A stretch of DNA of 58,787 nucleotides, counting the filler. It is 6 parts of 6 records of this genome, joined end to end, with 100 filler letters (N's around TTAATTAATTAA, not from the genome) between each part and the next. Parts side by side here need not be neighbours in the genome. Positions count along the whole stretch, not along the records: positions 1 to 15,948 come from SRR2962707_1513; 5 more parts are not named here. The stretch is one strand, 5' to 3'. The position numbers and the translations under genes are program-made. Shown here piece by piece: positions 1 through 58,787 of this stretch; position 1 is the first letter of the stretch; each line of letters begins with the position of its first letter. Below the pieces are notes generated by a model, which was not told where the DNA came from, searched no databases, and saw only the letters and a program-made list of their open reading frames with translations.

Positions 1-66
1 TTTTACGCTGACGCAGCATTTTCCACGCTGCGAGCGCATACAGCGAGAAAATCGGATTCACAGGTT

Positions 67-199
67 GGGTTCTCCCGGCACCTTAGCTGCGCTGATCACG
101 AGCGGCTGGTTCAGGAAACAGCGCCTTTCGCTGCAACGCACACAAACTGGTAAGACGCGGACTTTTTTGCCATTGGCAGCGCCAGCATGAACGGCAGCT
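67..199 (+). repeat. Cluster of three degenerate inverted-box units (cassette-boundary repeat family)
   Basis: Unit cores start at 81, 125 and 171 (period 44-46). 67-135 aligns without gaps to 930-998 (about 50/69 identical by hand count). Confidence 0.8.
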
Positions 200-252
200 A
201 CCAATTCTAACCTTTCAACAACTAGGCCGTTGATAGACCACATGACGAACGC

Positions 253-840
253 CTAGTACTGCTCGTTGGTTTCCACGTACGGCACCCCTGCATCGTTGAT
301 TTTTTCGGCCAGCCAAGACAGGCTGACACCAGAATACGAATGAAGCTGTATGGGGTCCTGAGAGTGAAAGTGAATCCAGTATTCGCGCTCATCGATATCT
401 TCATACTTTTCAATGGTCCTAAATTCTATCTGCTTTACGTCATTAAGCTGAACTTCAAACCCTTCTTCGTTCCCATGAGCGTGCCGAGGAACGCTCCAGA
501 CCAGAGCATGGTCTGAAAGCCGAAAATGCCACTCTCCGGTCGTAGAATATGCACGAACAGCAAATACGCATTCCTTCAACGACCCGTAGATTCCCGCTCC
601 AACGCATACGAAGCCGAAGACAGTCCCAATGCCCCAAGTTTCGACGGCTTCAAGGCTTAGCTCCATCACTGCGGTCTCTGGAACAAGCCGCATCCCAAAC
701 CAAATCAGGCCAACGGAGAGTAGCGGTACAACGATGAGTCGTCCTAAGTTCCGCCCTTTGACTGACCGTCGAACATCATAGTTTAAATTCCCTTGTCCGA
801 CTTCAGTCAATTTTTTCTCCGACCATGCGCTAATGTTCAT
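253..840 (-). CDS. Hypothetical membrane protein (two TM helices plus a soluble C-terminal domain), about 195 aa
   Basis: 3' part of ORF 253..1197. Start chosen at ATG 840 (MNISAW) because the upstream extension runs through the repeat cluster and overlaps the GST start. Two hydrophobic segments. Confidence 0.65.
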   Translation of the reverse strand: MNISAWSEKKLTEVGQGNLNYDVRRSVKGRNLGRLIVVPLLSVGLIWFGMRLVPETAVMELSLEAVETWGIGTVFGFVCVGAGIYGSLKECVFAVRAYSTTGEWHFRLSDHALVWSVPRHAHGNEEGFEVQLNDVKQIEFRTIEKYEDIDEREYWIHFHSQDPIQLHSYSGVSLSWLAEKINDAGVPYVETNEQY

Positions 841-929
841 AGATAGATATCTACCAATCGCACTGTCCAGATGGAACCCAGCCTGTTGGCTTTCCCGACG
901 TTGGAGCGAAACGCAGCATGGATTAACAT

Positions 930-1064
930 GGGCTCTTCTGGCACTTTCGCCGCATGATCCACGAACGACTGGTCTAGGATACTGTGCCTTTCGCTGCACG
1001 ACGCATGAATTGGCACAACGTGGGACAAAGCGAGCTTTCGCTGCGATTGCGCTAAAGACCGCTT
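930..1064 (+). repeat. Cluster of three degenerate inverted-box units
   Basis: CTTTCGCYGC cores at 944, 988 and 1035. Third unit is AAGCGAGCTTT...AAAGACCGCTT (inverted arms). Confidence 0.8.
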
Positions 1065-1179
1065 CCGTAAAGAGTGAAAAAATGGGTGTGACCGATCGAT
1101 AAATTACAACTAAGTGCGCAAAAATCTGGAAACCAACATGCTTCTTGAAATACTCGGTGGATTCAGGAAAGTTGGCTAG

Positions 1180-1800
1180 ATGAAATTGCTGGGGCACAAA
1201 AAGTCGATCAATGTCCGAAAAGTGCTTTGGACTTGCGTGGAGTTGGGGCTTTCACCGGAATGCGAGGACTGGGGTGGGGATTCCCAGCCAACGTCTGCGT
1301 CCGAGTTTCTTGGATTGAATCCAAAGGGTTTGATCCCTGTTTTGGTTGATGGGGACTTTGTGTTATCGGAATCCAATTCAATCTGCCGTTTTCTTGCCAC
1401 TTGCGAAGGCCGTTCAGACTTGTTGCCAACCACAGCAGTAGATCGCGCTTTGGTCGAATGTTGGATGGACTGGCAGATATCCGAATTGAATAGTGCTTGG
1501 CGGTACGCCTTCATGGGCCTTGTACGAAGGTCAGGGGACTTTGCCGATGTGGATGCTCAAACTGCAAGCATCCGATCATGGAATCATGCCATGACTTTGC
1601 TGGAAAAAAGACTATTTTTTACTGAATCTTATGTATGTGGCGAGAGCTTCACTCTTGCTGATATTGTGCTCGCGTTATCGACCAACCGTTGGGAGCTAAC
1701 GCCGATGGATCGGCCTGCCTTACCTGCCGTTGATGCTTGGATGGCCCGTATATCTTCGCGTCCCGGCTTTGTTGCGCATTGTCGCAACGGAGTAGCCTGA
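1180..1800 (+). CDS. Glutathione S-transferase (GstB-like)
   Basis: SINVRKVLW, LNPKGLIPVLVDG, ESNSI and FTLADI motifs; 206 aa. Confidence 0.92.
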   Translation: MKLLGHKKSINVRKVLWTCVELGLSPECEDWGGDSQPTSASEFLGLNPKGLIPVLVDGDFVLSESNSICRFLATCEGRSDLLPTTAVDRALVECWMDWQISELNSAWRYAFMGLVRRSGDFADVDAQTASIRSWNHAMTLLEKRLFFTESYVCGESFTLADIVLALSTNRWELTPMDRPALPAVDAWMARISSRPGFVAHCRNGVA

Positions 1801-1965
1801 CTAGCATAAATAGGAAGTAAAAAGACTGCCAGAGAAACTCGCCAACGTCATTGCGGTAGAGGGTGCTGTTGGAGCGCGGCCCCGTAGAACAGGTTGCTAT
1901 TTCTAAAAAGCAGGGTTCTTCCCTTTAGAACGGAGCAGGTGGTGGGCCTATACTCACATGAAACA

Positions 1966-2096
1966 CCCGAAGCGGCCGTTCACACGCTTCGCAGTATCAA
2001 GCAATTTGGGCTCAAAGCCGCCGTTAGCTGTGCCTACGAGCGGCACATGAGGCGGCTTGTCCATTCAATGCCTGCTGCGCGGACGAAGCGGACTTT
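1966..2096 (+). repeat. Cluster of inverted-box units
   Basis: CCCGAAGCGGCCGTT (1966), GGGCTCAAAGCCGCCGTTAGCTG (2008), AATGCCTGCTG-CGCGGACG-AAGCGGACTTT (2067-2096). Confidence 0.7.
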
Positions 2097-2175
2097 GGAA
2101 ACGCGTACAGACAAGATATCAAATCCATAACCATAGTCTTGCCACGGCGTAGACTAATATCGGGGAAAAAGTCAT

Positions 2176-2865
2176 TTGAAAGCCGCTGTATCGTTCATTG
2201 TTTTGGCTTTATGGATCAGCAGCTGGCTCCCGACGTCAGCTGATAGATGGGTCACTTATACCGTTGCTGGCCTCTTCGTTGGACTGGTCGTAGCTCTTCT
2301 TGTCCAAAGGATCCTTGGGGATCGCCACAGGCCAGCAAGAGCGGTTTCGGTACTCGGGTACATAGCTTTGATAGGCGGAGCGCTCTTGACCTTTTTGGTC
2401 AGAGCCGTCGGCACGCCAGTGGAGGGCGCAATCACGCTCTTCTTTGCTCTGGGGCTCGCGGGCTATGTCTTTTTGATCAGGGATATTTTGTCGCCCAGGC
2501 AAACCTCGAAAAGCCATCTTGGAACAGGATCTGTCATGCTTGTTCTGCTCTCCGCCTGGTCTTGGTCGTCGGCCTTGAGCATGTATTTCCACATCGGTTC
2601 GGCCAACGACACTGATGTTTCATGTATCCTTGTCCCCAAATCCCTTCGCTATGACACCGAGCTGAGCTCTGTCTGGGAAATGCGCCTTGCCGAAGTCGCG
2701 GAGAGCAACACCGGTCCGACCGGTACGGTCATTTTGGATTACCATGCGATACTCGTCGTACCCTCTGACGGACAAGCCGAGATTTATAACTGGTCAAAGA
2801 GGTGGATGCGCTTCGAACGTCTCGATATTAAACGCAACCCATATCTCCCGAGAGATTGCCCATAA
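2176..2865 (+). CDS. Hypothetical multipass membrane protein, 229 aa
   Basis: About five hydrophobic helices followed by a soluble C-terminal domain with two Cys; TTG start. Confidence 0.7.
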   Translation: MKAAVSFIVLALWISSWLPTSADRWVTYTVAGLFVGLVVALLVQRILGDRHRPARAVSVLGYIALIGGALLTFLVRAVGTPVEGAITLFFALGLAGYVFLIRDILSPRQTSKSHLGTGSVMLVLLSAWSWSSALSMYFHIGSANDTDVSCILVPKSLRYDTELSSVWEMRLAEVAESNTGPTGTVILDYHAILVVPSDGQAEIYNWSKRWMRFERLDIKRNPYLPRDCP

Positions 2866-2866
2866 T

Positions 2867-3013
2867 TCTGGTGGTTTTGGGCTCAGAGCGGACTTGCGGC
2901 GTCGGGACGAGGCTTGAAAAATGAGCGAGCCGCGTCGCCGGTCGATTTCGGCCCAAACCTGCCGTTGGCTACGACATCTCAATACTGCAGTCGCAGCCCG
3001 CATTGCCGTCATT
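2867..3013 (+). repeat. Cluster of inverted-box units starting immediately after the stop codon at 2865
   Basis: TTTGGGCTCAGAGCGGACTT (2876-2895); GGCCCAAACCTGCCGTT-N16-TACTGCAG (from 2950). Confidence 0.7.
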
Positions 3014-3075
3014 CACATCAGGTGTGGCATCTGAAACTGATCCAAGACACAGTCTACGGATTTAACGGTCGTTAG

Positions 3076-6000
3076 TTATCTTTTGGTATCGTTGTTCCAG
3101 CCAACTTGCTTCCAGTCATTGCCATCGAACCAAACGGCGCCTTCAGATCTTCGCCAACAGGACTCATTGTTGACGCCTCTAGGCCATGTGTTGCGCTCTG
3201 CAATCATTATCCAAACTGGTTCAATTGGGCTCTCTTCTGCGTACCGACGAAGCGTAGCCTCATCTATGACCACCGCTGTCTGATGACTCACTGGCCGTTG
3301 CGATTTCACAACCGTGTTTCCAGCACTGTCGATCCAGCACTGAGGTCCTTCGGAAGACATGGTCAGACCTAGTTCTTCCGCGAACCATTTTTGCGGCATG
3401 TAGTTTGTGAAGCCTTCGGGCAGTGTTTTGTCGAGATGGCTTTCCCAATGGTAGTGAGCAATGGGGATAGCAAACTCACAGTCAGACGGTGCCTTCCAAA
3501 TGTGCTGGTCAAATTTCACTGACTTCCAGGTCTCGCGCCAGAATGCCTCGCGCAAAAAGGGGCCATCAGTGAATTCTCGGGGTTGAAAGTCGTTAACACT
3601 CAGGCTCGCTTCAGCAGCAAGATAATCAGTGAAATCAGTGGCTTTCCCTTTCCTTACAAATACACAGTAGAAGAACCTGAACTCTTCATATCGTTTGCCG
3701 TGGTCACCAAGTCGCGGTTTTGCGTAGTCCGCTTCCGCCAGACTGAATTCGTAGAGCGCCAACCATCGTCTTTTGTTCTCATCCACTCGAACCAGTTTGT
3801 CCGAGATTGCTTGAGTGGGATCTTCGGTGAACGGCCACTCTTTCAGCTTTTCTTCAGCTACTTCCGGTAGCACGATCTGAGGTTCGGACATCCAGTCAAT
3901 GTTGGCTTGCGGTGAGGAGGGGTAACGGGTTGCAGTAGGCAGGATGGTGGGCTCGATATTTCGGCGAAACTCATGATGGCTGTACCGATACTGGTGTGGT
4001 CGCTCTGGCCAGCCCTCGAGGACCCAAAAATTGTCTGCCAACCTAGCTTGTAGCTCATCTAGAGCGATGCGCTGGTATTTCTTTCCTATGCGCTCAAGGT
4101 CGTTTTCGTGGCGTGAGTAACTTCCTCCCTGCCCATCATTTGGGAATAATTCTTCTGTCCATCCAAGTTCATAGGCTCGCTTAGTAATCCAGAGACGGCA
4201 CTGATGAACGCTGATTGTCTCGTAGTCACCGTGGCCCGCGGCATCGTCGAAATACTCATCAACTAATCGCCTCTGTTCTTCCGCATTTAGCAGTTCATTC
4301 AGTGCAGCAAGAGCGTCTTCCTTGCTGATTTCTTCATCGTTCTCCTCAATCTCAAGTTCGATAGTTTCCGTTTCCTCCTCCTCGCCCTGATCGTTAAGGG
4401 TCGTGCGCACAATCAAACCGAACGGTACGATTGATGCTTGTTCGTAGGCTTCAAGCGCTGCCGCTCTCTCCGGATAGGGATCAATAATCTCAGCTTTGAA
4501 ACGGTCTTTCACTTCCGACGCTGAGATAGGCTCGGGTTCAGAAAGTCGAGTGGTCAGGAAGCCACGCACTCGTCCTGGTATGCTGTACTTGCCGTAGTCA
4601 CCCCACTCACTCGACGCCGAGCTGAAGATTGATTTGCCGCCACGGCTATCTGCGATTTTCTCAACCTGCTCTTTTGTCAGGCCGAATATCGGCTCTTCAG
4701 AGCCGAAGGGATGGTAACAATTTTCGAGCTTTGCACCCGTTTCCAGGGCGTTTTTGTGCGATGCGAGTTCAACGATCCCCAGAGCATAATCCCTGGTCAT
4801 CAATGACACCGGCGGCGTACTTTCAGCAAAAGCCTTTGCGAAGATCAGGCTCGAGTATGTCCCGAGCCGCTCCACACTGGGATCGATACAGCAGGCTCCA
4901 AAAGCTGCTGCATAAAGCCTCTCAGCCACGTAGGGATCATTGCAGGAGTGCATTTCCTCAAAAACAAAGTCGAATACATCCGACTTGGTTAAGAACAGCG
5001 AAGTTAGCGCTTTGGTCGACCGATCTCGCAAAGTTATGTGGGACGACGACAAGGACCATGCGAGGATCAGAGAAGCCAACTCCATATGTCTGGCATCGGT
5101 TTTCCGGTCTTTTGTCGACATTGCCCAGGAGATGATGCGATCGATCTGGCTAAACTCCTCTCTGGACGCCCAGTTGATCCAGCTGGTCCAGTGACTGTCT
5201 CGTTCTGCCATCCCAAAGCTTTGGAGGTGCGCATTCAGAAACTTCGCATTGTACGGGTGGTCGATTGTGATCGACACGTCCAGCAGCAAGCCTTGAGGGT
5301 CGACAGAGTAACCGTCCAGAGTGTTGAGGAGGTCTCTAGCGTCATTTGTAAATGCCTCCAGCTTTCTCCATTTGAAGCTTTCGGCAAAACCCTGTTGAAG
5401 CGTACCGTCTTCCCAGTGTCTTTCCCAATCTGGCACCTCGATGGCGAACTCGGTGCCTAGTTTTTCTGGGTAGATCGTCGACAATGCGCCAATCAGTCCG
5501 GAGTATTCGTAACGTATCTGACGAAATGTGTCGCCTTCGTAGAAGAGGAAGTTCAGTGGCCCTCCAGCATTAAATTCCGCACCCGATTGCGAACGAGCCT
5601 TCTGAATGCCAATCCGCTCTAGGAGCTTCCGCCCCAGTCTAGTGATCGACCACGAATTGGCGCTAGCGGATGCCCTAGCCGCAACTACCTTTTCGGCCAA
5701 CGCGTCGGCCATAAGGTAGTCCTGAAAACGTTGAAAAGAGAACCTGATCAGCTCAGAAGGAGGGTTCAGCGGATCGATGTTCTTCGAGTAAGGAGGCGGA
5801 TCACGACGGAACAGGCTCGATTGAATGAAGACATCGAGCCATGATTTGCCTTCGGGTGCTTGGCGACTGCCAAACTGCTCGTGTGCAAGGTCACTGGCAA
5901 CCTCAAGTTCAACGAAATCTTGCCCATTGGCCGCCATGGCAGTCGCGATGCGTTGCACAAACCTCTTGAGCGATGATGACAAATCCTCAGGCCGAACAGA

Positions 6001-7680
6001 GCGAACACCAGTTCTGGAAGCGATCCCATCAAGGTAGAATGCCATTAATTCTGAAACGCCCTGCAGACCTCTTGGAAACTCTGACTCACCTCTTTCAAGA
6101 AGTGCTTCGCTTGTGGTCCTCAAGAAGAGTGGGTTGGTAAACTCGGGGGAGAGCCAAGGCGTGTTGGGGCGAGATATGCCCTTGTTGTCTAGATATTGGA
6201 TTGCGGCGCGTTCTCGTTCTTCAAGGCTGAAGAAGCCGTGCATGCTGAAGACGGGCACGGCTTTTAGTAAGTTTTCAGGAATTGCATACTTCGAGTAGAC
6301 ATCTCGGCAAGAAAAAACGGCAGCGATATATGGATATGGTCGTAGCGCATCGATGACTTGGGGTATCCAGTGCATCCAGTAGGTTGCGCCTGCTCCTTCG
6401 TTGATTGCGTCAAAGAAAAGGAGAGTCCTCTTTCCTTTCCTCGAACCTGCTGCGTCCAGGACACCTAGAATTTCATCTGAGGTCTTTGCTTCAAGCCCCA
6501 ATAGTCCGCCGAGTTGCGGCCAAAATGGAGCGTCAGACAAGTCTTGACCTAGTATTACGACTGTTGGCAAACCATCTTGGACACGTTGCGAAGCGGCTTG
6601 TCCTAGAGAATGTGATTTGCCTGAACCGGCTTCCCCAAGGACTATCGCAGACTTTGCGGTTTCTGCCGCCCAGTCACGTTGCCTGAGCGCATCGTCGAGA
6701 GTGGCAAGAGCCGTCTGAAGCTTACTCAGGCTATCTTTCACAACGGTGAACTTCTGCTTTTCGACCTCCTCTAGGCTTTTGCTATCGGTAGATGAGAATG
6801 GTCGTTCTAGTTTCCACGCAAGTTTGTGCAGCTCATCCAGCGTTTCTTTGGCCTTTGCCAAATTCCACTTTATCGTTGGTTCCTGATCGATGAGCGCCTG
6901 CATCTCAACAAGCTCGGACCAGAGTGATTGCGCTCCTGCCAAGACTTCGGGATCTGGTGCCAAAGGTGTTGTAGTAAACTCGATTGATGGAACTCTGTTG
7001 CTCGCCAAGAACGTAAAAGCATCATGAAGACGAGCACGTGATTTCGGCCCTCGGACGATAGCGTCAAACATTGCTTCGATTGATACTTCGACGTGATCTT
7101 CAGGGTTGAAACGGTCGTCTAGTTTTAATGTCGCCGCCTCGACTTGACTACTGAACCACGTGTCGTCCAGAACATCGCCGCCAAACCAAAAACGCTGCAA
7201 GGCGAGATTATCGTTTACGAGAAGCTTGTCATTGAGAACTGTCGCGCCCCAACATTCGAACTCAATCGAAATAGAACTCTTGGACGCCAGTGCTTTCCAA
7301 GTCGCAACGCGATCATCCCATTTTTCTTGTTGTGACTTGCCCTTCGCTTTTGGACCCCGCTTGGGAGTGAAGTCGAGCGGTAGAGCAAACACATACCTTT
7401 TGAGCTCCGGATGGGTCTTCAGCGCTTGCGCGACAGACTTGTCCATTTGCTTCCATTGAGTGTCGCCAAGAGTTTCAAAAAACTTCGACTGATAACCAAT
7501 CTTGTCGTCGTTATTTAGTAACCAGATAGCCTCAACACCACCATCGCCACCCCGGCCATCATTGGGCTGGAATTCATGAGCGTTTTCTGGTGGCTCCCTT
7601 CGCGCGAGAACCTTTACCAAAGCTTCAAACGAGTCCCGTCGTCCGGTTTCAAAGCCATTAATCTCTTGAAGGTTGATCAT
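3076..7680 (-). CDS. STAND/NACHT NTPase with N-terminal PD-(D/E)xK nuclease domain; AVAST (Avs2-like) anti-phage protein, 1534 aa
   Basis: N-terminal FEALV...GGDGGVE...GYQSKF nuclease signature; Walker A GEAGSGKS; Walker B LFFDAINE; NPLFL; C-terminal LRDRSTKAL, NDPYVAERL and ERIGKKYQRIA motifs. The subtype is my recognition, not a search result. Confidence 0.75.
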   Translation of the reverse strand: MINLQEINGFETGRRDSFEALVKVLARREPPENAHEFQPNDGRGGDGGVEAIWLLNNDDKIGYQSKFFETLGDTQWKQMDKSVAQALKTHPELKRYVFALPLDFTPKRGPKAKGKSQQEKWDDRVATWKALASKSSISIEFECWGATVLNDKLLVNDNLALQRFWFGGDVLDDTWFSSQVEAATLKLDDRFNPEDHVEVSIEAMFDAIVRGPKSRARLHDAFTFLASNRVPSIEFTTTPLAPDPEVLAGAQSLWSELVEMQALIDQEPTIKWNLAKAKETLDELHKLAWKLERPFSSTDSKSLEEVEKQKFTVVKDSLSKLQTALATLDDALRQRDWAAETAKSAIVLGEAGSGKSHSLGQAASQRVQDGLPTVVILGQDLSDAPFWPQLGGLLGLEAKTSDEILGVLDAAGSRKGKRTLLFFDAINEGAGATYWMHWIPQVIDALRPYPYIAAVFSCRDVYSKYAIPENLLKAVPVFSMHGFFSLEERERAAIQYLDNKGISRPNTPWLSPEFTNPLFLRTTSEALLERGESEFPRGLQGVSELMAFYLDGIASRTGVRSVRPEDLSSSLKRFVQRIATAMAANGQDFVELEVASDLAHEQFGSRQAPEGKSWLDVFIQSSLFRRDPPPYSKNIDPLNPPSELIRFSFQRFQDYLMADALAEKVVAARASASANSWSITRLGRKLLERIGIQKARSQSGAEFNAGGPLNFLFYEGDTFRQIRYEYSGLIGALSTIYPEKLGTEFAIEVPDWERHWEDGTLQQGFAESFKWRKLEAFTNDARDLLNTLDGYSVDPQGLLLDVSITIDHPYNAKFLNAHLQSFGMAERDSHWTSWINWASREEFSQIDRIISWAMSTKDRKTDARHMELASLILAWSLSSSHITLRDRSTKALTSLFLTKSDVFDFVFEEMHSCNDPYVAERLYAAAFGACCIDPSVERLGTYSSLIFAKAFAESTPPVSLMTRDYALGIVELASHKNALETGAKLENCYHPFGSEEPIFGLTKEQVEKIADSRGGKSIFSSASSEWGDYGKYSIPGRVRGFLTTRLSEPEPISASEVKDRFKAEIIDPYPERAAALEAYEQASIVPFGLIVRTTLNDQGEEEETETIELEIEENDEEISKEDALAALNELLNAEEQRRLVDEYFDDAAGHGDYETISVHQCRLWITKRAYELGWTEELFPNDGQGGSYSRHENDLERIGKKYQRIALDELQARLADNFWVLEGWPERPHQYRYSHHEFRRNIEPTILPTATRYPSSPQANIDWMSEPQIVLPEVAEEKLKEWPFTEDPTQAISDKLVRVDENKRRWLALYEFSLAEADYAKPRLGDHGKRYEEFRFFYCVFVRKGKATDFTDYLAAEASLSVNDFQPREFTDGPFLREAFWRETWKSVKFDQHIWKAPSDCEFAIPIAHYHWESHLDKTLPEGFTNYMPQKWFAEELGLTMSSEGPQCWIDSAGNTVVKSQRPVSHQTAVVIDEATLRRYAEESPIEPVWIMIAERNTWPRGVNNESCWRRSEGAVWFDGNDWKQVGWNNDTKR

Positions 7681-7866
7681 TTAAACTGATACCGATTCCG
7701 CTGATTAAAAATTCAATGTGAGGGTAGGCTCCCAAATGATCCAGTTAGACACGCCAGATTCCAGTCCCAGTCCATTTTTCATTAGAACAGTGTAGGTCTA
7801 AAACGCCAAGCAGCTTCTTGGAGATATCTTTTTGGTGCATTCGGCGTAGACTGTCCGAAGCTTTGG

Positions 7867-7995
7867 AATGTCCGCTCTGCCCTACGTGCATGGTAGCATT
7901 GCGAACGCAGCTAAAGTCCGGTTTCCGCCCCTTGTGCTGAACAGCGTGGACGGCCCGGAGCGAACATTGATACTAAGCCGGACTAAAGTCTGCAA
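7867..7995. repeat. Cluster of inverted-box units in both orientations
   Basis: AATGTCCGCTCTGCCC (7867) and CGCAGCTAAAGTCCGGTTTCCGCCC (7906-7930) are reverse copies. GGCCCGGAGCGAACATT-N16-AAAGTCTGC (7952-7993) is a forward copy next to the kinase stop codon. Confidence 0.7.
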
Positions 7996-7998
7996 AGG

Positions 7999-9243
7999 TT
8001 AAAAATTCGAGCTTACGAGAGCGCCCAAAGGTATTTCAATCCTGATCAACAGCCCACCCTCTACCCGGTTCCGTGCCATTGTCGCACCTCGATGCGATCG
8101 GACAGCACTGGATGCGATCGCAAGCCCCAGGCCGATCCCTTGGGGCATCGCAACATTGTCGACGCGGACGAAAGGGTTGAATATGGCCTTGAGTTTGGGC
8201 TCAGGTACGCCCGGCCCGTCGTCCGCTACCTCAAGCACGATTCCATCGCCGTTCTGGCTGCCCGTGACGGACACAACGCCGCCTTGAGGCGAATGGGACA
8301 TCGCGTTTCTGACGACATTCTCGCAGGCGCGGTGCAGCAATTCGGGGTTTCCCATCAATTCTAGTTTTTCTGCCCCCCAGTACCGCACACTGACATTCTT
8401 CTCGCGACCTTCGAAATTTGCGTCGAAGATGATGTTCTCGACGATATCGAGCAGGTCGAAGGCCTCCACCGTGCCCAAAGGCTGACCGCGGTCGAGCCGC
8501 GCCAATGTCAGGATTTCGTCGACCAGATGATCAAGCCGGGCAATATCACCCTCCATGCGCCCAGCGAGTGCGCCGCCGCGCGCGGGGTTCACCTCGATCA
8601 GACCGACCGCAGCGCGCAGCCTGGCAAGGGGGGATCGAATTTCATGTGAGATATCGTGGAAAAGCCGGTTTCTACCTTCCGTCAGCGCCTGCAAACGCTC
8701 TGCGGCAAGATCGAAATTGCTTCCCAGATCGCGGATTTCGCGGTTGGACGTTCGCAGACCCTCAAGAATGCGGGTTTCAAGATGCCCTGCGGCAATCGCC
8801 TTCAGGCCTTGGCTTACTTTCCTAAGCGGGCGGGTCAGCCAACGGGACAAAAAAATTGCCATAACCGCGCTGACCAGCCCCCCGATAACAAGCGGCAGCA
8901 GGATGGGCGGCACCAATGCCAGCCCGTCTTGCGCGGTCTCAAGGTAGACAATCCGCAAGCAGCCTTGCGCGAACTCTCCGATTGTCGATGCACCACTACA
9001 TGCGGGATCTTCCTCAAGGGTGAACTGTGGATGGGCGGGCGCAATTGTTTGCCAGATCGAGGTCACGCCTGCCAGACCTTCCTTGTTATAGATCAGGCTG
9101 AGATCTTTACCCAGCAATTCCGTTTCGGTTCTGCTGCGAATATCGTCTGGTGGAGTGAGGTCCACGAAGAAAATAAGCGCCGAGAACAGCAAGAGCGTCA
9201 GGAATGTCGCGCCCCAGATGAAAGCAAAGACCCTTGCGATCAT
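7999..9243 (-). CDS. Sensor histidine kinase (CpxA/BaeS-like; HAMP-HisKA-HATPase)
   Basis: Two TM helices, H-box DISHEIRSPL, N-box ENVVRNA, DDGPG and GIGLGL boxes. Confidence 0.93.
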   Translation of the reverse strand: MIARVFAFIWGATFLTLLLFSALIFFVDLTPPDDIRSRTETELLGKDLSLIYNKEGLAGVTSIWQTIAPAHPQFTLEEDPACSGASTIGEFAQGCLRIVYLETAQDGLALVPPILLPLVIGGLVSAVMAIFLSRWLTRPLRKVSQGLKAIAAGHLETRILEGLRTSNREIRDLGSNFDLAAERLQALTEGRNRLFHDISHEIRSPLARLRAAVGLIEVNPARGGALAGRMEGDIARLDHLVDEILTLARLDRGQPLGTVEAFDLLDIVENIIFDANFEGREKNVSVRYWGAEKLELMGNPELLHRACENVVRNAMSHSPQGGVVSVTGSQNGDGIVLEVADDGPGVPEPKLKAIFNPFVRVDNVAMPQGIGLGLAIASSAVRSHRGATMARNRVEGGLLIRIEIPLGALVSSNF

Positions 9244-9249
9244 GGCGCG

Positions 9250-9942
9250 TTACTCCTTGACCAGAACATAGCCGATACCGCGTATGCTTTGAATAGGGGA
9301 ACGGCCGTGGTAGAATGTGCCGATCTTCTGGCGGATCGCTGACACATGCACATCGACAGCACGGTCATAAGACGCGATCGGGCGGCCAAGCCCCTGCAAC
9401 GACAGATCAGAGCGTGACACCGGTTTTCCGACCTGCGCGATCAGCACATCGAGAATATTGAACTCGACACCTGTAAGGGCGACGGGTGCGTCGTCCCAGG
9501 TGACGATGCGCCTCGCCCGGTCTATGACAAGCGGTCCTTCACTTTGCACACCCGCGCCCCCGCTGGTCGCCTCATCAACAATTTGGGTGCGCCTGAGGAT
9601 CGCGCGGATGCGGGCGGTCAGTTCGGCGGGCGAACACGGCTTGGCAAGGTAATCGTCCGCGCCAAGGTCCAGCCCCGCGATCCGGTCCGCTTCGTCTCCG
9701 CGGGCAGTCAGCATCAATACCGGAACAGCGCTTTCCGACCGGATGCGGTGCAGCACCTGAAGCCCGTTAACTTTCGGCATCATGATGTCGAGCACAACAA
9801 TGTCCGCCCGCGCATCCACGATGCGTCCAAAAGCCCGCTCGCCGTCTGCTGCAATTGCCACGCGGAATCCCTCCTGTTCAAGATACTCTCCCAGCAGGCC
9901 GGTCAGTTCGGTATCGTCGTCAATCAGCAGAATGGTTGTCAT
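9250..9942 (-). CDS. OmpR-family response regulator (CpxR-like)
   Basis: ILLIDDD, VLDIMMP, GADDYLAKP and IRGIGY motifs; start trimmed to MTTILL (ATG 9942). Confidence 0.93.
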   Translation of the reverse strand: MTTILLIDDDTELTGLLGEYLEQEGFRVAIAADGERAFGRIVDARADIVVLDIMMPKVNGLQVLHRIRSESAVPVLMLTARGDEADRIAGLDLGADDYLAKPCSPAELTARIRAILRRTQIVDEATSGGAGVQSEGPLVIDRARRIVTWDDAPVALTGVEFNILDVLIAQVGKPVSRSDLSLQGLGRPIASYDRAVDVHVSAIRQKIGTFYHGRSPIQSIRGIGYVLVKE

Positions 9943-10020
9943 AGCGCGAGCGTCCTTTTGCAGTGACCTTAACGCCAAAAATATCTTCGGATACCCAGCT
10001 TTTGATAACTTTGCAAAGAC

Positions 10021-10035
10021 TTAACACAACTTAAC
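10021..10035. promoter_or_regulatory. Tandem direct repeat TTAAC-N5-TTAAC, candidate OmpR/CpxR-type binding site
   Basis: 10-bp-period repeat in the divergent promoter between the regulator and the efflux operon; resembles the CpxR box TTTAC-N5-TTTAC. Confidence 0.5.
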
Positions 10036-10080
10036 ATCCCCCTGCTGCATACCGACGCAAATGCGTATCGGAGCGTGCGA

Positions 10081-11433
10081 ATGAAAACTGCCTTTGCCCT
10101 TCTTGGTGCCTGTGCGCTTGCCGGATGCAGCGTGTCGTTGATCCGGCCCGACGCGACGCAGGCCGTGGCGGCGCAATATGTCGCAGCGCAACCGGGCGGT
10201 GCTGCGCTCGACTTGGATTGGTGGTCCCGGATCGGTGATCCGCAATTGACCGAGGTGCTTGCGCTGTCCCGGACCCACAGTCCCGACCTGCGTAGTGCGG
10301 CGGCGAGCGTGATGTCCGCCCGCGCGCAGGCGGGTCAGAGCAGCGCCGATCTATACCCCCAAGTCACAGGTACGGCCTCTGCCTCCGCAAGTGAAACCGA
10401 GATCGAAGGCCGCTCCGACAGCAGTTCGACGTTGGTGGATGCAAGTTGGGAGATCGACCTTTTTGGCAAGCTGCGCAACACCGCCCGCGCGGCGAACGTG
10501 CGCGCCCGGGCCGAGGAAATCTCCTACGCCGGATCCTACGTTTCGCTCGCAGCAGCGGTCGCCAACGGCTACGTCGACTACCGCGCCTGCAAGCTGGCCG
10601 AAGCAGAATACCGTAGCGCCCTTGCTTCGCAGCAAGAAACCGTCACCGCGACGCGCAGCCTTGTGAACGCGGGGCTAAGCGCGTCCGCCGATCTGTCGCT
10701 GGCGCGCGCCAATGTGGCGAACGCGCAGATTAACCTCACAAGCCAGCGCGCCGATTGCAAGGTGGCGGCTCAGGCCCTCGCGCAAATTGTTGGCGTACCG
10801 CAAGGGCAGATCGACGCGACCCTCGCCAAGGGGGGCGGGCTGCCCGTCGCAAAGACGTTCCGGGTCGCTTCTGTGCCCGCCGACATGCTCCGCCAGCGGC
10901 CCGACGTGATCGAGGCGGAAAAGCGTTTCGCGGCCAAGCTGCTGGATCTGAAGGTGGCTCAGGCGAACCTTTATCCCTCAATGACCCTCGACGGCAGCGT
11001 CACGGCCGTAGGCTCATCTTCTTGGTCTTTCGGCCCTGCATTGTCGCTGCCGATCGTCGACGGAGGCGCGTCACGCGCCGCCGTTCGCATGTCAAATGCA
11101 GACGCCCTGGTCGCGGCCGAGACCTATCGCTCGACCGTTCTGACTGCAGTGTCCGAAGTTGACGGGGCTCTGACCCACCTCGCCGCCGCCCGCGCGAACC
11201 TGAGCAGCGCGGAAAGCCTCGTGCAGCAGTATCAGGCCTATTTCAACGCGATCGATGAAGACTGGCGGGCCGGTGGCACCTCGCTGCTCGACCGCGAAGA
11301 CGCCCGCCGCCAGGTGCAATCGGCTCGGATCACCCGCATCAGCCAGCGCAAGGCGATGCTGGTGCAATGGATCACGCTTTACAAGGCAGTCGGCGGTGGC
11401 TGGGTGCCACCTGCGGCTGCCGTTCCCAGTTAG
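10081..11433 (+). CDS. RND efflux outer-membrane lipoprotein (NodT/OprM/TolC family)
   Basis: Lipobox ALAGC, ASWEIDLFG, LRQRPDV and LYKAVGGGW; GGAG RBS before ATG 10081. Confidence 0.92.
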   Translation: MKTAFALLGACALAGCSVSLIRPDATQAVAAQYVAAQPGGAALDLDWWSRIGDPQLTEVLALSRTHSPDLRSAAASVMSARAQAGQSSADLYPQVTGTASASASETEIEGRSDSSSTLVDASWEIDLFGKLRNTARAANVRARAEEISYAGSYVSLAAAVANGYVDYRACKLAEAEYRSALASQQETVTATRSLVNAGLSASADLSLARANVANAQINLTSQRADCKVAAQALAQIVGVPQGQIDATLAKGGGLPVAKTFRVASVPADMLRQRPDVIEAEKRFAAKLLDLKVAQANLYPSMTLDGSVTAVGSSSWSFGPALSLPIVDGGASRAAVRMSNADALVAAETYRSTVLTAVSEVDGALTHLAAARANLSSAESLVQQYQAYFNAIDEDWRAGGTSLLDREDARRQVQSARITRISQRKAMLVQWITLYKAVGGGWVPPAAAVPS

Positions 11434-11448
11434 ATTGAAGGCTTTCAC

Positions 11449-12603
11449 ATGACCGGAAAACGCGAACTTCTTCTCGGCGGCATCGCCGCTGCTGCTCTCG
11501 TGGGTATTGGCATGTTCATCCTGCCTATGATCGGAGGAGACGTGGCCCCCGCAGAAGCCTCCGCTGAGGCCCCACTAAGTGCGGCGGCGCTGACTGTGGC
11601 CGTGACCACGCCCCAGACCGACGTTTGGCCAGTCGAAGTTCGGGCGAATGGCTGGCTGGCCCCTTGGCAGGAAGTGGTGATCTCTGCCCAAGTCGGTGGA
11701 CAGATGATCGAAACTGTCAACGCCGACGTGGGCGAGACTGTGGGCAAGGATGATGTTCTCAGCGCGTTCTCGCGCGGGTCGTTGGAGAACGACATTCTGC
11801 AATTGGACGCGTCCCTTGAATCTGCACGAGCGTCTTTGGAACTTGCCACAGCCGATGCGGACCGTGCGCGCAAGCTGAGCAGCGGCAGCGCGATTTCCCA
11901 GCAGCAGGCCACCGAATATCTCTCGACGGAGCGCAAGGCGAAGGCGGATGTGTCCTCTGCTGAAGCGCAGCTCGCCTCGGCTCAGCTTGACCTTGATCAT
12001 ACCGAAGTGAGAGCCGTGACCGGCGGTGTTGTTTTGTCCCGCAGTGCGGCCGTCGGCGACGTGGTAAGCGCGGGTGCGGAGCTGTTCCGCCTCGTGCGTG
12101 ACGGGCGTGTCGAGTGGCAGGCCGAGGTGCCGCTGAACCAGTTGCGCAACATCGAGCTTGGCACCCCTGTCGCCGTCCCCACGCCGCTTGGTTATATTTT
12201 TGGCGAGGTGCGCCGCATTTCCGCCTCGGTCTCGGAAAGCAACGGGCGGGTGATTGTCTATGTTTCGCTGACGCCACCCGACGACACGGTGCAGCCTAAG
12301 ACGGGCATCATGATCTCGGGCGTCTTCAAGGTCGGTGAACGCGAGGCGCTGTCAGTGCCCTCGTCCTCAGTGGTGATGCAGGACGGATTTTCCTACGTCT
12401 TTACGCTGGAAGAAGGCGAAACGACCACGGTATCCCGTATCCGGGTTCAGACCGGCAGACGGCAAGACGACCAAGTGGAAATTACCAGCGATCTGTCCCC
12501 CGATGCACAGGTGGTGCGGGCGGGTGGCGCATTCCTGTCCGATGGGTCGGTTGTGCGGGTGTCCGCTGCGGGCGAAGAACCCAAAGTGGAGGCAAAGCCA
12601 TGA
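11449..12603 (+). CDS. RND efflux periplasmic adaptor (MFP)
   Basis: N-terminal anchor, lipoyl half-motifs, helical hairpin, GGAFLSDG; ATGA overlap with the permease. Confidence 0.92.
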   Translation: MTGKRELLLGGIAAAALVGIGMFILPMIGGDVAPAEASAEAPLSAAALTVAVTTPQTDVWPVEVRANGWLAPWQEVVISAQVGGQMIETVNADVGETVGKDDVLSAFSRGSLENDILQLDASLESARASLELATADADRARKLSSGSAISQQQATEYLSTERKAKADVSSAEAQLASAQLDLDHTEVRAVTGGVVLSRSAAVGDVVSAGAELFRLVRDGRVEWQAEVPLNQLRNIELGTPVAVPTPLGYIFGEVRRISASVSESNGRVIVYVSLTPPDDTVQPKTGIMISGVFKVGEREALSVPSSSVVMQDGFSYVFTLEEGETTTVSRIRVQTGRRQDDQVEITSDLSPDAQVVRAGGAFLSDGSVVRVSAAGEEPKVEAKP

Positions 12604-15600
12604 ACTTCTCCGCATGGTCCATCAAGAATCCCGTTATACCCATCCTTGCCTTTGTCCTTTTGACCATCACAGGACTGATGGCGTTTAACAGGCTGGACAT
12701 CCAGAATTTCCCCGACATGTCGCTGCCGACGATCTCGATTGCAGCCAGCCTCGACGGCGCGGCGGCAGCACAGCTTGAGACCGAGGTCGCGCGCAAGATC
12801 GAGGATCAGCTGACCGGATTATCGCAGCTTGATTCAGTGACGACCACGATCACCGACGGGTCAGTCAGCATTTCCGTCGCCTTCGAGGTAGGCAAGGACG
12901 TGCAGGTCGCGGCAGACGAAGTCCAATCTGCTGTGGATCAGTCGCAAAGCGATCTGCCCTCTGACATGAACGCCCCCACAGTGTCCAAGTCCACCCTTTC
13001 TGGTGGACCGCTGATCACTTATGTCGTCAGCTCGGACAAGCTCGACGACGCGGAACTGAGTTGGTTTATCGACAACGGCTTCAAACGCGCGCTCATGTCC
13101 GTCGATGGTGTCGGCGAGGTCGGCCGGCTTGGAGGCGTAGATCGCGAGATCCAGGTGGAGCTGAATCCGCTGCTGCTGAGCGGGCTCGGCCTTTCTACTG
13201 CAGACGTGAACGCTCAGCTTGACGACGTGCAGCGCGATCTGTCGGGTGGCAAGGCTGAAATCGGCAATGAATCGCAATCTGTCCGTGTCCTCGCGGCGTC
13301 GGAAAGCGTCGAAGACCTGCGCGCCCTCCCGATCCCACTGCCCAATGGCAGCTGGGTGCGGCTGGACGAGTTGGGGACAGTCACCGACACTTTTTCCGAT
13401 CTGTCCTCCCTTGCCTACCTTGATGGAAAGCCAGTCATCGCAGCGCAAATCAAGCGTCTGACCGGCTATTCTGACATCGTCGTGACCGAAAACACGCGCG
13501 AAGCTGTCAAGGAATTCGCCGCTGAAAATCGCCAAGTCATAATCAGCGAAGGCTACAACACGATCCTGCCCGCCGAGCAGAACTACTCTGCGTCGATGGA
13601 CATGCTTTACGAGGGCGCGGTGATTGCCGTGATCGTGGTTTTCCTATTCTTGATGGATTGGCGCGGCACTCTGCTGGCCGCCATTGCGCTGCCGTTGTCG
13701 ATCATCCCCACGTTTCTTATAATGGACTTTCTTGGCTACTCGCTGAACACCGTTACGCTGCTTGCCCTGTCGCTGGTGGTCGGTATTCTGGTGGATGACG
13801 CCATTGTCGAAGTCGAAAATATCGAACGGCACATGCACATGGGCAAACCCGCCTATGAGGCCTCGATTGAAGCTGCCGACGAGATTGGTCTGGCCGTTAT
13901 AGCCACCACGTTCACTCTGATCGCCGTGTTCCTTCCGACGGCATTCATGGGTGGAATCATCGGCATTATCTTCAAGCAGTTCGGCATCACGGCCTGCGTT
14001 GCAGTGTTCTTTTCGCTGCTGGTGGCGCGGTTCGTCACGCCGATGATGGCCGCCTACATGATGAAGGCGAAACCCATCGAAGAAGAAAAAGACGGCATCC
14101 TGATGCGCAGCTACATGTCCGTGATCCGCGGATCGTTGCGGCATCGCTGGGTCCCCGTCATTGGGGTGCTCGCATTCTTTGGGTTGACGATCGTGATGCT
14201 GGGTCAGTTGTCCACCGGCTTCTTCCCGGCCTCCGACGACAGTCAGACGCAAGTCACGATCACTACTGCGCCGGGCACGACGATCGAGGAAACCGATGCT
14301 GTGTCGCGCCAAGTCTCCAGCGCACTGGTCGGCGTCGATCACGTAATGGCTGTGTTTCAGGCTACCGGGTCGGCATCAAGCGGCGGCATGGGCGATGGCG
14401 GCACCACCAGTTCCGTCACTTCGGCGACCATCGTGGTCGACCTGACCAACATCGACGACCGAGATGTCTCCCAGACCGATATCGAGGCGGAGATTCGCAG
14501 CGCGGTCGAGGTCATTCCCGGTGCACGGATTGAGGTCGGCTCGGGCGGCAACGGCACGCAGCTTCAAATCACGATGGCCGGAGACAACTCAGAAACGTTG
14601 GAACAGGCCGCAAGCAATCTTGGTGATGAAATCAGGGCTAGCATCGCGGGCATCGGCAATGTGACCTCATCGGCTTCCATGCAGTCGCCCGAAATTGTCA
14701 TTACGCCCGACCTCGACCGTGCGGCATCCTACGGGGTGACATCGCGCGCGATCTCCAACGCGATCCGGGTTGCCACGTCGGGTGCCTACGATTCCGCGCT
14801 ATCGCAGTTGAACCTGCCCGAACGACAAGTCCCGATCCGGGTGACCCTCGCTGAACAAGCACGCCAGAGCCTGGACCAGATCAAGCTTATCCCAGTCGCA
14901 GGATCAGCCGGCAACGTGACGCTGGGCGCGATTGCCGAGATCTCGCTCGGCTCCTCTCCCTCCGAGATCAAGCGCCTTGACCGTTCGCGCAACGTCTCTG
15001 TCACGATAGAGTTGAACGGCCGCCCCCTGTCGGACGTCAACCGCGAGGTAGCACAACTGGACGGGTATCAGAATCTGCCGTCCAACGTCCATTTCGTTGA
15101 ACAGGGCGACCTGAAACGTCAGTCCGAGCTGTTCACAAACTTCGCCACGGCGATGGCGCTTGGTATCTTCTGCGTCTACGCTGTGCTGGTTATTCTATTT
15201 GGAGACTTCCTACAGCCGATAACGATCCTTATGGCGTTGCCTTTGGCGCTTGGCGGCGCGTTGTTTCCGCTGGTCATCACCGGCACCAGCTTTTCGATGC
15301 CGGCGGTCATTGGATTGTTGCTGCTGATGGGGATCGTGTCGAAGAACTCGATCCTGCTGGTGGACTATGCGCTGGTAGCCCGACAAGGCGGCATGGACCG
15401 GTTTGATGCCATGGTAGACGCATGCCATAAGCGCGCCCGCCCCATCATCATGACTACGGTCGCCATGTCCTGCGGCATGCTGCCCGCAGCACTGAGCTTT
15501 GTCGAAGGGGATCCAAGCTTCCGCCAACCGATGGCGACCGTGGTTATAGGCGGGCTGGTAACGTCTACGGTGCTGAGCCTCGTTGTTATCCCGGTTGTCT

Positions 15601-15680
15601 ATACGTTCATCGACGACTTCGAATTATTTGTGGTTCGCAGGTTTCGGAAGCAAGCGAAGACTTTGAGCGAATTGGCTTAA
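12600..15680 (+). CDS. RND efflux permease (AcrB/AcrD/AcrF family), 1026 aa
   Basis: GILVDDAIVEVENI, KNSILLVD and RARPIIMT motifs. Confidence 0.95.
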   Translation: MNFSAWSIKNPVIPILAFVLLTITGLMAFNRLDIQNFPDMSLPTISIAASLDGAAAAQLETEVARKIEDQLTGLSQLDSVTTTITDGSVSISVAFEVGKDVQVAADEVQSAVDQSQSDLPSDMNAPTVSKSTLSGGPLITYVVSSDKLDDAELSWFIDNGFKRALMSVDGVGEVGRLGGVDREIQVELNPLLLSGLGLSTADVNAQLDDVQRDLSGGKAEIGNESQSVRVLAASESVEDLRALPIPLPNGSWVRLDELGTVTDTFSDLSSLAYLDGKPVIAAQIKRLTGYSDIVVTENTREAVKEFAAENRQVIISEGYNTILPAEQNYSASMDMLYEGAVIAVIVVFLFLMDWRGTLLAAIALPLSIIPTFLIMDFLGYSLNTVTLLALSLVVGILVDDAIVEVENIERHMHMGKPAYEASIEAADEIGLAVIATTFTLIAVFLPTAFMGGIIGIIFKQFGITACVAVFFSLLVARFVTPMMAAYMMKAKPIEEEKDGILMRSYMSVIRGSLRHRWVPVIGVLAFFGLTIVMLGQLSTGFFPASDDSQTQVTITTAPGTTIEETDAVSRQVSSALVGVDHVMAVFQATGSASSGGMGDGGTTSSVTSATIVVDLTNIDDRDVSQTDIEAEIRSAVEVIPGARIEVGSGGNGTQLQITMAGDNSETLEQAASNLGDEIRASIAGIGNVTSSASMQSPEIVITPDLDRAASYGVTSRAISNAIRVATSGAYDSALSQLNLPERQVPIRVTLAEQARQSLDQIKLIPVAGSAGNVTLGAIAEISLGSSPSEIKRLDRSRNVSVTIELNGRPLSDVNREVAQLDGYQNLPSNVHFVEQGDLKRQSELFTNFATAMALGIFCVYAVLVILFGDFLQPITILMALPLALGGALFPLVITGTSFSMPAVIGLLLLMGIVSKNSILLVDYALVARQGGMDRFDAMVDACHKRARPIIMTTVAMSCGMLPAALSFVEGDPSFRQPMATVVIGGLVTSTVLSLVVIPVVYTFIDDFELFVVRRFRKQAKTLSELA

Positions 15681-15701
15681 CCGCTCGAATGGGTATCCTC
15701 C

Positions 15702-15739
15702 GAGCCGCCGTTTGTTCACGCTGGAGCAAACGGCTGCTC
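15702..15739. repeat. Single inverted-box unit after the RND operon
   Basis: GAGCCGCCGTT-N16-AACGGCTGCTC; same arm type and 16-nt spacing as the other clusters; no U-tract. Confidence 0.65.
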
Positions 15740-15948
15740 TCGGCCGCACACCAGCTGCTCGACGACACTGTGACGCTGCGGGCCCACCCGTCAGAGAGGG
15801 GCATTACTTGCAACTTAGAAACTAGGCAGTGGCATATTGCCGCACCCGCGCAACATCTTTCTATCGCTGCTCTCGCGCGGTTGCCGATTTTTAAACCTAT
15901 CCCCCCAACAGGATACAACCAATGAAACGCAAAATACTCTTCTGGCCA

Positions 15949-16048
15949 NNNNNNNNNNNNNNNNNNNNNNNNNNNNNNNNNNNNNNNNNNNNTTAATTAA
16001 TTAANNNNNNNNNNNNNNNNNNNNNNNNNNNNNNNNNNNNNNNNNNNN
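15949..16048. other. Artificial contig linker
   Basis: 44 N + TTAATTAATTAA (stops in all frames) + 44 N. Confidence 0.99.
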
Positions 16049-16476
16049 AAGGCGGTCGCCATCATCAGCACGAAGATCAGCACACCCAGGATCCACAGGA
16101 TCTCGCGGGGCGCCTTGTAGGAACCGAAATACATGCCACGGAAGATGTGGATGTAGACGGCAGCAAAGAACATCGAGGCGCCCACAGCGTGGAACGACTG
16201 GATCATGCGGCCGCCATTGACGTCACGACGGATGTGCTCGACGGAGTCGAACGCCATAGCGACATTTGGCGTGTAGTGCATCGCCAGAATAACGCCGGTG
16301 ACGATCTGGATACCCAGGCACATCACCAGAATTGCGCCGAAGGTCCAGAAATAGTTCAGGTTCTTCGGGGTGGGGAAGTCCATCAGGTGCTCTTTGGAGA
16401 ACCGGATGATCGGCAGACGTTCATCGAGCCATTTCTCGAGACCGGAGCCGGGCGTGTAAGTCGAATGTTCAGACAT
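16049..16476 (-). CDS. petB: Cytochrome b, 5' part (truncated by contig end)
   Basis: [18 protein letters not shown], heme-ligand His in HAVGASMFF and HIFRG. Confidence 0.95.
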
Positions 16477-16490
16477 CGCGGAGCTCCCTG

Positions 16491-17015
16491 CTAACCGATC
16501 TGGACCAGCGTATCGCTGAGAAATTCATAAGGCGGCAATACCAGATTGCTTGGTGCGGGGCCTTTGCGAATGCGGCCGGCTGTATCGTAGTGCGAGCCAT
16601 GGCATGGGCAGAACCAGCCATCAAAGTCACCCGAGTCGCCGACCGGAACGCAACCGAGATGGGTGCAGTTGGCGATCATGATCAGCCACTGCTCATGGCC
16701 TTCCTTGGTGCGCTCTTCATCGGTCGCTGGATCCTTGAGATCCGACAGCGGAACCGCCTGGGCTTCGGCAATCTCAGCTGGCGTACGGTGCCGGACAAAC
16801 ACCGGAAGACCGCGCCAGAGAATCGTTACCGACTGCCCTTCGGGAATGTTGGAGATATCAAACTCGATGCTGGCCAGTGCCAAGGTCGAGGCATCTGGGT
16901 TCATCTGATTGATCAGCGGCCACACCGTTGCCGCAGCACCAACGCCTGCCACTGCGCCGGTTGCGACGAACAGGAAATCCCGCCGTGTCGTTGAATGTTG
17001 AGCTTCCGTGGCCAA
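16491..17015 (-). CDS. petA: Ubiquinol-cytochrome c reductase Rieske iron-sulfur subunit
   Basis: Tat motif TRRDFL; CTHLGC and CPCHGS. Confidence 0.97.
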
Positions 17016-17248
17016 GGTCCGTTCCCCGTACTATCACATCAGACGCGGCCGGTAGCGGCGGTGCAGATTACGCATACGCGGAATCACCAGCCAACCACCC
17101 TCAAGCGGCCCGTCAGTTGCGGTCTTTTTGCACTGTCCCATCCGCTTGTCCAGTGATCCGCACCGTGACAGCCCCCAACTGCGACACTATACCCAGCAAA
17201 GGCCCGCAATCGCGGGCATTGTGCCACGCTCGCGTGCTGGGGATTGTG

Positions 17249-17719
17249 ATGCCGGTCGAACTTGCCCTCTATCAACCTGACATCGCCAACAATACCGGTA
17301 CGCTGATCCGGCTATGCGCCTGTCTGCAGACAACCATTCATGTCATCCACCCCACCGGATTCGTGTTTTCGCCCAAAACGCTGGCCCGCGCCGGTCTGGA
17401 CTATCTCGATCATGCCGTGGTGCGCGAACACAATAGCTGGACCCAGTTCGATGATTGGCGCCGTGCGGAAAACCGCCGGCTTGTCCTGCTGACCACCAAG
17501 AGCGAAACCTCGGCCTATGCAGCCCGATTTACGCCCGATGATATCATCATGGTGGGTCGCGAAAGCGCTGGTGTGCCTGACGCCGTTGCCGATGTCGTCG
17601 ATCTGGCTTTGCGCATACCAATGCGGGCTGGTTTGCGCTCGATCAATGTCGCGCTCGCTGCAACGCTTATTTTGGGCGAAGCAAAAAGGCAGACAGACGG
17701 GTTTACAGGACTACAATGA
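17249..17719 (+). CDS. trmL: tRNA (cytidine(34)-2'-O)-methyltransferase (SPOUT)
   Basis: [23 protein letters not shown] and RSINVA; start trimmed to ATG 17249. Confidence 0.88.
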
Positions 17720-18612
17720 CGGTTCATTTCACGGACACCATGACACTTCCCCCCGATATCGAAGACAAGAAGATCACCGCGCAAACCTGGTTCCGCGCCC
17801 TGCGCGACCGCATCTGCGCCGAGTTCGAAGCCATTGAGACCCAGGTCAGCGGCCCCAATGCCGATCAGCCGCCGGGCAAGTTCGAGCGCACCCCCTGGGA
17901 TCGCGCTGCTGGCGGCGGCGGCGAGATGAGCATGTTGCACGGCCGGGTTTTCGAGAAGGCCGGCGTGCACATCTCGACCGTGCATGGCGAGTTCTCAGAA
18001 GATTTCGCCAAGCAGATGCCGGGCACCGAAGCGGGCGCCCAGTTCTGGAGTTCTGGCATTTCGCTGATCGTGCACCCCTGCAATCCGCACGTCCCCGCCG
18101 TGCACATGAACACGCGCATGATCGTCACCGGCAAGCAGTGGTTTGGCGGCGGCGCCGACCTGACCCCGGTGCTGGACCGGCGCCGCACCCAGGACGATGT
18201 CGACACACTGGATTTCCACGCCGCCATGCGCGCCGCCTGCATCGACCGCCCCGGCGTCGACTATGATCGCTACAAGCAATGGTGCGACGACTACTTCTTC
18301 CTGCCCCACCGCAATGAGCACCGCGGCACGGGCGGCATTTTCTACGATCACCACAATACCGGTGACTGGGATGCCGATTTCGACTTCACCAAGGCCGTGG
18401 GCGAAGCCTTCGCCGGCATCTATCCGGAACTGGTCCGTCGCAATTTCGAAACGCCCTGGACCCCAGAGGATCGCAACGAACAGCTGATCCGCCGCGGCCG
18501 CTATGTCGAATTCAACCTGCTCTATGACCGGGGCACGACCTTCGGGCTCAAGACCGGCGGCAATGTGAATTCGATCCTGTCATCCATGCCGCCAGAAGTC
18601 CGCTGGCCCTGA
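17716..18612 (+). CDS. hemF: Oxygen-dependent coproporphyrinogen III oxidase
   Basis: [21 protein letters not shown] and [16 protein letters not shown]. Confidence 0.96.
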
Positions 18613-18622
18613 GAGTGCTGCG

Positions 18623-19747
18623 ATGGTGCTGACCGACCTTCATTTCACCAGTTTCCGGTCGATCCGCACCATCGGCTTTCCTGTTCGCCAGCTCTCGGTT
18701 CTTGTTGGCGCCAATGGCGTCGGCAAGACCAATCTCTACCGCGCGCTTGAACTGGTCCGCGCCGCGGCGACCGGCGAGTTCGCTCAGGAGATTGCCCGCG
18801 AGGGCGGGCTTGCCTCGGTGATGTGGGCCGGCGAGCGCAAAACTCATGAACAACCTCGGCTCAGCCTGCGCATCGGTCTGGACAGTATCGACCCCGATGG
18901 CGATGGCCCCGCATGCAGCTATGAAATCGAGCCGGGTTTTCCCACCAAGGTGGATGCGGCCTTCTCACTCGAAGCCATGGTCAAGCGCGAAACGCTGACC
19001 CTGCTGGGCCGTCGTCCTGTCCCGCTGATGGAGCGCAAGGGACCGGCCATCTGGGTTCGCGACCCGGCCGGTGCCCGCATTCAGGCCGACAACGTTCTGC
19101 TCTCCAGCGAAACTGCGCTGGCCGAACTGCGCGGCTATCCTGAAATCGATCGGGTGCGCGAAGTCATTGCCGCCTGGCGTTTCTATCATGGCTTCCGCAC
19201 CGATGCAGGCTCGCCTCTGCGCCAGCCGGCCCGGGCGGTCACCGCGCCGATGCTCGACGCCAATGGGGCCAATCTCGCCGCCGTATTTGCCACGCTGCGC
19301 CATATTCGCCAGGACAGTGTCGATCTTGACGAGGCGATCGGCCACGCCTTCCCCGGCGCCACGCTTGAGGTCCCCATGCCGGAGCGCTTCGCCAGCTTTG
19401 CAATGCGGTTTGCCGATATGCCCAAGCGCGCCTTTGCCGCCAATGAACTATCGGACGGCACGTTGCAGTTTCTCGCTTTGATGGGCGCCCTGCTGGCCTA
19501 CCGCCTGCCCCCGCTGATCGCTTTGAACGAGCCCGAGACCAGCCTGCATCCCGACATGCTGCCGGCCCTGGCGCGGATCATCGCACGCGCCGCCCAACGC
19601 ACCCAGGTGTGGATCGTCACCCATTCGCAGGTTCTGGCGCAGGAACTGGCCGATCAAACCGGCATATTGCCCCGTCTGGTCATCCGCCAGCATGGCGGCA
19701 CCTGGCTCGAAGGGCTCAGTCAGATCGGCGAGTTTGTTGACGACTGA
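18623..19747 (+). CDS. ABC-fold AAA family ATPase (AAA_21/COG4637-like)
   Basis: GANGVGKTN, LSDGT, LNEPETSLHP and VTHS. Confidence 0.85.
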   Translation: MVLTDLHFTSFRSIRTIGFPVRQLSVLVGANGVGKTNLYRALELVRAAATGEFAQEIAREGGLASVMWAGERKTHEQPRLSLRIGLDSIDPDGDGPACSYEIEPGFPTKVDAAFSLEAMVKRETLTLLGRRPVPLMERKGPAIWVRDPAGARIQADNVLLSSETALAELRGYPEIDRVREVIAAWRFYHGFRTDAGSPLRQPARAVTAPMLDANGANLAAVFATLRHIRQDSVDLDEAIGHAFPGATLEVPMPERFASFAMRFADMPKRAFAANELSDGTLQFLALMGALLAYRLPPLIALNEPETSLHPDMLPALARIIARAAQRTQVWIVTHSQVLAQELADQTGILPRLVIRQHGGTWLEGLSQIGEFVDD

Positions 19748-20310
19748 GTGGTCTTGGGCTGCACCGGACGCTTGCGGGCCAGTCGGGCCTGCCGCATGGC
19801 ACGGAAGCGTGTCACCACCAGGCGGACCACAACGTAAAACACCCCAAACACCAGAATGGCGAGCGGCAGACCGCCGATCATCATGGTCTTGAAGGTCGGC
19901 CAGATGGCGTGGAAGCCTTCGGAAAACAGGCCATTGCTGAGCTGCTCACCGGTCGCCTGCAATTGCTTGCCCTCGGAAACACTCACGCCACCGCCACCCG
20001 TCAGCCAGTCGCCAACGGCGTAAGAGGCGGCAAAGAACAGCGGGAAGGTGAGCGGATTGCCCCAGACTGTGCCAATCGCGGCAGCAATCATGTTGCCGCG
20101 CGTGGCAAAGGCCAGCACAAAACCGAGGAAGAAATGCAGGCCGATCAGGGGAAACATCGAGACTGCCGCGCCCGATGCCACCCCGGCAGCAATGGCATGG
20201 GGGCTGGCTGAGAGCCGCATCACCCGCTTGCGCAGATAGGCGCTATAGCGCCGCATACCCATGCGGGGCCACAGATTGTTCCGTATCTTGTTCCACAAGC
20301 CTGCGCGCAT
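19720..20310 (-). CDS. DUF2062 family membrane protein
   Basis: RLSASPHAIAAG and GNPLTFP; start trimmed to ATG 20310. Confidence 0.8.
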   Translation of the reverse strand: MRAGLWNKIRNNLWPRMGMRRYSAYLRKRVMRLSASPHAIAAGVASGAAVSMFPLIGLHFFLGFVLAFATRGNMIAAAIGTVWGNPLTFPLFFAASYAVGDWLTGGGGVSVSEGKQLQATGEQLSNGLFSEGFHAIWPTFKTMMIGGLPLAILVFGVFYVVVRLVVTRFRAMRQARLARKRPVQPKTTQSSTNSPI

Positions 20311-20459
20311 GCTGCTCGGGTACTCCTCACCGTCTTGGCTGCAACCTACAGATAAACCACGGCCTTGTGACAGAAAAAGCACGCTGATTGTGGCAATATG
20401 ATTGGAACTTCCAGCACTTTGACGCGTTTCTTCGACTTAGTCGAACCTAGGAGGAAATC

Positions 20460-20657
20460 ATGAAACGATTTGAATCCGGCTCGTTGATTCCAGGTGCCAC
20501 CTGGCATGCCGAAGCGGAAAGCGAGGCAGAAGTGGTCCGAAAGGCCGTCGATAACCTGCGCACATTGCACGGGGAAACCGAAGTGCGGCCCGACATGATC
20601 GAACGGATCAAGGAGCGCATCGTCGACACCGACGCTAAGAGCGCCACCAAGCACTAG
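20460..20657 (+). CDS. DUF1059-like small protein
   Basis: Strong AGGAGG RBS; pattern MKxF...PG..W...AE.EAEVVR.AV..L...HG typical of DUF1059. Confidence 0.7.
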   Translation: MKRFESGSLIPGATWHAEAESEAEVVRKAVDNLRTLHGETEVRPDMIERIKERIVDTDAKSATKH

Positions 20658-20668
20658 CCCCCCAGACC

Positions 20669-21844
20669 CTAAAGTTGGACGAGCGCAAGCAGCTCGCGCT
20701 TGCCCAGCACAAAGCCACTTTCGATCCAGGCGCGTTCCAGGCGCGCCAGTGAGTTACCCATCTCCGGTCCCGGTGACATGCCGAGGCCGGTTAGATCGCG
20801 TCCATTGACTGGAAACGGCGGCACGACCGTGCCGGCAAGCGCCCGCGCGGTTTCGGCAAGCCGCGCCTGACCCCAGCCATCGCGGGCCGCGGCCACCGCC
20901 AGTCCTTCGACAGCATGTTCGCCAAAACGGTAAGCAGCCTCCCCCACATGCTCCTCCGCCAGCAATGCCGCCGCTGAAAGTACCTTTTGCGCCTGCGCAA
21001 TCGTGTCCTTGGACAGGCGCCACGCATCCTGCGCCGCGCCCAGCCCGTCACCAGCTAGCAGTGCCAGCCGCGAGATCGCCGATTGCCCGCCCATGGTTTC
21101 ATAGGCGACCAGTGCGCGTGCAGCGCTATCAGCAAAGCGCAACAGGCCCGCTTCAGCCATCAACAACAGTGTCAGTGCCACCTGCGGCAGGTCCAGCATG
21201 CGCATGATCTCGCTGCCCACCCGCTCGCGCGACAAATGCGACAGCTGCTCGGCCGCAGCCGCGCAGGCCGCCACCCCATCGGGATCAAACTGCTGGCCGC
21301 CATGGCTGGCTGAAAACCGGAAGAAGCGATAGACGCGCAGGCCATCCTCGGCGATCCGCTGGGCCGCCTCGCCAATGAAGCGAACCCGCCCGGCCAGCGC
21401 ATCCTCGATCCCGCCCAGCGGGTCAAACAGCACGCCGTCCGGGCCGCAATAAAGCGCATTGAGCGTAAAATCACGGCGGCTGGCGTCCACGCCCCAATCG
21501 GTACCGAAGGCCACCACCGCGTGGCGGCCATTGGTCTCCACATCCCGGCGCAGTGTCGTGACCTCGGCCAGCGTTTCGCCCAGCTTGAGCGTTACCGTGC
21601 CATGCTCGATCCCCGTGGGGTAGCAGGCAATGCCGGCAGCCTTTGCGCGGGCCACCACCGCTTCGGGCAGCAATTCGGTCGCCAGATCGATATCGGGATT
21701 GGGCCGTTGCCGGTCCACAATGGTGTCGCGCACCACCCCGCCCACCGCGCGGGTGCGCCCCTGCGCCCCGTCCAGTGCGGCAAAGATCGCCTGAGTTTCA
21801 GCACGCACCAGCCATTCGGCGCTCCTGAGAGCCTCAACGCTCAT
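20669..21844 (-). CDS. cca: CCA tRNA nucleotidyltransferase
   Basis: VGGVVRD, DIDLAT, EVTTLR, RRDFTLNAL and EDGLR; ATGA overlap with the upstream NUDIX gene. Confidence 0.9.
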   Translation of the reverse strand: MSVEALRSAEWLVRAETQAIFAALDGAQGRTRAVGGVVRDTIVDRQRPNPDIDLATELLPEAVVARAKAAGIACYPTGIEHGTVTLKLGETLAEVTTLRRDVETNGRHAVVAFGTDWGVDASRRDFTLNALYCGPDGVLFDPLGGIEDALAGRVRFIGEAAQRIAEDGLRVYRFFRFSASHGGQQFDPDGVAACAAAAEQLSHLSRERVGSEIMRMLDLPQVALTLLLMAEAGLLRFADSAARALVAYETMGGQSAISRLALLAGDGLGAAQDAWRLSKDTIAQAQKVLSAAALLAEEHVGEAAYRFGEHAVEGLAVAAARDGWGQARLAETARALAGTVVPPFPVNGRDLTGLGMSPGPEMGNSLARLERAWIESGFVLGKRELLALVQL

Positions 21845-22467
21845 GGAACGGCCTCGCTGGTGGCAATATCGCGGAACTGGCGGGTGATATTGGCCGTGAT
21901 TCCCCAAATACGATGACCGTCATGGTCGATCTGCCAGGTGCGATGCTCTTTGCCATCCCGCTTGATACGGAATTGCCCATAGCTCTCGGGCCGCAGGATG
22001 CGCTGCAGCGGCACCTCGAACACCGAATGCACCTCACCCGGATTGGGCACAAAGGGCCCGCTCGGCTCAACCACTGCCACCACCGGCGTGATCAGATAAT
22101 TGGTGCCGGTGAAATAGGGCAGCATGAACCCCACCACCCGCGCATCGCTGCGCGCCATGCCCACTTCCTCATAGGCTTCGCGCAGCGCGGCGGCAGCGAC
22201 ATCATCATCGCCAGCATCCACCTTGCCACCGGGAAACGCCACCTGCCCCGAATGCGCCCGCAGGTCTGGCGAGCGCTCGGTATAGAGCACAGTGAACCCC
22301 TCGGGCCGCCGCACCAGTGCAATCAGCACCGCCGCGGGAACCGGCGGACGCTCAAAGGGCCGCGACGGCGCCCAGTCAGGCGTCAGCATATGCGCAGCCG
22401 GCAGCGCGGGCGGCGACAACAGCAGGCGCGTTGTCAGGCGGTCGATAATGGTATTGTCGGGGGGCAA
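21841..22467 (-). CDS. CoA pyrophosphatase (NudL-like NUDIX hydrolase)
   Basis: HSGQVAFPGG, AALREAYEEVG and IWGITA. Confidence 0.9.
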   Translation of the reverse strand: MPPDNTIIDRLTTRLLLSPPALPAAHMLTPDWAPSRPFERPPVPAAVLIALVRRPEGFTVLYTERSPDLRAHSGQVAFPGGKVDAGDDDVAAAALREAYEEVGMARSDARVVGFMLPYFTGTNYLITPVVAVVEPSGPFVPNPGEVHSVFEVPLQRILRPESYGQFRIKRDGKEHRTWQIDHDGHRIWGITANITRQFRDIATSEAVP

Positions 22468-22567
22468 GCAAACACCGGATACGTCGTCGAAAAAGCCAGC
22501 TTAAAGCACCAGCCCTTGGCCGGTCCACACTGTTTGACCTGTTGGTCAACATTGCTGGCGGCCGAAC

Positions 22568-23128
22568 TCAGTCCTCGATAAACGCTTCGATGGGACCCGC
22601 CAGCGTTTGCGCCAGGCTCTTGTCGGCCGCAAACAGCAGCACCCGCTCGGGGTCAACCGGGCCGGGAAATTCGATATTGCCCAGCGTGGTCGGCTCCCAG
22701 CCCAACGGGCAGTAATAGTCGCGGTCACCCACCAGCATGACGAAACTGCCTTCGCCCCGGGCCAGCGTGCGCGCGGTCACTTCACGGGCCAGCAGCTTGC
22801 CCGCGCCCAGCTTGCGGAAATCGGGATGGGTGGCCAGTGGCCCCAGCATATAGCCATTAATGCCGCCAATCGAGATCGGGGTCATCCAAACCGAGCCACA
22901 CGGCGTGCCGTCCACCTCGGCAATCAGGCTCAGGCTCATATCAATGGGAAACCGCTCGCGAATGCGAAACGCCGTGCGCGCAAACCGGCCCGGGCCAAAG
23001 GCGATGGCCTGCAGTTCATCAATGAAATCAGAGTCTCCCGCGCGTGTCGCGGCACGCACCGTAGGTACCCGGACAGCGTTGGGGGAGGCAGGGTCGGCCG
23101 CAGCCGGAGGCGCAGAAGGAGAGGACAT
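22568..23128 (-). CDS. GNAT family N-acetyltransferase
   Basis: AFGPGRFARTA, LGPLA, acetyl-CoA loop RKLGAG, LVGDRDYY; start ATG 23128 (or TTG 23143). Confidence 0.85.
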   Translation of the reverse strand: MSSPSAPPAAADPASPNAVRVPTVRAATRAGDSDFIDELQAIAFGPGRFARTAFRIRERFPIDMSLSLIAEVDGTPCGSVWMTPISIGGINGYMLGPLATHPDFRKLGAGKLLAREVTARTLARGEGSFVMLVGDRDYYCPLGWEPTTLGNIEFPGPVDPERVLLFAADKSLAQTLAGPIEAFIED

Positions 23129-23197
23129 ATCAAGACCCGACAAAGCAATGCGTAGTACAAACCCGGCGCTCGTCTGAGCACCGATTCAAAGGACCCG

Positions 23198-23233
23198 TTA
23201 CGGTCGTCGAACTACCTGCAATACTTTCGCCAT
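23198..23233 (-). CDS. Candidate leader peptide MAKVLQVVRRP
   Basis: GGAGG 8 nt before the ATG; ends CGA-CGA-CCG-TAA; followed by a hairpin (23164-23183) and then the GNAT gene. Confidence 0.4.
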   Translation of the reverse strand: MAKVLQVVRRP

Positions 23234-23478
23234 CCTGGGCGCCTCCACGCCGAGATTCCGCATTAGCATCGCCGCGATTGGACGTAAACAAAAACTCATC
23301 GGCAGACCCTGCAAAAACCGAGACCCGCACCGAGTCTGTGTTCAAAATACACAACGCTTCGTTACGCCATTGCGCTCTTATCGTTCGCGCGCCCAGCGCG
23401 TATGTGTCAGTCAACGCAAATGACAGCTGGAAGTTCACGCCAGCAAAACGTCGAGAACATGACGGAAAGGCTCGCCCC

Positions 23479-24438
23479 ATGGGACAGTTGATTGACGGCA
23501 AATGGTCCAGCCAGTGGTACGACACCAAAAAGACCGGTGGTAAGTTCGAACGCAGCCAGGCGGGCTTCCGTAACTGGGTAACCGCTGACGGCGCCGCCGG
23601 TCCCTCGGGCGAAGGCGGTTTCAAGGCCGAGGCGGGGCGCTACCACCTCTATGTGTCGCTGGCCTGCCCCTGGGCCCACCGCACCCTGATCTTCCGCAAG
23701 CTGAAGAACCTGGAAGACCTGATCTCGGTGTCGGTCGTCGCCCATAAAATGGCCGACGAGACCGGCTGGACCTTCGACAAGGCCAATGGCTCCACCGGCG
23801 ATCACCTGTTCGACAAGGAAAAGCTCTGGCAGGTCTACACCCACGCCGTGCCGGACTATACCGGCCGCGTGACCGTGCCCGTGCTGTGGGACAAGCAGAC
23901 CGGCACCATCGTTTCCAATGAAAGCTCCGAAATCATCCGCATGTTCAACTCGGCCTTCAACGAGCTGACCGGCAACACCGATGATTATTACCCCGAAGCG
24001 CTGCAGGCCACGATCGATCCGATCAATGCCCGCGTCTATGATGACATCAACAATGGCGTCTACAAGGCCGGCTTTGCCACCACCCAGGAAGCCTATGACG
24101 GCGCGGTCGCCAAGCTGTTTGAGTCACTGGACTGGGTAGAAGCCATTCTGGGCGAGACCTCATACCTGACCGGCGACACCATCACCGAGGCCGATTGGCG
24201 CCTGTTCACCACACTGGTGCGGTTCGATGCGGTCTATGTCGGCCACTTCAAGTGCAATCGCCAGCGCATTGCCGACTACAAGAACATCTCGCACTATCTC
24301 AAGGCGCTCTACGAGGTGCCCGGCGTCAAGGAAACTGTCGATCTCGACCATATCCGCACGCATTATTACTGGAGCCACATCACCATCAACCCAACCCGTA
24401 TCATCCCCATCGGGCCGGAACTCCCTTTCCTCGACTAG
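23479..24438 (+). CDS. yqjG: Glutathionyl-hydroquinone reductase (omega/xi-class GST)
   Basis: GRYHLYVSLACPWAHR, VTVPVLWD, NNGVYK and RFDAVY..HFKCN; start MGQLIDG. Confidence 0.9.
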   Translation: MGQLIDGKWSSQWYDTKKTGGKFERSQAGFRNWVTADGAAGPSGEGGFKAEAGRYHLYVSLACPWAHRTLIFRKLKNLEDLISVSVVAHKMADETGWTFDKANGSTGDHLFDKEKLWQVYTHAVPDYTGRVTVPVLWDKQTGTIVSNESSEIIRMFNSAFNELTGNTDDYYPEALQATIDPINARVYDDINNGVYKAGFATTQEAYDGAVAKLFESLDWVEAILGETSYLTGDTITEADWRLFTTLVRFDAVYVGHFKCNRQRIADYKNISHYLKALYEVPGVKETVDLDHIRTHYYWSHITINPTRIIPIGPELPFLD

Positions 24439-24465
24439 CCTAGAAGAGCACGCGCCGCGGCTGGG

Positions 24466-24942
24466 TCAGTAGCCCCAGACGTCGCGGCGCGGCACTTTGT
24501 CGAAATACTCGTCGATCCGCTGCGAGGTGGCGGGCGTGACCTTCTCAGGCAGCGCCCGGCGGTCGAACCACCTCGCTTCGGCAATTTCGCGGTTGGGTTT
24601 GAACACAAAGGCCTGCTCGAACTGCGTGGCAACGTAAAACGCCACATGGTCGCGATCGGTCACCGTGCTGGTATTGTGAAAGATATGCTGCAGCGCCATT
24701 TCACCCGTCACGCGATAGCCGGTTTCTTCCTCGACCTCGCGTCGTGCCGCTGATTCCACGGTTTCACCGGGATCAACCCCGCCACCCGGAAACTGCCAGC
24801 CCGGCACATAGGTGTGGCGAATAAGGAAAACCTTGTCGCCATCCACCAGCATCACACGAGCGCCCACCGTCAGCCGGTGCCAGATGCCCTTGAGGGTCAA
24901 AAACACCTTGGCACGCACCCGCTGGAAGCGATTCATCTGCAT
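24466..24942 (-). CDS. NUDIX hydrolase
   Basis: PGGGVDPGETVESAARREVEEETG; AGGAG RBS before ATG 24942. Confidence 0.88.
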   Translation of the reverse strand: MQMNRFQRVRAKVFLTLKGIWHRLTVGARVMLVDGDKVFLIRHTYVPGWQFPGGGVDPGETVESAARREVEEETGYRVTGEMALQHIFHNTSTVTDRDHVAFYVATQFEQAFVFKPNREIAEARWFDRRALPEKVTPATSQRIDEYFDKVPRRDVWGY

Positions 24943-25052
24943 CGGGAGAACTCCTTTTGCCGCATGGGTAGCAGAGTCTTGATCATGACAAAATTCACGC
25001 TCGAGGCGATTGAGCATTTTCTTGCCAGCTTCGTTCTGGCATTACGCCCGCA

Positions 25053-25943
25053 ATGATCAATCTTGCCCACATCTCCGATATCCACCTCTCCCCCATGCCC
25101 CAGGTGGGCTGGCGCGACCTGTTGGGTAAACGCATAACCGGCTATCTGAACTGGAAGCTGAAGCGGCACGACGAGCTCAACAGCGAGACACTGGCGGCCC
25201 TGGTGCGCCATTTGCAGGCCCAGAAAGCTGACTTCACCGCTGTCACCGGCGATCTGGTCAATCTGGCCCTGCCCGCTGAAATCGAGCGCGCTGGCGACTG
25301 GCTGAACGCGCTCGGCGCAGCCGACAAGGTCGCCGTCTGCCCGGGCAATCACGACGCCTATGTGCCCGGTGCGCTGGAATCGGCACAGAAGGTCTGGGGC
25401 GAATACCTCAAGGGCGAAACGCTCGATGATGGCGACTTTCCCTTTGTCCGCCGAATTGGTGAGCTGGCTGTCATCTCCTGCTCAAGCGCAGTGCCGACCC
25501 GGCCATTCCTAGCCATCGGCCGCTTCGACGAAGCCCAGGCCGAGCGGCTGGGCCGGATTTTGCGCGTCATGGGCGAGGCGGACTATTTCCGCACCGTGCT
25601 GATCCATCATCCGCCCAATCCCGAGCTGCAGCATCCCTCATTTGGCCTCAAGGGTCACAAGCTGTTCCGCGAAGTGATTGCCGAGCATGGCGCCGAGCTG
25701 ATCCTGCACGGCCATACCCATCGCTCCTCAATCCACTCCATTCCAGGCAATAAGGGCGAAGTGCCCGTGGTCGGCGTCGCCGCTGCCAGCGCCGCACAGG
25801 GCGGCACGCTGGACGATCCAGCCCGCTACAATCTGTTCCGGATCGAGCGGGCCGGTGATGGCTGGACCTGCACGATGCGCGAATTCGGCTTTCAGCGTCT
25901 GGGCACCGAAATCGTCATGCGCCTGCAGATGCGTATCTGCTAG
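25053..25943 (+). CDS. Calcineurin-like metallophosphoesterase (CpdA-like)
   Basis: SDIH, TGD, GNHD, HHPP and HGHTH. Confidence 0.9.
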   Translation: MINLAHISDIHLSPMPQVGWRDLLGKRITGYLNWKLKRHDELNSETLAALVRHLQAQKADFTAVTGDLVNLALPAEIERAGDWLNALGAADKVAVCPGNHDAYVPGALESAQKVWGEYLKGETLDDGDFPFVRRIGELAVISCSSAVPTRPFLAIGRFDEAQAERLGRILRVMGEADYFRTVLIHHPPNPELQHPSFGLKGHKLFREVIAEHGAELILHGHTHRSSIHSIPGNKGEVPVVGVAAASAAQGGTLDDPARYNLFRIERAGDGWTCTMREFGFQRLGTEIVMRLQMRIC

Positions 25944-26365
25944 TCACCCAGCTTGCTGCGTGCCCCCTCGTGCAGGGACGCCGCCTCCGGCGACATGGTC
26001 GCCTCGAAATCGCTCATCTCGTAAAGGGGGCGAATTTCAATCTCACTGGGACCCGGCATGGGGTTGGGGCAACGCTTGACCCATTCAAGCGCATGATCCA
26101 TGTCGCGCACCTGCCACAGCCAGTAACCGGCCACCAATTCCTTGGTTTCGGCGAATGGCCCGTCGATCACGGTACGGCTGGCCCCGTCAAAGGCCACACG
26201 TTTGCCGTGCTTTGACGGCTTGAGCCCATCGCCGGCCAGCAAAATGCCTGCATCGACCAGTTCATTGTTGTACCGCCCCATTGCTTCTAGCAATTCCGCG
26301 CTGGGTGCCGGGGTCTCTTCGGCTTCACTATCGGTAGTGGCTTTGACAAAAACCATGACGCGCAT
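25940..26365 (-). CDS. YciI/DGPF family protein
   Basis: DGPFAETKELVAGYW and EIEIRP; GGAG RBS. Confidence 0.9.
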   Translation of the reverse strand: MRVMVFVKATTDSEAEETPAPSAELLEAMGRYNNELVDAGILLAGDGLKPSKHGKRVAFDGASRTVIDGPFAETKELVAGYWLWQVRDMDHALEWVKRCPNPMPGPSEIEIRPLYEMSDFEATMSPEAASLHEGARSKLGD

Positions 26366-26487
26366 CTCAATTTCTCCGTGTTGCGGGAGCACCATGCCCC
26401 TTCATAACGTCACGACGGATGAGCACAGACAAGTTCGACATGTCGTGATCCGCCATTCCTCTCCCTTCGGGGGCGCAAATCACCTAT

Positions 26488-27486
26488 ATGATGGCTAACC
26501 AAGTCAGCCCCGCCGAGTGTCCAGCTTTGACTGATCAGTTTCTTATCGAGCGCCCCACCTTCGACCCCGCCACCGGCCAGGCCCGTTTCAGCTATGCTCT
26601 GGGCGGTCTGCACTTCGTCGAAACCCTCGACATGCCCGCTGGCGCCGATAGCGCCGCGGCCACCAGCCCCAACTTCCTCAAGCTGCTCAATCTGACCGCA
26701 TTTGTGCTTGGCGTGAGCTATTTCAAGCTCAAGGCACCGTTCGAGATCGCCGCGCCCGAAATTGCCCTGTCCGAGGCTGAGCGCGCCTTTGCCATCGACG
26801 TCTATGAAAACGGGCTGGGCGAATTCTACGCTCGCAACGATCTGCCTCGCTTCGGCAAACTAACCATCAACGCCCCCGTCGATCCGGTGGAAAGACTGCC
26901 GGCGCTCGACCTGCCCGACCGCACCCTGCTGCCCATTGGTGGCGGCAAGGATTCCCTGGTCAGCGTTGATCTGCTGACCCATACCGGAGTCAGCTTCACC
27001 CCCTTTGCGGTCAATCCAAAGGGCCCCATCCTGACCTCGGTCGAGACCATCGGCACCCCACCGGTCTATGTCACCCGCACGCTTGATGCCGAGATGATCC
27101 GTCTGGGCAGCCAGCCCGGCTATTACAACGGCCACGTGCCCTCAACCGCGATCAACTCGATGATCGCCGCGCTGTGCTCTCTGCTGTTTGGCTACAACCA
27201 GATCGTGCTGTCCAACGAGCGCTCGGCCAGCGAAGGCAATGTCGAGTTCGACGGTCGCGAGACCAATCACCAATATTCCAAGTCGCTCGGTTTCGAGCTG
27301 CTGATCGCCGACGTGCTGGCCAATGCCACCGGCGGCGCCCTGAAGTATTTTTCCCTGCTGCGCCCCTATTCGGAAGCCCGCATCGCTTCGCTGTTTACCC
27401 ATGAAGACAAGTTCGACCACGTGTTTTCCAGCTGCAACCGCAATTTCCGTCTGACCGGCAATGACGGCCCGCTCTGGTGCGGCGAA
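26488..27486 (+). CDS. murL: MurL-like UDP-MurNAc-L-Ala-L-Glu epimerase (3' truncated by contig end)
   Basis: PP-loop GGGKDS, NGHVP, SNERSA, NHQYSKS, SLLRP, FSSCNRNF and WCG; true start may be TTG 26527. Confidence 0.72.
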
Positions 27487-27586
27487 NNNNNNNNNNNNNN
27501 NNNNNNNNNNNNNNNNNNNNNNNNNNNNNNTTAATTAATTAANNNNNNNNNNNNNNNNNNNNNNNNNNNNNNNNNNNNNNNNNNNN
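27487..27586. other. Artificial contig linker
   Basis: 44 N + TTAATTAATTAA + 44 N. Confidence 0.99.
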
Positions 27587-27593
27587 CAAGCAA

Positions 27594-28073
27594 ATGACCA
27601 ATCCTGTCACCAAAGATCGGCGTCATTTTGAAGACCTCGCCGTGGGCGAAGTCATAGATCTGGGTCGCACCGCCGTCTCCAAGGAGATGATCATCACCTT
27701 CGCGCGCGAGTTCGACCCCTTTCCTTTTCATCTCGACGAGGAAGCGGCCAAGGCGAGCCTCCTCGGAGGCCTCGCCTCCAGTGGCTGGCAAACCGGTGCC
27801 CTGAGCCTCAAAATGCTGGTCGACAGCTTCCTCTCGACCATCGCCTCTTGTGGCGGCCTGGGTTTTCGCGACCTCAAATGGAAGACCCCGGTCATGGTCG
27901 GCGACACCATTGGCGGCAAGGTCACCATTGCCGAATTGCGCCGTTCCGAGAGCCACCCTCAATGGGGCATTGTCACCCTCGATTTCGACGTCCGCAACCA
28001 GAAGGACAAGACGGTGCTGACCATGCGCCTCGCCAATCTGGTTGAGTGCCGCACGCCGGAGGCGGCAGCATGA
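27594..28073 (+). CDS. MaoC-like hotdog-fold dehydratase
   Basis: FAREFDPFPFHLD, ASSGWQT and WKTPVMVGD. Confidence 0.85.
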   Translation: MTNPVTKDRRHFEDLAVGEVIDLGRTAVSKEMIITFAREFDPFPFHLDEEAAKASLLGGLASSGWQTGALSLKMLVDSFLSTIASCGGLGFRDLKWKTPVMVGDTIGGKVTIAELRRSESHPQWGIVTLDFDVRNQKDKTVLTMRLANLVECRTPEAAA

Positions 28074-28627
28074 CCCGCTGGTTCGAAGACATCACTATCA
28101 ACGAAGCCTTCCCGCTCGGCGATCACACCTTCTCCGCCGAAGAGATCATCCGCTTCGCCACCCTCTACGACCCGCAATATTTCCACACCGACCCCGAGCT
28201 GGCCAAACACAGCCATTTCGGCGGCCTGATCGCCTCGGGCTGGCACACGGTCAGCGTCGGACACCGCAAGATGGTCGATGCGCTGTTTGCTGAAGAGGAG
28301 CGCCTGCGCGGCCTGGGCCAGGAACCAGGTGTCTCCGGCCCCTCCCCCGGGGTTAACTCAATGGACTTCAAGGCGCCCGTCCGCCCCGGCGACACCGTCA
28401 CCTATACCTTGACCGTCACCGACAAGCGCCCGTCCAATTCCATTCCCGGCTGGGGTCTGCTGTTCAACCAGCTCACGGCTGTAAACCAACACGGCGAACT
28501 GGTCTATGAGGCCCATTTGGTTGGCTTCTCCAAGCTGCGCGACTATGTCATGCCGCTCAAACTCCGTCTGTTGCTCGCAATCACCAAAGTGCCGGTTCTC
28601 TCAAAGCTGATCAGACGCGCCTCTTGA
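28070..28627 (+). CDS. MaoC-like hotdog-fold dehydratase
   Basis: FATLYDPQYFHTD, LIASGWHT and PVRPGD; ATGA overlap. Confidence 0.85.
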   Translation: MTRWFEDITINEAFPLGDHTFSAEEIIRFATLYDPQYFHTDPELAKHSHFGGLIASGWHTVSVGHRKMVDALFAEEERLRGLGQEPGVSGPSPGVNSMDFKAPVRPGDTVTYTLTVTDKRPSNSIPGWGLLFNQLTAVNQHGELVYEAHLVGFSKLRDYVMPLKLRLLLAITKVPVLSKLIRRAS

Positions 28628-28658
28628 TCGTGTCACGGTGCATCGGCATGCTCTGGCC

Positions 28659-29003
28659 ATGCGCCGATTCGCCCTTTGCCTCGCCCTCACCGCCCTGTCT
28701 GCCGCGCCGGCTCTTGCCCAGGCCTTTCAGGGCAATTGGAGTTGCCGCGATGCCACCACCAATCGCGTCGGCATTCTGACCATTTATGGCCAGGTGTATG
28801 GCTGGGCCTCGCGCGCCGCCAACGACCCCAATTCCGGCACGGGCACCCTGACCCCCTATCAGGACGGCGTCGGTTTCAACGACGGCAATCTGCGCGCCAA
28901 TGCCGCCATCCAGGCCGGCCGGCTGGTTGATGACGCCAATTTTGGCACCGCCCTGCAGCTCGAAACCGCTGACACCATCGTCATGCTCTGCCACCCGCGC
29001 TAG
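28659..29003 (+). CDS. Hypothetical exported protein
   Basis: Signal peptide MRRFAL...ALAQA; terminal Cys pair; host-like codon usage. Confidence 0.7.
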   Translation: MRRFALCLALTALSAAPALAQAFQGNWSCRDATTNRVGILTIYGQVYGWASRAANDPNSGTGTLTPYQDGVGFNDGNLRANAAIQAGRLVDDANFGTALQLETADTIVMLCHPR

Positions 29004-29074
29004 ATCGGGCCTGCCTCTCCCCCAAAAGCAGGGGTTGAACTTTTTCGTCTTTTCCCGCATTTAGAGAGGGCAGT

Positions 29075-29152
29075 GCCGGGCCCCTCTGGTCATAGCCCCT
29101 TGCTATGGCGATGTCGGAACTGCTCCACTTATTCACATGGAGAAGGTCCGGC
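29075..29152 (+). promoter_or_regulatory. Structured 5' leader of terC (candidate terC-motif-like cis-regulatory RNA)
   Basis: Closing stem GCCGGGCC/GGTCCGGC encloses hairpins GTCATAGC/GCTATGGC and CTCCA/TGGAG; the latter hides the RBS. Confidence 0.5.
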
Positions 29153-29153
29153 G

Positions 29154-30173
29154 ATGGAATCGCTTCTTGCCGCCCTTTCGGGCGATTTTCTCGGTACACC
29201 AACGTATTTTTGGGTCGCGTTTATCGCGATCGTCATAGCTCTGCTTGTCTTCGACCTCGGCATATTGCATCGCCATGAGCACGAGATTGAAGCCAAGGAG
29301 AGCCTGCTGCTCTACGGCTTTTATGTCCTGATTGCCCTGGCCTTCGGCGCCTGGGTCTGGTTCAGCCGCGGCGCGCAATCCGGTCTCGAATTCTACACCG
29401 GCTATCTTATCGAGCAGTCACTGGCGATGGACAATATGTTCGTCATCGCCACCATTTTCGGCTTCCTCGGCATTCCCCGGCTCTATCAGCACCGCGTGCT
29501 GTTCTGGGGTATTCTGGGTGTGATCCTGTTCCGCGCCGTCCTGATCGGCGTCGGCGCTGCCCTCGTCCACCAGTTCGAAGCGATCTTGTTCCTCTTCGGC
29601 GCGTTCCTGGTGTTCACCGGCATTCGCATGTTCTCCCATTCCGACGAAGAGCCGGATATGGAGAACAACAGGATCCTCAAATTCCTGCGCGGCCATTTCC
29701 GCATTACCAACGAGCTGCGCGGCCGCCACTTCGCGGTCAAGGAGCCCGATCCAAAGACCGGCAAGCTGGTGACCTGGCTGACCCCGCTGGCCGTGGCGCT
29801 CATCATGGTCGAAATCGTCGACCTGATCTTTGCCGTAGACTCGGTGCCGGCGGTGTTTGCGGTGACCCAGGACACCTTCATCGTCTACACCTCCAACATC
29901 TTCGCCATCCTTGGCCTGCGCGCGCTCTATTTCGCACTCGCAGCGGCGATGAATCGCTTCCGCTACCTGCAGATTTCGCTGGCGATCATCCTGGTGCTCA
30001 TCGGCATCAAGATCTTCCTCGTGCCCCTGGGAATCAAGATCGACACCATGCTCTCGCTTGGCGTCACCATCGCGATCCTGGCTGGCGGCGTATTCTACTC
30101 GCTGTGGAAGACGCGCAACGAGCCCGACATCAGCGCCGAAGACGAGCCCAAGACGGGTCAGTTGGAACCCTGA
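29154..30173 (+). CDS. TerC/Alx family metal homeostasis membrane protein
   Basis: EQSLAMDNMFV, QHRVLFWG, DLIFAVDSVPA and SNIFAILGLRALYF. Confidence 0.93.
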   Translation: MESLLAALSGDFLGTPTYFWVAFIAIVIALLVFDLGILHRHEHEIEAKESLLLYGFYVLIALAFGAWVWFSRGAQSGLEFYTGYLIEQSLAMDNMFVIATIFGFLGIPRLYQHRVLFWGILGVILFRAVLIGVGAALVHQFEAILFLFGAFLVFTGIRMFSHSDEEPDMENNRILKFLRGHFRITNELRGRHFAVKEPDPKTGKLVTWLTPLAVALIMVEIVDLIFAVDSVPAVFAVTQDTFIVYTSNIFAILGLRALYFALAAAMNRFRYLQISLAIILVLIGIKIFLVPLGIKIDTMLSLGVTIAILAGGVFYSLWKTRNEPDISAEDEPKTGQLEP

Positions 30174-30199
30174 TCGCATTGCGCAGCGCCGTTTAAGAC

Positions 30200-30229
30200 A
30201 AAGGCCGGCGGTTGACGCCGGCCTTTTTG
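30200..30229 (+). terminator. Rho-independent terminator
   Basis: AGGCCGGCG-GTTGA-CGCCGGCCT followed by a T-run. Confidence 0.85.
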
Positions 30230-30519
30230 TTTGCCTATCCTCCGCCATCTTTACGGAGGTTCCGCACCGAAATGATCTGAGAACTCGTCCCGGACGCTTG
30301 CCCCACACCCGTTCCACGCCCCGCGTGTGACCGGACTGTGCTGGTTGCGAAGGTTGATGAGTTCGGCAGATCCGGTGTCCTGACGGCCTGACACCGGCCT
30401 CCATTTTTCCTCGCATCCCCGACGTCCCTTCCAAATCCGCTTTATCGCGTGGCTTGCCGCGCACCGTTCTGCTTTCAGCCAGCCCGCGCATTCACACGCC
30501 GGGCGGGAAAGGATGTCTT

Positions 30520-30693
30520 ATGCCCAAAAACCAGTTCCAGCGCCCTCTGCCGGTCAGGCACACCCACAACGTGCCACGCCACGGCGCCCCCCTTCCGCAG
30601 CGTAAGCCAGAGGTCAGGCGCACTCCCTCGACCAAGGAGCCATCGCCTGTCCCCACGCTCGAGGACCTGCTCAAGCAGGGTCCGCGCACCTGA
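30520..30693 (+). CDS. Small basic Pro-rich hypothetical protein (57 aa)
   Basis: GAAAGGA RBS; followed by an 11-bp-stem hairpin shared with the convergent TetR gene. Confidence 0.5.
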   Translation: MPKNQFQRPLPVRHTHNVPRHGAPLPQRKPEVRRTPSTKEPSPVPTLEDLLKQGPRT

Positions 30694-30702
30694 GCGAAAC
30701 CC

Positions 30703-30731
30703 GCCGATCCCGGCTTCTCACCGGGATCGGC
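30703..30731. terminator. Hairpin between convergent genes
   Basis: GCCGATCCCGG-N7-CCGGGATCGGC. Confidence 0.55.
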
Positions 30732-31328
30732 TCACTGCGGCTCTCGCAACAACCCTTCGACCAGCCGGCGGTACGCAGCCGTCGCGCGGGCTGAAATGGC
30801 CTGCGGATCCTCGGCATTGGCAATCCAGGTCGCCGCATAGCAGGAGGCCCCGGTGAGCATGCGGGCCGTCGCTTCAAGGTCGACATCCCGGATCACACCA
30901 TCTTCAGCCAACTCCGCCAGGCACTCCTTCATCGCCGTCATGCAGCCATTGGTTGTCGGCCAGCTTGCCGGATCACCGAGCACAGCCGGGCCATCGCGCA
31001 GGACGATACGGCGGACTTCCGGCTCCAGCGCCATCTCGATGTAGCCGATCCCCTCTTCTATGAAGCCTTCCCAGGGCGTCGCCATTTTAGCCGCACGCGC
31101 CTTGAGCCGCACGGTCATCTCTGCGTCGATCTGGGCGATCACCGCCTCGAACAGGCCGCGCTTGTCGCCGAAATGGTGGTAGAGCGCACCGCGCGTCAGC
31201 CCAACCTTCCCGGTAAAATCATCCATTGATGCATCGGCATAGCCGATCTCGCCAAAAGCCTTGCGCCCCGCCGCCAGCAGCTTTGCGCGTGTCTCGGCGA
31301 TCATCTCGCCTCTGGTCCTGACAGCCAT
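30732..31328 (-). CDS. TetR/AcrR family regulator
   Basis: HTH GLTRGALYHHFGDK; divergent from the MFS gene. Confidence 0.92.
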   Translation of the reverse strand: MAVRTRGEMIAETRAKLLAAGRKAFGEIGYADASMDDFTGKVGLTRGALYHHFGDKRGLFEAVIAQIDAEMTVRLKARAAKMATPWEGFIEEGIGYIEMALEPEVRRIVLRDGPAVLGDPASWPTTNGCMTAMKECLAELAEDGVIRDVDLEATARMLTGASCYAATWIANAEDPQAISARATAAYRRLVEGLLREPQ

Positions 31329-31342
31329 TCAAACCTCAAACG

Positions 31343-31409
31343 CATACGCCTCGTATGCCAATTGACATACGTCACGCATGATAATACCAACTTACATACG
31401 CCGCGTATA
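31343..31409. promoter_or_regulatory. Three palindromic operators CATACG-N3-CGTATG (likely TetR sites)
   Basis: Copies at 31343-31357, 31366-31380 and 31395-31409; the second overlaps TTGACA (31362-31367). Confidence 0.75.
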
Positions 31410-31453
31410 AGTATCCACTAGGTCGCGGCTTATCAAATGTCGAGGATTTTGAC

Positions 31454-32671
31454 ATGCCCAACCCCTATTCGGAAATTTTTCGCGCGCCCGGCGCCAAGGG
31501 TTTCGCCGCCGCTGGTTTCCTGGCCCGCATGCCCATGGCCATGGCGCCCATCGGCATCGTCGCTATGCTGTCCCAGGCCCATGGTGAATATTGGCTCGCC
31601 GGGGCCGTTTCGGCGACCTACGCCCTGACCAACGCTCTGCTCGCCCCACAAATCTCTCGTCTGGTCGACCGCCTCGGTCAGACCCGGGTCCTGCTGCCCA
31701 CCACAATCATTGCCGTTGTCGCATTCTCCCTGCTCATGCTCGCCGTCAACCAGGGTTGGCCGATCTGGACGCTCTATGTCACAGCCTTCCTGGCGGCGCT
31801 CATGCCCAGCTTCCCGGCCATGATTCGCGCCCGCTGGAGCGAATTGTTCCGTGACCGGCCCGAGCTCAACACGGCTTTCGCCTTCGAATCGGCCGCCGAC
31901 GAGCTGGTCTATATCGCCGGCGCCTCCCTCTCAGTCGGCCTCAGCGTTGCGCTCTTTCCCGAAGCCGGCATGCTGGCCAGCACGGCCGCCCTGGCCATCG
32001 GCGGACTTTTCTTCATTGCCCAACGCGGCACCGAACCAACGCCCTCGGCAATTTCGGACGCCACATCCGGCTCCGCTATTCGCCAGCGCCCCGTGCAGAT
32101 CGTCACCCTGGCCCTGATCTTTGTCGGCACCATCTTCGCCACCGCCGAAGTCAGCGCCGTCGCGATCACCGAGGCCCTCGGCGAACCGGGCGCGGCCAGC
32201 CTGGTGATCGGCGTCTATGCCGCCGGATCATTCGTCGTCGGCCTTATCATGGGAGCCATGACCATCCGCATGCCCATGCAGCGCCAATTGGCCATCGCCG
32301 TGGGCACGGTGGCCATCACCACCATACCGCTGCTCTTTGCCGATACGGTCGTTCTGCTCGCCTTTGCGGTCTTTGCCAGCGGCATCGCCATATCGCCCAC
32401 CTTCATCACCGCTTTCGGCCTGATCGAGCGGCGCGTTCCGGCCGCCCTCCTCACCGAGGGTATCACCTGGGTCATCACGGGCATCGGTATCGGCATGGCG
32501 CTCGGCGCCTTCTTGGCCGGATGGGTCGTGGACACCTATGGCGCCCCTAATGGCTTCTGGGTCTCCCTCATTGCCGGCTTCCTGGCGCTGGCCACTGTAC
32601 TTCTGGGACAGCGTCAATTGGGCGGCACAGTGCCCAGGAGCGGCGCCCCGTCGCCGCAACCCGCCCAATAG
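31454..32671 (+). CDS. MFS transporter
   Basis: About 12 TM helices; motif A SRLVDRLGQTR. Confidence 0.9.
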   Translation: MPNPYSEIFRAPGAKGFAAAGFLARMPMAMAPIGIVAMLSQAHGEYWLAGAVSATYALTNALLAPQISRLVDRLGQTRVLLPTTIIAVVAFSLLMLAVNQGWPIWTLYVTAFLAALMPSFPAMIRARWSELFRDRPELNTAFAFESAADELVYIAGASLSVGLSVALFPEAGMLASTAALAIGGLFFIAQRGTEPTPSAISDATSGSAIRQRPVQIVTLALIFVGTIFATAEVSAVAITEALGEPGAASLVIGVYAAGSFVVGLIMGAMTIRMPMQRQLAIAVGTVAITTIPLLFADTVVLLAFAVFASGIAISPTFITAFGLIERRVPAALLTEGITWVITGIGIGMALGAFLAGWVVDTYGAPNGFWVSLIAGFLALATVLLGQRQLGGTVPRSGAPSPQPAQ

Positions 32672-32783
32672 CGCGACATCGTCCAGAGCCGGTGCAAGGC
32701 CTCCTAGAGACCGCGCCGGCTTTGCACCAGTCTTGCCGCATTTGCCCGTTAACGAATTGTCAAACGACAAGGAGACAGGCCAA

Positions 32784-33194
32784 ATGGGCGCCATCCATGA
32801 AATCGTCTTTGATTGTGTTGAACCAGCCATCCTGGCCCCCTTCTGGGCCGGCCTGCTCGAGGGCTACGCCCTGCGCGAGACCGAGACGGACCCGGCCGCG
32901 AGCCAGGTCCTGGGCCTTGACCCCAATGTCCCTACCATCCTCAGCCTGGACGGCCCCGGCCCCTCGATCTGCTTCCAGAATGTCGATGGCCAGCGCCCGG
33001 ACAATAATCGCGTCCATTTCGACGTAGAGGTCGAGGATCGGGTTGCTGAAGTGGAGCGCCTGAAATCGGCGGGCGCCTCCGTCGACCGCGTTCTGCCCAC
33101 CTATACGGTCATGCGCGATCCCGAGGGCAATCAGTTCTGCCTGATCGACAAGCGCCAGCAACAATTGGCCGGAGAGGTTGAGCAGGCTGCCTGA
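32784..33194 (+). CDS. VOC/glyoxalase-like protein
   Basis: IVFDC..P..LA.FW, NRVHFD and MRDPEGNQFC; AGGAG RBS. Confidence 0.85.
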   Translation: MGAIHEIVFDCVEPAILAPFWAGLLEGYALRETETDPAASQVLGLDPNVPTILSLDGPGPSICFQNVDGQRPDNNRVHFDVEVEDRVAEVERLKSAGASVDRVLPTYTVMRDPEGNQFCLIDKRQQQLAGEVEQAA

Positions 33195-33196
33195 GT

Positions 33197-33215
33197 GCTG
33201 ACATAGCCTGTCAGC
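33197..33215. promoter_or_regulatory. Palindrome GCTGACA-N5-TGTCAGC upstream of the GFA gene
   Basis: Perfect 7-bp arms about 45 nt before the start codon. Confidence 0.5.
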
Positions 33216-33258
33216 GCCCGGCGCCATCCTTCTCGCATTCGCCAGAAGGAGCGCATCC

Positions 33259-33660
33259 ATGACCCTCACACTGTCCTGCCATTGCGGCGCCATCCGCATC
33301 GCTCTGCCCGAGCACCCCGCCCATGGCAGCCAATGCAATTGCACCTATTGTGCGCGCACGGGCGCCGTCTGGTCCTATTATGCGCCCGGAGAACTCACAT
33401 TCCTCTCGCGCACCGGCGAGCGCATGTATTCAACCAGTCCGGACATGCATCAGCACTATTTCTGCGGCACCTGCGGCATGCAGACCTGGGGAGAATCCCC
33501 CGACTGGTCGTCTCTCTACAACGACGACGGCACGCCCAAGGGTGACGATCCCAATGCCATTCCGACCACGCGCAAGCAGGCGGTCAATTTGCGCCTCGTC
33601 GATGAGCTCGACTGGTCCAGGATCGAGGTAGCCCAACTGGACGGGCGGAGCGGCTGGTAG
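33259..33660 (+). CDS. GFA/CENP-V (Mss4-like) family protein
   Basis: CHCG, CNCTYC and FCGTCG zinc ligands. Confidence 0.88.
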   Translation: MTLTLSCHCGAIRIALPEHPAHGSQCNCTYCARTGAVWSYYAPGELTFLSRTGERMYSTSPDMHQHYFCGTCGMQTWGESPDWSSLYNDDGTPKGDDPNAIPTTRKQAVNLRLVDELDWSRIEVAQLDGRSGW

Positions 33661-33703
33661 AGGGGACGGCGCTGTCCCACATGGGACCAGCGCCGGAACG
33701 CAT

Positions 33704-34237
33704 TTAATGCCCCTCAAACGCCATCAGTGACGAGACGACAATACCCTCGGCCCGCAGTTTTTCGGCACCGCCGATTTCAGGCAGGTCGATCACGAAGGCG
33801 GCGTCATCACAAACCGCCCCGGTGCGCCGGAGCAGGCTGACCGCAGCGATAGCCGTGCCGCCGGTGGCAATCAGATCGTCCACCAGCAACACCTTGTGCT
33901 CCGGCCCCACCACATCGGCATGGATTTCAATGGTGTCGACGCCATATTCGAGCGCATAATTCTGCCCGATGGTCTCGCCCGGCAACTTGCCCTTCTTGCG
34001 GATCGGCACGAAGCCCGCGCCCAGCGCAATCGCCACGCCCGCGCCGAAAATGAATCCGCGCGCTTCGATCCCGGCCACATGGGTAATCCCCTTGCCGCGA
34101 TAGTTGGCGGCAATCCGCTCCACGCTCTCGCGAAACCCTTCAGGATGCTCGATCAGCGTGGTGATATCGCGGAACAGGATACCCTTTTTGGGATAGTCCG
34201 GGATCGTACGGACGAGCGACTTCAGGTCGAGCGACAT
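33704..34237 (-). CDS. apt: Adenine phosphoribosyltransferase
   Basis: GIEARGF, RKKGKLP, YALEYG and VDDLIATGGT. Confidence 0.96.
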   Translation of the reverse strand: MSLDLKSLVRTIPDYPKKGILFRDITTLIEHPEGFRESVERIAANYRGKGITHVAGIEARGFIFGAGVAIALGAGFVPIRKKGKLPGETIGQNYALEYGVDTIEIHADVVGPEHKVLLVDDLIATGGTAIAAVSLLRRTGAVCDDAAFVIDLPEIGGAEKLRAEGIVVSSLMAFEGH

Positions 34238-34265
34238 CAATGGCCTTGTCGGTTGGAATGGAAAG

Positions 34266-34460
34266 TCAGGTCTTGTTGCGGCCCAGCACGTGCCGGGCAA
34301 TGACACCCGCATTATAGGCCACATTGCGCGTGGTGCTGATCGCCGTCTCACGCGCTTTGGGATTGTTGACCACGGCCTGCACGCCAGCGCGGACAGCCGG
34401 ATGGCGGCTGACGGCTATTGCAGTGCTGACCATTGTGACGGCAAGGCGAACGGCGGACAT
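34266..34460 (-). CDS. Small hypothetical protein (64 aa)
   Basis: AAGGA RBS; fills the gap between the pet terminator and apt, co-oriented with both. Confidence 0.55.
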   Translation of the reverse strand: MSAVRLAVTMVSTAIAVSRHPAVRAGVQAVVNNPKARETAISTTRNVAYNAGVIARHVLGRNKT

Positions 34461-34565
34461 CGCGGTTTCCTTAAACAACCCGGACTTTTCGCAATATCGC
34501 GACTGAGCGGTGCAAAGGCAAGAGGCGGTCTGCCGCGGCAAGAGCAATTCATTGCGACGAGGCAC

Positions 34566-34593
34566 AAAAGCAAAGGGGCCCTTCCGGGCCCCT
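34566..34593 (-). terminator. Rho-independent terminator of the pet operon
   Basis: AGGGGCCC-TTCC-GGGCCCCT with a T-rich tail on the minus strand. Confidence 0.75.
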
Positions 34594-34692
34594 CCTAAGC
34601 TTCAGTACATGCCCTGCGAGCGTAGCTCTCCGGGCCTGGCCCACTCAAGACTCCCCACCGGGGAGTTTGGCGGCGCGACGCGCCGCCGTGGG

Positions 34693-35547
34693 TCAGTGCT
34701 CGATGCCGGCCCAGAGCTTGCGCTTGGTGGCATACATCAGGCCTGCAAACAGCACCAGGAACAGCAGCACCACGAAACCGGTCTGCTTGCGGCTGACCAG
34801 GTGGGGCTCGGCCATCCACATCATGAAGGCGGACACGTCGGTCGAATACTGCTCGACAGTCTCAGGGACGGTCACGCCATCTTCGCCCGGCTCATAGGTC
34901 ACCGACCCTTCGGCCAGCGGCGGGGCCATGCCGATGGCGTGGCCGGGGAAGTAGTCATTGTAATATTTGCCTTCGGCCAGTTCGAAACCTTCGGGCGCGG
35001 TCTCGGGCACTTCGTCGTGATAGCCATTGAGCAGCGCATGAATATAGTCAGCCCCGCCTTCCTGGTAGCCGGTGAAGTAGTTGAACACCCAGGTCGGGAA
35101 CGGATCGGTCACGCCACGGGCCTTGGCCAGCACCGAGAAGTCGGGTGGCAATGCGCCGCCATTGGCATCACGGGCTTCCTGGTCATTGGCAAACGGCGAC
35201 GGCCAGCGGTCTGCGGCAACAGCCGGGCGGCGACCGCCCTCGGCTGTCTCGTCCTCAACCTGATATTCGGCCGCAAGCGCCTTGACCTGCTCTTCCGAGA
35301 AGCTGGGGCCACCCGGTTCGCTCAGGTTGCGGAAAGCCATCAGATTGGCACTGTGGCAGCTGGCACAGACTTCACGGAACACCTGGAAGCCACGCTGCAG
35401 CTGGTGCTCGTCATAGGTACCGAAGATACCGGCAAAGCTCCAGTTCTGGCGCTCGATAGGCGCACCAGCTTCGGCAGCCTGGGCCGAAACGGTAGTCAAA
35501 CCAACCATGGCGGCGACAGCGGCGATGATGAACTTGGTCTTGAACAT
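34693..35547 (-). CDS. petC: Cytochrome c1
   Basis: Signal peptide, LQRGFQV, CASCH, PPDFS, IGMAPPL and a C-terminal TM. Confidence 0.96.
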   Translation of the reverse strand: MFKTKFIIAAVAAMVGLTTVSAQAAEAGAPIERQNWSFAGIFGTYDEHQLQRGFQVFREVCASCHSANLMAFRNLSEPGGPSFSEEQVKALAAEYQVEDETAEGGRRPAVAADRWPSPFANDQEARDANGGALPPDFSVLAKARGVTDPFPTWVFNYFTGYQEGGADYIHALLNGYHDEVPETAPEGFELAEGKYYNDYFPGHAIGMAPPLAEGSVTYEPGEDGVTVPETVEQYSTDVSAFMMWMAEPHLVSRKQTGFVVLLFLVLFAGLMYATKRKLWAGIEH

Positions 35548-35561
35548 GTCTATCGCCCCGA

Positions 35562-35952
35562 TCACGCGTGTGCCTTGCCGAGAACGCTCTCGGAAATGCT
35601 GGTCGGCAGCGGCTTGGGCGTCTCGATGCGCGAGAGCACCGGCAGCACCACCAGGAAGTAGATGAAGTAGTAGGCCGTGCAGACCTTGGCCAGCACCGTG
35701 TAGATGCCCTCGGCCGGCTGCGCACCCAGATATGTCAGGGCCACGAAGTTGATCGCGAACAGCCAGTAGAACCACTTGAACATCGGGCGGAACGTGCCCG
35801 AGCGGACCTTGGATGTATCGAGCCACGGCACGACCAGCAGCATCACCAGCGCGCCGCCCATGGCGATCACGCCGCCAAGCTTTGAGTCGATGAACAGCAC
35901 GTTGAAGTCGATGGCGCGCAGGATCGTGTAGAACGGCAGCAGATACCATTCG
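35562..35952 (-). CDS. petB: Cytochrome b, 3' part (truncated by contig end)
   Basis: Frame open to the contig edge, reading [14 protein letters not shown]...KLGGV...[10 protein letters not shown]. Confidence 0.95.
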
Positions 35953-36052
35953 NNNNNNNNNNNNNNNNNNNNNNNNNNNNNNNNNNNNNNNNNNNNTTAA
36001 TTAATTAANNNNNNNNNNNNNNNNNNNNNNNNNNNNNNNNNNNNNNNNNNNN
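35953..36052. other. Artificial contig linker
   Basis: 44 N + TTAATTAATTAA + 44 N. Confidence 0.99.
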
Positions 36053-36073
36053 AACAACAACAACAACAACAAC
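36053..36073. repeat. (AAC)7 microsatellite at contig edge
   Basis: Directly visible; a likely cause of the assembly break. Confidence 0.85.
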
Positions 36074-36074
36074 G

Positions 36075-38188
36075 ATGACGATGATGATGAATGCGGACGA
36101 TCTTCGCCGGGCGCGAGAGGTGCGGCAGCAGCTGCTGGACCACGGGTGCCGGGACGCAGCTGACATCTCGGACGCAGAGCTCCTGCAGCTCATTGTGAAC
36201 GACCCTGAAGAGTTTCCGGAAGGGCTGGACGCTTTCAACGACACCTCTTCGATGTCGGCGGCGGCGTCCCTGGGTGCAGCAGAGGAGGAAGCTGTGGACA
36301 GCAGTGTCGCCGATCAACAGCCACCGCCGCTCCCAGCAGCAACTGCGACAGTAGCAGCGAATGACCACTACGGTCACAACATCCCAGCTGCAGCCTCGAA
36401 AGAATCTCAATACAAACTGCCAGCAGCAGCAGCAGCCGCAGCAGCTCAATCGAGCGAGATGTCGGCAGATACCAGTTCGTTTGTGGCGACAATGGCGGAG
36501 ATGGAGCGGGCGGAGGCGGCCGAGCAGGAGCTGCTGCTTCGTCGTTTCGCAGGGGCGGGGCCTGTGGGCGGATTCTTGGACGACGACGAGGAGGAGGAAG
36601 AGCTGTTCGGCACTGCGCCCCGTGTGACTGATATGGACGGGGACGGTGCATCTCACAGCTCGGTGTCTGCCTTCGCGTCTGCGGTTGCGGATGTCGCCTT
36701 CTCTCGCCACACGGTGTCGGCCAGTCTGCTTTTTGAGGACAATGAAGAATCTTTCGGGGACCAAAGTGCCATCGAAGAACCTCCAGACGCGTCGCCACTT
36801 CGCCTGCCGCTTCGCTCGGTGGAGCGCGTTCAAGCCCGGTCTAAGGCCTTCAATGGTTTTGATGCTCCCGCCTCAAGCGGCGTGGTTGCTTTTGACGCCC
36901 CAGCGTCCGCAGCGGATGGCCTCGACGCGAGCGCTAGAACGAACTTGAGCACCACTTCCGCTGCTGAGGTCCTGAACGCCTCAGCGAGTTTCCGCCGTCG
37001 AAGAGGCGGCAAAACAAGAGGAGGGGCGCGGCGCGTTGCACCCAGCGCCGTCGGCGTTGACGACAAGTCCCCGGTGCCGCAAGAACCTCTCTCGGTATCT
37101 GCACACTCAAATGACGAGGCGTACACGCTGTCCGACCATGTGTCAACGCCGGTTCCGCACCCGCATGCTCTTGGTGTTACATCGCACGTAACTCCAGAAG
37201 AACGCCAAGTTTACCAGAACCAAATGCATCGAGAACCGCGCCAGCGCTTGTGGGGCGCCAAGGCGGTGGCTGCAGGCAACAGCGTGAGTCCCGCCATGGA
37301 TAAGATTGTCCGAGTTGCTGGCGAAGGTGGCACCAGTCAAAGTGGCCGATCTCGAATCATTCAGGGGCGGGCTCTGAGGTACGCAACGGATGACGAAGAT
37401 ATCACCAAAAATGATCAAGTGACCTGGGACGATGTGGGTTACGTTGGAAGTGAAGAAGGTGACCAGAGTCACGCGCATCGGCCCCTGTACCATGCATCGC
37501 CGCCTTCCAAAAACAGGAGCTTCCTCTGCGCCAAGGTTGGTAATTCTGATGGTTGAAGGTGAACCGAATAACTGAAAAAAATGCTCCGCACCTATGCTCG
37601 AATCATCGTTTCACCACTGACCTTGTGTTTCGTTGCCTGCCGCTCTGGCGCTTTCCCCGCTGCCACCTTCCCAGTCAACAGTGTTGACCGAAGAAAAGAA
37701 GAAGAAGCGAACGTATGTCTTGAACCGGGGTGCAAACCGCACTTTCAAGAAGACTGACCCCGTGGCCCGCTTTCATGCCATGAATCGCACGTGGAGGAAA
37801 GACAAGTTTCTTCGTGGTTCTGCAAAGCGTGCGAAAAGCAAAACGAATGTACGTTTCTGCGGGTCGTATGTTTCTGCTGCCGCCAGTGTTGAGGTGTTTT
37901 TTTTTTCATAACGCTAGCATTTGTTGCGTGTGGTTTCCACAGGTGGCGTCGTTGTCTGCCCCGTCTCCGACTGCATCCCCTGCGCCTAAGCGCTTGCCGC
38001 CTAGCAGCGCGCGAAAAGCTGTCGATTCGTCTGCCTTTGGATACGGGTTTGCGTCTCCACTTCGTAACTTCAGCAGCACACCATACAAACAGCGTCCCAT
38101 CAAAGTCAATGACTACGTTGTGCCAACATCAAAGAAGAGGGATGCCCTCCGCTGGAATGTGCGCGCACGGATGATGGATGTCTCCTAG
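36075..38188 (+). CDS. HYLS1: Eukaryotic spliced gene, HYLS1-like centriole/cilia protein (exons 36075-37535, 37675-37848, 37943-38188; about 626 aa)
   Basis: Two phase-0 GT-AG introns join three ORFs in frame. The product carries KKTDPVARFH..W and NDYVVPTSKKRDALRWNVR, matching the HYLS1 C-terminal box as I recall it. Confidence 0.72.
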
Positions 38189-38467
38189 ATGCCTGCACCG
38201 CATCAAGAAGCAGGGTTAGTTTTGTCAAGTTTTATTTTTATTTTGATTGATTATTTTATATAAAAGTGTCGCACAGCCAAACGCAGGTCTGTGCGCATAT
38301 GCGTATTTGGCGGCACGCTGTGATCTCGGCGCCCTGCGGTTATCGCCCATCCACACGTTTTGACAAAAACATGAATGGCATGGAGACAGCCAGTAACTCC
38401 CTGCCGCACGACGATGATACTTGCGGCGGCGGGGGCAATATCGTTCAGAAATGAAAGACGAGTTCAC

Positions 38468-41400
38468 TCAAAGGTTCGCCTCAACTGAGCTCGACATGGT
38501 TGGTTCAACCGGTATTTCGCGATTCAGTGGGTTTGGCACGCCGGTATAAACCCTTTTTTCAAAAAGCACCGGTTCGTTCACTGTGTCCGTGTTGGTGCCA
38601 GGCACAGGTTTTGGACGGTGTTCCGGGTCGTTAGGTCCCGCCTGTCTTGTGGCAAACCCACCGTCGACATCGTTGGGAGAGACATCTGTGCCAGCAAGTC
38701 GCTGTGCCCGCCGCTTTCGTCGATTGACGAAACCTCGGCGAGCATGTGCGACGCGTCGAACTCGTCGAAAACTAGGCAACACCAGCATGTTGTTGCCCGC
38801 AGCAGGTGGAGACAATCCGTCAACACTACCGGATGGGACGGCAAGCCGATGAAATGCAACCGGCACAACTCGGCTGTCAGCCGGCGAGGTGGGTAAGTCG
38901 GCACTCTGCTGCGTGCCTGCAAGTGATTGCACTTCAGTCTGCTTCAACGAACGGTGCACACCATCTTTGCGTATCTCCTCGCGCAGCGTGTTGCCGCGAG
39001 TAAGACCGTTCTTGCGAAAGGCAGTCGCTGCTGTCGCTTTTTTGCGCCGTGATTCGACCACAACTGCAGATGCCGTGACTTGCTGCAACCTTTTCATGAG
39101 CGCCCATCGCCGAGCTTGCTCGGATTCTCCTGATGCAGCAGCGAGCCTTGCATTGCTCGCGCGTGCACTCAAAGTCTGCAGTTCTGACTTAATTTCTTGC
39201 TGCTGTTTCATTAAATCCCGAGCTTGATGGTCCAGGTGTCGCAATCGGGCAACGCTGCGGGCTCTGGCACTGGCTGTCAAAAACAACCACGACACGAACA
39301 ATTTGACACACAATACTGCGAGCCCAAGTAGAGGTCCAGTGACCAAAATTTGCATTGCAATTGATTGCATAACTTTTTCTACCCACAGCACGCATTCGCT
39401 GTCGTCAAACGCAGCTGACAACAGGAGGCATATCATCATTGTGAACGCGGCTAACACAGTCAAAAAGCTCGAGTTGATTACCATAAGCCGGCTTCGATCG
39501 GCCTTGCAGTCCGTGTACCTTGTTGCCAAGTGACACGCACGACACAAAAAATAAACATTAGAACCGTACATTAGCTGCAGGTGTGGAACCGATGATGGCA
39601 CAGGTCGAAATCAGTGCATGACTATTTTGAAATTACCAAGCGTCGAACTCGATATGTCGAATGCGACGTCGACGCCGCTGGAGTTCTCGAACAGTGTCTT
39701 GGAACTTTGTGATGACTCGTTCAGCGGCAGCACTGCTCGCGATTGCGTTTGTTACCCTCAACGCGTCGGAGTTTGCTTTCAGATCGGCTTCTTCAGCCGC
39801 GCGGCCACACACCTCGGCGCGCGTTGGCAGCTGTAGTCTGGCTTTAAAAAAAAACAGATTCTTCTCAATTCGTCTCGCCTGCTCCCACTCTCGAGCGCGG
39901 CGTTCAATTTTCTTCGCAATCGCCAAAGCTTTGGTTGCACCCTTAAGTTGCGACGTCCCCAGCGAAGGCAAAGACTTGCGGGATTGAAATTCGCTGCGTG
40001 CCTCTCTCACAGTTGATGGCGCTTCACTGATAGTCAGGGAGCGGTCGTGCGACTCTAGGACCAGACCCCACCAATGCCGAAGAATGGACATATGAAACGG
40101 AGCTGTTGCCGATTGTGCCGACTGCGTCACCGCCACTCGTGATTGTTTCTGGCACAGCATCCGTGAAAATAACACTGCCAGTTGTTGGCTTACAAGGCTT
40201 TTTGGACAAGCCGTGCATGTCCCGAAGCTATTCACGTTGGATATCATGTAAGGCAAAAAGTACTGAACAGGAAACAGCACGAAGTTTGCTGTTACAGCGC
40301 CGAACAAAACCTCGATCAGCACTGAACTGGCTGATTTTGGCACATTGGTAGAGTCGATGTCGAATAAAAAGGCCTGAACCAAAAACGTACTCAAAATACC
40401 AGCGTAAAGAATAAACGCTTTGTCAGCAGCCGTAAACACGATGTGTTCATGTGACCACCAGAAAAAAAGCGCCAAGAATGGATTGCTCGACACAACCTGC
40501 AGCAACACCATGCCCACGACTTGGCCAGGAGACAACCAACCACGCAATATGGCCTCTGACTCGTGCCCACCAATGACACTTGGTCGCGCAAGTTGTCCAA
40601 ACTGTGCAAAAACGAGTCTTGCTTCATGCACTATGTCCGTGCGCCTTTTTATTTTCTTTGACAGCACGACCGTCAGGATGAAAACGACCGCAAAAGCTGC
40701 GAACAGAGATGGAACCAATGGGTTCACACGAGTATTACCATCCAACAAGTCGACAGCCCCGAGCGCCTCAAGCCGCTTTTGCACAGCGCGCACCTTGCCC
40801 TCGACAGCAAGCGCGGCTGCGCTATCGTCCACGACCGTAAATAATGTTAGATGCCCGGACACACAAATTACGTCGATGCCAAGTGCATGATTTTTCCCAC
40901 CCTCGATTTCGTTCTCTGATTGTGACACTGACACGCCGCGCAAATACACGCCTCGTGCGCTCCATACACCTCGCGACTCGTCAAAAAACTTGCAAGACAA
41001 CCGGATCCGCATGGGTACGTCCAAACCGTCACTGTCGTTGTCCGATTTATCAAGGTCTACAGAGATCGTGATGGAGTAGCCATCGTCTATATCAATGAAG
41101 TCTCCTTCAGGCGGAGGACTAACGTTTATGTCATGAACGTCAGCCATAAGATCTGCGCCAAATACCGACGTGGAAGTCAATAACGACAGAACAACACTTC
41201 CTGGCGAGGTCCTAATCGGGTTGATGAACTCAACGCCAAAACCAGCCGTGTCGTAGCTCGTGTTGTTCGTGATGCGTTCGCAAGCAATAGAGACGTGACG
41301 CAGCGTGGTTTGACTTTGCTGCATGACTGATGATTCACAAATCCCCTCGAGTGCTGCCATTAGTTGTAGCATGTCTGCGATGTCAGTGACGCGCGAAGCG

Positions 41401-42562
41401 AAATTGTCAACCAGGCCACCAAACACATCTATGGTGCTTGCATCTGCCAATTCCAAGTGTTCGCTCGTTTTTGCGATTGCATCGACGATAAAGCTTTGGT
41501 CCTCAGAACCGTTTTCAACCAAAGGTTCCAGGGCAGCAAGAACACCAACATTCTGGCTGACGTGCGCGGGGGTCCACGAACTTGTGTTGGAAACATAGGC
41601 AGCAAAATTGCGCAGAACCAGGCTTAGATTGGCGTCCACTTGAGTCTGGTGCATGAAGCCACTGTTGGTTGCATCGTATGGATACAAGTCATTGTTCCCG
41701 CAAATTGCATCCCCGTCAGCATCTTGCTCAGCGTCAAAAGGGCACGAGTCGTCTGGCACACAAATTTCATCCGAGTCAACGTCATTCTGCGCGTCGAATT
41801 CGCAAGAATCGGCGCTTGAGCAAATTTTATCAGAGTCCACGTCATTTTCGAAATCATTGCGGCATGAATCGACGTCTCCACAAAGTCGGTCTGAATCTAT
41901 GTCATTTTCGAAATCACGGGAACACGAGTCACGGTCTGCGCATACCAGGTCGCCATCCACATCGTTCTCAACGTCATTCCAACATGAGTCCACTTGAGCG
42001 CACAACGAATCGCTATCCGCGTCGTTATTATTGTCGTATGGACAACTGTCAAGGTCGGCACAGATCCAGTCCATGTCAAAGTCATTCTCAGCATCAAACT
42101 GACACATATCAACATCTCCGCAAACTCTGTCACTGTCAGCGTCGTTGCCATCGTCAAAGGGACACGAATCGGCGTTGCCGCAAACAAAGTCATTGTCCAC
42201 GTCGTTCTCACTGTCGTATGAGCATGAGTCAACTTCCAAGCAAAAATAATCACCATCTGCGTCATTCTCCACATCATAAGCGCAAGAGTCGATGTCCCCG
42301 CAGGTGGAATCACTGTCTATGTCATTTTCCGCGTCAAATGTGCATGAATCCACATCGCCGCAAATCGCGTCACCGTCAGCGTCGTTCTCTGCGTCCAAAG
42401 CGCATGAATCGACGTCACCGCACACCGCGTCGCCGTCGGCATCATTGACCGCGTCGAAAGCGCAAGAATCAATGTCGCCACAAACCGCGTCGCTGTCGGC
42501 GTCGTTTCGCGGGTCCAAAGCACAAGAGTCGGTATCGCCACAAACCGCGTCGTTGTCGGCAT
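38468..42562 (-). CDS. Eukaryotic spliced gene, 5' truncated: TSP3-like Ca-binding repeats + GAIN/GPS domain + multipass TM region (polycystin-1/adhesion-receptor-like); intron 39519-39636
   Basis: GPS motif CKFFD..W...C.SGHLTLF. Donor GTAATT at 39636, CTAAT branch candidates and an AAG acceptor restore the frame (EFDAW-YTDCK). Several TM segments. Confidence 0.72.
41676..42562 (-). repeat. Coding tandem repeat, 60-nt/20-aa unit DxxNDxDxDxxCxxxDSCxx, 14 full copies plus a partial
   Basis: Counted in the translation; the array runs off the contig end. Confidence 0.9.
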
Positions 42563-42662
42563 NNNNNNNNNNNNNNNNNNNNNNNNNNNNNNNNNNNNNN
42601 NNNNNNTTAATTAATTAANNNNNNNNNNNNNNNNNNNNNNNNNNNNNNNNNNNNNNNNNNNN
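42563..42662. other. Artificial contig linker
   Basis: 44 N + TTAATTAATTAA + 44 N. Confidence 0.99.
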
Positions 42663-42820
42663 AAAATAATTTAATCCATTTCGACGTAGAACTTTTCAAG
42701 ATACTCAGGACAGGCTCTGGGAATAAAACCCACAATGCGGGATTAAAGCATATTCTTTAAACAACAAAAAAGCTGCCTAAATATCTAGACAGCCTTATTT
42801 TATTTATATAAATGATTTGA

Positions 42821-43336
42821 TTATTTTTCGGAAACCCCAATAACATTAACTTCTTTCCCCGCTTTAAATTCGATTGTTTTTAAACGGTTATCTCCTGGAA
42901 GCTTAAATATAAGAGCTGGAGTTGTACTAAACGATTGTTCTTCGCCTTCTGTAATTTCATATTCAATAACAGCTCCAGAACCTATTCTTTCTGTATCCTC
43001 AATTTCTATAGTTGTTTTTTTATTGGTTTCTGGTAAAATAATAACCCCTACTCTATTCTTACTAAAATCAATTGGAGTTACTTTATTATTCATGGTTTTA
43101 GCTACCCCAAATTTTTGATTAAATTCTTTTTCATTGTCAATAGTATAAAATTGAATTACATTTGGTGTAATTTCTTTCTTTGGAAAATAATTTTCAACCA
43201 CTTCTACTTCCATATTCTCTGGTTCTCCAACCCTAGTAAACTCACTTTCACTACTGTTTTTTTCTCCTTTTTTATCGCCACAAGCCACAATCATTGCTGT
43301 AGCAAATACAGCTAATACTATTTTTCTAATAATCAT
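42821..43336 (-). CDS. Hypothetical lipoprotein
   Basis: Lipobox IVAC followed by a K/E-rich linker; 171 aa. Confidence 0.8.
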   Translation of the reverse strand: MIIRKIVLAVFATAMIVACGDKKGEKNSSESEFTRVGEPENMEVEVVENYFPKKEITPNVIQFYTIDNEKEFNQKFGVAKTMNNKVTPIDFSKNRVGVIILPETNKKTTIEIEDTERIGSGAVIEYEITEGEEQSFSTTPALIFKLPGDNRLKTIEFKAGKEVNVIGVSEK

Positions 43337-43615
43337 AATACTTTTCTTTATTATTTAATACGCTTTATATCAATTATTTACAAATAAATATACTGAATTT
43401 TATAGTTTTTAACCTTCATAAATTTATTTAGTTCTTATAAAATCAATACTAATGCCAAAACTATACATCTATTCTACCTCCTCTTATGACATATATCATA
43501 TATATAATCATTGTATTAATTAGTTGAGGAAACTCCTTAAAATTTATCGACAATCAATATCCTTAAAAATTAATGAATAACAGTTTATAAATACTCTTAG
43601 AAAAAAATGAAGCTC

Positions 43616-44788
43616 TTAATATCCTATAAAAATCCAACCTATTATTGGTTCAGTATCGCTTCCTAAAGCTAAATTATAAAAATATACTCCTGGAGGCAGA
43701 CGTTCGTTTTTATTAAGCATTCCATTTACATTAATAAATCCATCCCAGCTATTATCGTACGTTTTTTTATGATATACTAACGTCCCATATCTGTTATAAA
43801 TTTTAAGTACATTTTCTGGATAGTTATCTATAGAATCAATTACAAAAGTATCGTTCATTCCATCATTATTGGGAGTAAAAATATCATGTACTATTATGCC
43901 TAACGGATTTACAGAAGCAGTTGAAACATTGTTTTGTATTTCAAAATCTTCTGGTTCTGAATAAACTAAGCTTACTTGGTTCAGATAATCGCCTTTATTA
44001 GCAACCTTCACTTTTATCTTTAAATTTTCTTGTGCCTTGGATGCTAATTTTGGGATACTCCAAATACCTTCTGCAACCTTATAAATTCCCGCACTAGATT
44101 GATGTTCTTGATAAATATAACCAGATGGTAATTCTTCCTTAACTATAACATTTATTGCTGGAATATTGGTTGTATTAAAAACTGAAATAGTAAAGTTTAC
44201 AATAGTTTCATAAGGAACTTTTACTTTATCTACTTCTTTCTGTATTGCTATGTCTATACAGGCATCCATAAATACCTCAACAGCATAGCTAACTTCTGAA
44301 CTCAGACTTGAAGCATAATACATTTTACCATCTTCCAAAAGTGTGGTTGCAGGTAAACTTACATTCCGCTCTTTAGTTGAATACCAAATCAAGTCATTTA
44401 ATCCAATATCCAACTCCATAATAGTTGGTTTTGCCTTCTCACAAAAATGAAGCGCTGTAAACTCTTCTGAAGTTTTGCTATACCTAACTTCAATATTATT
44501 TGACAGCTCCGACCCACAGTTATAATCGTTATACGCTATAGCCTTATAAATCCCTTCTTTTGTTACTGAATAAACACTATTTGTTGCATTCTCAATAACT
44601 TCATTATTTCGTAACCATACATAATAAGTAGCGCCTTCTGAAAAAGCATTTAATTGCACAGATTCTCCAGGACTAATAGTTATTTGTTCATTTTCTGCTT
44701 GCGCATACGCTTTCTCAAAAAAACTTGCAATAACCACTAGCATCCCCAGATATATTCTGAGATAATATAACGAATAAGGAGTTTGCAT
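43616..44788 (-). CDS. T9SS type-B CTD (gliding motility-associated C-terminal domain) protein with Ig-like and DUF11 domains
   Basis: FTPNNDGMNDTF, IYNRYG, WDG, LPPGVYFY and GWI; signal peptide AYAQ. Confidence 0.88.
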   Translation of the reverse strand: MQTPYSLYYLRIYLGMLVVIASFFEKAYAQAENEQITISPGESVQLNAFSEGATYYVWLRNNEVIENATNSVYSVTKEGIYKAIAYNDYNCGSELSNNIEVRYSKTSEEFTALHFCEKAKPTIMELDIGLNDLIWYSTKERNVSLPATTLLEDGKMYYASSLSSEVSYAVEVFMDACIDIAIQKEVDKVKVPYETIVNFTISVFNTTNIPAINVIVKEELPSGYIYQEHQSSAGIYKVAEGIWSIPKLASKAQENLKIKVKVANKGDYLNQVSLVYSEPEDFEIQNNVSTASVNPLGIIVHDIFTPNNDGMNDTFVIDSIDNYPENVLKIYNRYGTLVYHKKTYDNSWDGFINVNGMLNKNERLPPGVYFYNLALGSDTEPIIGWIFIGY

Positions 44789-44843
44789 AAATTAATTCAT
44801 TGTAAAACAATAGCAAAATCAAATTTTAATTTATGGAACTCTC

Positions 44844-45734
44844 TTAATTGGTAATGTTACCAATTGAAATAGTTGGAGCTCCTGGAACAGCTGTTATAGT
44901 AATTTCAAATGGATCCCCTGTAGAATCTTTAATATTTCCAACATAGGTTATATAACTTCTTGTGCCATCATCTGTTTTTACCACATACTTAACTTCCACA
45001 TAAAAAGTATAGGTTCCAGGGTCTGTTATAGAAATATTATAGTTATTTACAGCGGTTTCAAGATTAATTGGATTAGCTGTTCCTCCTTCTAAAACTGCAT
45101 ACCAATTATAGCTAACTTCAAAATTACTCCCTAAAGGATTGCTATACCCGTTTGTATTTGCACTATAATCTGCTGTAATATTGGTTACTGAAAGATTTGT
45201 AGGGGTGTCAAACACATTGTTTGCGCAATACTCTTGCGGATTATCATTTAAAGTTACAGTAGTAGTAATATCTAAAGGCGATAATACAAAAAGGATTAAA
45301 TCCTGATATTCTTCGGATTGACAAATAACGGTTCCTCCTTCATTATTTACCAAACCATATACTCTATATTTATGATATCCAGGAGCAAGCTGTGCTAAAG
45401 ATAAATTTGCAGTTGTTTGGCCAGATACTATATTCTCAGTCCCATTTTGCAATACTAAATACCATTGATAAGAGTTGAATACATTCCCATTTCCATCATC
45501 TAAACTAGCAGTTAGTGTAATTGAAGGGCCACTTGTAGCAGGGTTGTAAAATAATACAGCGTCATTAATAACTGTTACGGTGGTAGCATCACTATTAATT
45601 GTTCCAACATCCAGATGTGTAGGTGTTGAAATAGACGCTTGTGGATTTGGCGCAGTTTGCGCATAACTCTGAAATGAGGTTAATAACCCTATTCCCAAAA
45701 GAGTTGTAAATAAAATTTTGTTGAACGTTTTCAT
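44844..45734 (-). CDS. Hypothetical exported beta-rich (Ig-like) protein
   Basis: Signal peptide SYAQ; two repeats of Y.WY...PG.(H/Y).(Y/F).V. Confidence 0.8.
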   Translation of the reverse strand: MKTFNKILFTTLLGIGLLTSFQSYAQTAPNPQASISTPTHLDVGTINSDATTVTVINDAVLFYNPATSGPSITLTASLDDGNGNVFNSYQWYLVLQNGTENIVSGQTTANLSLAQLAPGYHKYRVYGLVNNEGGTVICQSEEYQDLILFVLSPLDITTTVTLNDNPQEYCANNVFDTPTNLSVTNITADYSANTNGYSNPLGSNFEVSYNWYAVLEGGTANPINLETAVNNYNISITDPGTYTFYVEVKYVVKTDDGTRSYITYVGNIKDSTGDPFEITITAVPGAPTISIGNITN

Positions 45735-45765
45735 TTTTTTACATTTTAGATTAATGCTTAATTAT

Positions 45766-46620
45766 TTAATTCTGATTTATATTGATTTCTATAGCTGGAT
45801 TCCCTGGTTTTAAATATTTTGTTATCTGAATAAGAGTTCTAGATGATGAAAAATTGGTGGCAGTTTCAACAGCTACTACATAATAATTCCCACTCGTCAA
45901 ATTTGCAGCGTTAAAAGAAATAACTTGACTAGTACTACTTCCTACAAGATTTCCACCTGTAAGAGAATCATATAATTTATAGGTATAGTTGGGTTGAAAA
46001 TTATTTATTCCTACAGCTCCTATTTCTCCCTCACAAATAGCGATACTGGTATTTACAAGAATAGGAGGTGCTATGAAAAAAGCGTAATAAAGCCTAGCAG
46101 ATATTGAAAATCGTGAAGAAGTACTTAACCTTAAACGCAAACCATCACTTTCTTCACTAGATCCAGGAATTGGTATTGAAACTTCTGTTGCGTTAGCGCC
46201 ACCATTTGTGGTAATGAGGGCTGCCAATGGAGTACTTGTATAGGCGGTTCCTACTGTTCCATTAATCCCTCCATTGGTACGCTGAATAGCTATTTCGTCT
46301 GTCAGCTCTGAAAGCATTATAGTAGATCCAAACTTTATAATAATAGGAGAGGTAGGTCTTGGGCGAAGAACCCCCGTAAACTGAAGATTTTGTTGCGCAA
46401 AAAAAAGTCCACCAATGCCCACTCCAATATTTAGTGTAGAGTAGTTGGCGTAATCTGCATCTATTGCCCTGTTCTCATTACTTATACTCGCAGAAAGTGA
46501 ATGGCTATTTTGTTGTGTAGTAGCATAAACCCTTTGCCCATATACGTTTGATGAATATATTACAAGCATCCAAATGAATAGTGTAATATACATTTGATGA
46601 TAACGCAATAGATTATACAA
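45766..46620 (-). CDS. Hypothetical exported adhesin-module protein
   Basis: Signal peptide VYGQ; C-terminal Ig-like ICEG...YKLYD...YYV; start may be ATG 46593. Confidence 0.75.
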   Translation of the reverse strand: MYNLLRYHQMYITLFIWMLVIYSSNVYGQRVYATTQQNSHSLSASISNENRAIDADYANYSTLNIGVGIGGLFFAQQNLQFTGVLRPRPTSPIIIKFGSTIMLSELTDEIAIQRTNGGINGTVGTAYTSTPLAALITTNGGANATEVSIPIPGSSEESDGLRLRLSTSSRFSISARLYYAFFIAPPILVNTSIAICEGEIGAVGINNFQPNYTYKLYDSLTGGNLVGSSTSQVISFNAANLTSGNYYVVAVETATNFSSSRTLIQITKYLKPGNPAIEININQN

Positions 46621-47063
46621 TGCGTTGACTATATATGTTCATAACCCGATTTTATATAATATTAATCTTCTTTTTATTAAAAAATTTAATCGTTTTTATA
46701 TAATAATTCAGGTGTGGTTTATTACTTTGGTTCTGGCGACTAATTTAGTAAACAAAATCAATACTATCGTAAAAATTCGTAAGAATTTTACGATGGCTAG
46801 TTGTCTTTCAATTAAACCTATTTTTGGCGAATATACTTCATTACAAAAGAGATTCGACGTATTTTAGATTTTATATAATTAAAAAACGAGAAAGAAAATT
46901 GGGGAGTATGCAACATATTTATCAGAAGTTGTTCGAAAATATTCTTAAAAATAGAACTCCTAGTTTATACCTTATAAAGAATGAAAATGAAGTTCTGAAA
47001 TTATTATAACATTCGTATTATTATCTAAAGCACATATGCATTTCACTCTTAGGATAAGTGATT

Positions 47064-47111
47064 AAAAAAAAGTGACTGTCATAAAAACATGCTTTTTTAG
47101 ACAGTCACTTT
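47064..47111 (-). terminator. Rho-independent terminator
   Basis: GTGACTGTC...GACAGTCAC stem with an 8-T tail on the minus strand. Confidence 0.8.
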
Positions 47112-47127
47112 CTATATTTTAGAGGAT

Positions 47128-49068
47128 TTAAAAGTCTGGTTTATTCTCAACTATGATAAAATTGGACCTTCGGTTTAAGGAATGTTCTTCCTCACTGCAA
47201 CTTACCCCATTTGAGCATTTATTTTTTAATTTACTCTCTCCAAACCCTCTAGCACCTTCAATTCTATTTGCTTCAATTCCGTTTGCAATAATGTAACGTT
47301 TTGTATGCTCTGCTCTAGAATTTGAAAGGCTCATATTATAACTATCGGAACCCCTAGAATCGGTGTGAGATTCTATCATGATATGAAGCGTTGGAAATTC
47401 TTTCATAACATATAACACTTTTTCTAGTGCTACTTGCGCTTGTGGGGTAATATCGGCTTTGTTATACTCAAAGAATATAGGATCTACATCTATTTTTAAA
47501 TCGTTGCCCTCTTTAACCGTTAAACTTTTTAAAGAAGTTAGGTATACATCATTCCCTCTTAGCGCTACTTTAGGATCTTCTGTAGTCTTTGCATATATTT
47601 TTTCTGATGTATAATCTGGTTTAGAAAATGTTAACTGTTGTTCCATTTTAAATGGAAGTTCTAGTTCATAATATCCACTATCTCCTGTTTGTATAGTTTG
47701 TGTAACAGCATCATTAAGAATATCTTTAACTTCTACAGAAACTCCTTCAAGTGGCTCTTTTGTTTTTTCATCATATACATGCCCTGAAAAAGTTTGAAAT
47801 AGTAAAGGTTCTTTTTTTCTGAAGTAATAAATATCATCATCTCCTTTTCCTAAACTTCTATTAGAAGCAAAATAACCTGTACGATTGGTAGGGTTATAAA
47901 TCAAACTAAAATCGTCCATATTGCTGTTTAAACTCCCGCCTAAATTTAACGGAATCTCATAGCTGTTTTTTCCTTTAATCTTACTCTCAAAAATATCTAA
48001 CCCTCCTAGCCCATAATGCGCATCTGATGAGAAATACAACGTACTATCTGTAACAAAAGGAAACATTTCTCTTCCTGGGGTATTAATAGTTGGCCCTAGG
48101 TTTATTGGAGTATTTGTTTTTCCATCTTCAAAAATTTCAGTGTAGTAAATATCAGACGCTCCATAACCACCAGGCATATCAGATACAAAATACAAATACT
48201 TCCCATCTGGAGAAATTGCAGGATGCCCACAAGAATATTTCATACTATTAAAGCTTAGCGTTTCAATATTGGTAATATTATCTCCATTAATATACCCTCT
48301 AACAATTTCAAAATTTGAAACTCCTTCTTTATTAGTTTTTAGCTTTTTATTAGCACTATAATTTCTAGTAAAATAAACAAACTTTCCATCTTTACTAAAA
48401 CATGGTGTAGCATCATGGAAATTGGATTTTGATTTTAAACTGAACTTTTTTGCGTCTTTCAGTTCTCCATTTTCCTTGTTTTTTTCAGCAATATAAAGAT
48501 CCAAATACGGCTGATTATTCCATGGATATAATTTATCCTTTGTAACACTTGTATCTCTGGTGGATGAGAAAACAATATAATCTTTATAATATATCGGAGC
48601 AAAATCTGACATCTTGGAGTTAATAGCCACATTCTGAATCTTGTAAAGAGAATCTGATACTTTTATTTCGTCAAGATTTCTTTTCTGAATGGTTATTGTT
48701 TCAATTCTACTGTAATCATCGGCATAATAATCTTGAATAAGACGGTTTGCTTTTTCATAATCTCTACTGGATTTTGCAGACTGTAGATACTTTATAAAAG
48801 TACTTTCCTTCATCCGTTCGTTATTTAAATTATAAAGTTTATCATACCATACATACGCATTTTGGTAGTCGGCAATATTAAAATAGCTATTTGCCAAGCG
48901 TTCCAATGCACCCGGATTTAAGGTAGTACTCCTGTCTATAATTTTTTTATATTGATTTGCTGCTGCTTCATAATGATATTCAGCATAAAGCTTGTCTGCT
49001 TTCCATGTATTATTCTGGGCATACATTCCAAAGGAAAGGAAAGCGATAAAGATTAGTATTTTTTTCAT
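47128..49068 (-). CDS. PorE-like OmpA-family protein (TPR, PD40 propeller, carboxypeptidase-regulatory-like, OmpA-C)
   Basis: HTDSRG...LSNSRA...NRR OmpA motif; LYFVSDMPGGYG repeats; follows porP. Confidence 0.88.
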   Translation of the reverse strand: MKKILIFIAFLSFGMYAQNNTWKADKLYAEYHYEAAANQYKKIIDRSTTLNPGALERLANSYFNIADYQNAYVWYDKLYNLNNERMKESTFIKYLQSAKSSRDYEKANRLIQDYYADDYSRIETITIQKRNLDEIKVSDSLYKIQNVAINSKMSDFAPIYYKDYIVFSSTRDTSVTKDKLYPWNNQPYLDLYIAEKNKENGELKDAKKFSLKSKSNFHDATPCFSKDGKFVYFTRNYSANKKLKTNKEGVSNFEIVRGYINGDNITNIETLSFNSMKYSCGHPAISPDGKYLYFVSDMPGGYGASDIYYTEIFEDGKTNTPINLGPTINTPGREMFPFVTDSTLYFSSDAHYGLGGLDIFESKIKGKNSYEIPLNLGGSLNSNMDDFSLIYNPTNRTGYFASNRSLGKGDDDIYYFRKKEPLLFQTFSGHVYDEKTKEPLEGVSVEVKDILNDAVTQTIQTGDSGYYELELPFKMEQQLTFSKPDYTSEKIYAKTTEDPKVALRGNDVYLTSLKSLTVKEGNDLKIDVDPIFFEYNKADITPQAQVALEKVLYVMKEFPTLHIMIESHTDSRGSDSYNMSLSNSRAEHTKRYIIANGIEANRIEGARGFGESKLKNKCSNGVSCSEEEHSLNRRSNFIIVENKPDF

Positions 49069-49086
49069 AATAGTAGTTGGTTTTGG

Positions 49087-50010
49087 TTAGAAAAATCTAG
49101 GTGATTTAGCTCTTCTATTCGAGTCTGGTAAGGTATATTTTAATATAATTTCGTGTGAACCATCATTATATTTATTAAGCTCTGTGGTTGCATAATCAAA
49201 CGCATAGCCCGCAAAAAAGCTTCTTGATATCTGAAAACCAAGCATAGCACTCATTGAATCATTAAATCGATACGCTGCACCAACACTAAATTTATCTTGG
49301 ATAAGCGCATTTAATGATAAATCTACTGTTATTGGAGTTCCTTCACTATATTTAAGCAATGTAGATGGTTTAAGTTTTACATCGCTACTTACCTGAAAAA
49401 CATAACCTCCCATCAAATAAAACTGCGTTGTTTGGTCGATTACAAGTTCTTCATCGTCATTATATGTTTCGGTTTTTATAAAATTAGGAGTAGAAAGTCC
49501 CACATACCACTTATCACTATATAAATAAGCACCAGCTCCAATAATAGGTCTTATATTATTTACATTATTAGAAAGAATTGGATCTTGAGTATTGGCATAT
49601 TTTCCTTCAGACCAATCCACGTTTAATATATCCAACCCAGCATTCATCCCAAAGGATAAACGAGCGTTGTAACTAATAGGAATATTATATGAAAATACTC
49701 CGTTTATATCCAGTTCGTTAGATGGTCCAATATTATCGTTAACCATAGTAAGTCCAACACCTATACGCTGTCCTACTTTTCCACCTACCGTTAAGGACTG
49801 TGTAGAAGGAGCTCCATCGAGCCCAACCCATTGAGAACGATGAAGTAACCCTACCTCTAGCCTATTATCGGCAACATAACCAGAGTTTAATACGAGCGTA
49901 TTATACATATATTGCGTATACTGTGGTTGTTGCTGCGCAGTTGCTTTTTCCGTTATTAAAAAGCCTAAGAGCGTTATAAAAATTAATTTATATTGAATTG
50001 AATTTTTCAT
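49087..50010 (-). CDS. T9SS PorP/SprF family outer-membrane protein
   Basis: QQPQYTQYMYN, HRSQWVG..GAP, GSHEI and terminal SPRFF. Confidence 0.92.
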   Translation of the reverse strand: MKNSIQYKLIFITLLGFLITEKATAQQQPQYTQYMYNTLVLNSGYVADNRLEVGLLHRSQWVGLDGAPSTQSLTVGGKVGQRIGVGLTMVNDNIGPSNELDINGVFSYNIPISYNARLSFGMNAGLDILNVDWSEGKYANTQDPILSNNVNNIRPIIGAGAYLYSDKWYVGLSTPNFIKTETYNDDEELVIDQTTQFYLMGGYVFQVSSDVKLKPSTLLKYSEGTPITVDLSLNALIQDKFSVGAAYRFNDSMSAMLGFQISRSFFAGYAFDYATTELNKYNDGSHEIILKYTLPDSNRRAKSPRFF

Positions 50011-50035
50011 GAAATTTTGTTTTGAGGTTTTTGGT

Positions 50036-50789
50036 TTATTTTGCGATGTATAACCATCCTGATTTATCTTCTCCCAATTCATCTATTTTAAGGGAATAAA
50101 AGTATACCCCTGCAGGAAGTTTTTTACCCTTATCTACAGCACCGTTAACATTTGCGGTTCCATCCCAATTGTTTGAATATCCAACGGTTTCATAAACTTT
50201 GTTTCCGTTACGATTAAAAACTCTCAGTTCGTTAGTTGGGTATTTCTCAATACATTCTATTCTGAAATAATCGTTATAACCATCGTTATTAGGTGTAAAT
50301 TCATTAAAAACAGTCAAACAACTCAGTTCGATAATTACTTCCGAAGTATTATTATCAGTATTATCATCTATAGGCGTAGTAGTTCTAATTGATGCTACAT
50401 TGGAATGAACTCCAGTAGGAACTACTTCAACACTAAGTGTTAAGGTTGCTGTCTGGTTTGCCTCTAATAAATCTATTTCCCAAACCCCATTTGAAGGATT
50501 GTAGTAACCTCTATCTGTAGTATGAGTTTTATATATAAATCCTGAATTTATAGTTTCATCAATATTAACATTAGTAAATTCTGTTGCTCCATTATTAGTT
50601 ATAAGAATGGTAAACTCTATGGTTTCTCCCACTAACGGATTTATATTGTTTACTGTTTTTAAAATGTTGATATCCGATACAGGAAGACTTTCTATGGTTA
50701 ACTCATCCGTTGTTGCATCGCTTACTGAATTACCTGAACTATTTGTAGCAGTAGCTTGCACATCATAAACTCCTTCGGCTAAAGCATTC
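50036..50789 (-). CDS. T9SS type-B CTD cargo (Ig-like + DUF11), 5' truncated
   Basis: Frame open to the contig edge; FTPNNDGYND, FNRNG and LPAGVYFY. Confidence 0.88.
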
Positions 50790-50889
50790 NNNNNNNNNNN
50801 NNNNNNNNNNNNNNNNNNNNNNNNNNNNNNNNNTTAATTAATTAANNNNNNNNNNNNNNNNNNNNNNNNNNNNNNNNNNNNNNNNNNNN
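50790..50889. other. Artificial contig linker
   Basis: 44 N + TTAATTAATTAA + 44 N. Confidence 0.99.
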
Positions 50890-50890
50890 A

Positions 50891-50980
50891 TCGCGCGACA
50901 CTGAAATTGGTGTTTCTGTGTGGCGCAGTGACGTGCATCTATTTTCCACGGATACGGGGCTTTCCAAAAAAAGCGACTAA
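50891..50980 (+). CDS. C-terminal fragment, probably a MalK-like ABC ATPase
   Basis: Reads SRDTEIGVSVWRSDVHLFSTDTGLSKKSD*; HLF..TG is typical of TOBE-domain ends. Confidence 0.45.
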   Translation, partial: SRDTEIGVSVWRSDVHLFSTDTGLSKKSD

Positions 50981-51016
50981 TTCAGACCCCATATAGCATT
51001 TATCGCTGCTAAATTA

Positions 51017-51040
51017 TCGACAATTTATCATGATAAATTG
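51017..51040. promoter_or_regulatory. Candidate operator of the winged-helix regulator
   Basis: Perfect 20-bp palindrome CAATTTATCATGATAAATTG (51021-51040) overlapping TCGACAATTTATCA. Confidence 0.55.
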
Positions 51041-51113
51041 CGCCAAAGATGCTACTATCAGCGATGAATCATCAGTGTGCTGATGTCACTAATCTGGGAG
51101 AGTGGACAAAGTC

Positions 51114-51635
51114 ATGAGCGAAGACATTGCAAAAAAACGGAAAATCGTTTCCTCAAGACATTTAGCCTCATCAGAAGGTTGGCAGTTGTCTGAGTTTGAA
51201 TATGGTCTCATCATAGCATTTAACGGCTTTAGCCGGTGGATGAGCAAATGCATGTCGGCGGCTGGTATGCCAGACCTTAGCTCTCTGGAAATTCTCGCGC
51301 TGCACAATATCAACCATCGCGCCAAGCATAAGAAACTTTCAGACATCACGTTTCTGCTTAACATTGAAGATTCGCATGTCGTTAATTACGCGCTCAAAAA
51401 GCTTTTAAAAGCCGGACTGATTGTGGGCGAAAAACGCGGCAAGGAAATGTTTTACAGCACGACTTCAGAAGGCGCGGATGTGTGTGATCGTTACCGCATT
51501 ATTCGCGAACAATGTCTTCTTGATAGCCTGAAACACATGGACGGCGACAATGATGAGCTAAGCGAAATGGGTTCCGCGCTTAGAACATTGTCTGGCCTTT
51601 ACGATCAAGCCTCTCGGTCAGCTAGCTCCCTTTAA
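51114..51635 (+). CDS. MarR-type winged-helix regulator
   Basis: IVSSRHLA, LSEFEYGL, LNIEDSHVVNYALKKL and LSGLYDQA; start may be GTG 51102. Confidence 0.85.
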   Translation: MSEDIAKKRKIVSSRHLASSEGWQLSEFEYGLIIAFNGFSRWMSKCMSAAGMPDLSSLEILALHNINHRAKHKKLSDITFLLNIEDSHVVNYALKKLLKAGLIVGEKRGKEMFYSTTSEGADVCDRYRIIREQCLLDSLKHMDGDNDELSEMGSALRTLSGLYDQASRSASSL

Positions 51636-52933
51636 TTATTCATCAGGCTTGGTAAATAGGTTACGATGGTTGGCACAAGTGTGATCAATCCAACGGCGAC
51701 GAGTAGCATCAAGAAAAATGGCAATGCGGCTCTGGCGATCTTTAAAATGTCAAAGCCCGTAAGCCCCTGAATGACGAATAGATTAAACCCCACAGGCGGC
51801 GTGATCTGAGACATCTCGACAACGATTACCAAATAGATGCCAAACCAAAGTGGATCAATGCCAACGCTTTCGACCATTGGCATGACAATCGATGTTGTGA
51901 GAACAACGACGGAAATCCCGTCCAAAAAGCACCCCAAAATAATGAAGAAAATCGTCAGTGCGCCGAGCAGCGCATAGGGCGATAGATTAAACGAACCAAT
52001 CCACGCAGCAAGGTTGCGCGGGATACCGGTAAAGCCCATCGCGACAGACAGGAACGCAGCACCCACGAGGATGAACGCAATCATCGCAGATGTAATAGTG
52101 GCTCCCATCAAAGCTTCTTTGAGCATGTCTTTTGACAGCGAATTGTTCCACCAAGCTAAGACCACCGACAACACAACACCGACAGCGGCGGCGTCGGTTG
52201 GGGACGCGATGCCTGCATAGATGGATCCGATAACACCAGCGATCAGCGCTAAGACGGGGATCAAGCGCTTAGAAGCGGCAAGTTTTTCACGCAGGGTAAA
52301 GCGTTCATCTGATGGCGGGAAAATACCTGGGTTAAGCAGAGCGATAAGCATGACGTAACCGGCAAACATCGCGACAAGCATAAGGCCCGGCAAAACACCG
52401 GCGATGAAAAGACGCGCAATGGATTGCTCTGTCGCCACGCCGTAAACGATCATGATAATCGAAGGCGGGATGAGCAAGCCCAATGTTGCCGAACCAGCAA
52501 GCGTGCCCAAAATGAGTTTTTCTGGATAGCCGCGAGCGGTGAGTTCTGGGATCGACATTTTACCAATTGTTGCAGCGGTTGCGGCAGAAGAGCCGGATAC
52601 TGCAGCGAAGATGGCGCAGCCAAAAACATTCACATGTAACAAGCGGCCGGGCAATCGGCTCAGCCATGGAGACAGGCCGCTAAACATATCGTCCGATAGC
52701 CGCGAGCGGAGCAAGATTTCGCCCATCAAAATAAACATCGGCAATGCAGCCAGCGCCCAGGAATTACTGTTGCCCCAAAATGTGGTGGCAAGAATTGGCC
52801 CGATGGGCGCATTTGACATGAGCGCCATAGAGAGTACGCCGGTCACAACCAATGCAAAGGCAACCCAAACACCCGCAGCAAGCATAGCGATAAGGGCAAC
52901 AAGCAATCCAAATATGATCATTATTTCTGACAT
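51632..52933 (-). CDS. dctM: TRAP transporter large permease
   Basis: ALPMFILMG, AVSGSSAAT, LIPPS and ITPPVG. Confidence 0.93.
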   Translation of the reverse strand: MSEIMIIFGLLVALIAMLAAGVWVAFALVVTGVLSMALMSNAPIGPILATTFWGNSNSWALAALPMFILMGEILLRSRLSDDMFSGLSPWLSRLPGRLLHVNVFGCAIFAAVSGSSAATAATIGKMSIPELTARGYPEKLILGTLAGSATLGLLIPPSIIMIVYGVATEQSIARLFIAGVLPGLMLVAMFAGYVMLIALLNPGIFPPSDERFTLREKLAASKRLIPVLALIAGVIGSIYAGIASPTDAAAVGVVLSVVLAWWNNSLSKDMLKEALMGATITSAMIAFILVGAAFLSVAMGFTGIPRNLAAWIGSFNLSPYALLGALTIFFIILGCFLDGISVVVLTTSIVMPMVESVGIDPLWFGIYLVIVVEMSQITPPVGFNLFVIQGLTGFDILKIARAALPFFLMLLVAVGLITLVPTIVTYLPSLMNN

Positions 52934-52941
52934 GATGGGCC

Positions 52942-53469
52942 CTACATTGTTTCGTTATAGTCGATGACAGGCTCGCGCTTGGCGATGGTTTGAACCAGCA
53001 CGTCAATCAAAGCGATGGAGAATATGATCATGCCCACAACAACAGAAGTTTGCGGTATCCATAGCGGGATCGAGATCATGCCCGTCGATTGGTCGCCAAA
53101 GCGGTAGGAATCGCGCAGCAAGATCATCATGTAATAGGTCGCCCAGACAGAGGTCGCGGCGCATAATGCAAGCGAAAAGACTTCTGCGACGAAGCGCGCG
53201 CGGCTTTCACCCAGTTGGTTCAAAACGAGTGTCACGCGAATATGGCCGCCTTTTGTGAAGGTGTACGCCAGCGCCAGAAACGACGATGCGGCCAAAAAAT
53301 ATCCAGCAAAGCTGGCATAGGAAGGGATGGTAAATGAGTAATCTGCGCCGCCAATCTTAGCGATGAGATTTAAGAAAACCTGCGCCGTGACAAGGAGGCA
53401 AATAAGAAGGACCAGTCCGGCCGCGAGTGCGCCGCTGATGGTATAAAGCCGATCAAGAAATTTCCGCAT
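52942..53469 (-). CDS. dctQ: TRAP transporter small permease
   Basis: Four TM helices, GGHIRV and IPLWIPQ. Confidence 0.9.
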   Translation of the reverse strand: MRKFLDRLYTISGALAAGLVLLICLLVTAQVFLNLIAKIGGADYSFTIPSYASFAGYFLAASSFLALAYTFTKGGHIRVTLVLNQLGESRARFVAEVFSLALCAATSVWATYYMMILLRDSYRFGDQSTGMISIPLWIPQTSVVVGMIIFSIALIDVLVQTIAKREPVIDYNETM

Positions 53470-53489
53470 TATGCTCTCCCTGCATAAAG

Positions 53490-53512
53490 CAGCGCCCCAA
53501 AATGGGGCGCTG
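53490..53512 (-). terminator. Intercistronic hairpin after dctP
   Basis: CAGCGCCCCA-AAA-TGGGGCGCTG. Confidence 0.55.
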
Positions 53513-53522
53513 AAAGATCAAT

Positions 53523-54497
53523 TTATTTGTTGTAAGCGTCTACGATTGCTTTGGCTTCAGGTGAGGCTGTTTCCTGAAAATCGGCCTGCATTTGCGCGCC
53601 AATTTCTTGAAGGCCGGCAATCAATTCAGCGCTCGGCGTATCAACAGTCATGCCATTGGCTTGAAGTTCAGCCGTTTTGGCTTCTGTCTCAGCTTTGCTC
53701 ATTTCCCAGCCGCGTGTTTCAGCTTTCGCTGCTGCATCGAGAACTGCTTTTTGCGTATCGGCATCAAGCGCATCAAAGGCTGCTTTGTTCACAACAACAA
53801 TGTTTTTTGGAACCCAAGCGTTGATCGGTGAGTAATGCGTTACATAATCCCACGCTTTGGTGTTTGCGCCAGTTGATGGTGATGTGATCATCGCTTCAAC
53901 TTGGCCTGTTGAGAAAGCCTGCGGAATGTCTGCAGCTTCAACCTGCGTTGGGGCAGCACCAGCCAATTGTGAGAATTTCTCAAGAGCGGCATTATAAGCA
54001 CGGAATTTCAAACCGCTTAGATCCGCCACCGTTTTGATTTCATTCTTTGTATAAAGACCCTGTGGAGGCCATGCGACAGAAAACAATGGCATCAAGTTCT
54101 GCTTGGCGAGCAATTCTGTAATCACAGGCTTTTGCACAGACCAAAGCTTCGTAGCATCTTCATAGCTTGTCGCAAGGAATGGCTCAGAGTCCAAACCGAA
54201 GGCTGCGTTCTCATTTGACAAGGTCGATAGGAAGAATTCACCGATCGGCACTTGCTGGCTGCGCACAGCGTTTTTAATTTCGCCATGTTTGATCAATGAA
54301 CCTGCTGAATGAACGGTAATGTTCAATCCACCATTTGTTGCGGCTTTTACATCATCTGCAAATTCAGCGATGTTTACTGTGTGGAATGTTTTATCGGAGT
54401 AAGGTGTTGGCATGTCCCAGTCAGTTGCAAGCGCATGACCGAGCGTTGCCGTAACTGCAAATGCTGTCGCGATTGCTGTACGGGTAATATGTTTCAT
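53523..54497 (-). CDS. dctP: TRAP substrate-binding protein (pyroglutamate-binding DctP6/7-like)
   Basis: Signal peptide, WDMPTPY, WPPQGLY and GLKFRAY; GGAGG RBS. Confidence 0.88.
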   Translation of the reverse strand: MKHITRTAIATAFAVTATLGHALATDWDMPTPYSDKTFHTVNIAEFADDVKAATNGGLNITVHSAGSLIKHGEIKNAVRSQQVPIGEFFLSTLSNENAAFGLDSEPFLATSYEDATKLWSVQKPVITELLAKQNLMPLFSVAWPPQGLYTKNEIKTVADLSGLKFRAYNAALEKFSQLAGAAPTQVEAADIPQAFSTGQVEAMITSPSTGANTKAWDYVTHYSPINAWVPKNIVVVNKAAFDALDADTQKAVLDAAAKAETRGWEMSKAETEAKTAELQANGMTVDTPSAELIAGLQEIGAQMQADFQETASPEAKAIVDAYNK

Positions 54498-54600
54498 TCT
54501 TAGTGCCTCCGTTTGATTTCTCATTTGCCCGACGGGCAAAATGTAAATTGCAAAATATAATTTGGTTGCCACGATAAGATAACGCTTCTAAAAAGCAACA

Positions 54601-54634
54601 TTGACAATTTGTCAGCGTTTTGACAATAAATCAA
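54601..54634. promoter_or_regulatory. Two TGACAA-T-TTGTCA-type operators in the divergent dctP/oxoprolinase promoter
   Basis: TGACAATTTGTCA (54602-54614, perfect palindrome) and TTGACAATAAATCAA (54620-54634). Confidence 0.65.
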
Positions 54635-54671
54635 CATTAAAATTTTTAAGTCGTTTTGAGAGGATAGTATT

Positions 54672-57600
54672 TTGGGAAAGTGGGATTTTTGGATCGACCG
54701 TGGCGGCACCTTCACAGATATCGTCGCGCGCACGCCTGATGGCACCTTGAAACCGCATAAGCTGCTTTCGGAAAATCCTGAAGCTTATCCCGATGCTGCT
54801 ATCCAAGGCATTCGTGATTTGATGGGCATAGCCCAGAGTGACGCAATTCCAGCCGACCAGATCGCGACCGTGAAAATGGGCACAACTGTCGCCACGAATG
54901 CGTTACTTGAGCGCAATGGCGACCGTGTCTTGCTGCTCACCAATAAGGGCTTTGCTGATGCGCTAGAGATTGGTTATCAGGCCCGCCCTCGCCTTTTTGA
55001 TCGCGAAATTAAAAAGCCAGAGCTTCTTTATGAGCAAGTGGCAGAAGTGTCGGGTCGCTATTTAAACGATGGAACAGAAGAACAGCCGCTGGATGAAGCA
55101 GAGGCTGAAGCGGCGCTGCAAGCGGCCTATGATGCAGGCATTCGTTCCGTTGCGATTGTGTTTATGCACGGCTACCGCTTTACGGCCCATGAGGAACGCG
55201 CAGCTGAGATCGCGAAAAAGATTGGCTTTACACAAATCTCGCCGAGCCACCAGATTTCGCCGCTGATAAAATTTGTCGGCCGCGGTGATACAACCGTCGT
55301 GGACGCTTATCTCTCTCCAATCCTTCGTCGCTATGTTGACCAAGTGGCCAGCGAACTTGGCGGCGAAGATACCGGTCTGCAATTGATGTTTATGATGTCG
55401 TCTGGCGGACTCACTGCAGCGAACCTATTTCAAGGCCGCGATGCAATCCTATCTGGCCCTGCGGGCGGTATTGTCGGCGCTGTCGAAACCAGCAAAATTG
55501 CTGGCTATGAAAAAATCATCGGCTTTGACATGGGCGGCACATCAACCGATGTCGCCCATTATGCAGGCGAACTAGAAAAAGACTTCGAGACCGAAGTTGC
55601 AGGCGTTCGTATGCGTGCACCGATGATGAAAATTCACACAGTCGCTGCCGGTGGCGGCTCGCTGCTTACTTATGACGGCGCTCGCTTTCGCGTTGGCCCG
55701 CAGTCAGCTGGCGCGAACCCTGGCCCTGCCAGCTATCGGCGCGGCGGCCCACTGGCCGTCACCGATGCCAATGTGATGCTTGGCAAATTACAGCCGCAAT
55801 ATTTCCCATCAGTATTTGGTCCTGACCAAAAGCAACCGCTTGACCGCGATGCGGCGCGGGTAAAATTTGAAGAGATCGCAACCGCCTCAAACAATGGCAC
55901 GCCAGAAGAAATTGCCGAGGGGTTTTTGAAAATCGCTGTCGAAAATATGGCCAATGCGATCAAGAAAATATCGGTCCAGCGCGGCTATGATATTACGCGC
56001 TATGCGCTCACCTGTTTTGGCGGTGCGGGCGGGCAACACGCCTGCGCGGTGGCTGATGTGCTGGGCATGAAGACAGTTATCATCCATCCGTTTTCTGGCA
56101 TCCTATCGGCCTATGGCATGGGCCTTGCCGACATTAAAGCAGCGCGCCAGCGCAGCCTAGAACAACTATTGGATGAAGACCTTTTAAAGGACATTCAAAC
56201 TACCAGCGCCCAGCTTGAGGATGAGGCCCGCGCAGAACTCAAAAGCCAAGGCGTGACGGAAGCCCAGACCCGCGTGAGCGTGATCTGCCATCTTAAATAT
56301 AAGGGCACAGATTCCACCATTGAAGTGCCATTTGATGCGCTCGATAAAATGGTTAAGCACTTTGAGCGCATTCACAAAGAGCAATTCGGCTTCATCATGG
56401 CTGATGCTGAACTTGTGGTTGAGTTGATTGATGTTGAAGCCAGCGGCGGCGGCGCATCGAATTTAGAAACAAGCCAAGACACGGTGACAGGTGATGCCGA
56501 GCCGCTTGAGCAAACCAAGTTTTATTCCAATGGCGTATGGCAGGATGCCTCCGTCTATCGGCGCAATTTGTTAAAGCCTGGCCAGAAGATAATGGGCCCT
56601 GCAATCATCATCGAAGAGATTGGAACCATCGTTGTTGAGCCAGGTTGGGCCGCAAGCGTCAACGCTTATTCGCACATCATTCTGACGAAAGTTGCCGAGG
56701 CCAATATGAGCGATAGTATCAGCACCAAAGCTGATCCGGTCATGCTGGAAGTGTTCAATAATCTGTTCATGTCGATTGCCGAACAGATGGGCGTGCGCCT
56801 GCAAAAAACGGCGCGATCAACCAACATCAAAGAGCGTCTGGATTTCTCCTGCGCGCTGTTTGATGGCACTGGTTCGTTGATCGCCAATGCACCGCATACG
56901 CCGGTGCATTTAGGTTCGATGGACCGATCTGTTGAAAGCGTAATCGCTGCCCACCCTAAAATGACACGCGGCGATGTGTTCGTCACCAACGCGCCTTATA
57001 ATGGCGGCACGCATTTGCCCGACATTACGGTGGTGACACCGGTCTTCGGCAAAGACGCGCATGAGCCACTATTCTTTGTTGCATCACGTGGACACCACGC
57101 TGATGTGGGCGGCATTGCACCCGGCTCTATGACGCCTTTAGCGACGAGCATCGAACAAGAAGGCGTTGTGCTGGATAATCTCAAGCTGGTCGAAAACGGC
57201 AATTTCTTGGATAAGGAAATCCGCGCCAAACTGGATGGCGGACAATATCCGTGCCGTAATACAGATCAAAATGTTGCCGATCTGAAAGCGCAAATTGCGG
57301 CCAATGAAAAAGGCGTGCAGGAAATTCAGTCGATGGTTGATGGCTTTGGGCTTGATGTCGTCAACGCCTATATGGGCCATGTGCGTGACTATGCTGAAGA
57401 ATGCGTGCGCCGCGTTATCTCCACCCTATCGGACGGTGAAGCGGAAGTTTATTTCGACCAAGGTTGCAAGATTGCTGTCAAGCTGAGCGTTGATAAAGAG
57501 AAGCGCACCGCGACACTGGATTTCAGCGGCACAAGCCCGCAGCAGGCCGACAATTTCAATGCGCCGGAACCTGTCACTCGCGCGGCGGTGCTCTATGCGT

Positions 57601-58262
57601 TCCGCTGTATGGTGGACGATGATATTCCGATGAATGCGGGGTGTATGCGTCCGCTCAATATCATTTTGCCTGAGCGGTCCATGTTAACGCCTGAATATCC
57701 AGCAGCCGTTGTGGCTGGCAATGTGGAGGTTAGCCAAGCGGTGACCGATTGTCTGTTTGCAGCGCTTGATGCGATTGCAGGTGCACAAGGCACGATGAAT
57801 AATTTCAACTTTGGTGACGATGAATACCAATATTATGAAACGATTTGCGGCGGCTCTGGCGCCGGTCCAGGCTTTAACGGTGCTCATGCGGTCCATACAC
57901 ATATGACCAATACGCGCCTGACCGATCCCGAGGTCTTGGAGCTTCGCTATCCAGTGGTGCTTGAAAAATTCCAGATACGGCGCGGCTCTGGCGGTGCAGG
58001 CAAATGGCATGGCGGCGATGGTCTTAACCGCACCATACGCTTCTTAAAGCGCATGGATGTGTCCTTCCTATGTGGACGGCGCGAAGTGCCGCCAAGCGGC
58101 CTAGCGGGCGGCTCCAACGGTCTTTGTGGCCGCAATGCCAAGCGCCTTGCCGATGGCCGCGTGGAAGAACTTGCGGGCCGCGTTCAGATTGTCTGCGAAG
58201 CCGGTGAAGCGGTGATTATTCAAACACCATCAGGCGGCGGCTATGGCTCGCCCGTTGATTAA
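54672..58262 (+). CDS. ATP-hydrolysing 5-oxoprolinase (fused hydantoinase A/B family), 1196 aa
   Basis: [35 protein letters not shown] and [11 protein letters not shown] start. Confidence 0.9.
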
Positions 58263-58263
58263 G

Positions 58264-58296
58264 AAAAAGGCCGCATGGACATTCCATGCGGCCTTT
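58264..58296. terminator. Bidirectional Rho-independent terminator
   Basis: AAAAA-GGCCGCATGGA-CAT-TCCATGCGGCC-TTT between convergent genes. Confidence 0.85.
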
Positions 58297-58324
58297 GAAA
58301 TCTAATCTCGATGAAATGTTCAGA

Positions 58325-58787
58325 TTACAGGCTTGGTAGCGGTGGTAATTCCTGACCCAACCATTTTTCTGACAATGCGTTTAATTCACCGCTTAGCTTT
58401 TTGTGAAGGATGAAAACATTGACCACTTGCAGAAGGTCAAAGTTACCTTTTTTAACGCCGATAAAAGCGGGTGAATCCTTGATGATGAATTTTGTTTGAA
58501 TATCAAGATCAGGGTTTTCTCCAGATAGAGCCGCAGCAGCCGTGTTGCCTGAAACAAGCACATCAACCTGACCCGAAAGATAGGCGGTCAATGTCGCTGC
58601 ATTATCGCCAAAGCGAATGATTTCGGCGTCTTTCGGGCCTTTTTCAGTTAGCTCAAGATCTTCCAAAGTGCCGCCTGTAAGACCAACCTTCATGCCTGAC
58701 AAATCTGCCATTGACGAGATCGCCAATTCTTCTTTTGCAAAAGCACCAGAGAAGAATGGGGCATAGGCACTTGAGAACCAGATCGAT
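58325..58787 (-). CDS. Amino-acid ABC transporter substrate-binding protein (family 3), 5' truncated
   Basis: Frame open to the window end (FSSAYAPFF); DLSGMKVG, LSGQVD and LSEKWLG. Confidence 0.85.
   Translation of the reverse strand, partial: SIWFSSAYAPFFSGAFAKEELAISSMADLSGMKVGLTGGTLEDLELTEKGPKDAEIIRFGDNAATLTAYLSGQVDVLVSGNTAAAALSGENPDLDIQTKFIIKDSPAFIGVKKGNFDLLQVVNVFILHKKLSGELNALSEKWLGQELPPLPSL

Follow-up and report, generated by a model that had tools for sequence, protein, structure and literature searches.

At the start of this stretch of DNA, unrelated accessory genes follow one another in a row, separated by intergenic clusters of short repeats. Are these clusters the sites through which the genes were captured, and if so, by which enzyme? 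The window, i.e., the whole stretch of 58,787 nucleotides that was analysed, consists of six joined contigs, and positions 1-15948 were analysed as contig 1. A preliminary description had read six clusters on contig 1 as recombination sites of a pdif- or integron-like gene-capture platform. The parts of that reading that stand are the repeats at module borders, the breakpoints and the link to a recombinase; compensatory arm changes find no support, folded sites are unlikely, and an IntI was not found. The repeats belong to a family conserved on plasmids and islands of marine Roseobacter, and our results suggest that it serves a gene-capture system which resembles integrons and has not been described before.

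Contig 1 carries a repeat family

From the window sequence alone, the repeat signal is weak. Sequence is present at all six places where clusters had been described, but the only significant similarity among the six intergenic stretches is that between 54-140 and 920-1005 (90 nt, 75.6%, E 1e-10), and 15702-15739 is a self-palindrome. TRF showed no tandem array in these stretches, and their fold z-scores were between -1.21 and +0.26, except for 1960-2105(+) (-1.77) and 15690-15750(+) (-2.61). The grammar first proposed for all clusters, AAGCGGACNTT-N16-AANGTCCGCTT, does not hold literally, as the window has a single good full instance of it, at 1028-1064 (17/20 specified bases and 9/11 arm pairs).

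A unit HMM trained on 15 first units from other genomes, without any window sequence, finds significant units at 929-980 (E 1e-7), 66-117 (E 1.3e-4), 15738-15702 (E 0.004), 1027-1068 (E 0.008), and 2007-2034 (E 0.0096), which supports a real repeat family on contig 1. Neither five mononucleotide-shuffled versions of contig 1 nor the remaining five contigs gave a match better than E 3.6. The motif is absent from the other five contigs, as described before, yet this is no control, because these contigs probably come from other organisms, given their G+C range of 0.32 to 0.62 and the T9SS/CHU_C proteins encoded on contig 5. That all six clusters form one family could be confirmed for four of them (clusters 1, 2, 3, and 6), in each of which one or more units are significant. 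In clusters 4 and 5, the pieces are degenerate: the unit HMM gives E 5.7-26, a box-plus-arm pattern chosen post hoc matches at 2879-2896, 2949-2966, and 7930-7913, and a reversed core fragment lies at 2985-3020.

Grammar and spread of the sites

Each site consists of a core of about 160 nt followed by units of about 46 nt. A unit comprises a 7-nt G-rich box (TGGGCTC or a variant), an arm of about 12 nt ending in TT, 16 nt starting with CGCYGC, and an 11-nt arm, AAnGnCnGnTn. The TT-N16-AA spacing proved real, being strictly kept by 14 of 24 first units. In these 14 strict units both arms follow one consensus, inverted relative to each other, which gives arm-box-arm the 11-7-11 layout of a core site for tyrosine recombinases; the consensus (11-nt arm, 7-nt box, 11- to 12-nt arm) agrees with the two 11-bp arms around a 6- to 8-nt spacer of pdif/Xer modules. 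The compensatory arm changes that had been claimed find no support, since pairing within units (5.79/11) is no better than that between units (6.23; permutation P = 0.95, n = 14). Nor is a fold conserved in the core (RNAalifold, -7.8 kcal/mol, 1/14 pairs covarying), and it has no 3-nt periodicity. Both results make folded, attC-like sites unlikely. The arms look like half-sites for a protein, unlike hairpins. There is an internal dyad symmetry in the core, a perfect inverted repeat of 11 to 12 nt with its copies 113 to 115 nt apart.

The core HMM gave 24 matches at E <1e-14, in 22 of the 23 sequences searched. We found the core in 31 plasmid records, every one from Rhodobacterales, and in 9 of 61 sampled genomes with one to four copies each; a unit query gave one or two weak matches in 8 of the 61. 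The family is therefore not a REP, as its copy number is low and its occurrence patchy, and the even spread that would have spoken against gene capture was not seen. A Y1 transposase (PF01797) is encoded in five of the 61 genomes, and G338 is the only core-bearing one among them, so that there is no RAYT link; a Y2 transposase is present in three of the nine core-bearing genomes. Searches against Rfam 15 returned a single chance IRES match for contig 1 (E 0.76) and none at E up to 10 for the core region of locus L098. Of 23 sequences scanned, 4 (contig 1, L100, L120, and L125) show the order core, gene, unit(s), gene, and the same units border unrelated genes in different genera. Units are about 55 to 80% alike, with few runs longer than 12 to 14 nt.

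Organization of contig 1

Contig 1 opens with the right half of a core, truncated by the contig end (2-72, plus strand; core HMM positions 91-161, E 6.6e-16). It carries the terminal G-rich box TTGGGTTC and is 70 to 89% identical to noncoding Roseobacteraceae plasmid DNA. Cluster 1 (66-199, plus strand) consists of the first post-core unit (66-117) and two degenerate units, and is homologous to 920-1005. The first cassette is an orphan membrane open reading frame (ORF) (253-840, minus strand) without a Pfam family; the similarity of 54-140 to 920-1005 lies in its flanks, with direct box-plus-arm copies at 64-83 and 928-946. Cluster 2 (920-1068, plus strand), a degenerate core end and three units (929-980, 985-1009, and 1027-1068, the middle one at E 0.41), is 83.7% identical to L098 over 104 nt. 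It is followed by the second cassette, a glutathione S-transferase gene (1180-1800, plus strand; Pfam GST_N and GST_C), the best relatives of which are 65 to 66% identical. In cluster 3 (1966-2098, plus strand), with box TTTGGGCTC at 2005-2013, contigs of sequencing run X4 end at 2008, 2084, 2088, and 2097, and the depth is 180 versus about 8 nearby. The third cassette, again an orphan membrane ORF (2176-2865, plus strand), lies between 14-nt direct box repeats (2005-2018 and 2876-2889, 92.9% identical), and in run X2 its contig has a depth of 14.4 where the neighbours have 8.7 and 10.1.

Cluster 4 (2876-3020, plus strand), recognized by pattern matches, has its box-plus-arm copies at 2879-2896 and 2949-2966 and, at 2985-3020, a reversed motif of the left half of the core that also occurs in L100, in L101, and downstream of recombinase genes, in their 3' flanks. 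The Avs2 module (2947-7930, minus strand) has inverted box-plus-arm ends and is common to metagenome contig L095 and run X4. Its gene (3076-7680) matches the PADLOC Avs2 models over the full length at E 0 (PDLC02161, 1,344 bits; PDLC02164, 1,072 bits over residues 2-1531). Cluster 5 (7857-7995, minus strand) consists of degenerate reversed units; its box plus arm at 7930-7913 matches the pattern with 0 mismatches, and the unit HMM matches in the cluster are weak (E 5.7-17). A two-component system and RND efflux operon follows (7999-15680; Pfam; G+C about 0.60). As noted before, this module is free of units (best unit HMM match, E 5.8), and two clusters adjoin stop codons, at 2865 and 7999. A solitary palindromic unit (15702-15738, fold z-score -2.6) lies 22 nt past the RND stop codon. 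The genes of the array run in both directions, and none of the nine ORFs of contig 1 encodes a recombinase, in line with the earlier observation that the window lacks one.

Synteny breaks coincide with the boxes

In four independent comparisons, synteny between relatives breaks at boxes, and boxes border unrelated accessory modules, as the preliminary description had led us to expect. The Avs2 module is shared with L095 (blastn, 85% over 2948-4852 and 91% over 5211-7930) with unrelated flanks, and run X4 contigs cover 2949-7930. It ends at 2946/2947 and 7930, immediately outside the boxes TCGGCCC and GGGCGGA. Plasmids pP36_d and pP54_d share an 11.36-kb module at 97.7% identity, versus 66 to 73% for their backbones; it ends past the arm of the first unit at one side and within a GGAC box at the other. 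Target site duplications were absent from its ends in both plasmids (four ends), and the tips of the two ends differ.

In the closed Phaeobacter plasmids M633 and M636, identity falls at a box, and a 971-nt single-gene isochorismatase cassette is present in M636, not in M633. Its flanks, CAGCCAGCCCAA and CAGCCAGCCCGA, read as the reverse complement of the box. The 12-nt direct repeat on either side of the cassette is thus no target site duplication but the conserved box. The same difference is equally explicable as a replication slippage deletion between the 12-nt direct repeats, which we count against box-specific recombination. Run X2 shows a population branch with two alternative continuations past 2893. 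The breakpoints (2893, 2947, 3040, 7911, and 7930) are spread across some 20 nt around the boxes and do not share a single fixed base. Most of the compared loci came to light through the repeat itself, so that the sample is subject to ascertainment bias; the Avs2 comparison alone did not depend on the repeat.

A small tyrosine recombinase is linked to the box

A tyrosine recombinase encoded outside the window is indeed linked to the boxes. It has 210 amino acids and only the catalytic domain (Pfam Phage_integrase, residues 45-195), and a box lies just upstream of its gene in 14 of 22 copies examined. A conserved leader of about 100 nt adjoins TGGGCTC (at most 1 mismatch) in five of the six copies on plasmids and 9 of the 16 in genomes, while five of these 16 have no upstream box. 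In pP30_b, two of three cores have a recombinase gene within 110 nt. Recombinase genes occur in 8/9 core-bearing genomes versus 15/52 without a core (Fisher's exact test, P = 0.0011), which could stem from shared plasmid load or phylogeny. Core-bearing G325 lacks the gene, and G317 and G318, which also bear cores, hold fragments only. The genes are multicopy and often broken. The distribution of the recombinase family extends well beyond that of the core, with 165 plasmid records, among them Rhizobiales, Burkholderiales, and Pseudomonas. Most cores have no recombinase within 6 kb, any one protein family is shared by at most 3 of 22 loci, and core and recombinase gene do not keep a constant orientation relative to each other. 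The protein scores 24.3 and 22.7 bits with the IntI model TIGR02249 (cutoff, 265) and 20 to 23 bits with the tyrosine-type DNA invertase model NF007371 (cutoff, 222).

Interpretation and alternatives

The best reading of these sequences, to which we give about an even chance, is box-specific cassette recombination with the 210-aa recombinase acting in trans. The enzyme, with its catalytic domain only, would bind the arms on double-stranded DNA, and strand exchange would occur at or beside the box. Two direct boxes would recombine to release a cassette as a circle, exchange between the box of a circle and an array box would insert it, and inverted boxes would invert the segment between them. 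The recombinase's own gene would usually be the first "cassette" behind a box. Positions 1-8000 may be a mosaic in which cassettes of one gene or one module each (orphan, GST, orphan, and Avs2) are joined into an array by a lineage-specific family of noncoding sites, and which belongs to the mobile DNA of a marine member of the Rhodobacterales. We count against this reading that the recombinase is mostly far from the cores and wider than the core, that the breakpoints are scattered, and that the orientation is variable.

Less probable, but to be taken seriously, is that the repeats are passive, selfish or structural, and dispersed without a dedicated enzyme, offering short homology for RecA-dependent recombination, slippage, or template switching. 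The scatter of breakpoints in and around units would fit, as would the 12-nt direct repeats around the 971-nt difference, a classic deletion substrate, and the many cores without an adjoining recombinase. However, homologous recombination would work poorly on units of such low identity and with such short common runs, most of the recombinase gene copies examined are fused to a box, and invariant arm positions are kept in the 11-7-11 geometry. Inverted core pairs could also mobilize the DNA between them as a nonautonomous, MITE-like element through a transposase encoded elsewhere. We consider this improbable: the 11.4-kb and Avs2 modules do have inverted core or unit ends, the family is low copy and patchy, and the core has its dyad symmetry, but the four module ends lack target site duplications, the two end tips are unalike, the boxes flanking cassettes are direct instead of inverted, and neither Y1 nor Y2 transposases accompany the core in most genomes.

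Slightly less probable still is that the clusters are regulatory or insulating protein-binding arrays (operators, terminators, or nucleoid-protein sites) that travel with accessory genes and coincide with breakpoints only because they are intergenic. Arms that behave as double-stranded half-sites, clusters both upstream and downstream of genes, and the terminator-hairpin-like unit at 15702-15738, directly past an operon, agree with such a role. The breaks, however, occur at boxes and not anywhere across intergenic regions of 300 to 900 nt, the identical kind of unit borders unrelated genes across genera, and the hairpins are not followed by a T run. A classical system, either integron attC sites (CALIN) or Xer-dependent pdif modules, is very improbable. 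Cassette-sized genes with imperfect palindromes between them, inverted sites around two modules, and an array without a recombinase are what it would predict, but the linked recombinase is not an IntI and the arms are conserved by sequence, not structure.

With box-specific cassette recombination as the preferred reading, a wider view is tentatively put forward here, and we would sooner doubt than assert it: marine Rhodobacterales might have a third gene-cassette platform beside integrons and pdif, in which a minimal 210-aa recombinase works on double-stranded arm-box-arm sites, with its own gene as a cassette behind the 160-nt core, and through which single genes as well as larger modules, the anti-phage gene Avs2 and detoxification genes among them, are shuffled between plasmids, chromids, and islands. 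If true, this platform would occupy the niche held by integrons in other Proteobacteria; integrons are not known from Alphaproteobacteria.

Comparison with known systems

Integron, REP, and MITE assignments agree poorly with these results. The IntI-type integrase beside attI that marks an integron was found neither among the contig 1 ORFs nor in the linked recombinase, which speaks against an integron or CALIN. For attC, the paired arms, and all but one of the core pairs, do not change together. For REP/BIME with RAYT, the copy number is too low and the cognate Y1 transposase is in one of nine core-bearing genomes. For a MITE or DDE transposon, the 11.4-kb module lacks matching terminal inverted repeats with a target site duplication.

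The arrays resemble integron arrays in that small, mostly single-gene cassettes of unrelated function stand in a row, separated by imperfectly palindromic sites of 50 to 140 nt, in that the array begins at a conserved platform sequence with a tyrosine recombinase gene beside the primary site, and in that a cassette gained or lost has the repeated site on both sides. Unlike in integrons, the recombinase has 210 aa and only the catalytic domain, far below the IntI model, and is usually unlinked to arrays, the sites are conserved in sequence without compensatory pairing, the genes point both ways, and the 160-nt core stands alone in many places.

The pdif modules of Acinetobacter carry inversely oriented XerC/XerD sites on plasmids, with 11-bp arms around a 6- to 8-nt spacer. 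The recombinase-less Avs2 and 11.4-kb modules, bounded by inverted sites, are like them, as is the movement between unrelated plasmid backbones. A canonical dif-like pattern gave no more matches than its reversed control (four versus nine) in three Rhodobacteraceae genomes, and the arms appear unlike anything from that search. The units here are also tandem, with a second spacing of 16 nt, a large core, and a dedicated small recombinase linked to them. REP/BIME/REPIN elements with RAYT are intergenic, imperfectly palindromic units of about 40 nt in clusters, which the present units resemble; the present family differs in having one to four core copies in 9 of 61 genomes and zero to two weak unit matches per genome, and in the near absence of the Y1 transposase.

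FimB/FimE-type and other small tyrosine recombinases have about 200 aa. The recombinase described here is similar in size, has the catalytic domain only, and matches NF007371 weakly. It differs from them in scoring far below the cutoff of that model, in its multicopy, often broken genes, and in being tied to cassette borders and not to one invertible promoter.

RESULTS

Contig 1 (positions 1 to 15948) carries an orphan open reading frame (ORF; 253 to 840, minus strand), a GST gene (1180 to 1800, plus), a second orphan ORF (2176 to 2865, plus), an Avs2 gene (3076 to 7680, minus; PADLOC PDLC02161, 1344 bits), a histidine kinase gene (7999 to 9243, minus), a response regulator gene (9250 to 9978, minus), and an OMF/MFP/RND efflux operon (10075 to 15680, plus). 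In a search of 301 Alphaproteobacteria, the top identity of the RND protein was 55%. The two orphan proteins were compared with each other and rejected as paralogues. The G+C content is about 0.50 over positions 1 to 8000 and about 0.60 beyond. For contigs 1 to 6, which make up the 58,787 bases of the window and are separated by N-linkers beginning at 15949, 27487, 35953, 42563, and 50790, it is 0.55, 0.62, 0.62, 0.53, 0.32, and 0.50, respectively. Contig 5 (42663 to 50789) probably belongs to an organism other than that of contig 1, because it encodes DUF11/CHU_C T9SS and OmpA/PD40 proteins, and more than one organism may be present in the assembly or bin. The use of the other five contigs as a repeat-free control in the preliminary description is invalid, given their G+C range (0.32 to 0.62) and the probable foreign origin of contig 5. 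At the end of contig 4, a tandem repeat (42322 to 42562; 60-nt period, 3.9 copies, 78% matches) lies within or beside a 961-amino-acid ORF (39633 to 42518) that has no Pfam family.

The repeats consist of a conserved element of about 160 nt (the core) and units of about 46 nt behind it. Judged from the window alone, the repeat signal is weak. Among the six intergenic clusters of contig 1 (66 to 199, 920 to 1068, 1966 to 2098, 2876 to 3020, 7857 to 7995, and 15702 to 15738), the only significantly similar pair is 54 to 140 and 920 to 1005 (90 nt, 75.6%, E 1e-10). TRF found no tandem arrays at the clusters, their folds were unremarkable by z-score, and the literal two-arm grammar had a single good instance (1028 to 1064). 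In the intergenic DNA, which totals 1,858 nt, the words CGGACTT and CTTTCGC occur four times each; coding DNA has neither. A unit HMM derived from 15 units, all external to the window, gave five matches with E < 0.01 in contig 1, in clusters 1, 2 (two matches), 3, and 6; on the other contigs and on shuffled sequences, no match was better than E 3.6. In clusters 4 and 5, a pattern chosen post hoc finds box and arm pieces; a reversed core fragment is also present. Within the Avs2 module, the gene is flanked by a separate 10-nt inverted repeat, ACAGTCTACG and CGTAGACTGT (3046 to 3055 and 7843 to 7852). Upstream of the ORF at 2176, CGTAGACT occurs for a third time (2146 to 2155); in all, this word has three intergenic and no coding occurrences.

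Outside the window, clusters 1 and 2 matched noncoding plasmid DNA of Sulfitobacter, Phaeobacter, Leisingera, Roseicitreum, and Paracoccus at 70 to 89% identity (distant blastn of positions 1 to 8000 against 72,556 plasmids). With the Sulfitobacter copy as the query, we found 36 places in 31 plasmid records, all from Rhodobacterales, with one or two places per record. The repeat is present in 9 of the 61 genomes sampled (the family around genome G002), with one to four copies each. Alignment of the copies yielded the core, which terminates in TTGGGCTC. The core HMM matches 22 of the 23 sequences searched (E 1e-15 to 1e-44), and positions 2 to 72 of the window correspond to HMM positions 91 to 161 (E 6.6e-16); the metagenome contig L095 gave no match. 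In two comparison loci (L098 and L113), the core shows a perfect inverted repeat of 11 to 12 nt, 113 to 115 nt apart, which is the dyad symmetry of these loci. No homologue of the repeat was found at 80 loci of GST relatives (best, a 20-nt match, E 0.002), and the four genomes behind these loci gave chance-level DNA matches only, the top one being 83% over 46 nt (E 0.0016) in an unrelated context. No close plasmid relative was found for the array at locus L100. In the freely accessible literature, main texts only, we found no publication on this repeat family or system.

In a unit, a 7-nt box is followed by a 12-nt arm with TT at its end, then by 16 nt beginning with CGCYGC, and then by an 11-nt arm of the form AAnGnCnGnTn. 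This strict grammar is obeyed by 14 of 24 first units, and therefore the TT-N16-AA spacing and the period of about 46 nt put forward in the preliminary description are correct for the family. The suggested tyrosine-recombinase geometry also stands, as the box has 7 nt and the arms of 11 to 12 nt are inverted copies of one consensus. The proposed compensatory arm changes did not hold up: pairing was 5.79 of 11 positions within units versus 6.23 between units (P = 0.95), with no covariation. The arms thus resemble half-sites for a protein on double-stranded DNA rather than the stems of hairpins. The core is noncoding and without a conserved fold. It lacks a 3-nt periodicity, RNAalifold gave -7.8 kcal/mol with 1 of 14 pairs covarying, and there was no Rfam match in contig 1 or in the core region of L098. 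An RNA or single-stranded DNA fold was rejected on the fold z-scores, RNAalifold, and Rfam, and a coding remnant on the absent periodicity and the stop codons in the frames. The low copy number, the patchy spread, and the scarcity of Y1 transposases (5 of 61 genomes and just one of the nine core-bearing genomes) rule out a REP element. Y2 transposases occur in three of these nine genomes, and HUH enzymes were rejected as partners on the distribution of both types.

The search that led to the Avs2 comparison started from the Avs2 protein and made no use of the repeats. L095 (G+C about 0.43) has an Avs2 copy 91% identical to that of the window, and its DNA homology with contig 1 is restricted to 2948 to 4852 and 5211 to 7930, with unrelated flanks. 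The module ends just outside TCGGCCC-AAACCTGCCGTT and, on the opposite strand, GGGCGGA-AACCGGACTTT, which are box-plus-arm sequences inverted relative to each other. Contigs of sequencing run X4 share the identical span (2949 to 7930), and those of run X7 share 3040 to 7911, with a core-like flank. The L095 Avs2 copy (10001 to 14211) is probably a pseudogene, because it is split into three ORFs and lacks about 358 nt corresponding to 4852 to 5211 of the window. Its neighborhood includes a resolvase, an HNH protein, a DUF5906 protein, and an integrase-like gene.

Breaks at boxes were also seen in closed genomes. The Phaeobacter plasmids pP36_d and pP54_d have backbones that are 66 to 73% identical and share an 11,360-nt module that is 97.7% identical. 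One end has a full core and first unit, with homology ending past the arm; at the other end, an inverted, diverged core runs up to a GGAC box. The module shows no target-site duplication. The sequences compared between Phaeobacter inhibens M633 and M636 are 98.9% identical as far as the core and differ in gene content beyond it. M636 has a 971-nt insert carrying one isochorismatase gene, flanked by CAGCCAGCCCAA (12165 to 12176 of locus L144) and CAGCCAGCCCGA (13136 to 13147), both the reverse complement of the box. Together with the Avs2 module, these comparisons uphold the view that boxes mark module borders. In contig 1, each orphan cassette lies between direct repeats of the box (2005 to 2018 and 2876 to 2889, 14 nt at 92.9%; 54 to 140 and 920 to 1005). 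In run X2, which holds a fraction of 0.96 of the sampled words, 2860 to 2893 is common to two contigs that then diverge, and the contig over 2079 to 2889 has a depth of 14.4, its neighbors having 8.7 and 10.1. The shares of runs X5, X6, and X8 to X20 were small. The order core, gene, unit(s), gene was found in 4 of the 23 sequences scanned (contig 1, L100, L120, and L125).

The Phaeobacter plasmids carry other elements as well. On pP54_d, a defense-type island (7403 to 14110 of L115) directly behind a core and first unit encodes an ABC-three-component system, a serine recombinase, a helicase, a methyltransferase, and a TnsA N-terminal-domain protein. A nonautonomous shell (L139, 4873 to 16692; L142, 8850 to 11828; L132, 13838 to 16282) has TGTCAGG...GACA ends, several subterminal repeats, and a duplication of 5 bp, GCTCG. 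The site it occupies, upstream of ardC, is vacant in both Thioclava p4 and Roseovarius pTHAF9_d, and its cargo varies (the 11.4-kb module, SulP and USP, or TetR and MFS). A repeat of about 250 nt, from a family distinct from the core, has five copies in the leading region of pP36_d (record positions 24549 to 24784, 37953 to 38185, 44402 to 44638, 47013 to 47269, and 50009 to 50249 of L131/L132), where they precede ardC-like, ssb-side, and DUF3560 genes, and two copies in pP54_d. The annotation of pP36_d also lists a gene for a class A beta-lactamase together with aph(6)-Id and aph(3'')-Ib (26125 to 33814 of L132), adjoining transposase (Tn3 family) and serine recombinase genes.

Two of the three cores on plasmid pP30_b lie within 110 nt of a gene for a 210-amino-acid tyrosine recombinase, which is a candidate enzyme for the system. 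The protein consists of the catalytic domain only (PF00589 at residues 45 to 195) and matches Xer-type and invertase models far below their cutoffs. Upstream of its start codon, a conserved leader (about 100 nt) adjoins TGGGCTC, often with a core end. Of the six plasmid copies, five have this junction, and the sixth has a reversed core. Of the 16 genomic copies, 9 have it with at most one mismatch, 2 carry a variant box, and 5 lack a box upstream. The stop codon is followed by a hairpin and a reversed motif of the left half of the core, the same as that at 2985 to 3020 of the window. The recombinase family occurs in 23 of the 61 genomes, namely, 8 of 9 with the core versus 15 of 52 without it (Fisher P = 0.0011), an association that may be confounded by plasmid load. 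It is far broader than the core (165 plasmid records, several orders), and many copies are broken; an intact one lies in L160. When 22 cores were searched to a distance of 6 kb, no gene family was common to most of them. Elsewhere, on pP92_f, three consecutive tyrosine recombinase genes (4623 to 7806 of L142) interrupt an ardC-like gene.

DISCUSSION

In the best-supported model, to which we give about an even chance, these elements form a cassette system working like integrons or pdif modules, in which a minimal recombinase would act in trans on the system's own sites; all of the catalysis is what we infer. The main rival, recombination at passive repeats, appears rather unlikely to us. It would account for the scattered breakpoints, and the 971-nt difference between M633 and M636 can be read as slippage, but the poor homology between units speaks against it, as does a recombinase gene fused to a box.

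Roseobacters are abundant, culturable, plasmid-rich marine bacteria. If the small recombinase uses the boxes for crossover, Roseobacters have a cassette-capture system of their own. Such a system would account for gene movement between backbones that are just 66 to 73% identical, and the genes moved would include those for defense (Avs2 and the ABC-three-component system), detoxification, and transporters. The core and unit models would then provide a sequence signature of cassette borders in marine metagenomes. Natural before-and-after states are present in the closed genomes of Phaeobacter P30, P36, P54, M633, and M636, and therefore the idea can be tested directly at the bench. As a cassette system, it would resemble both integrons and pdif modules, and it would differ from each of them in having its own sites and a minimal recombinase.
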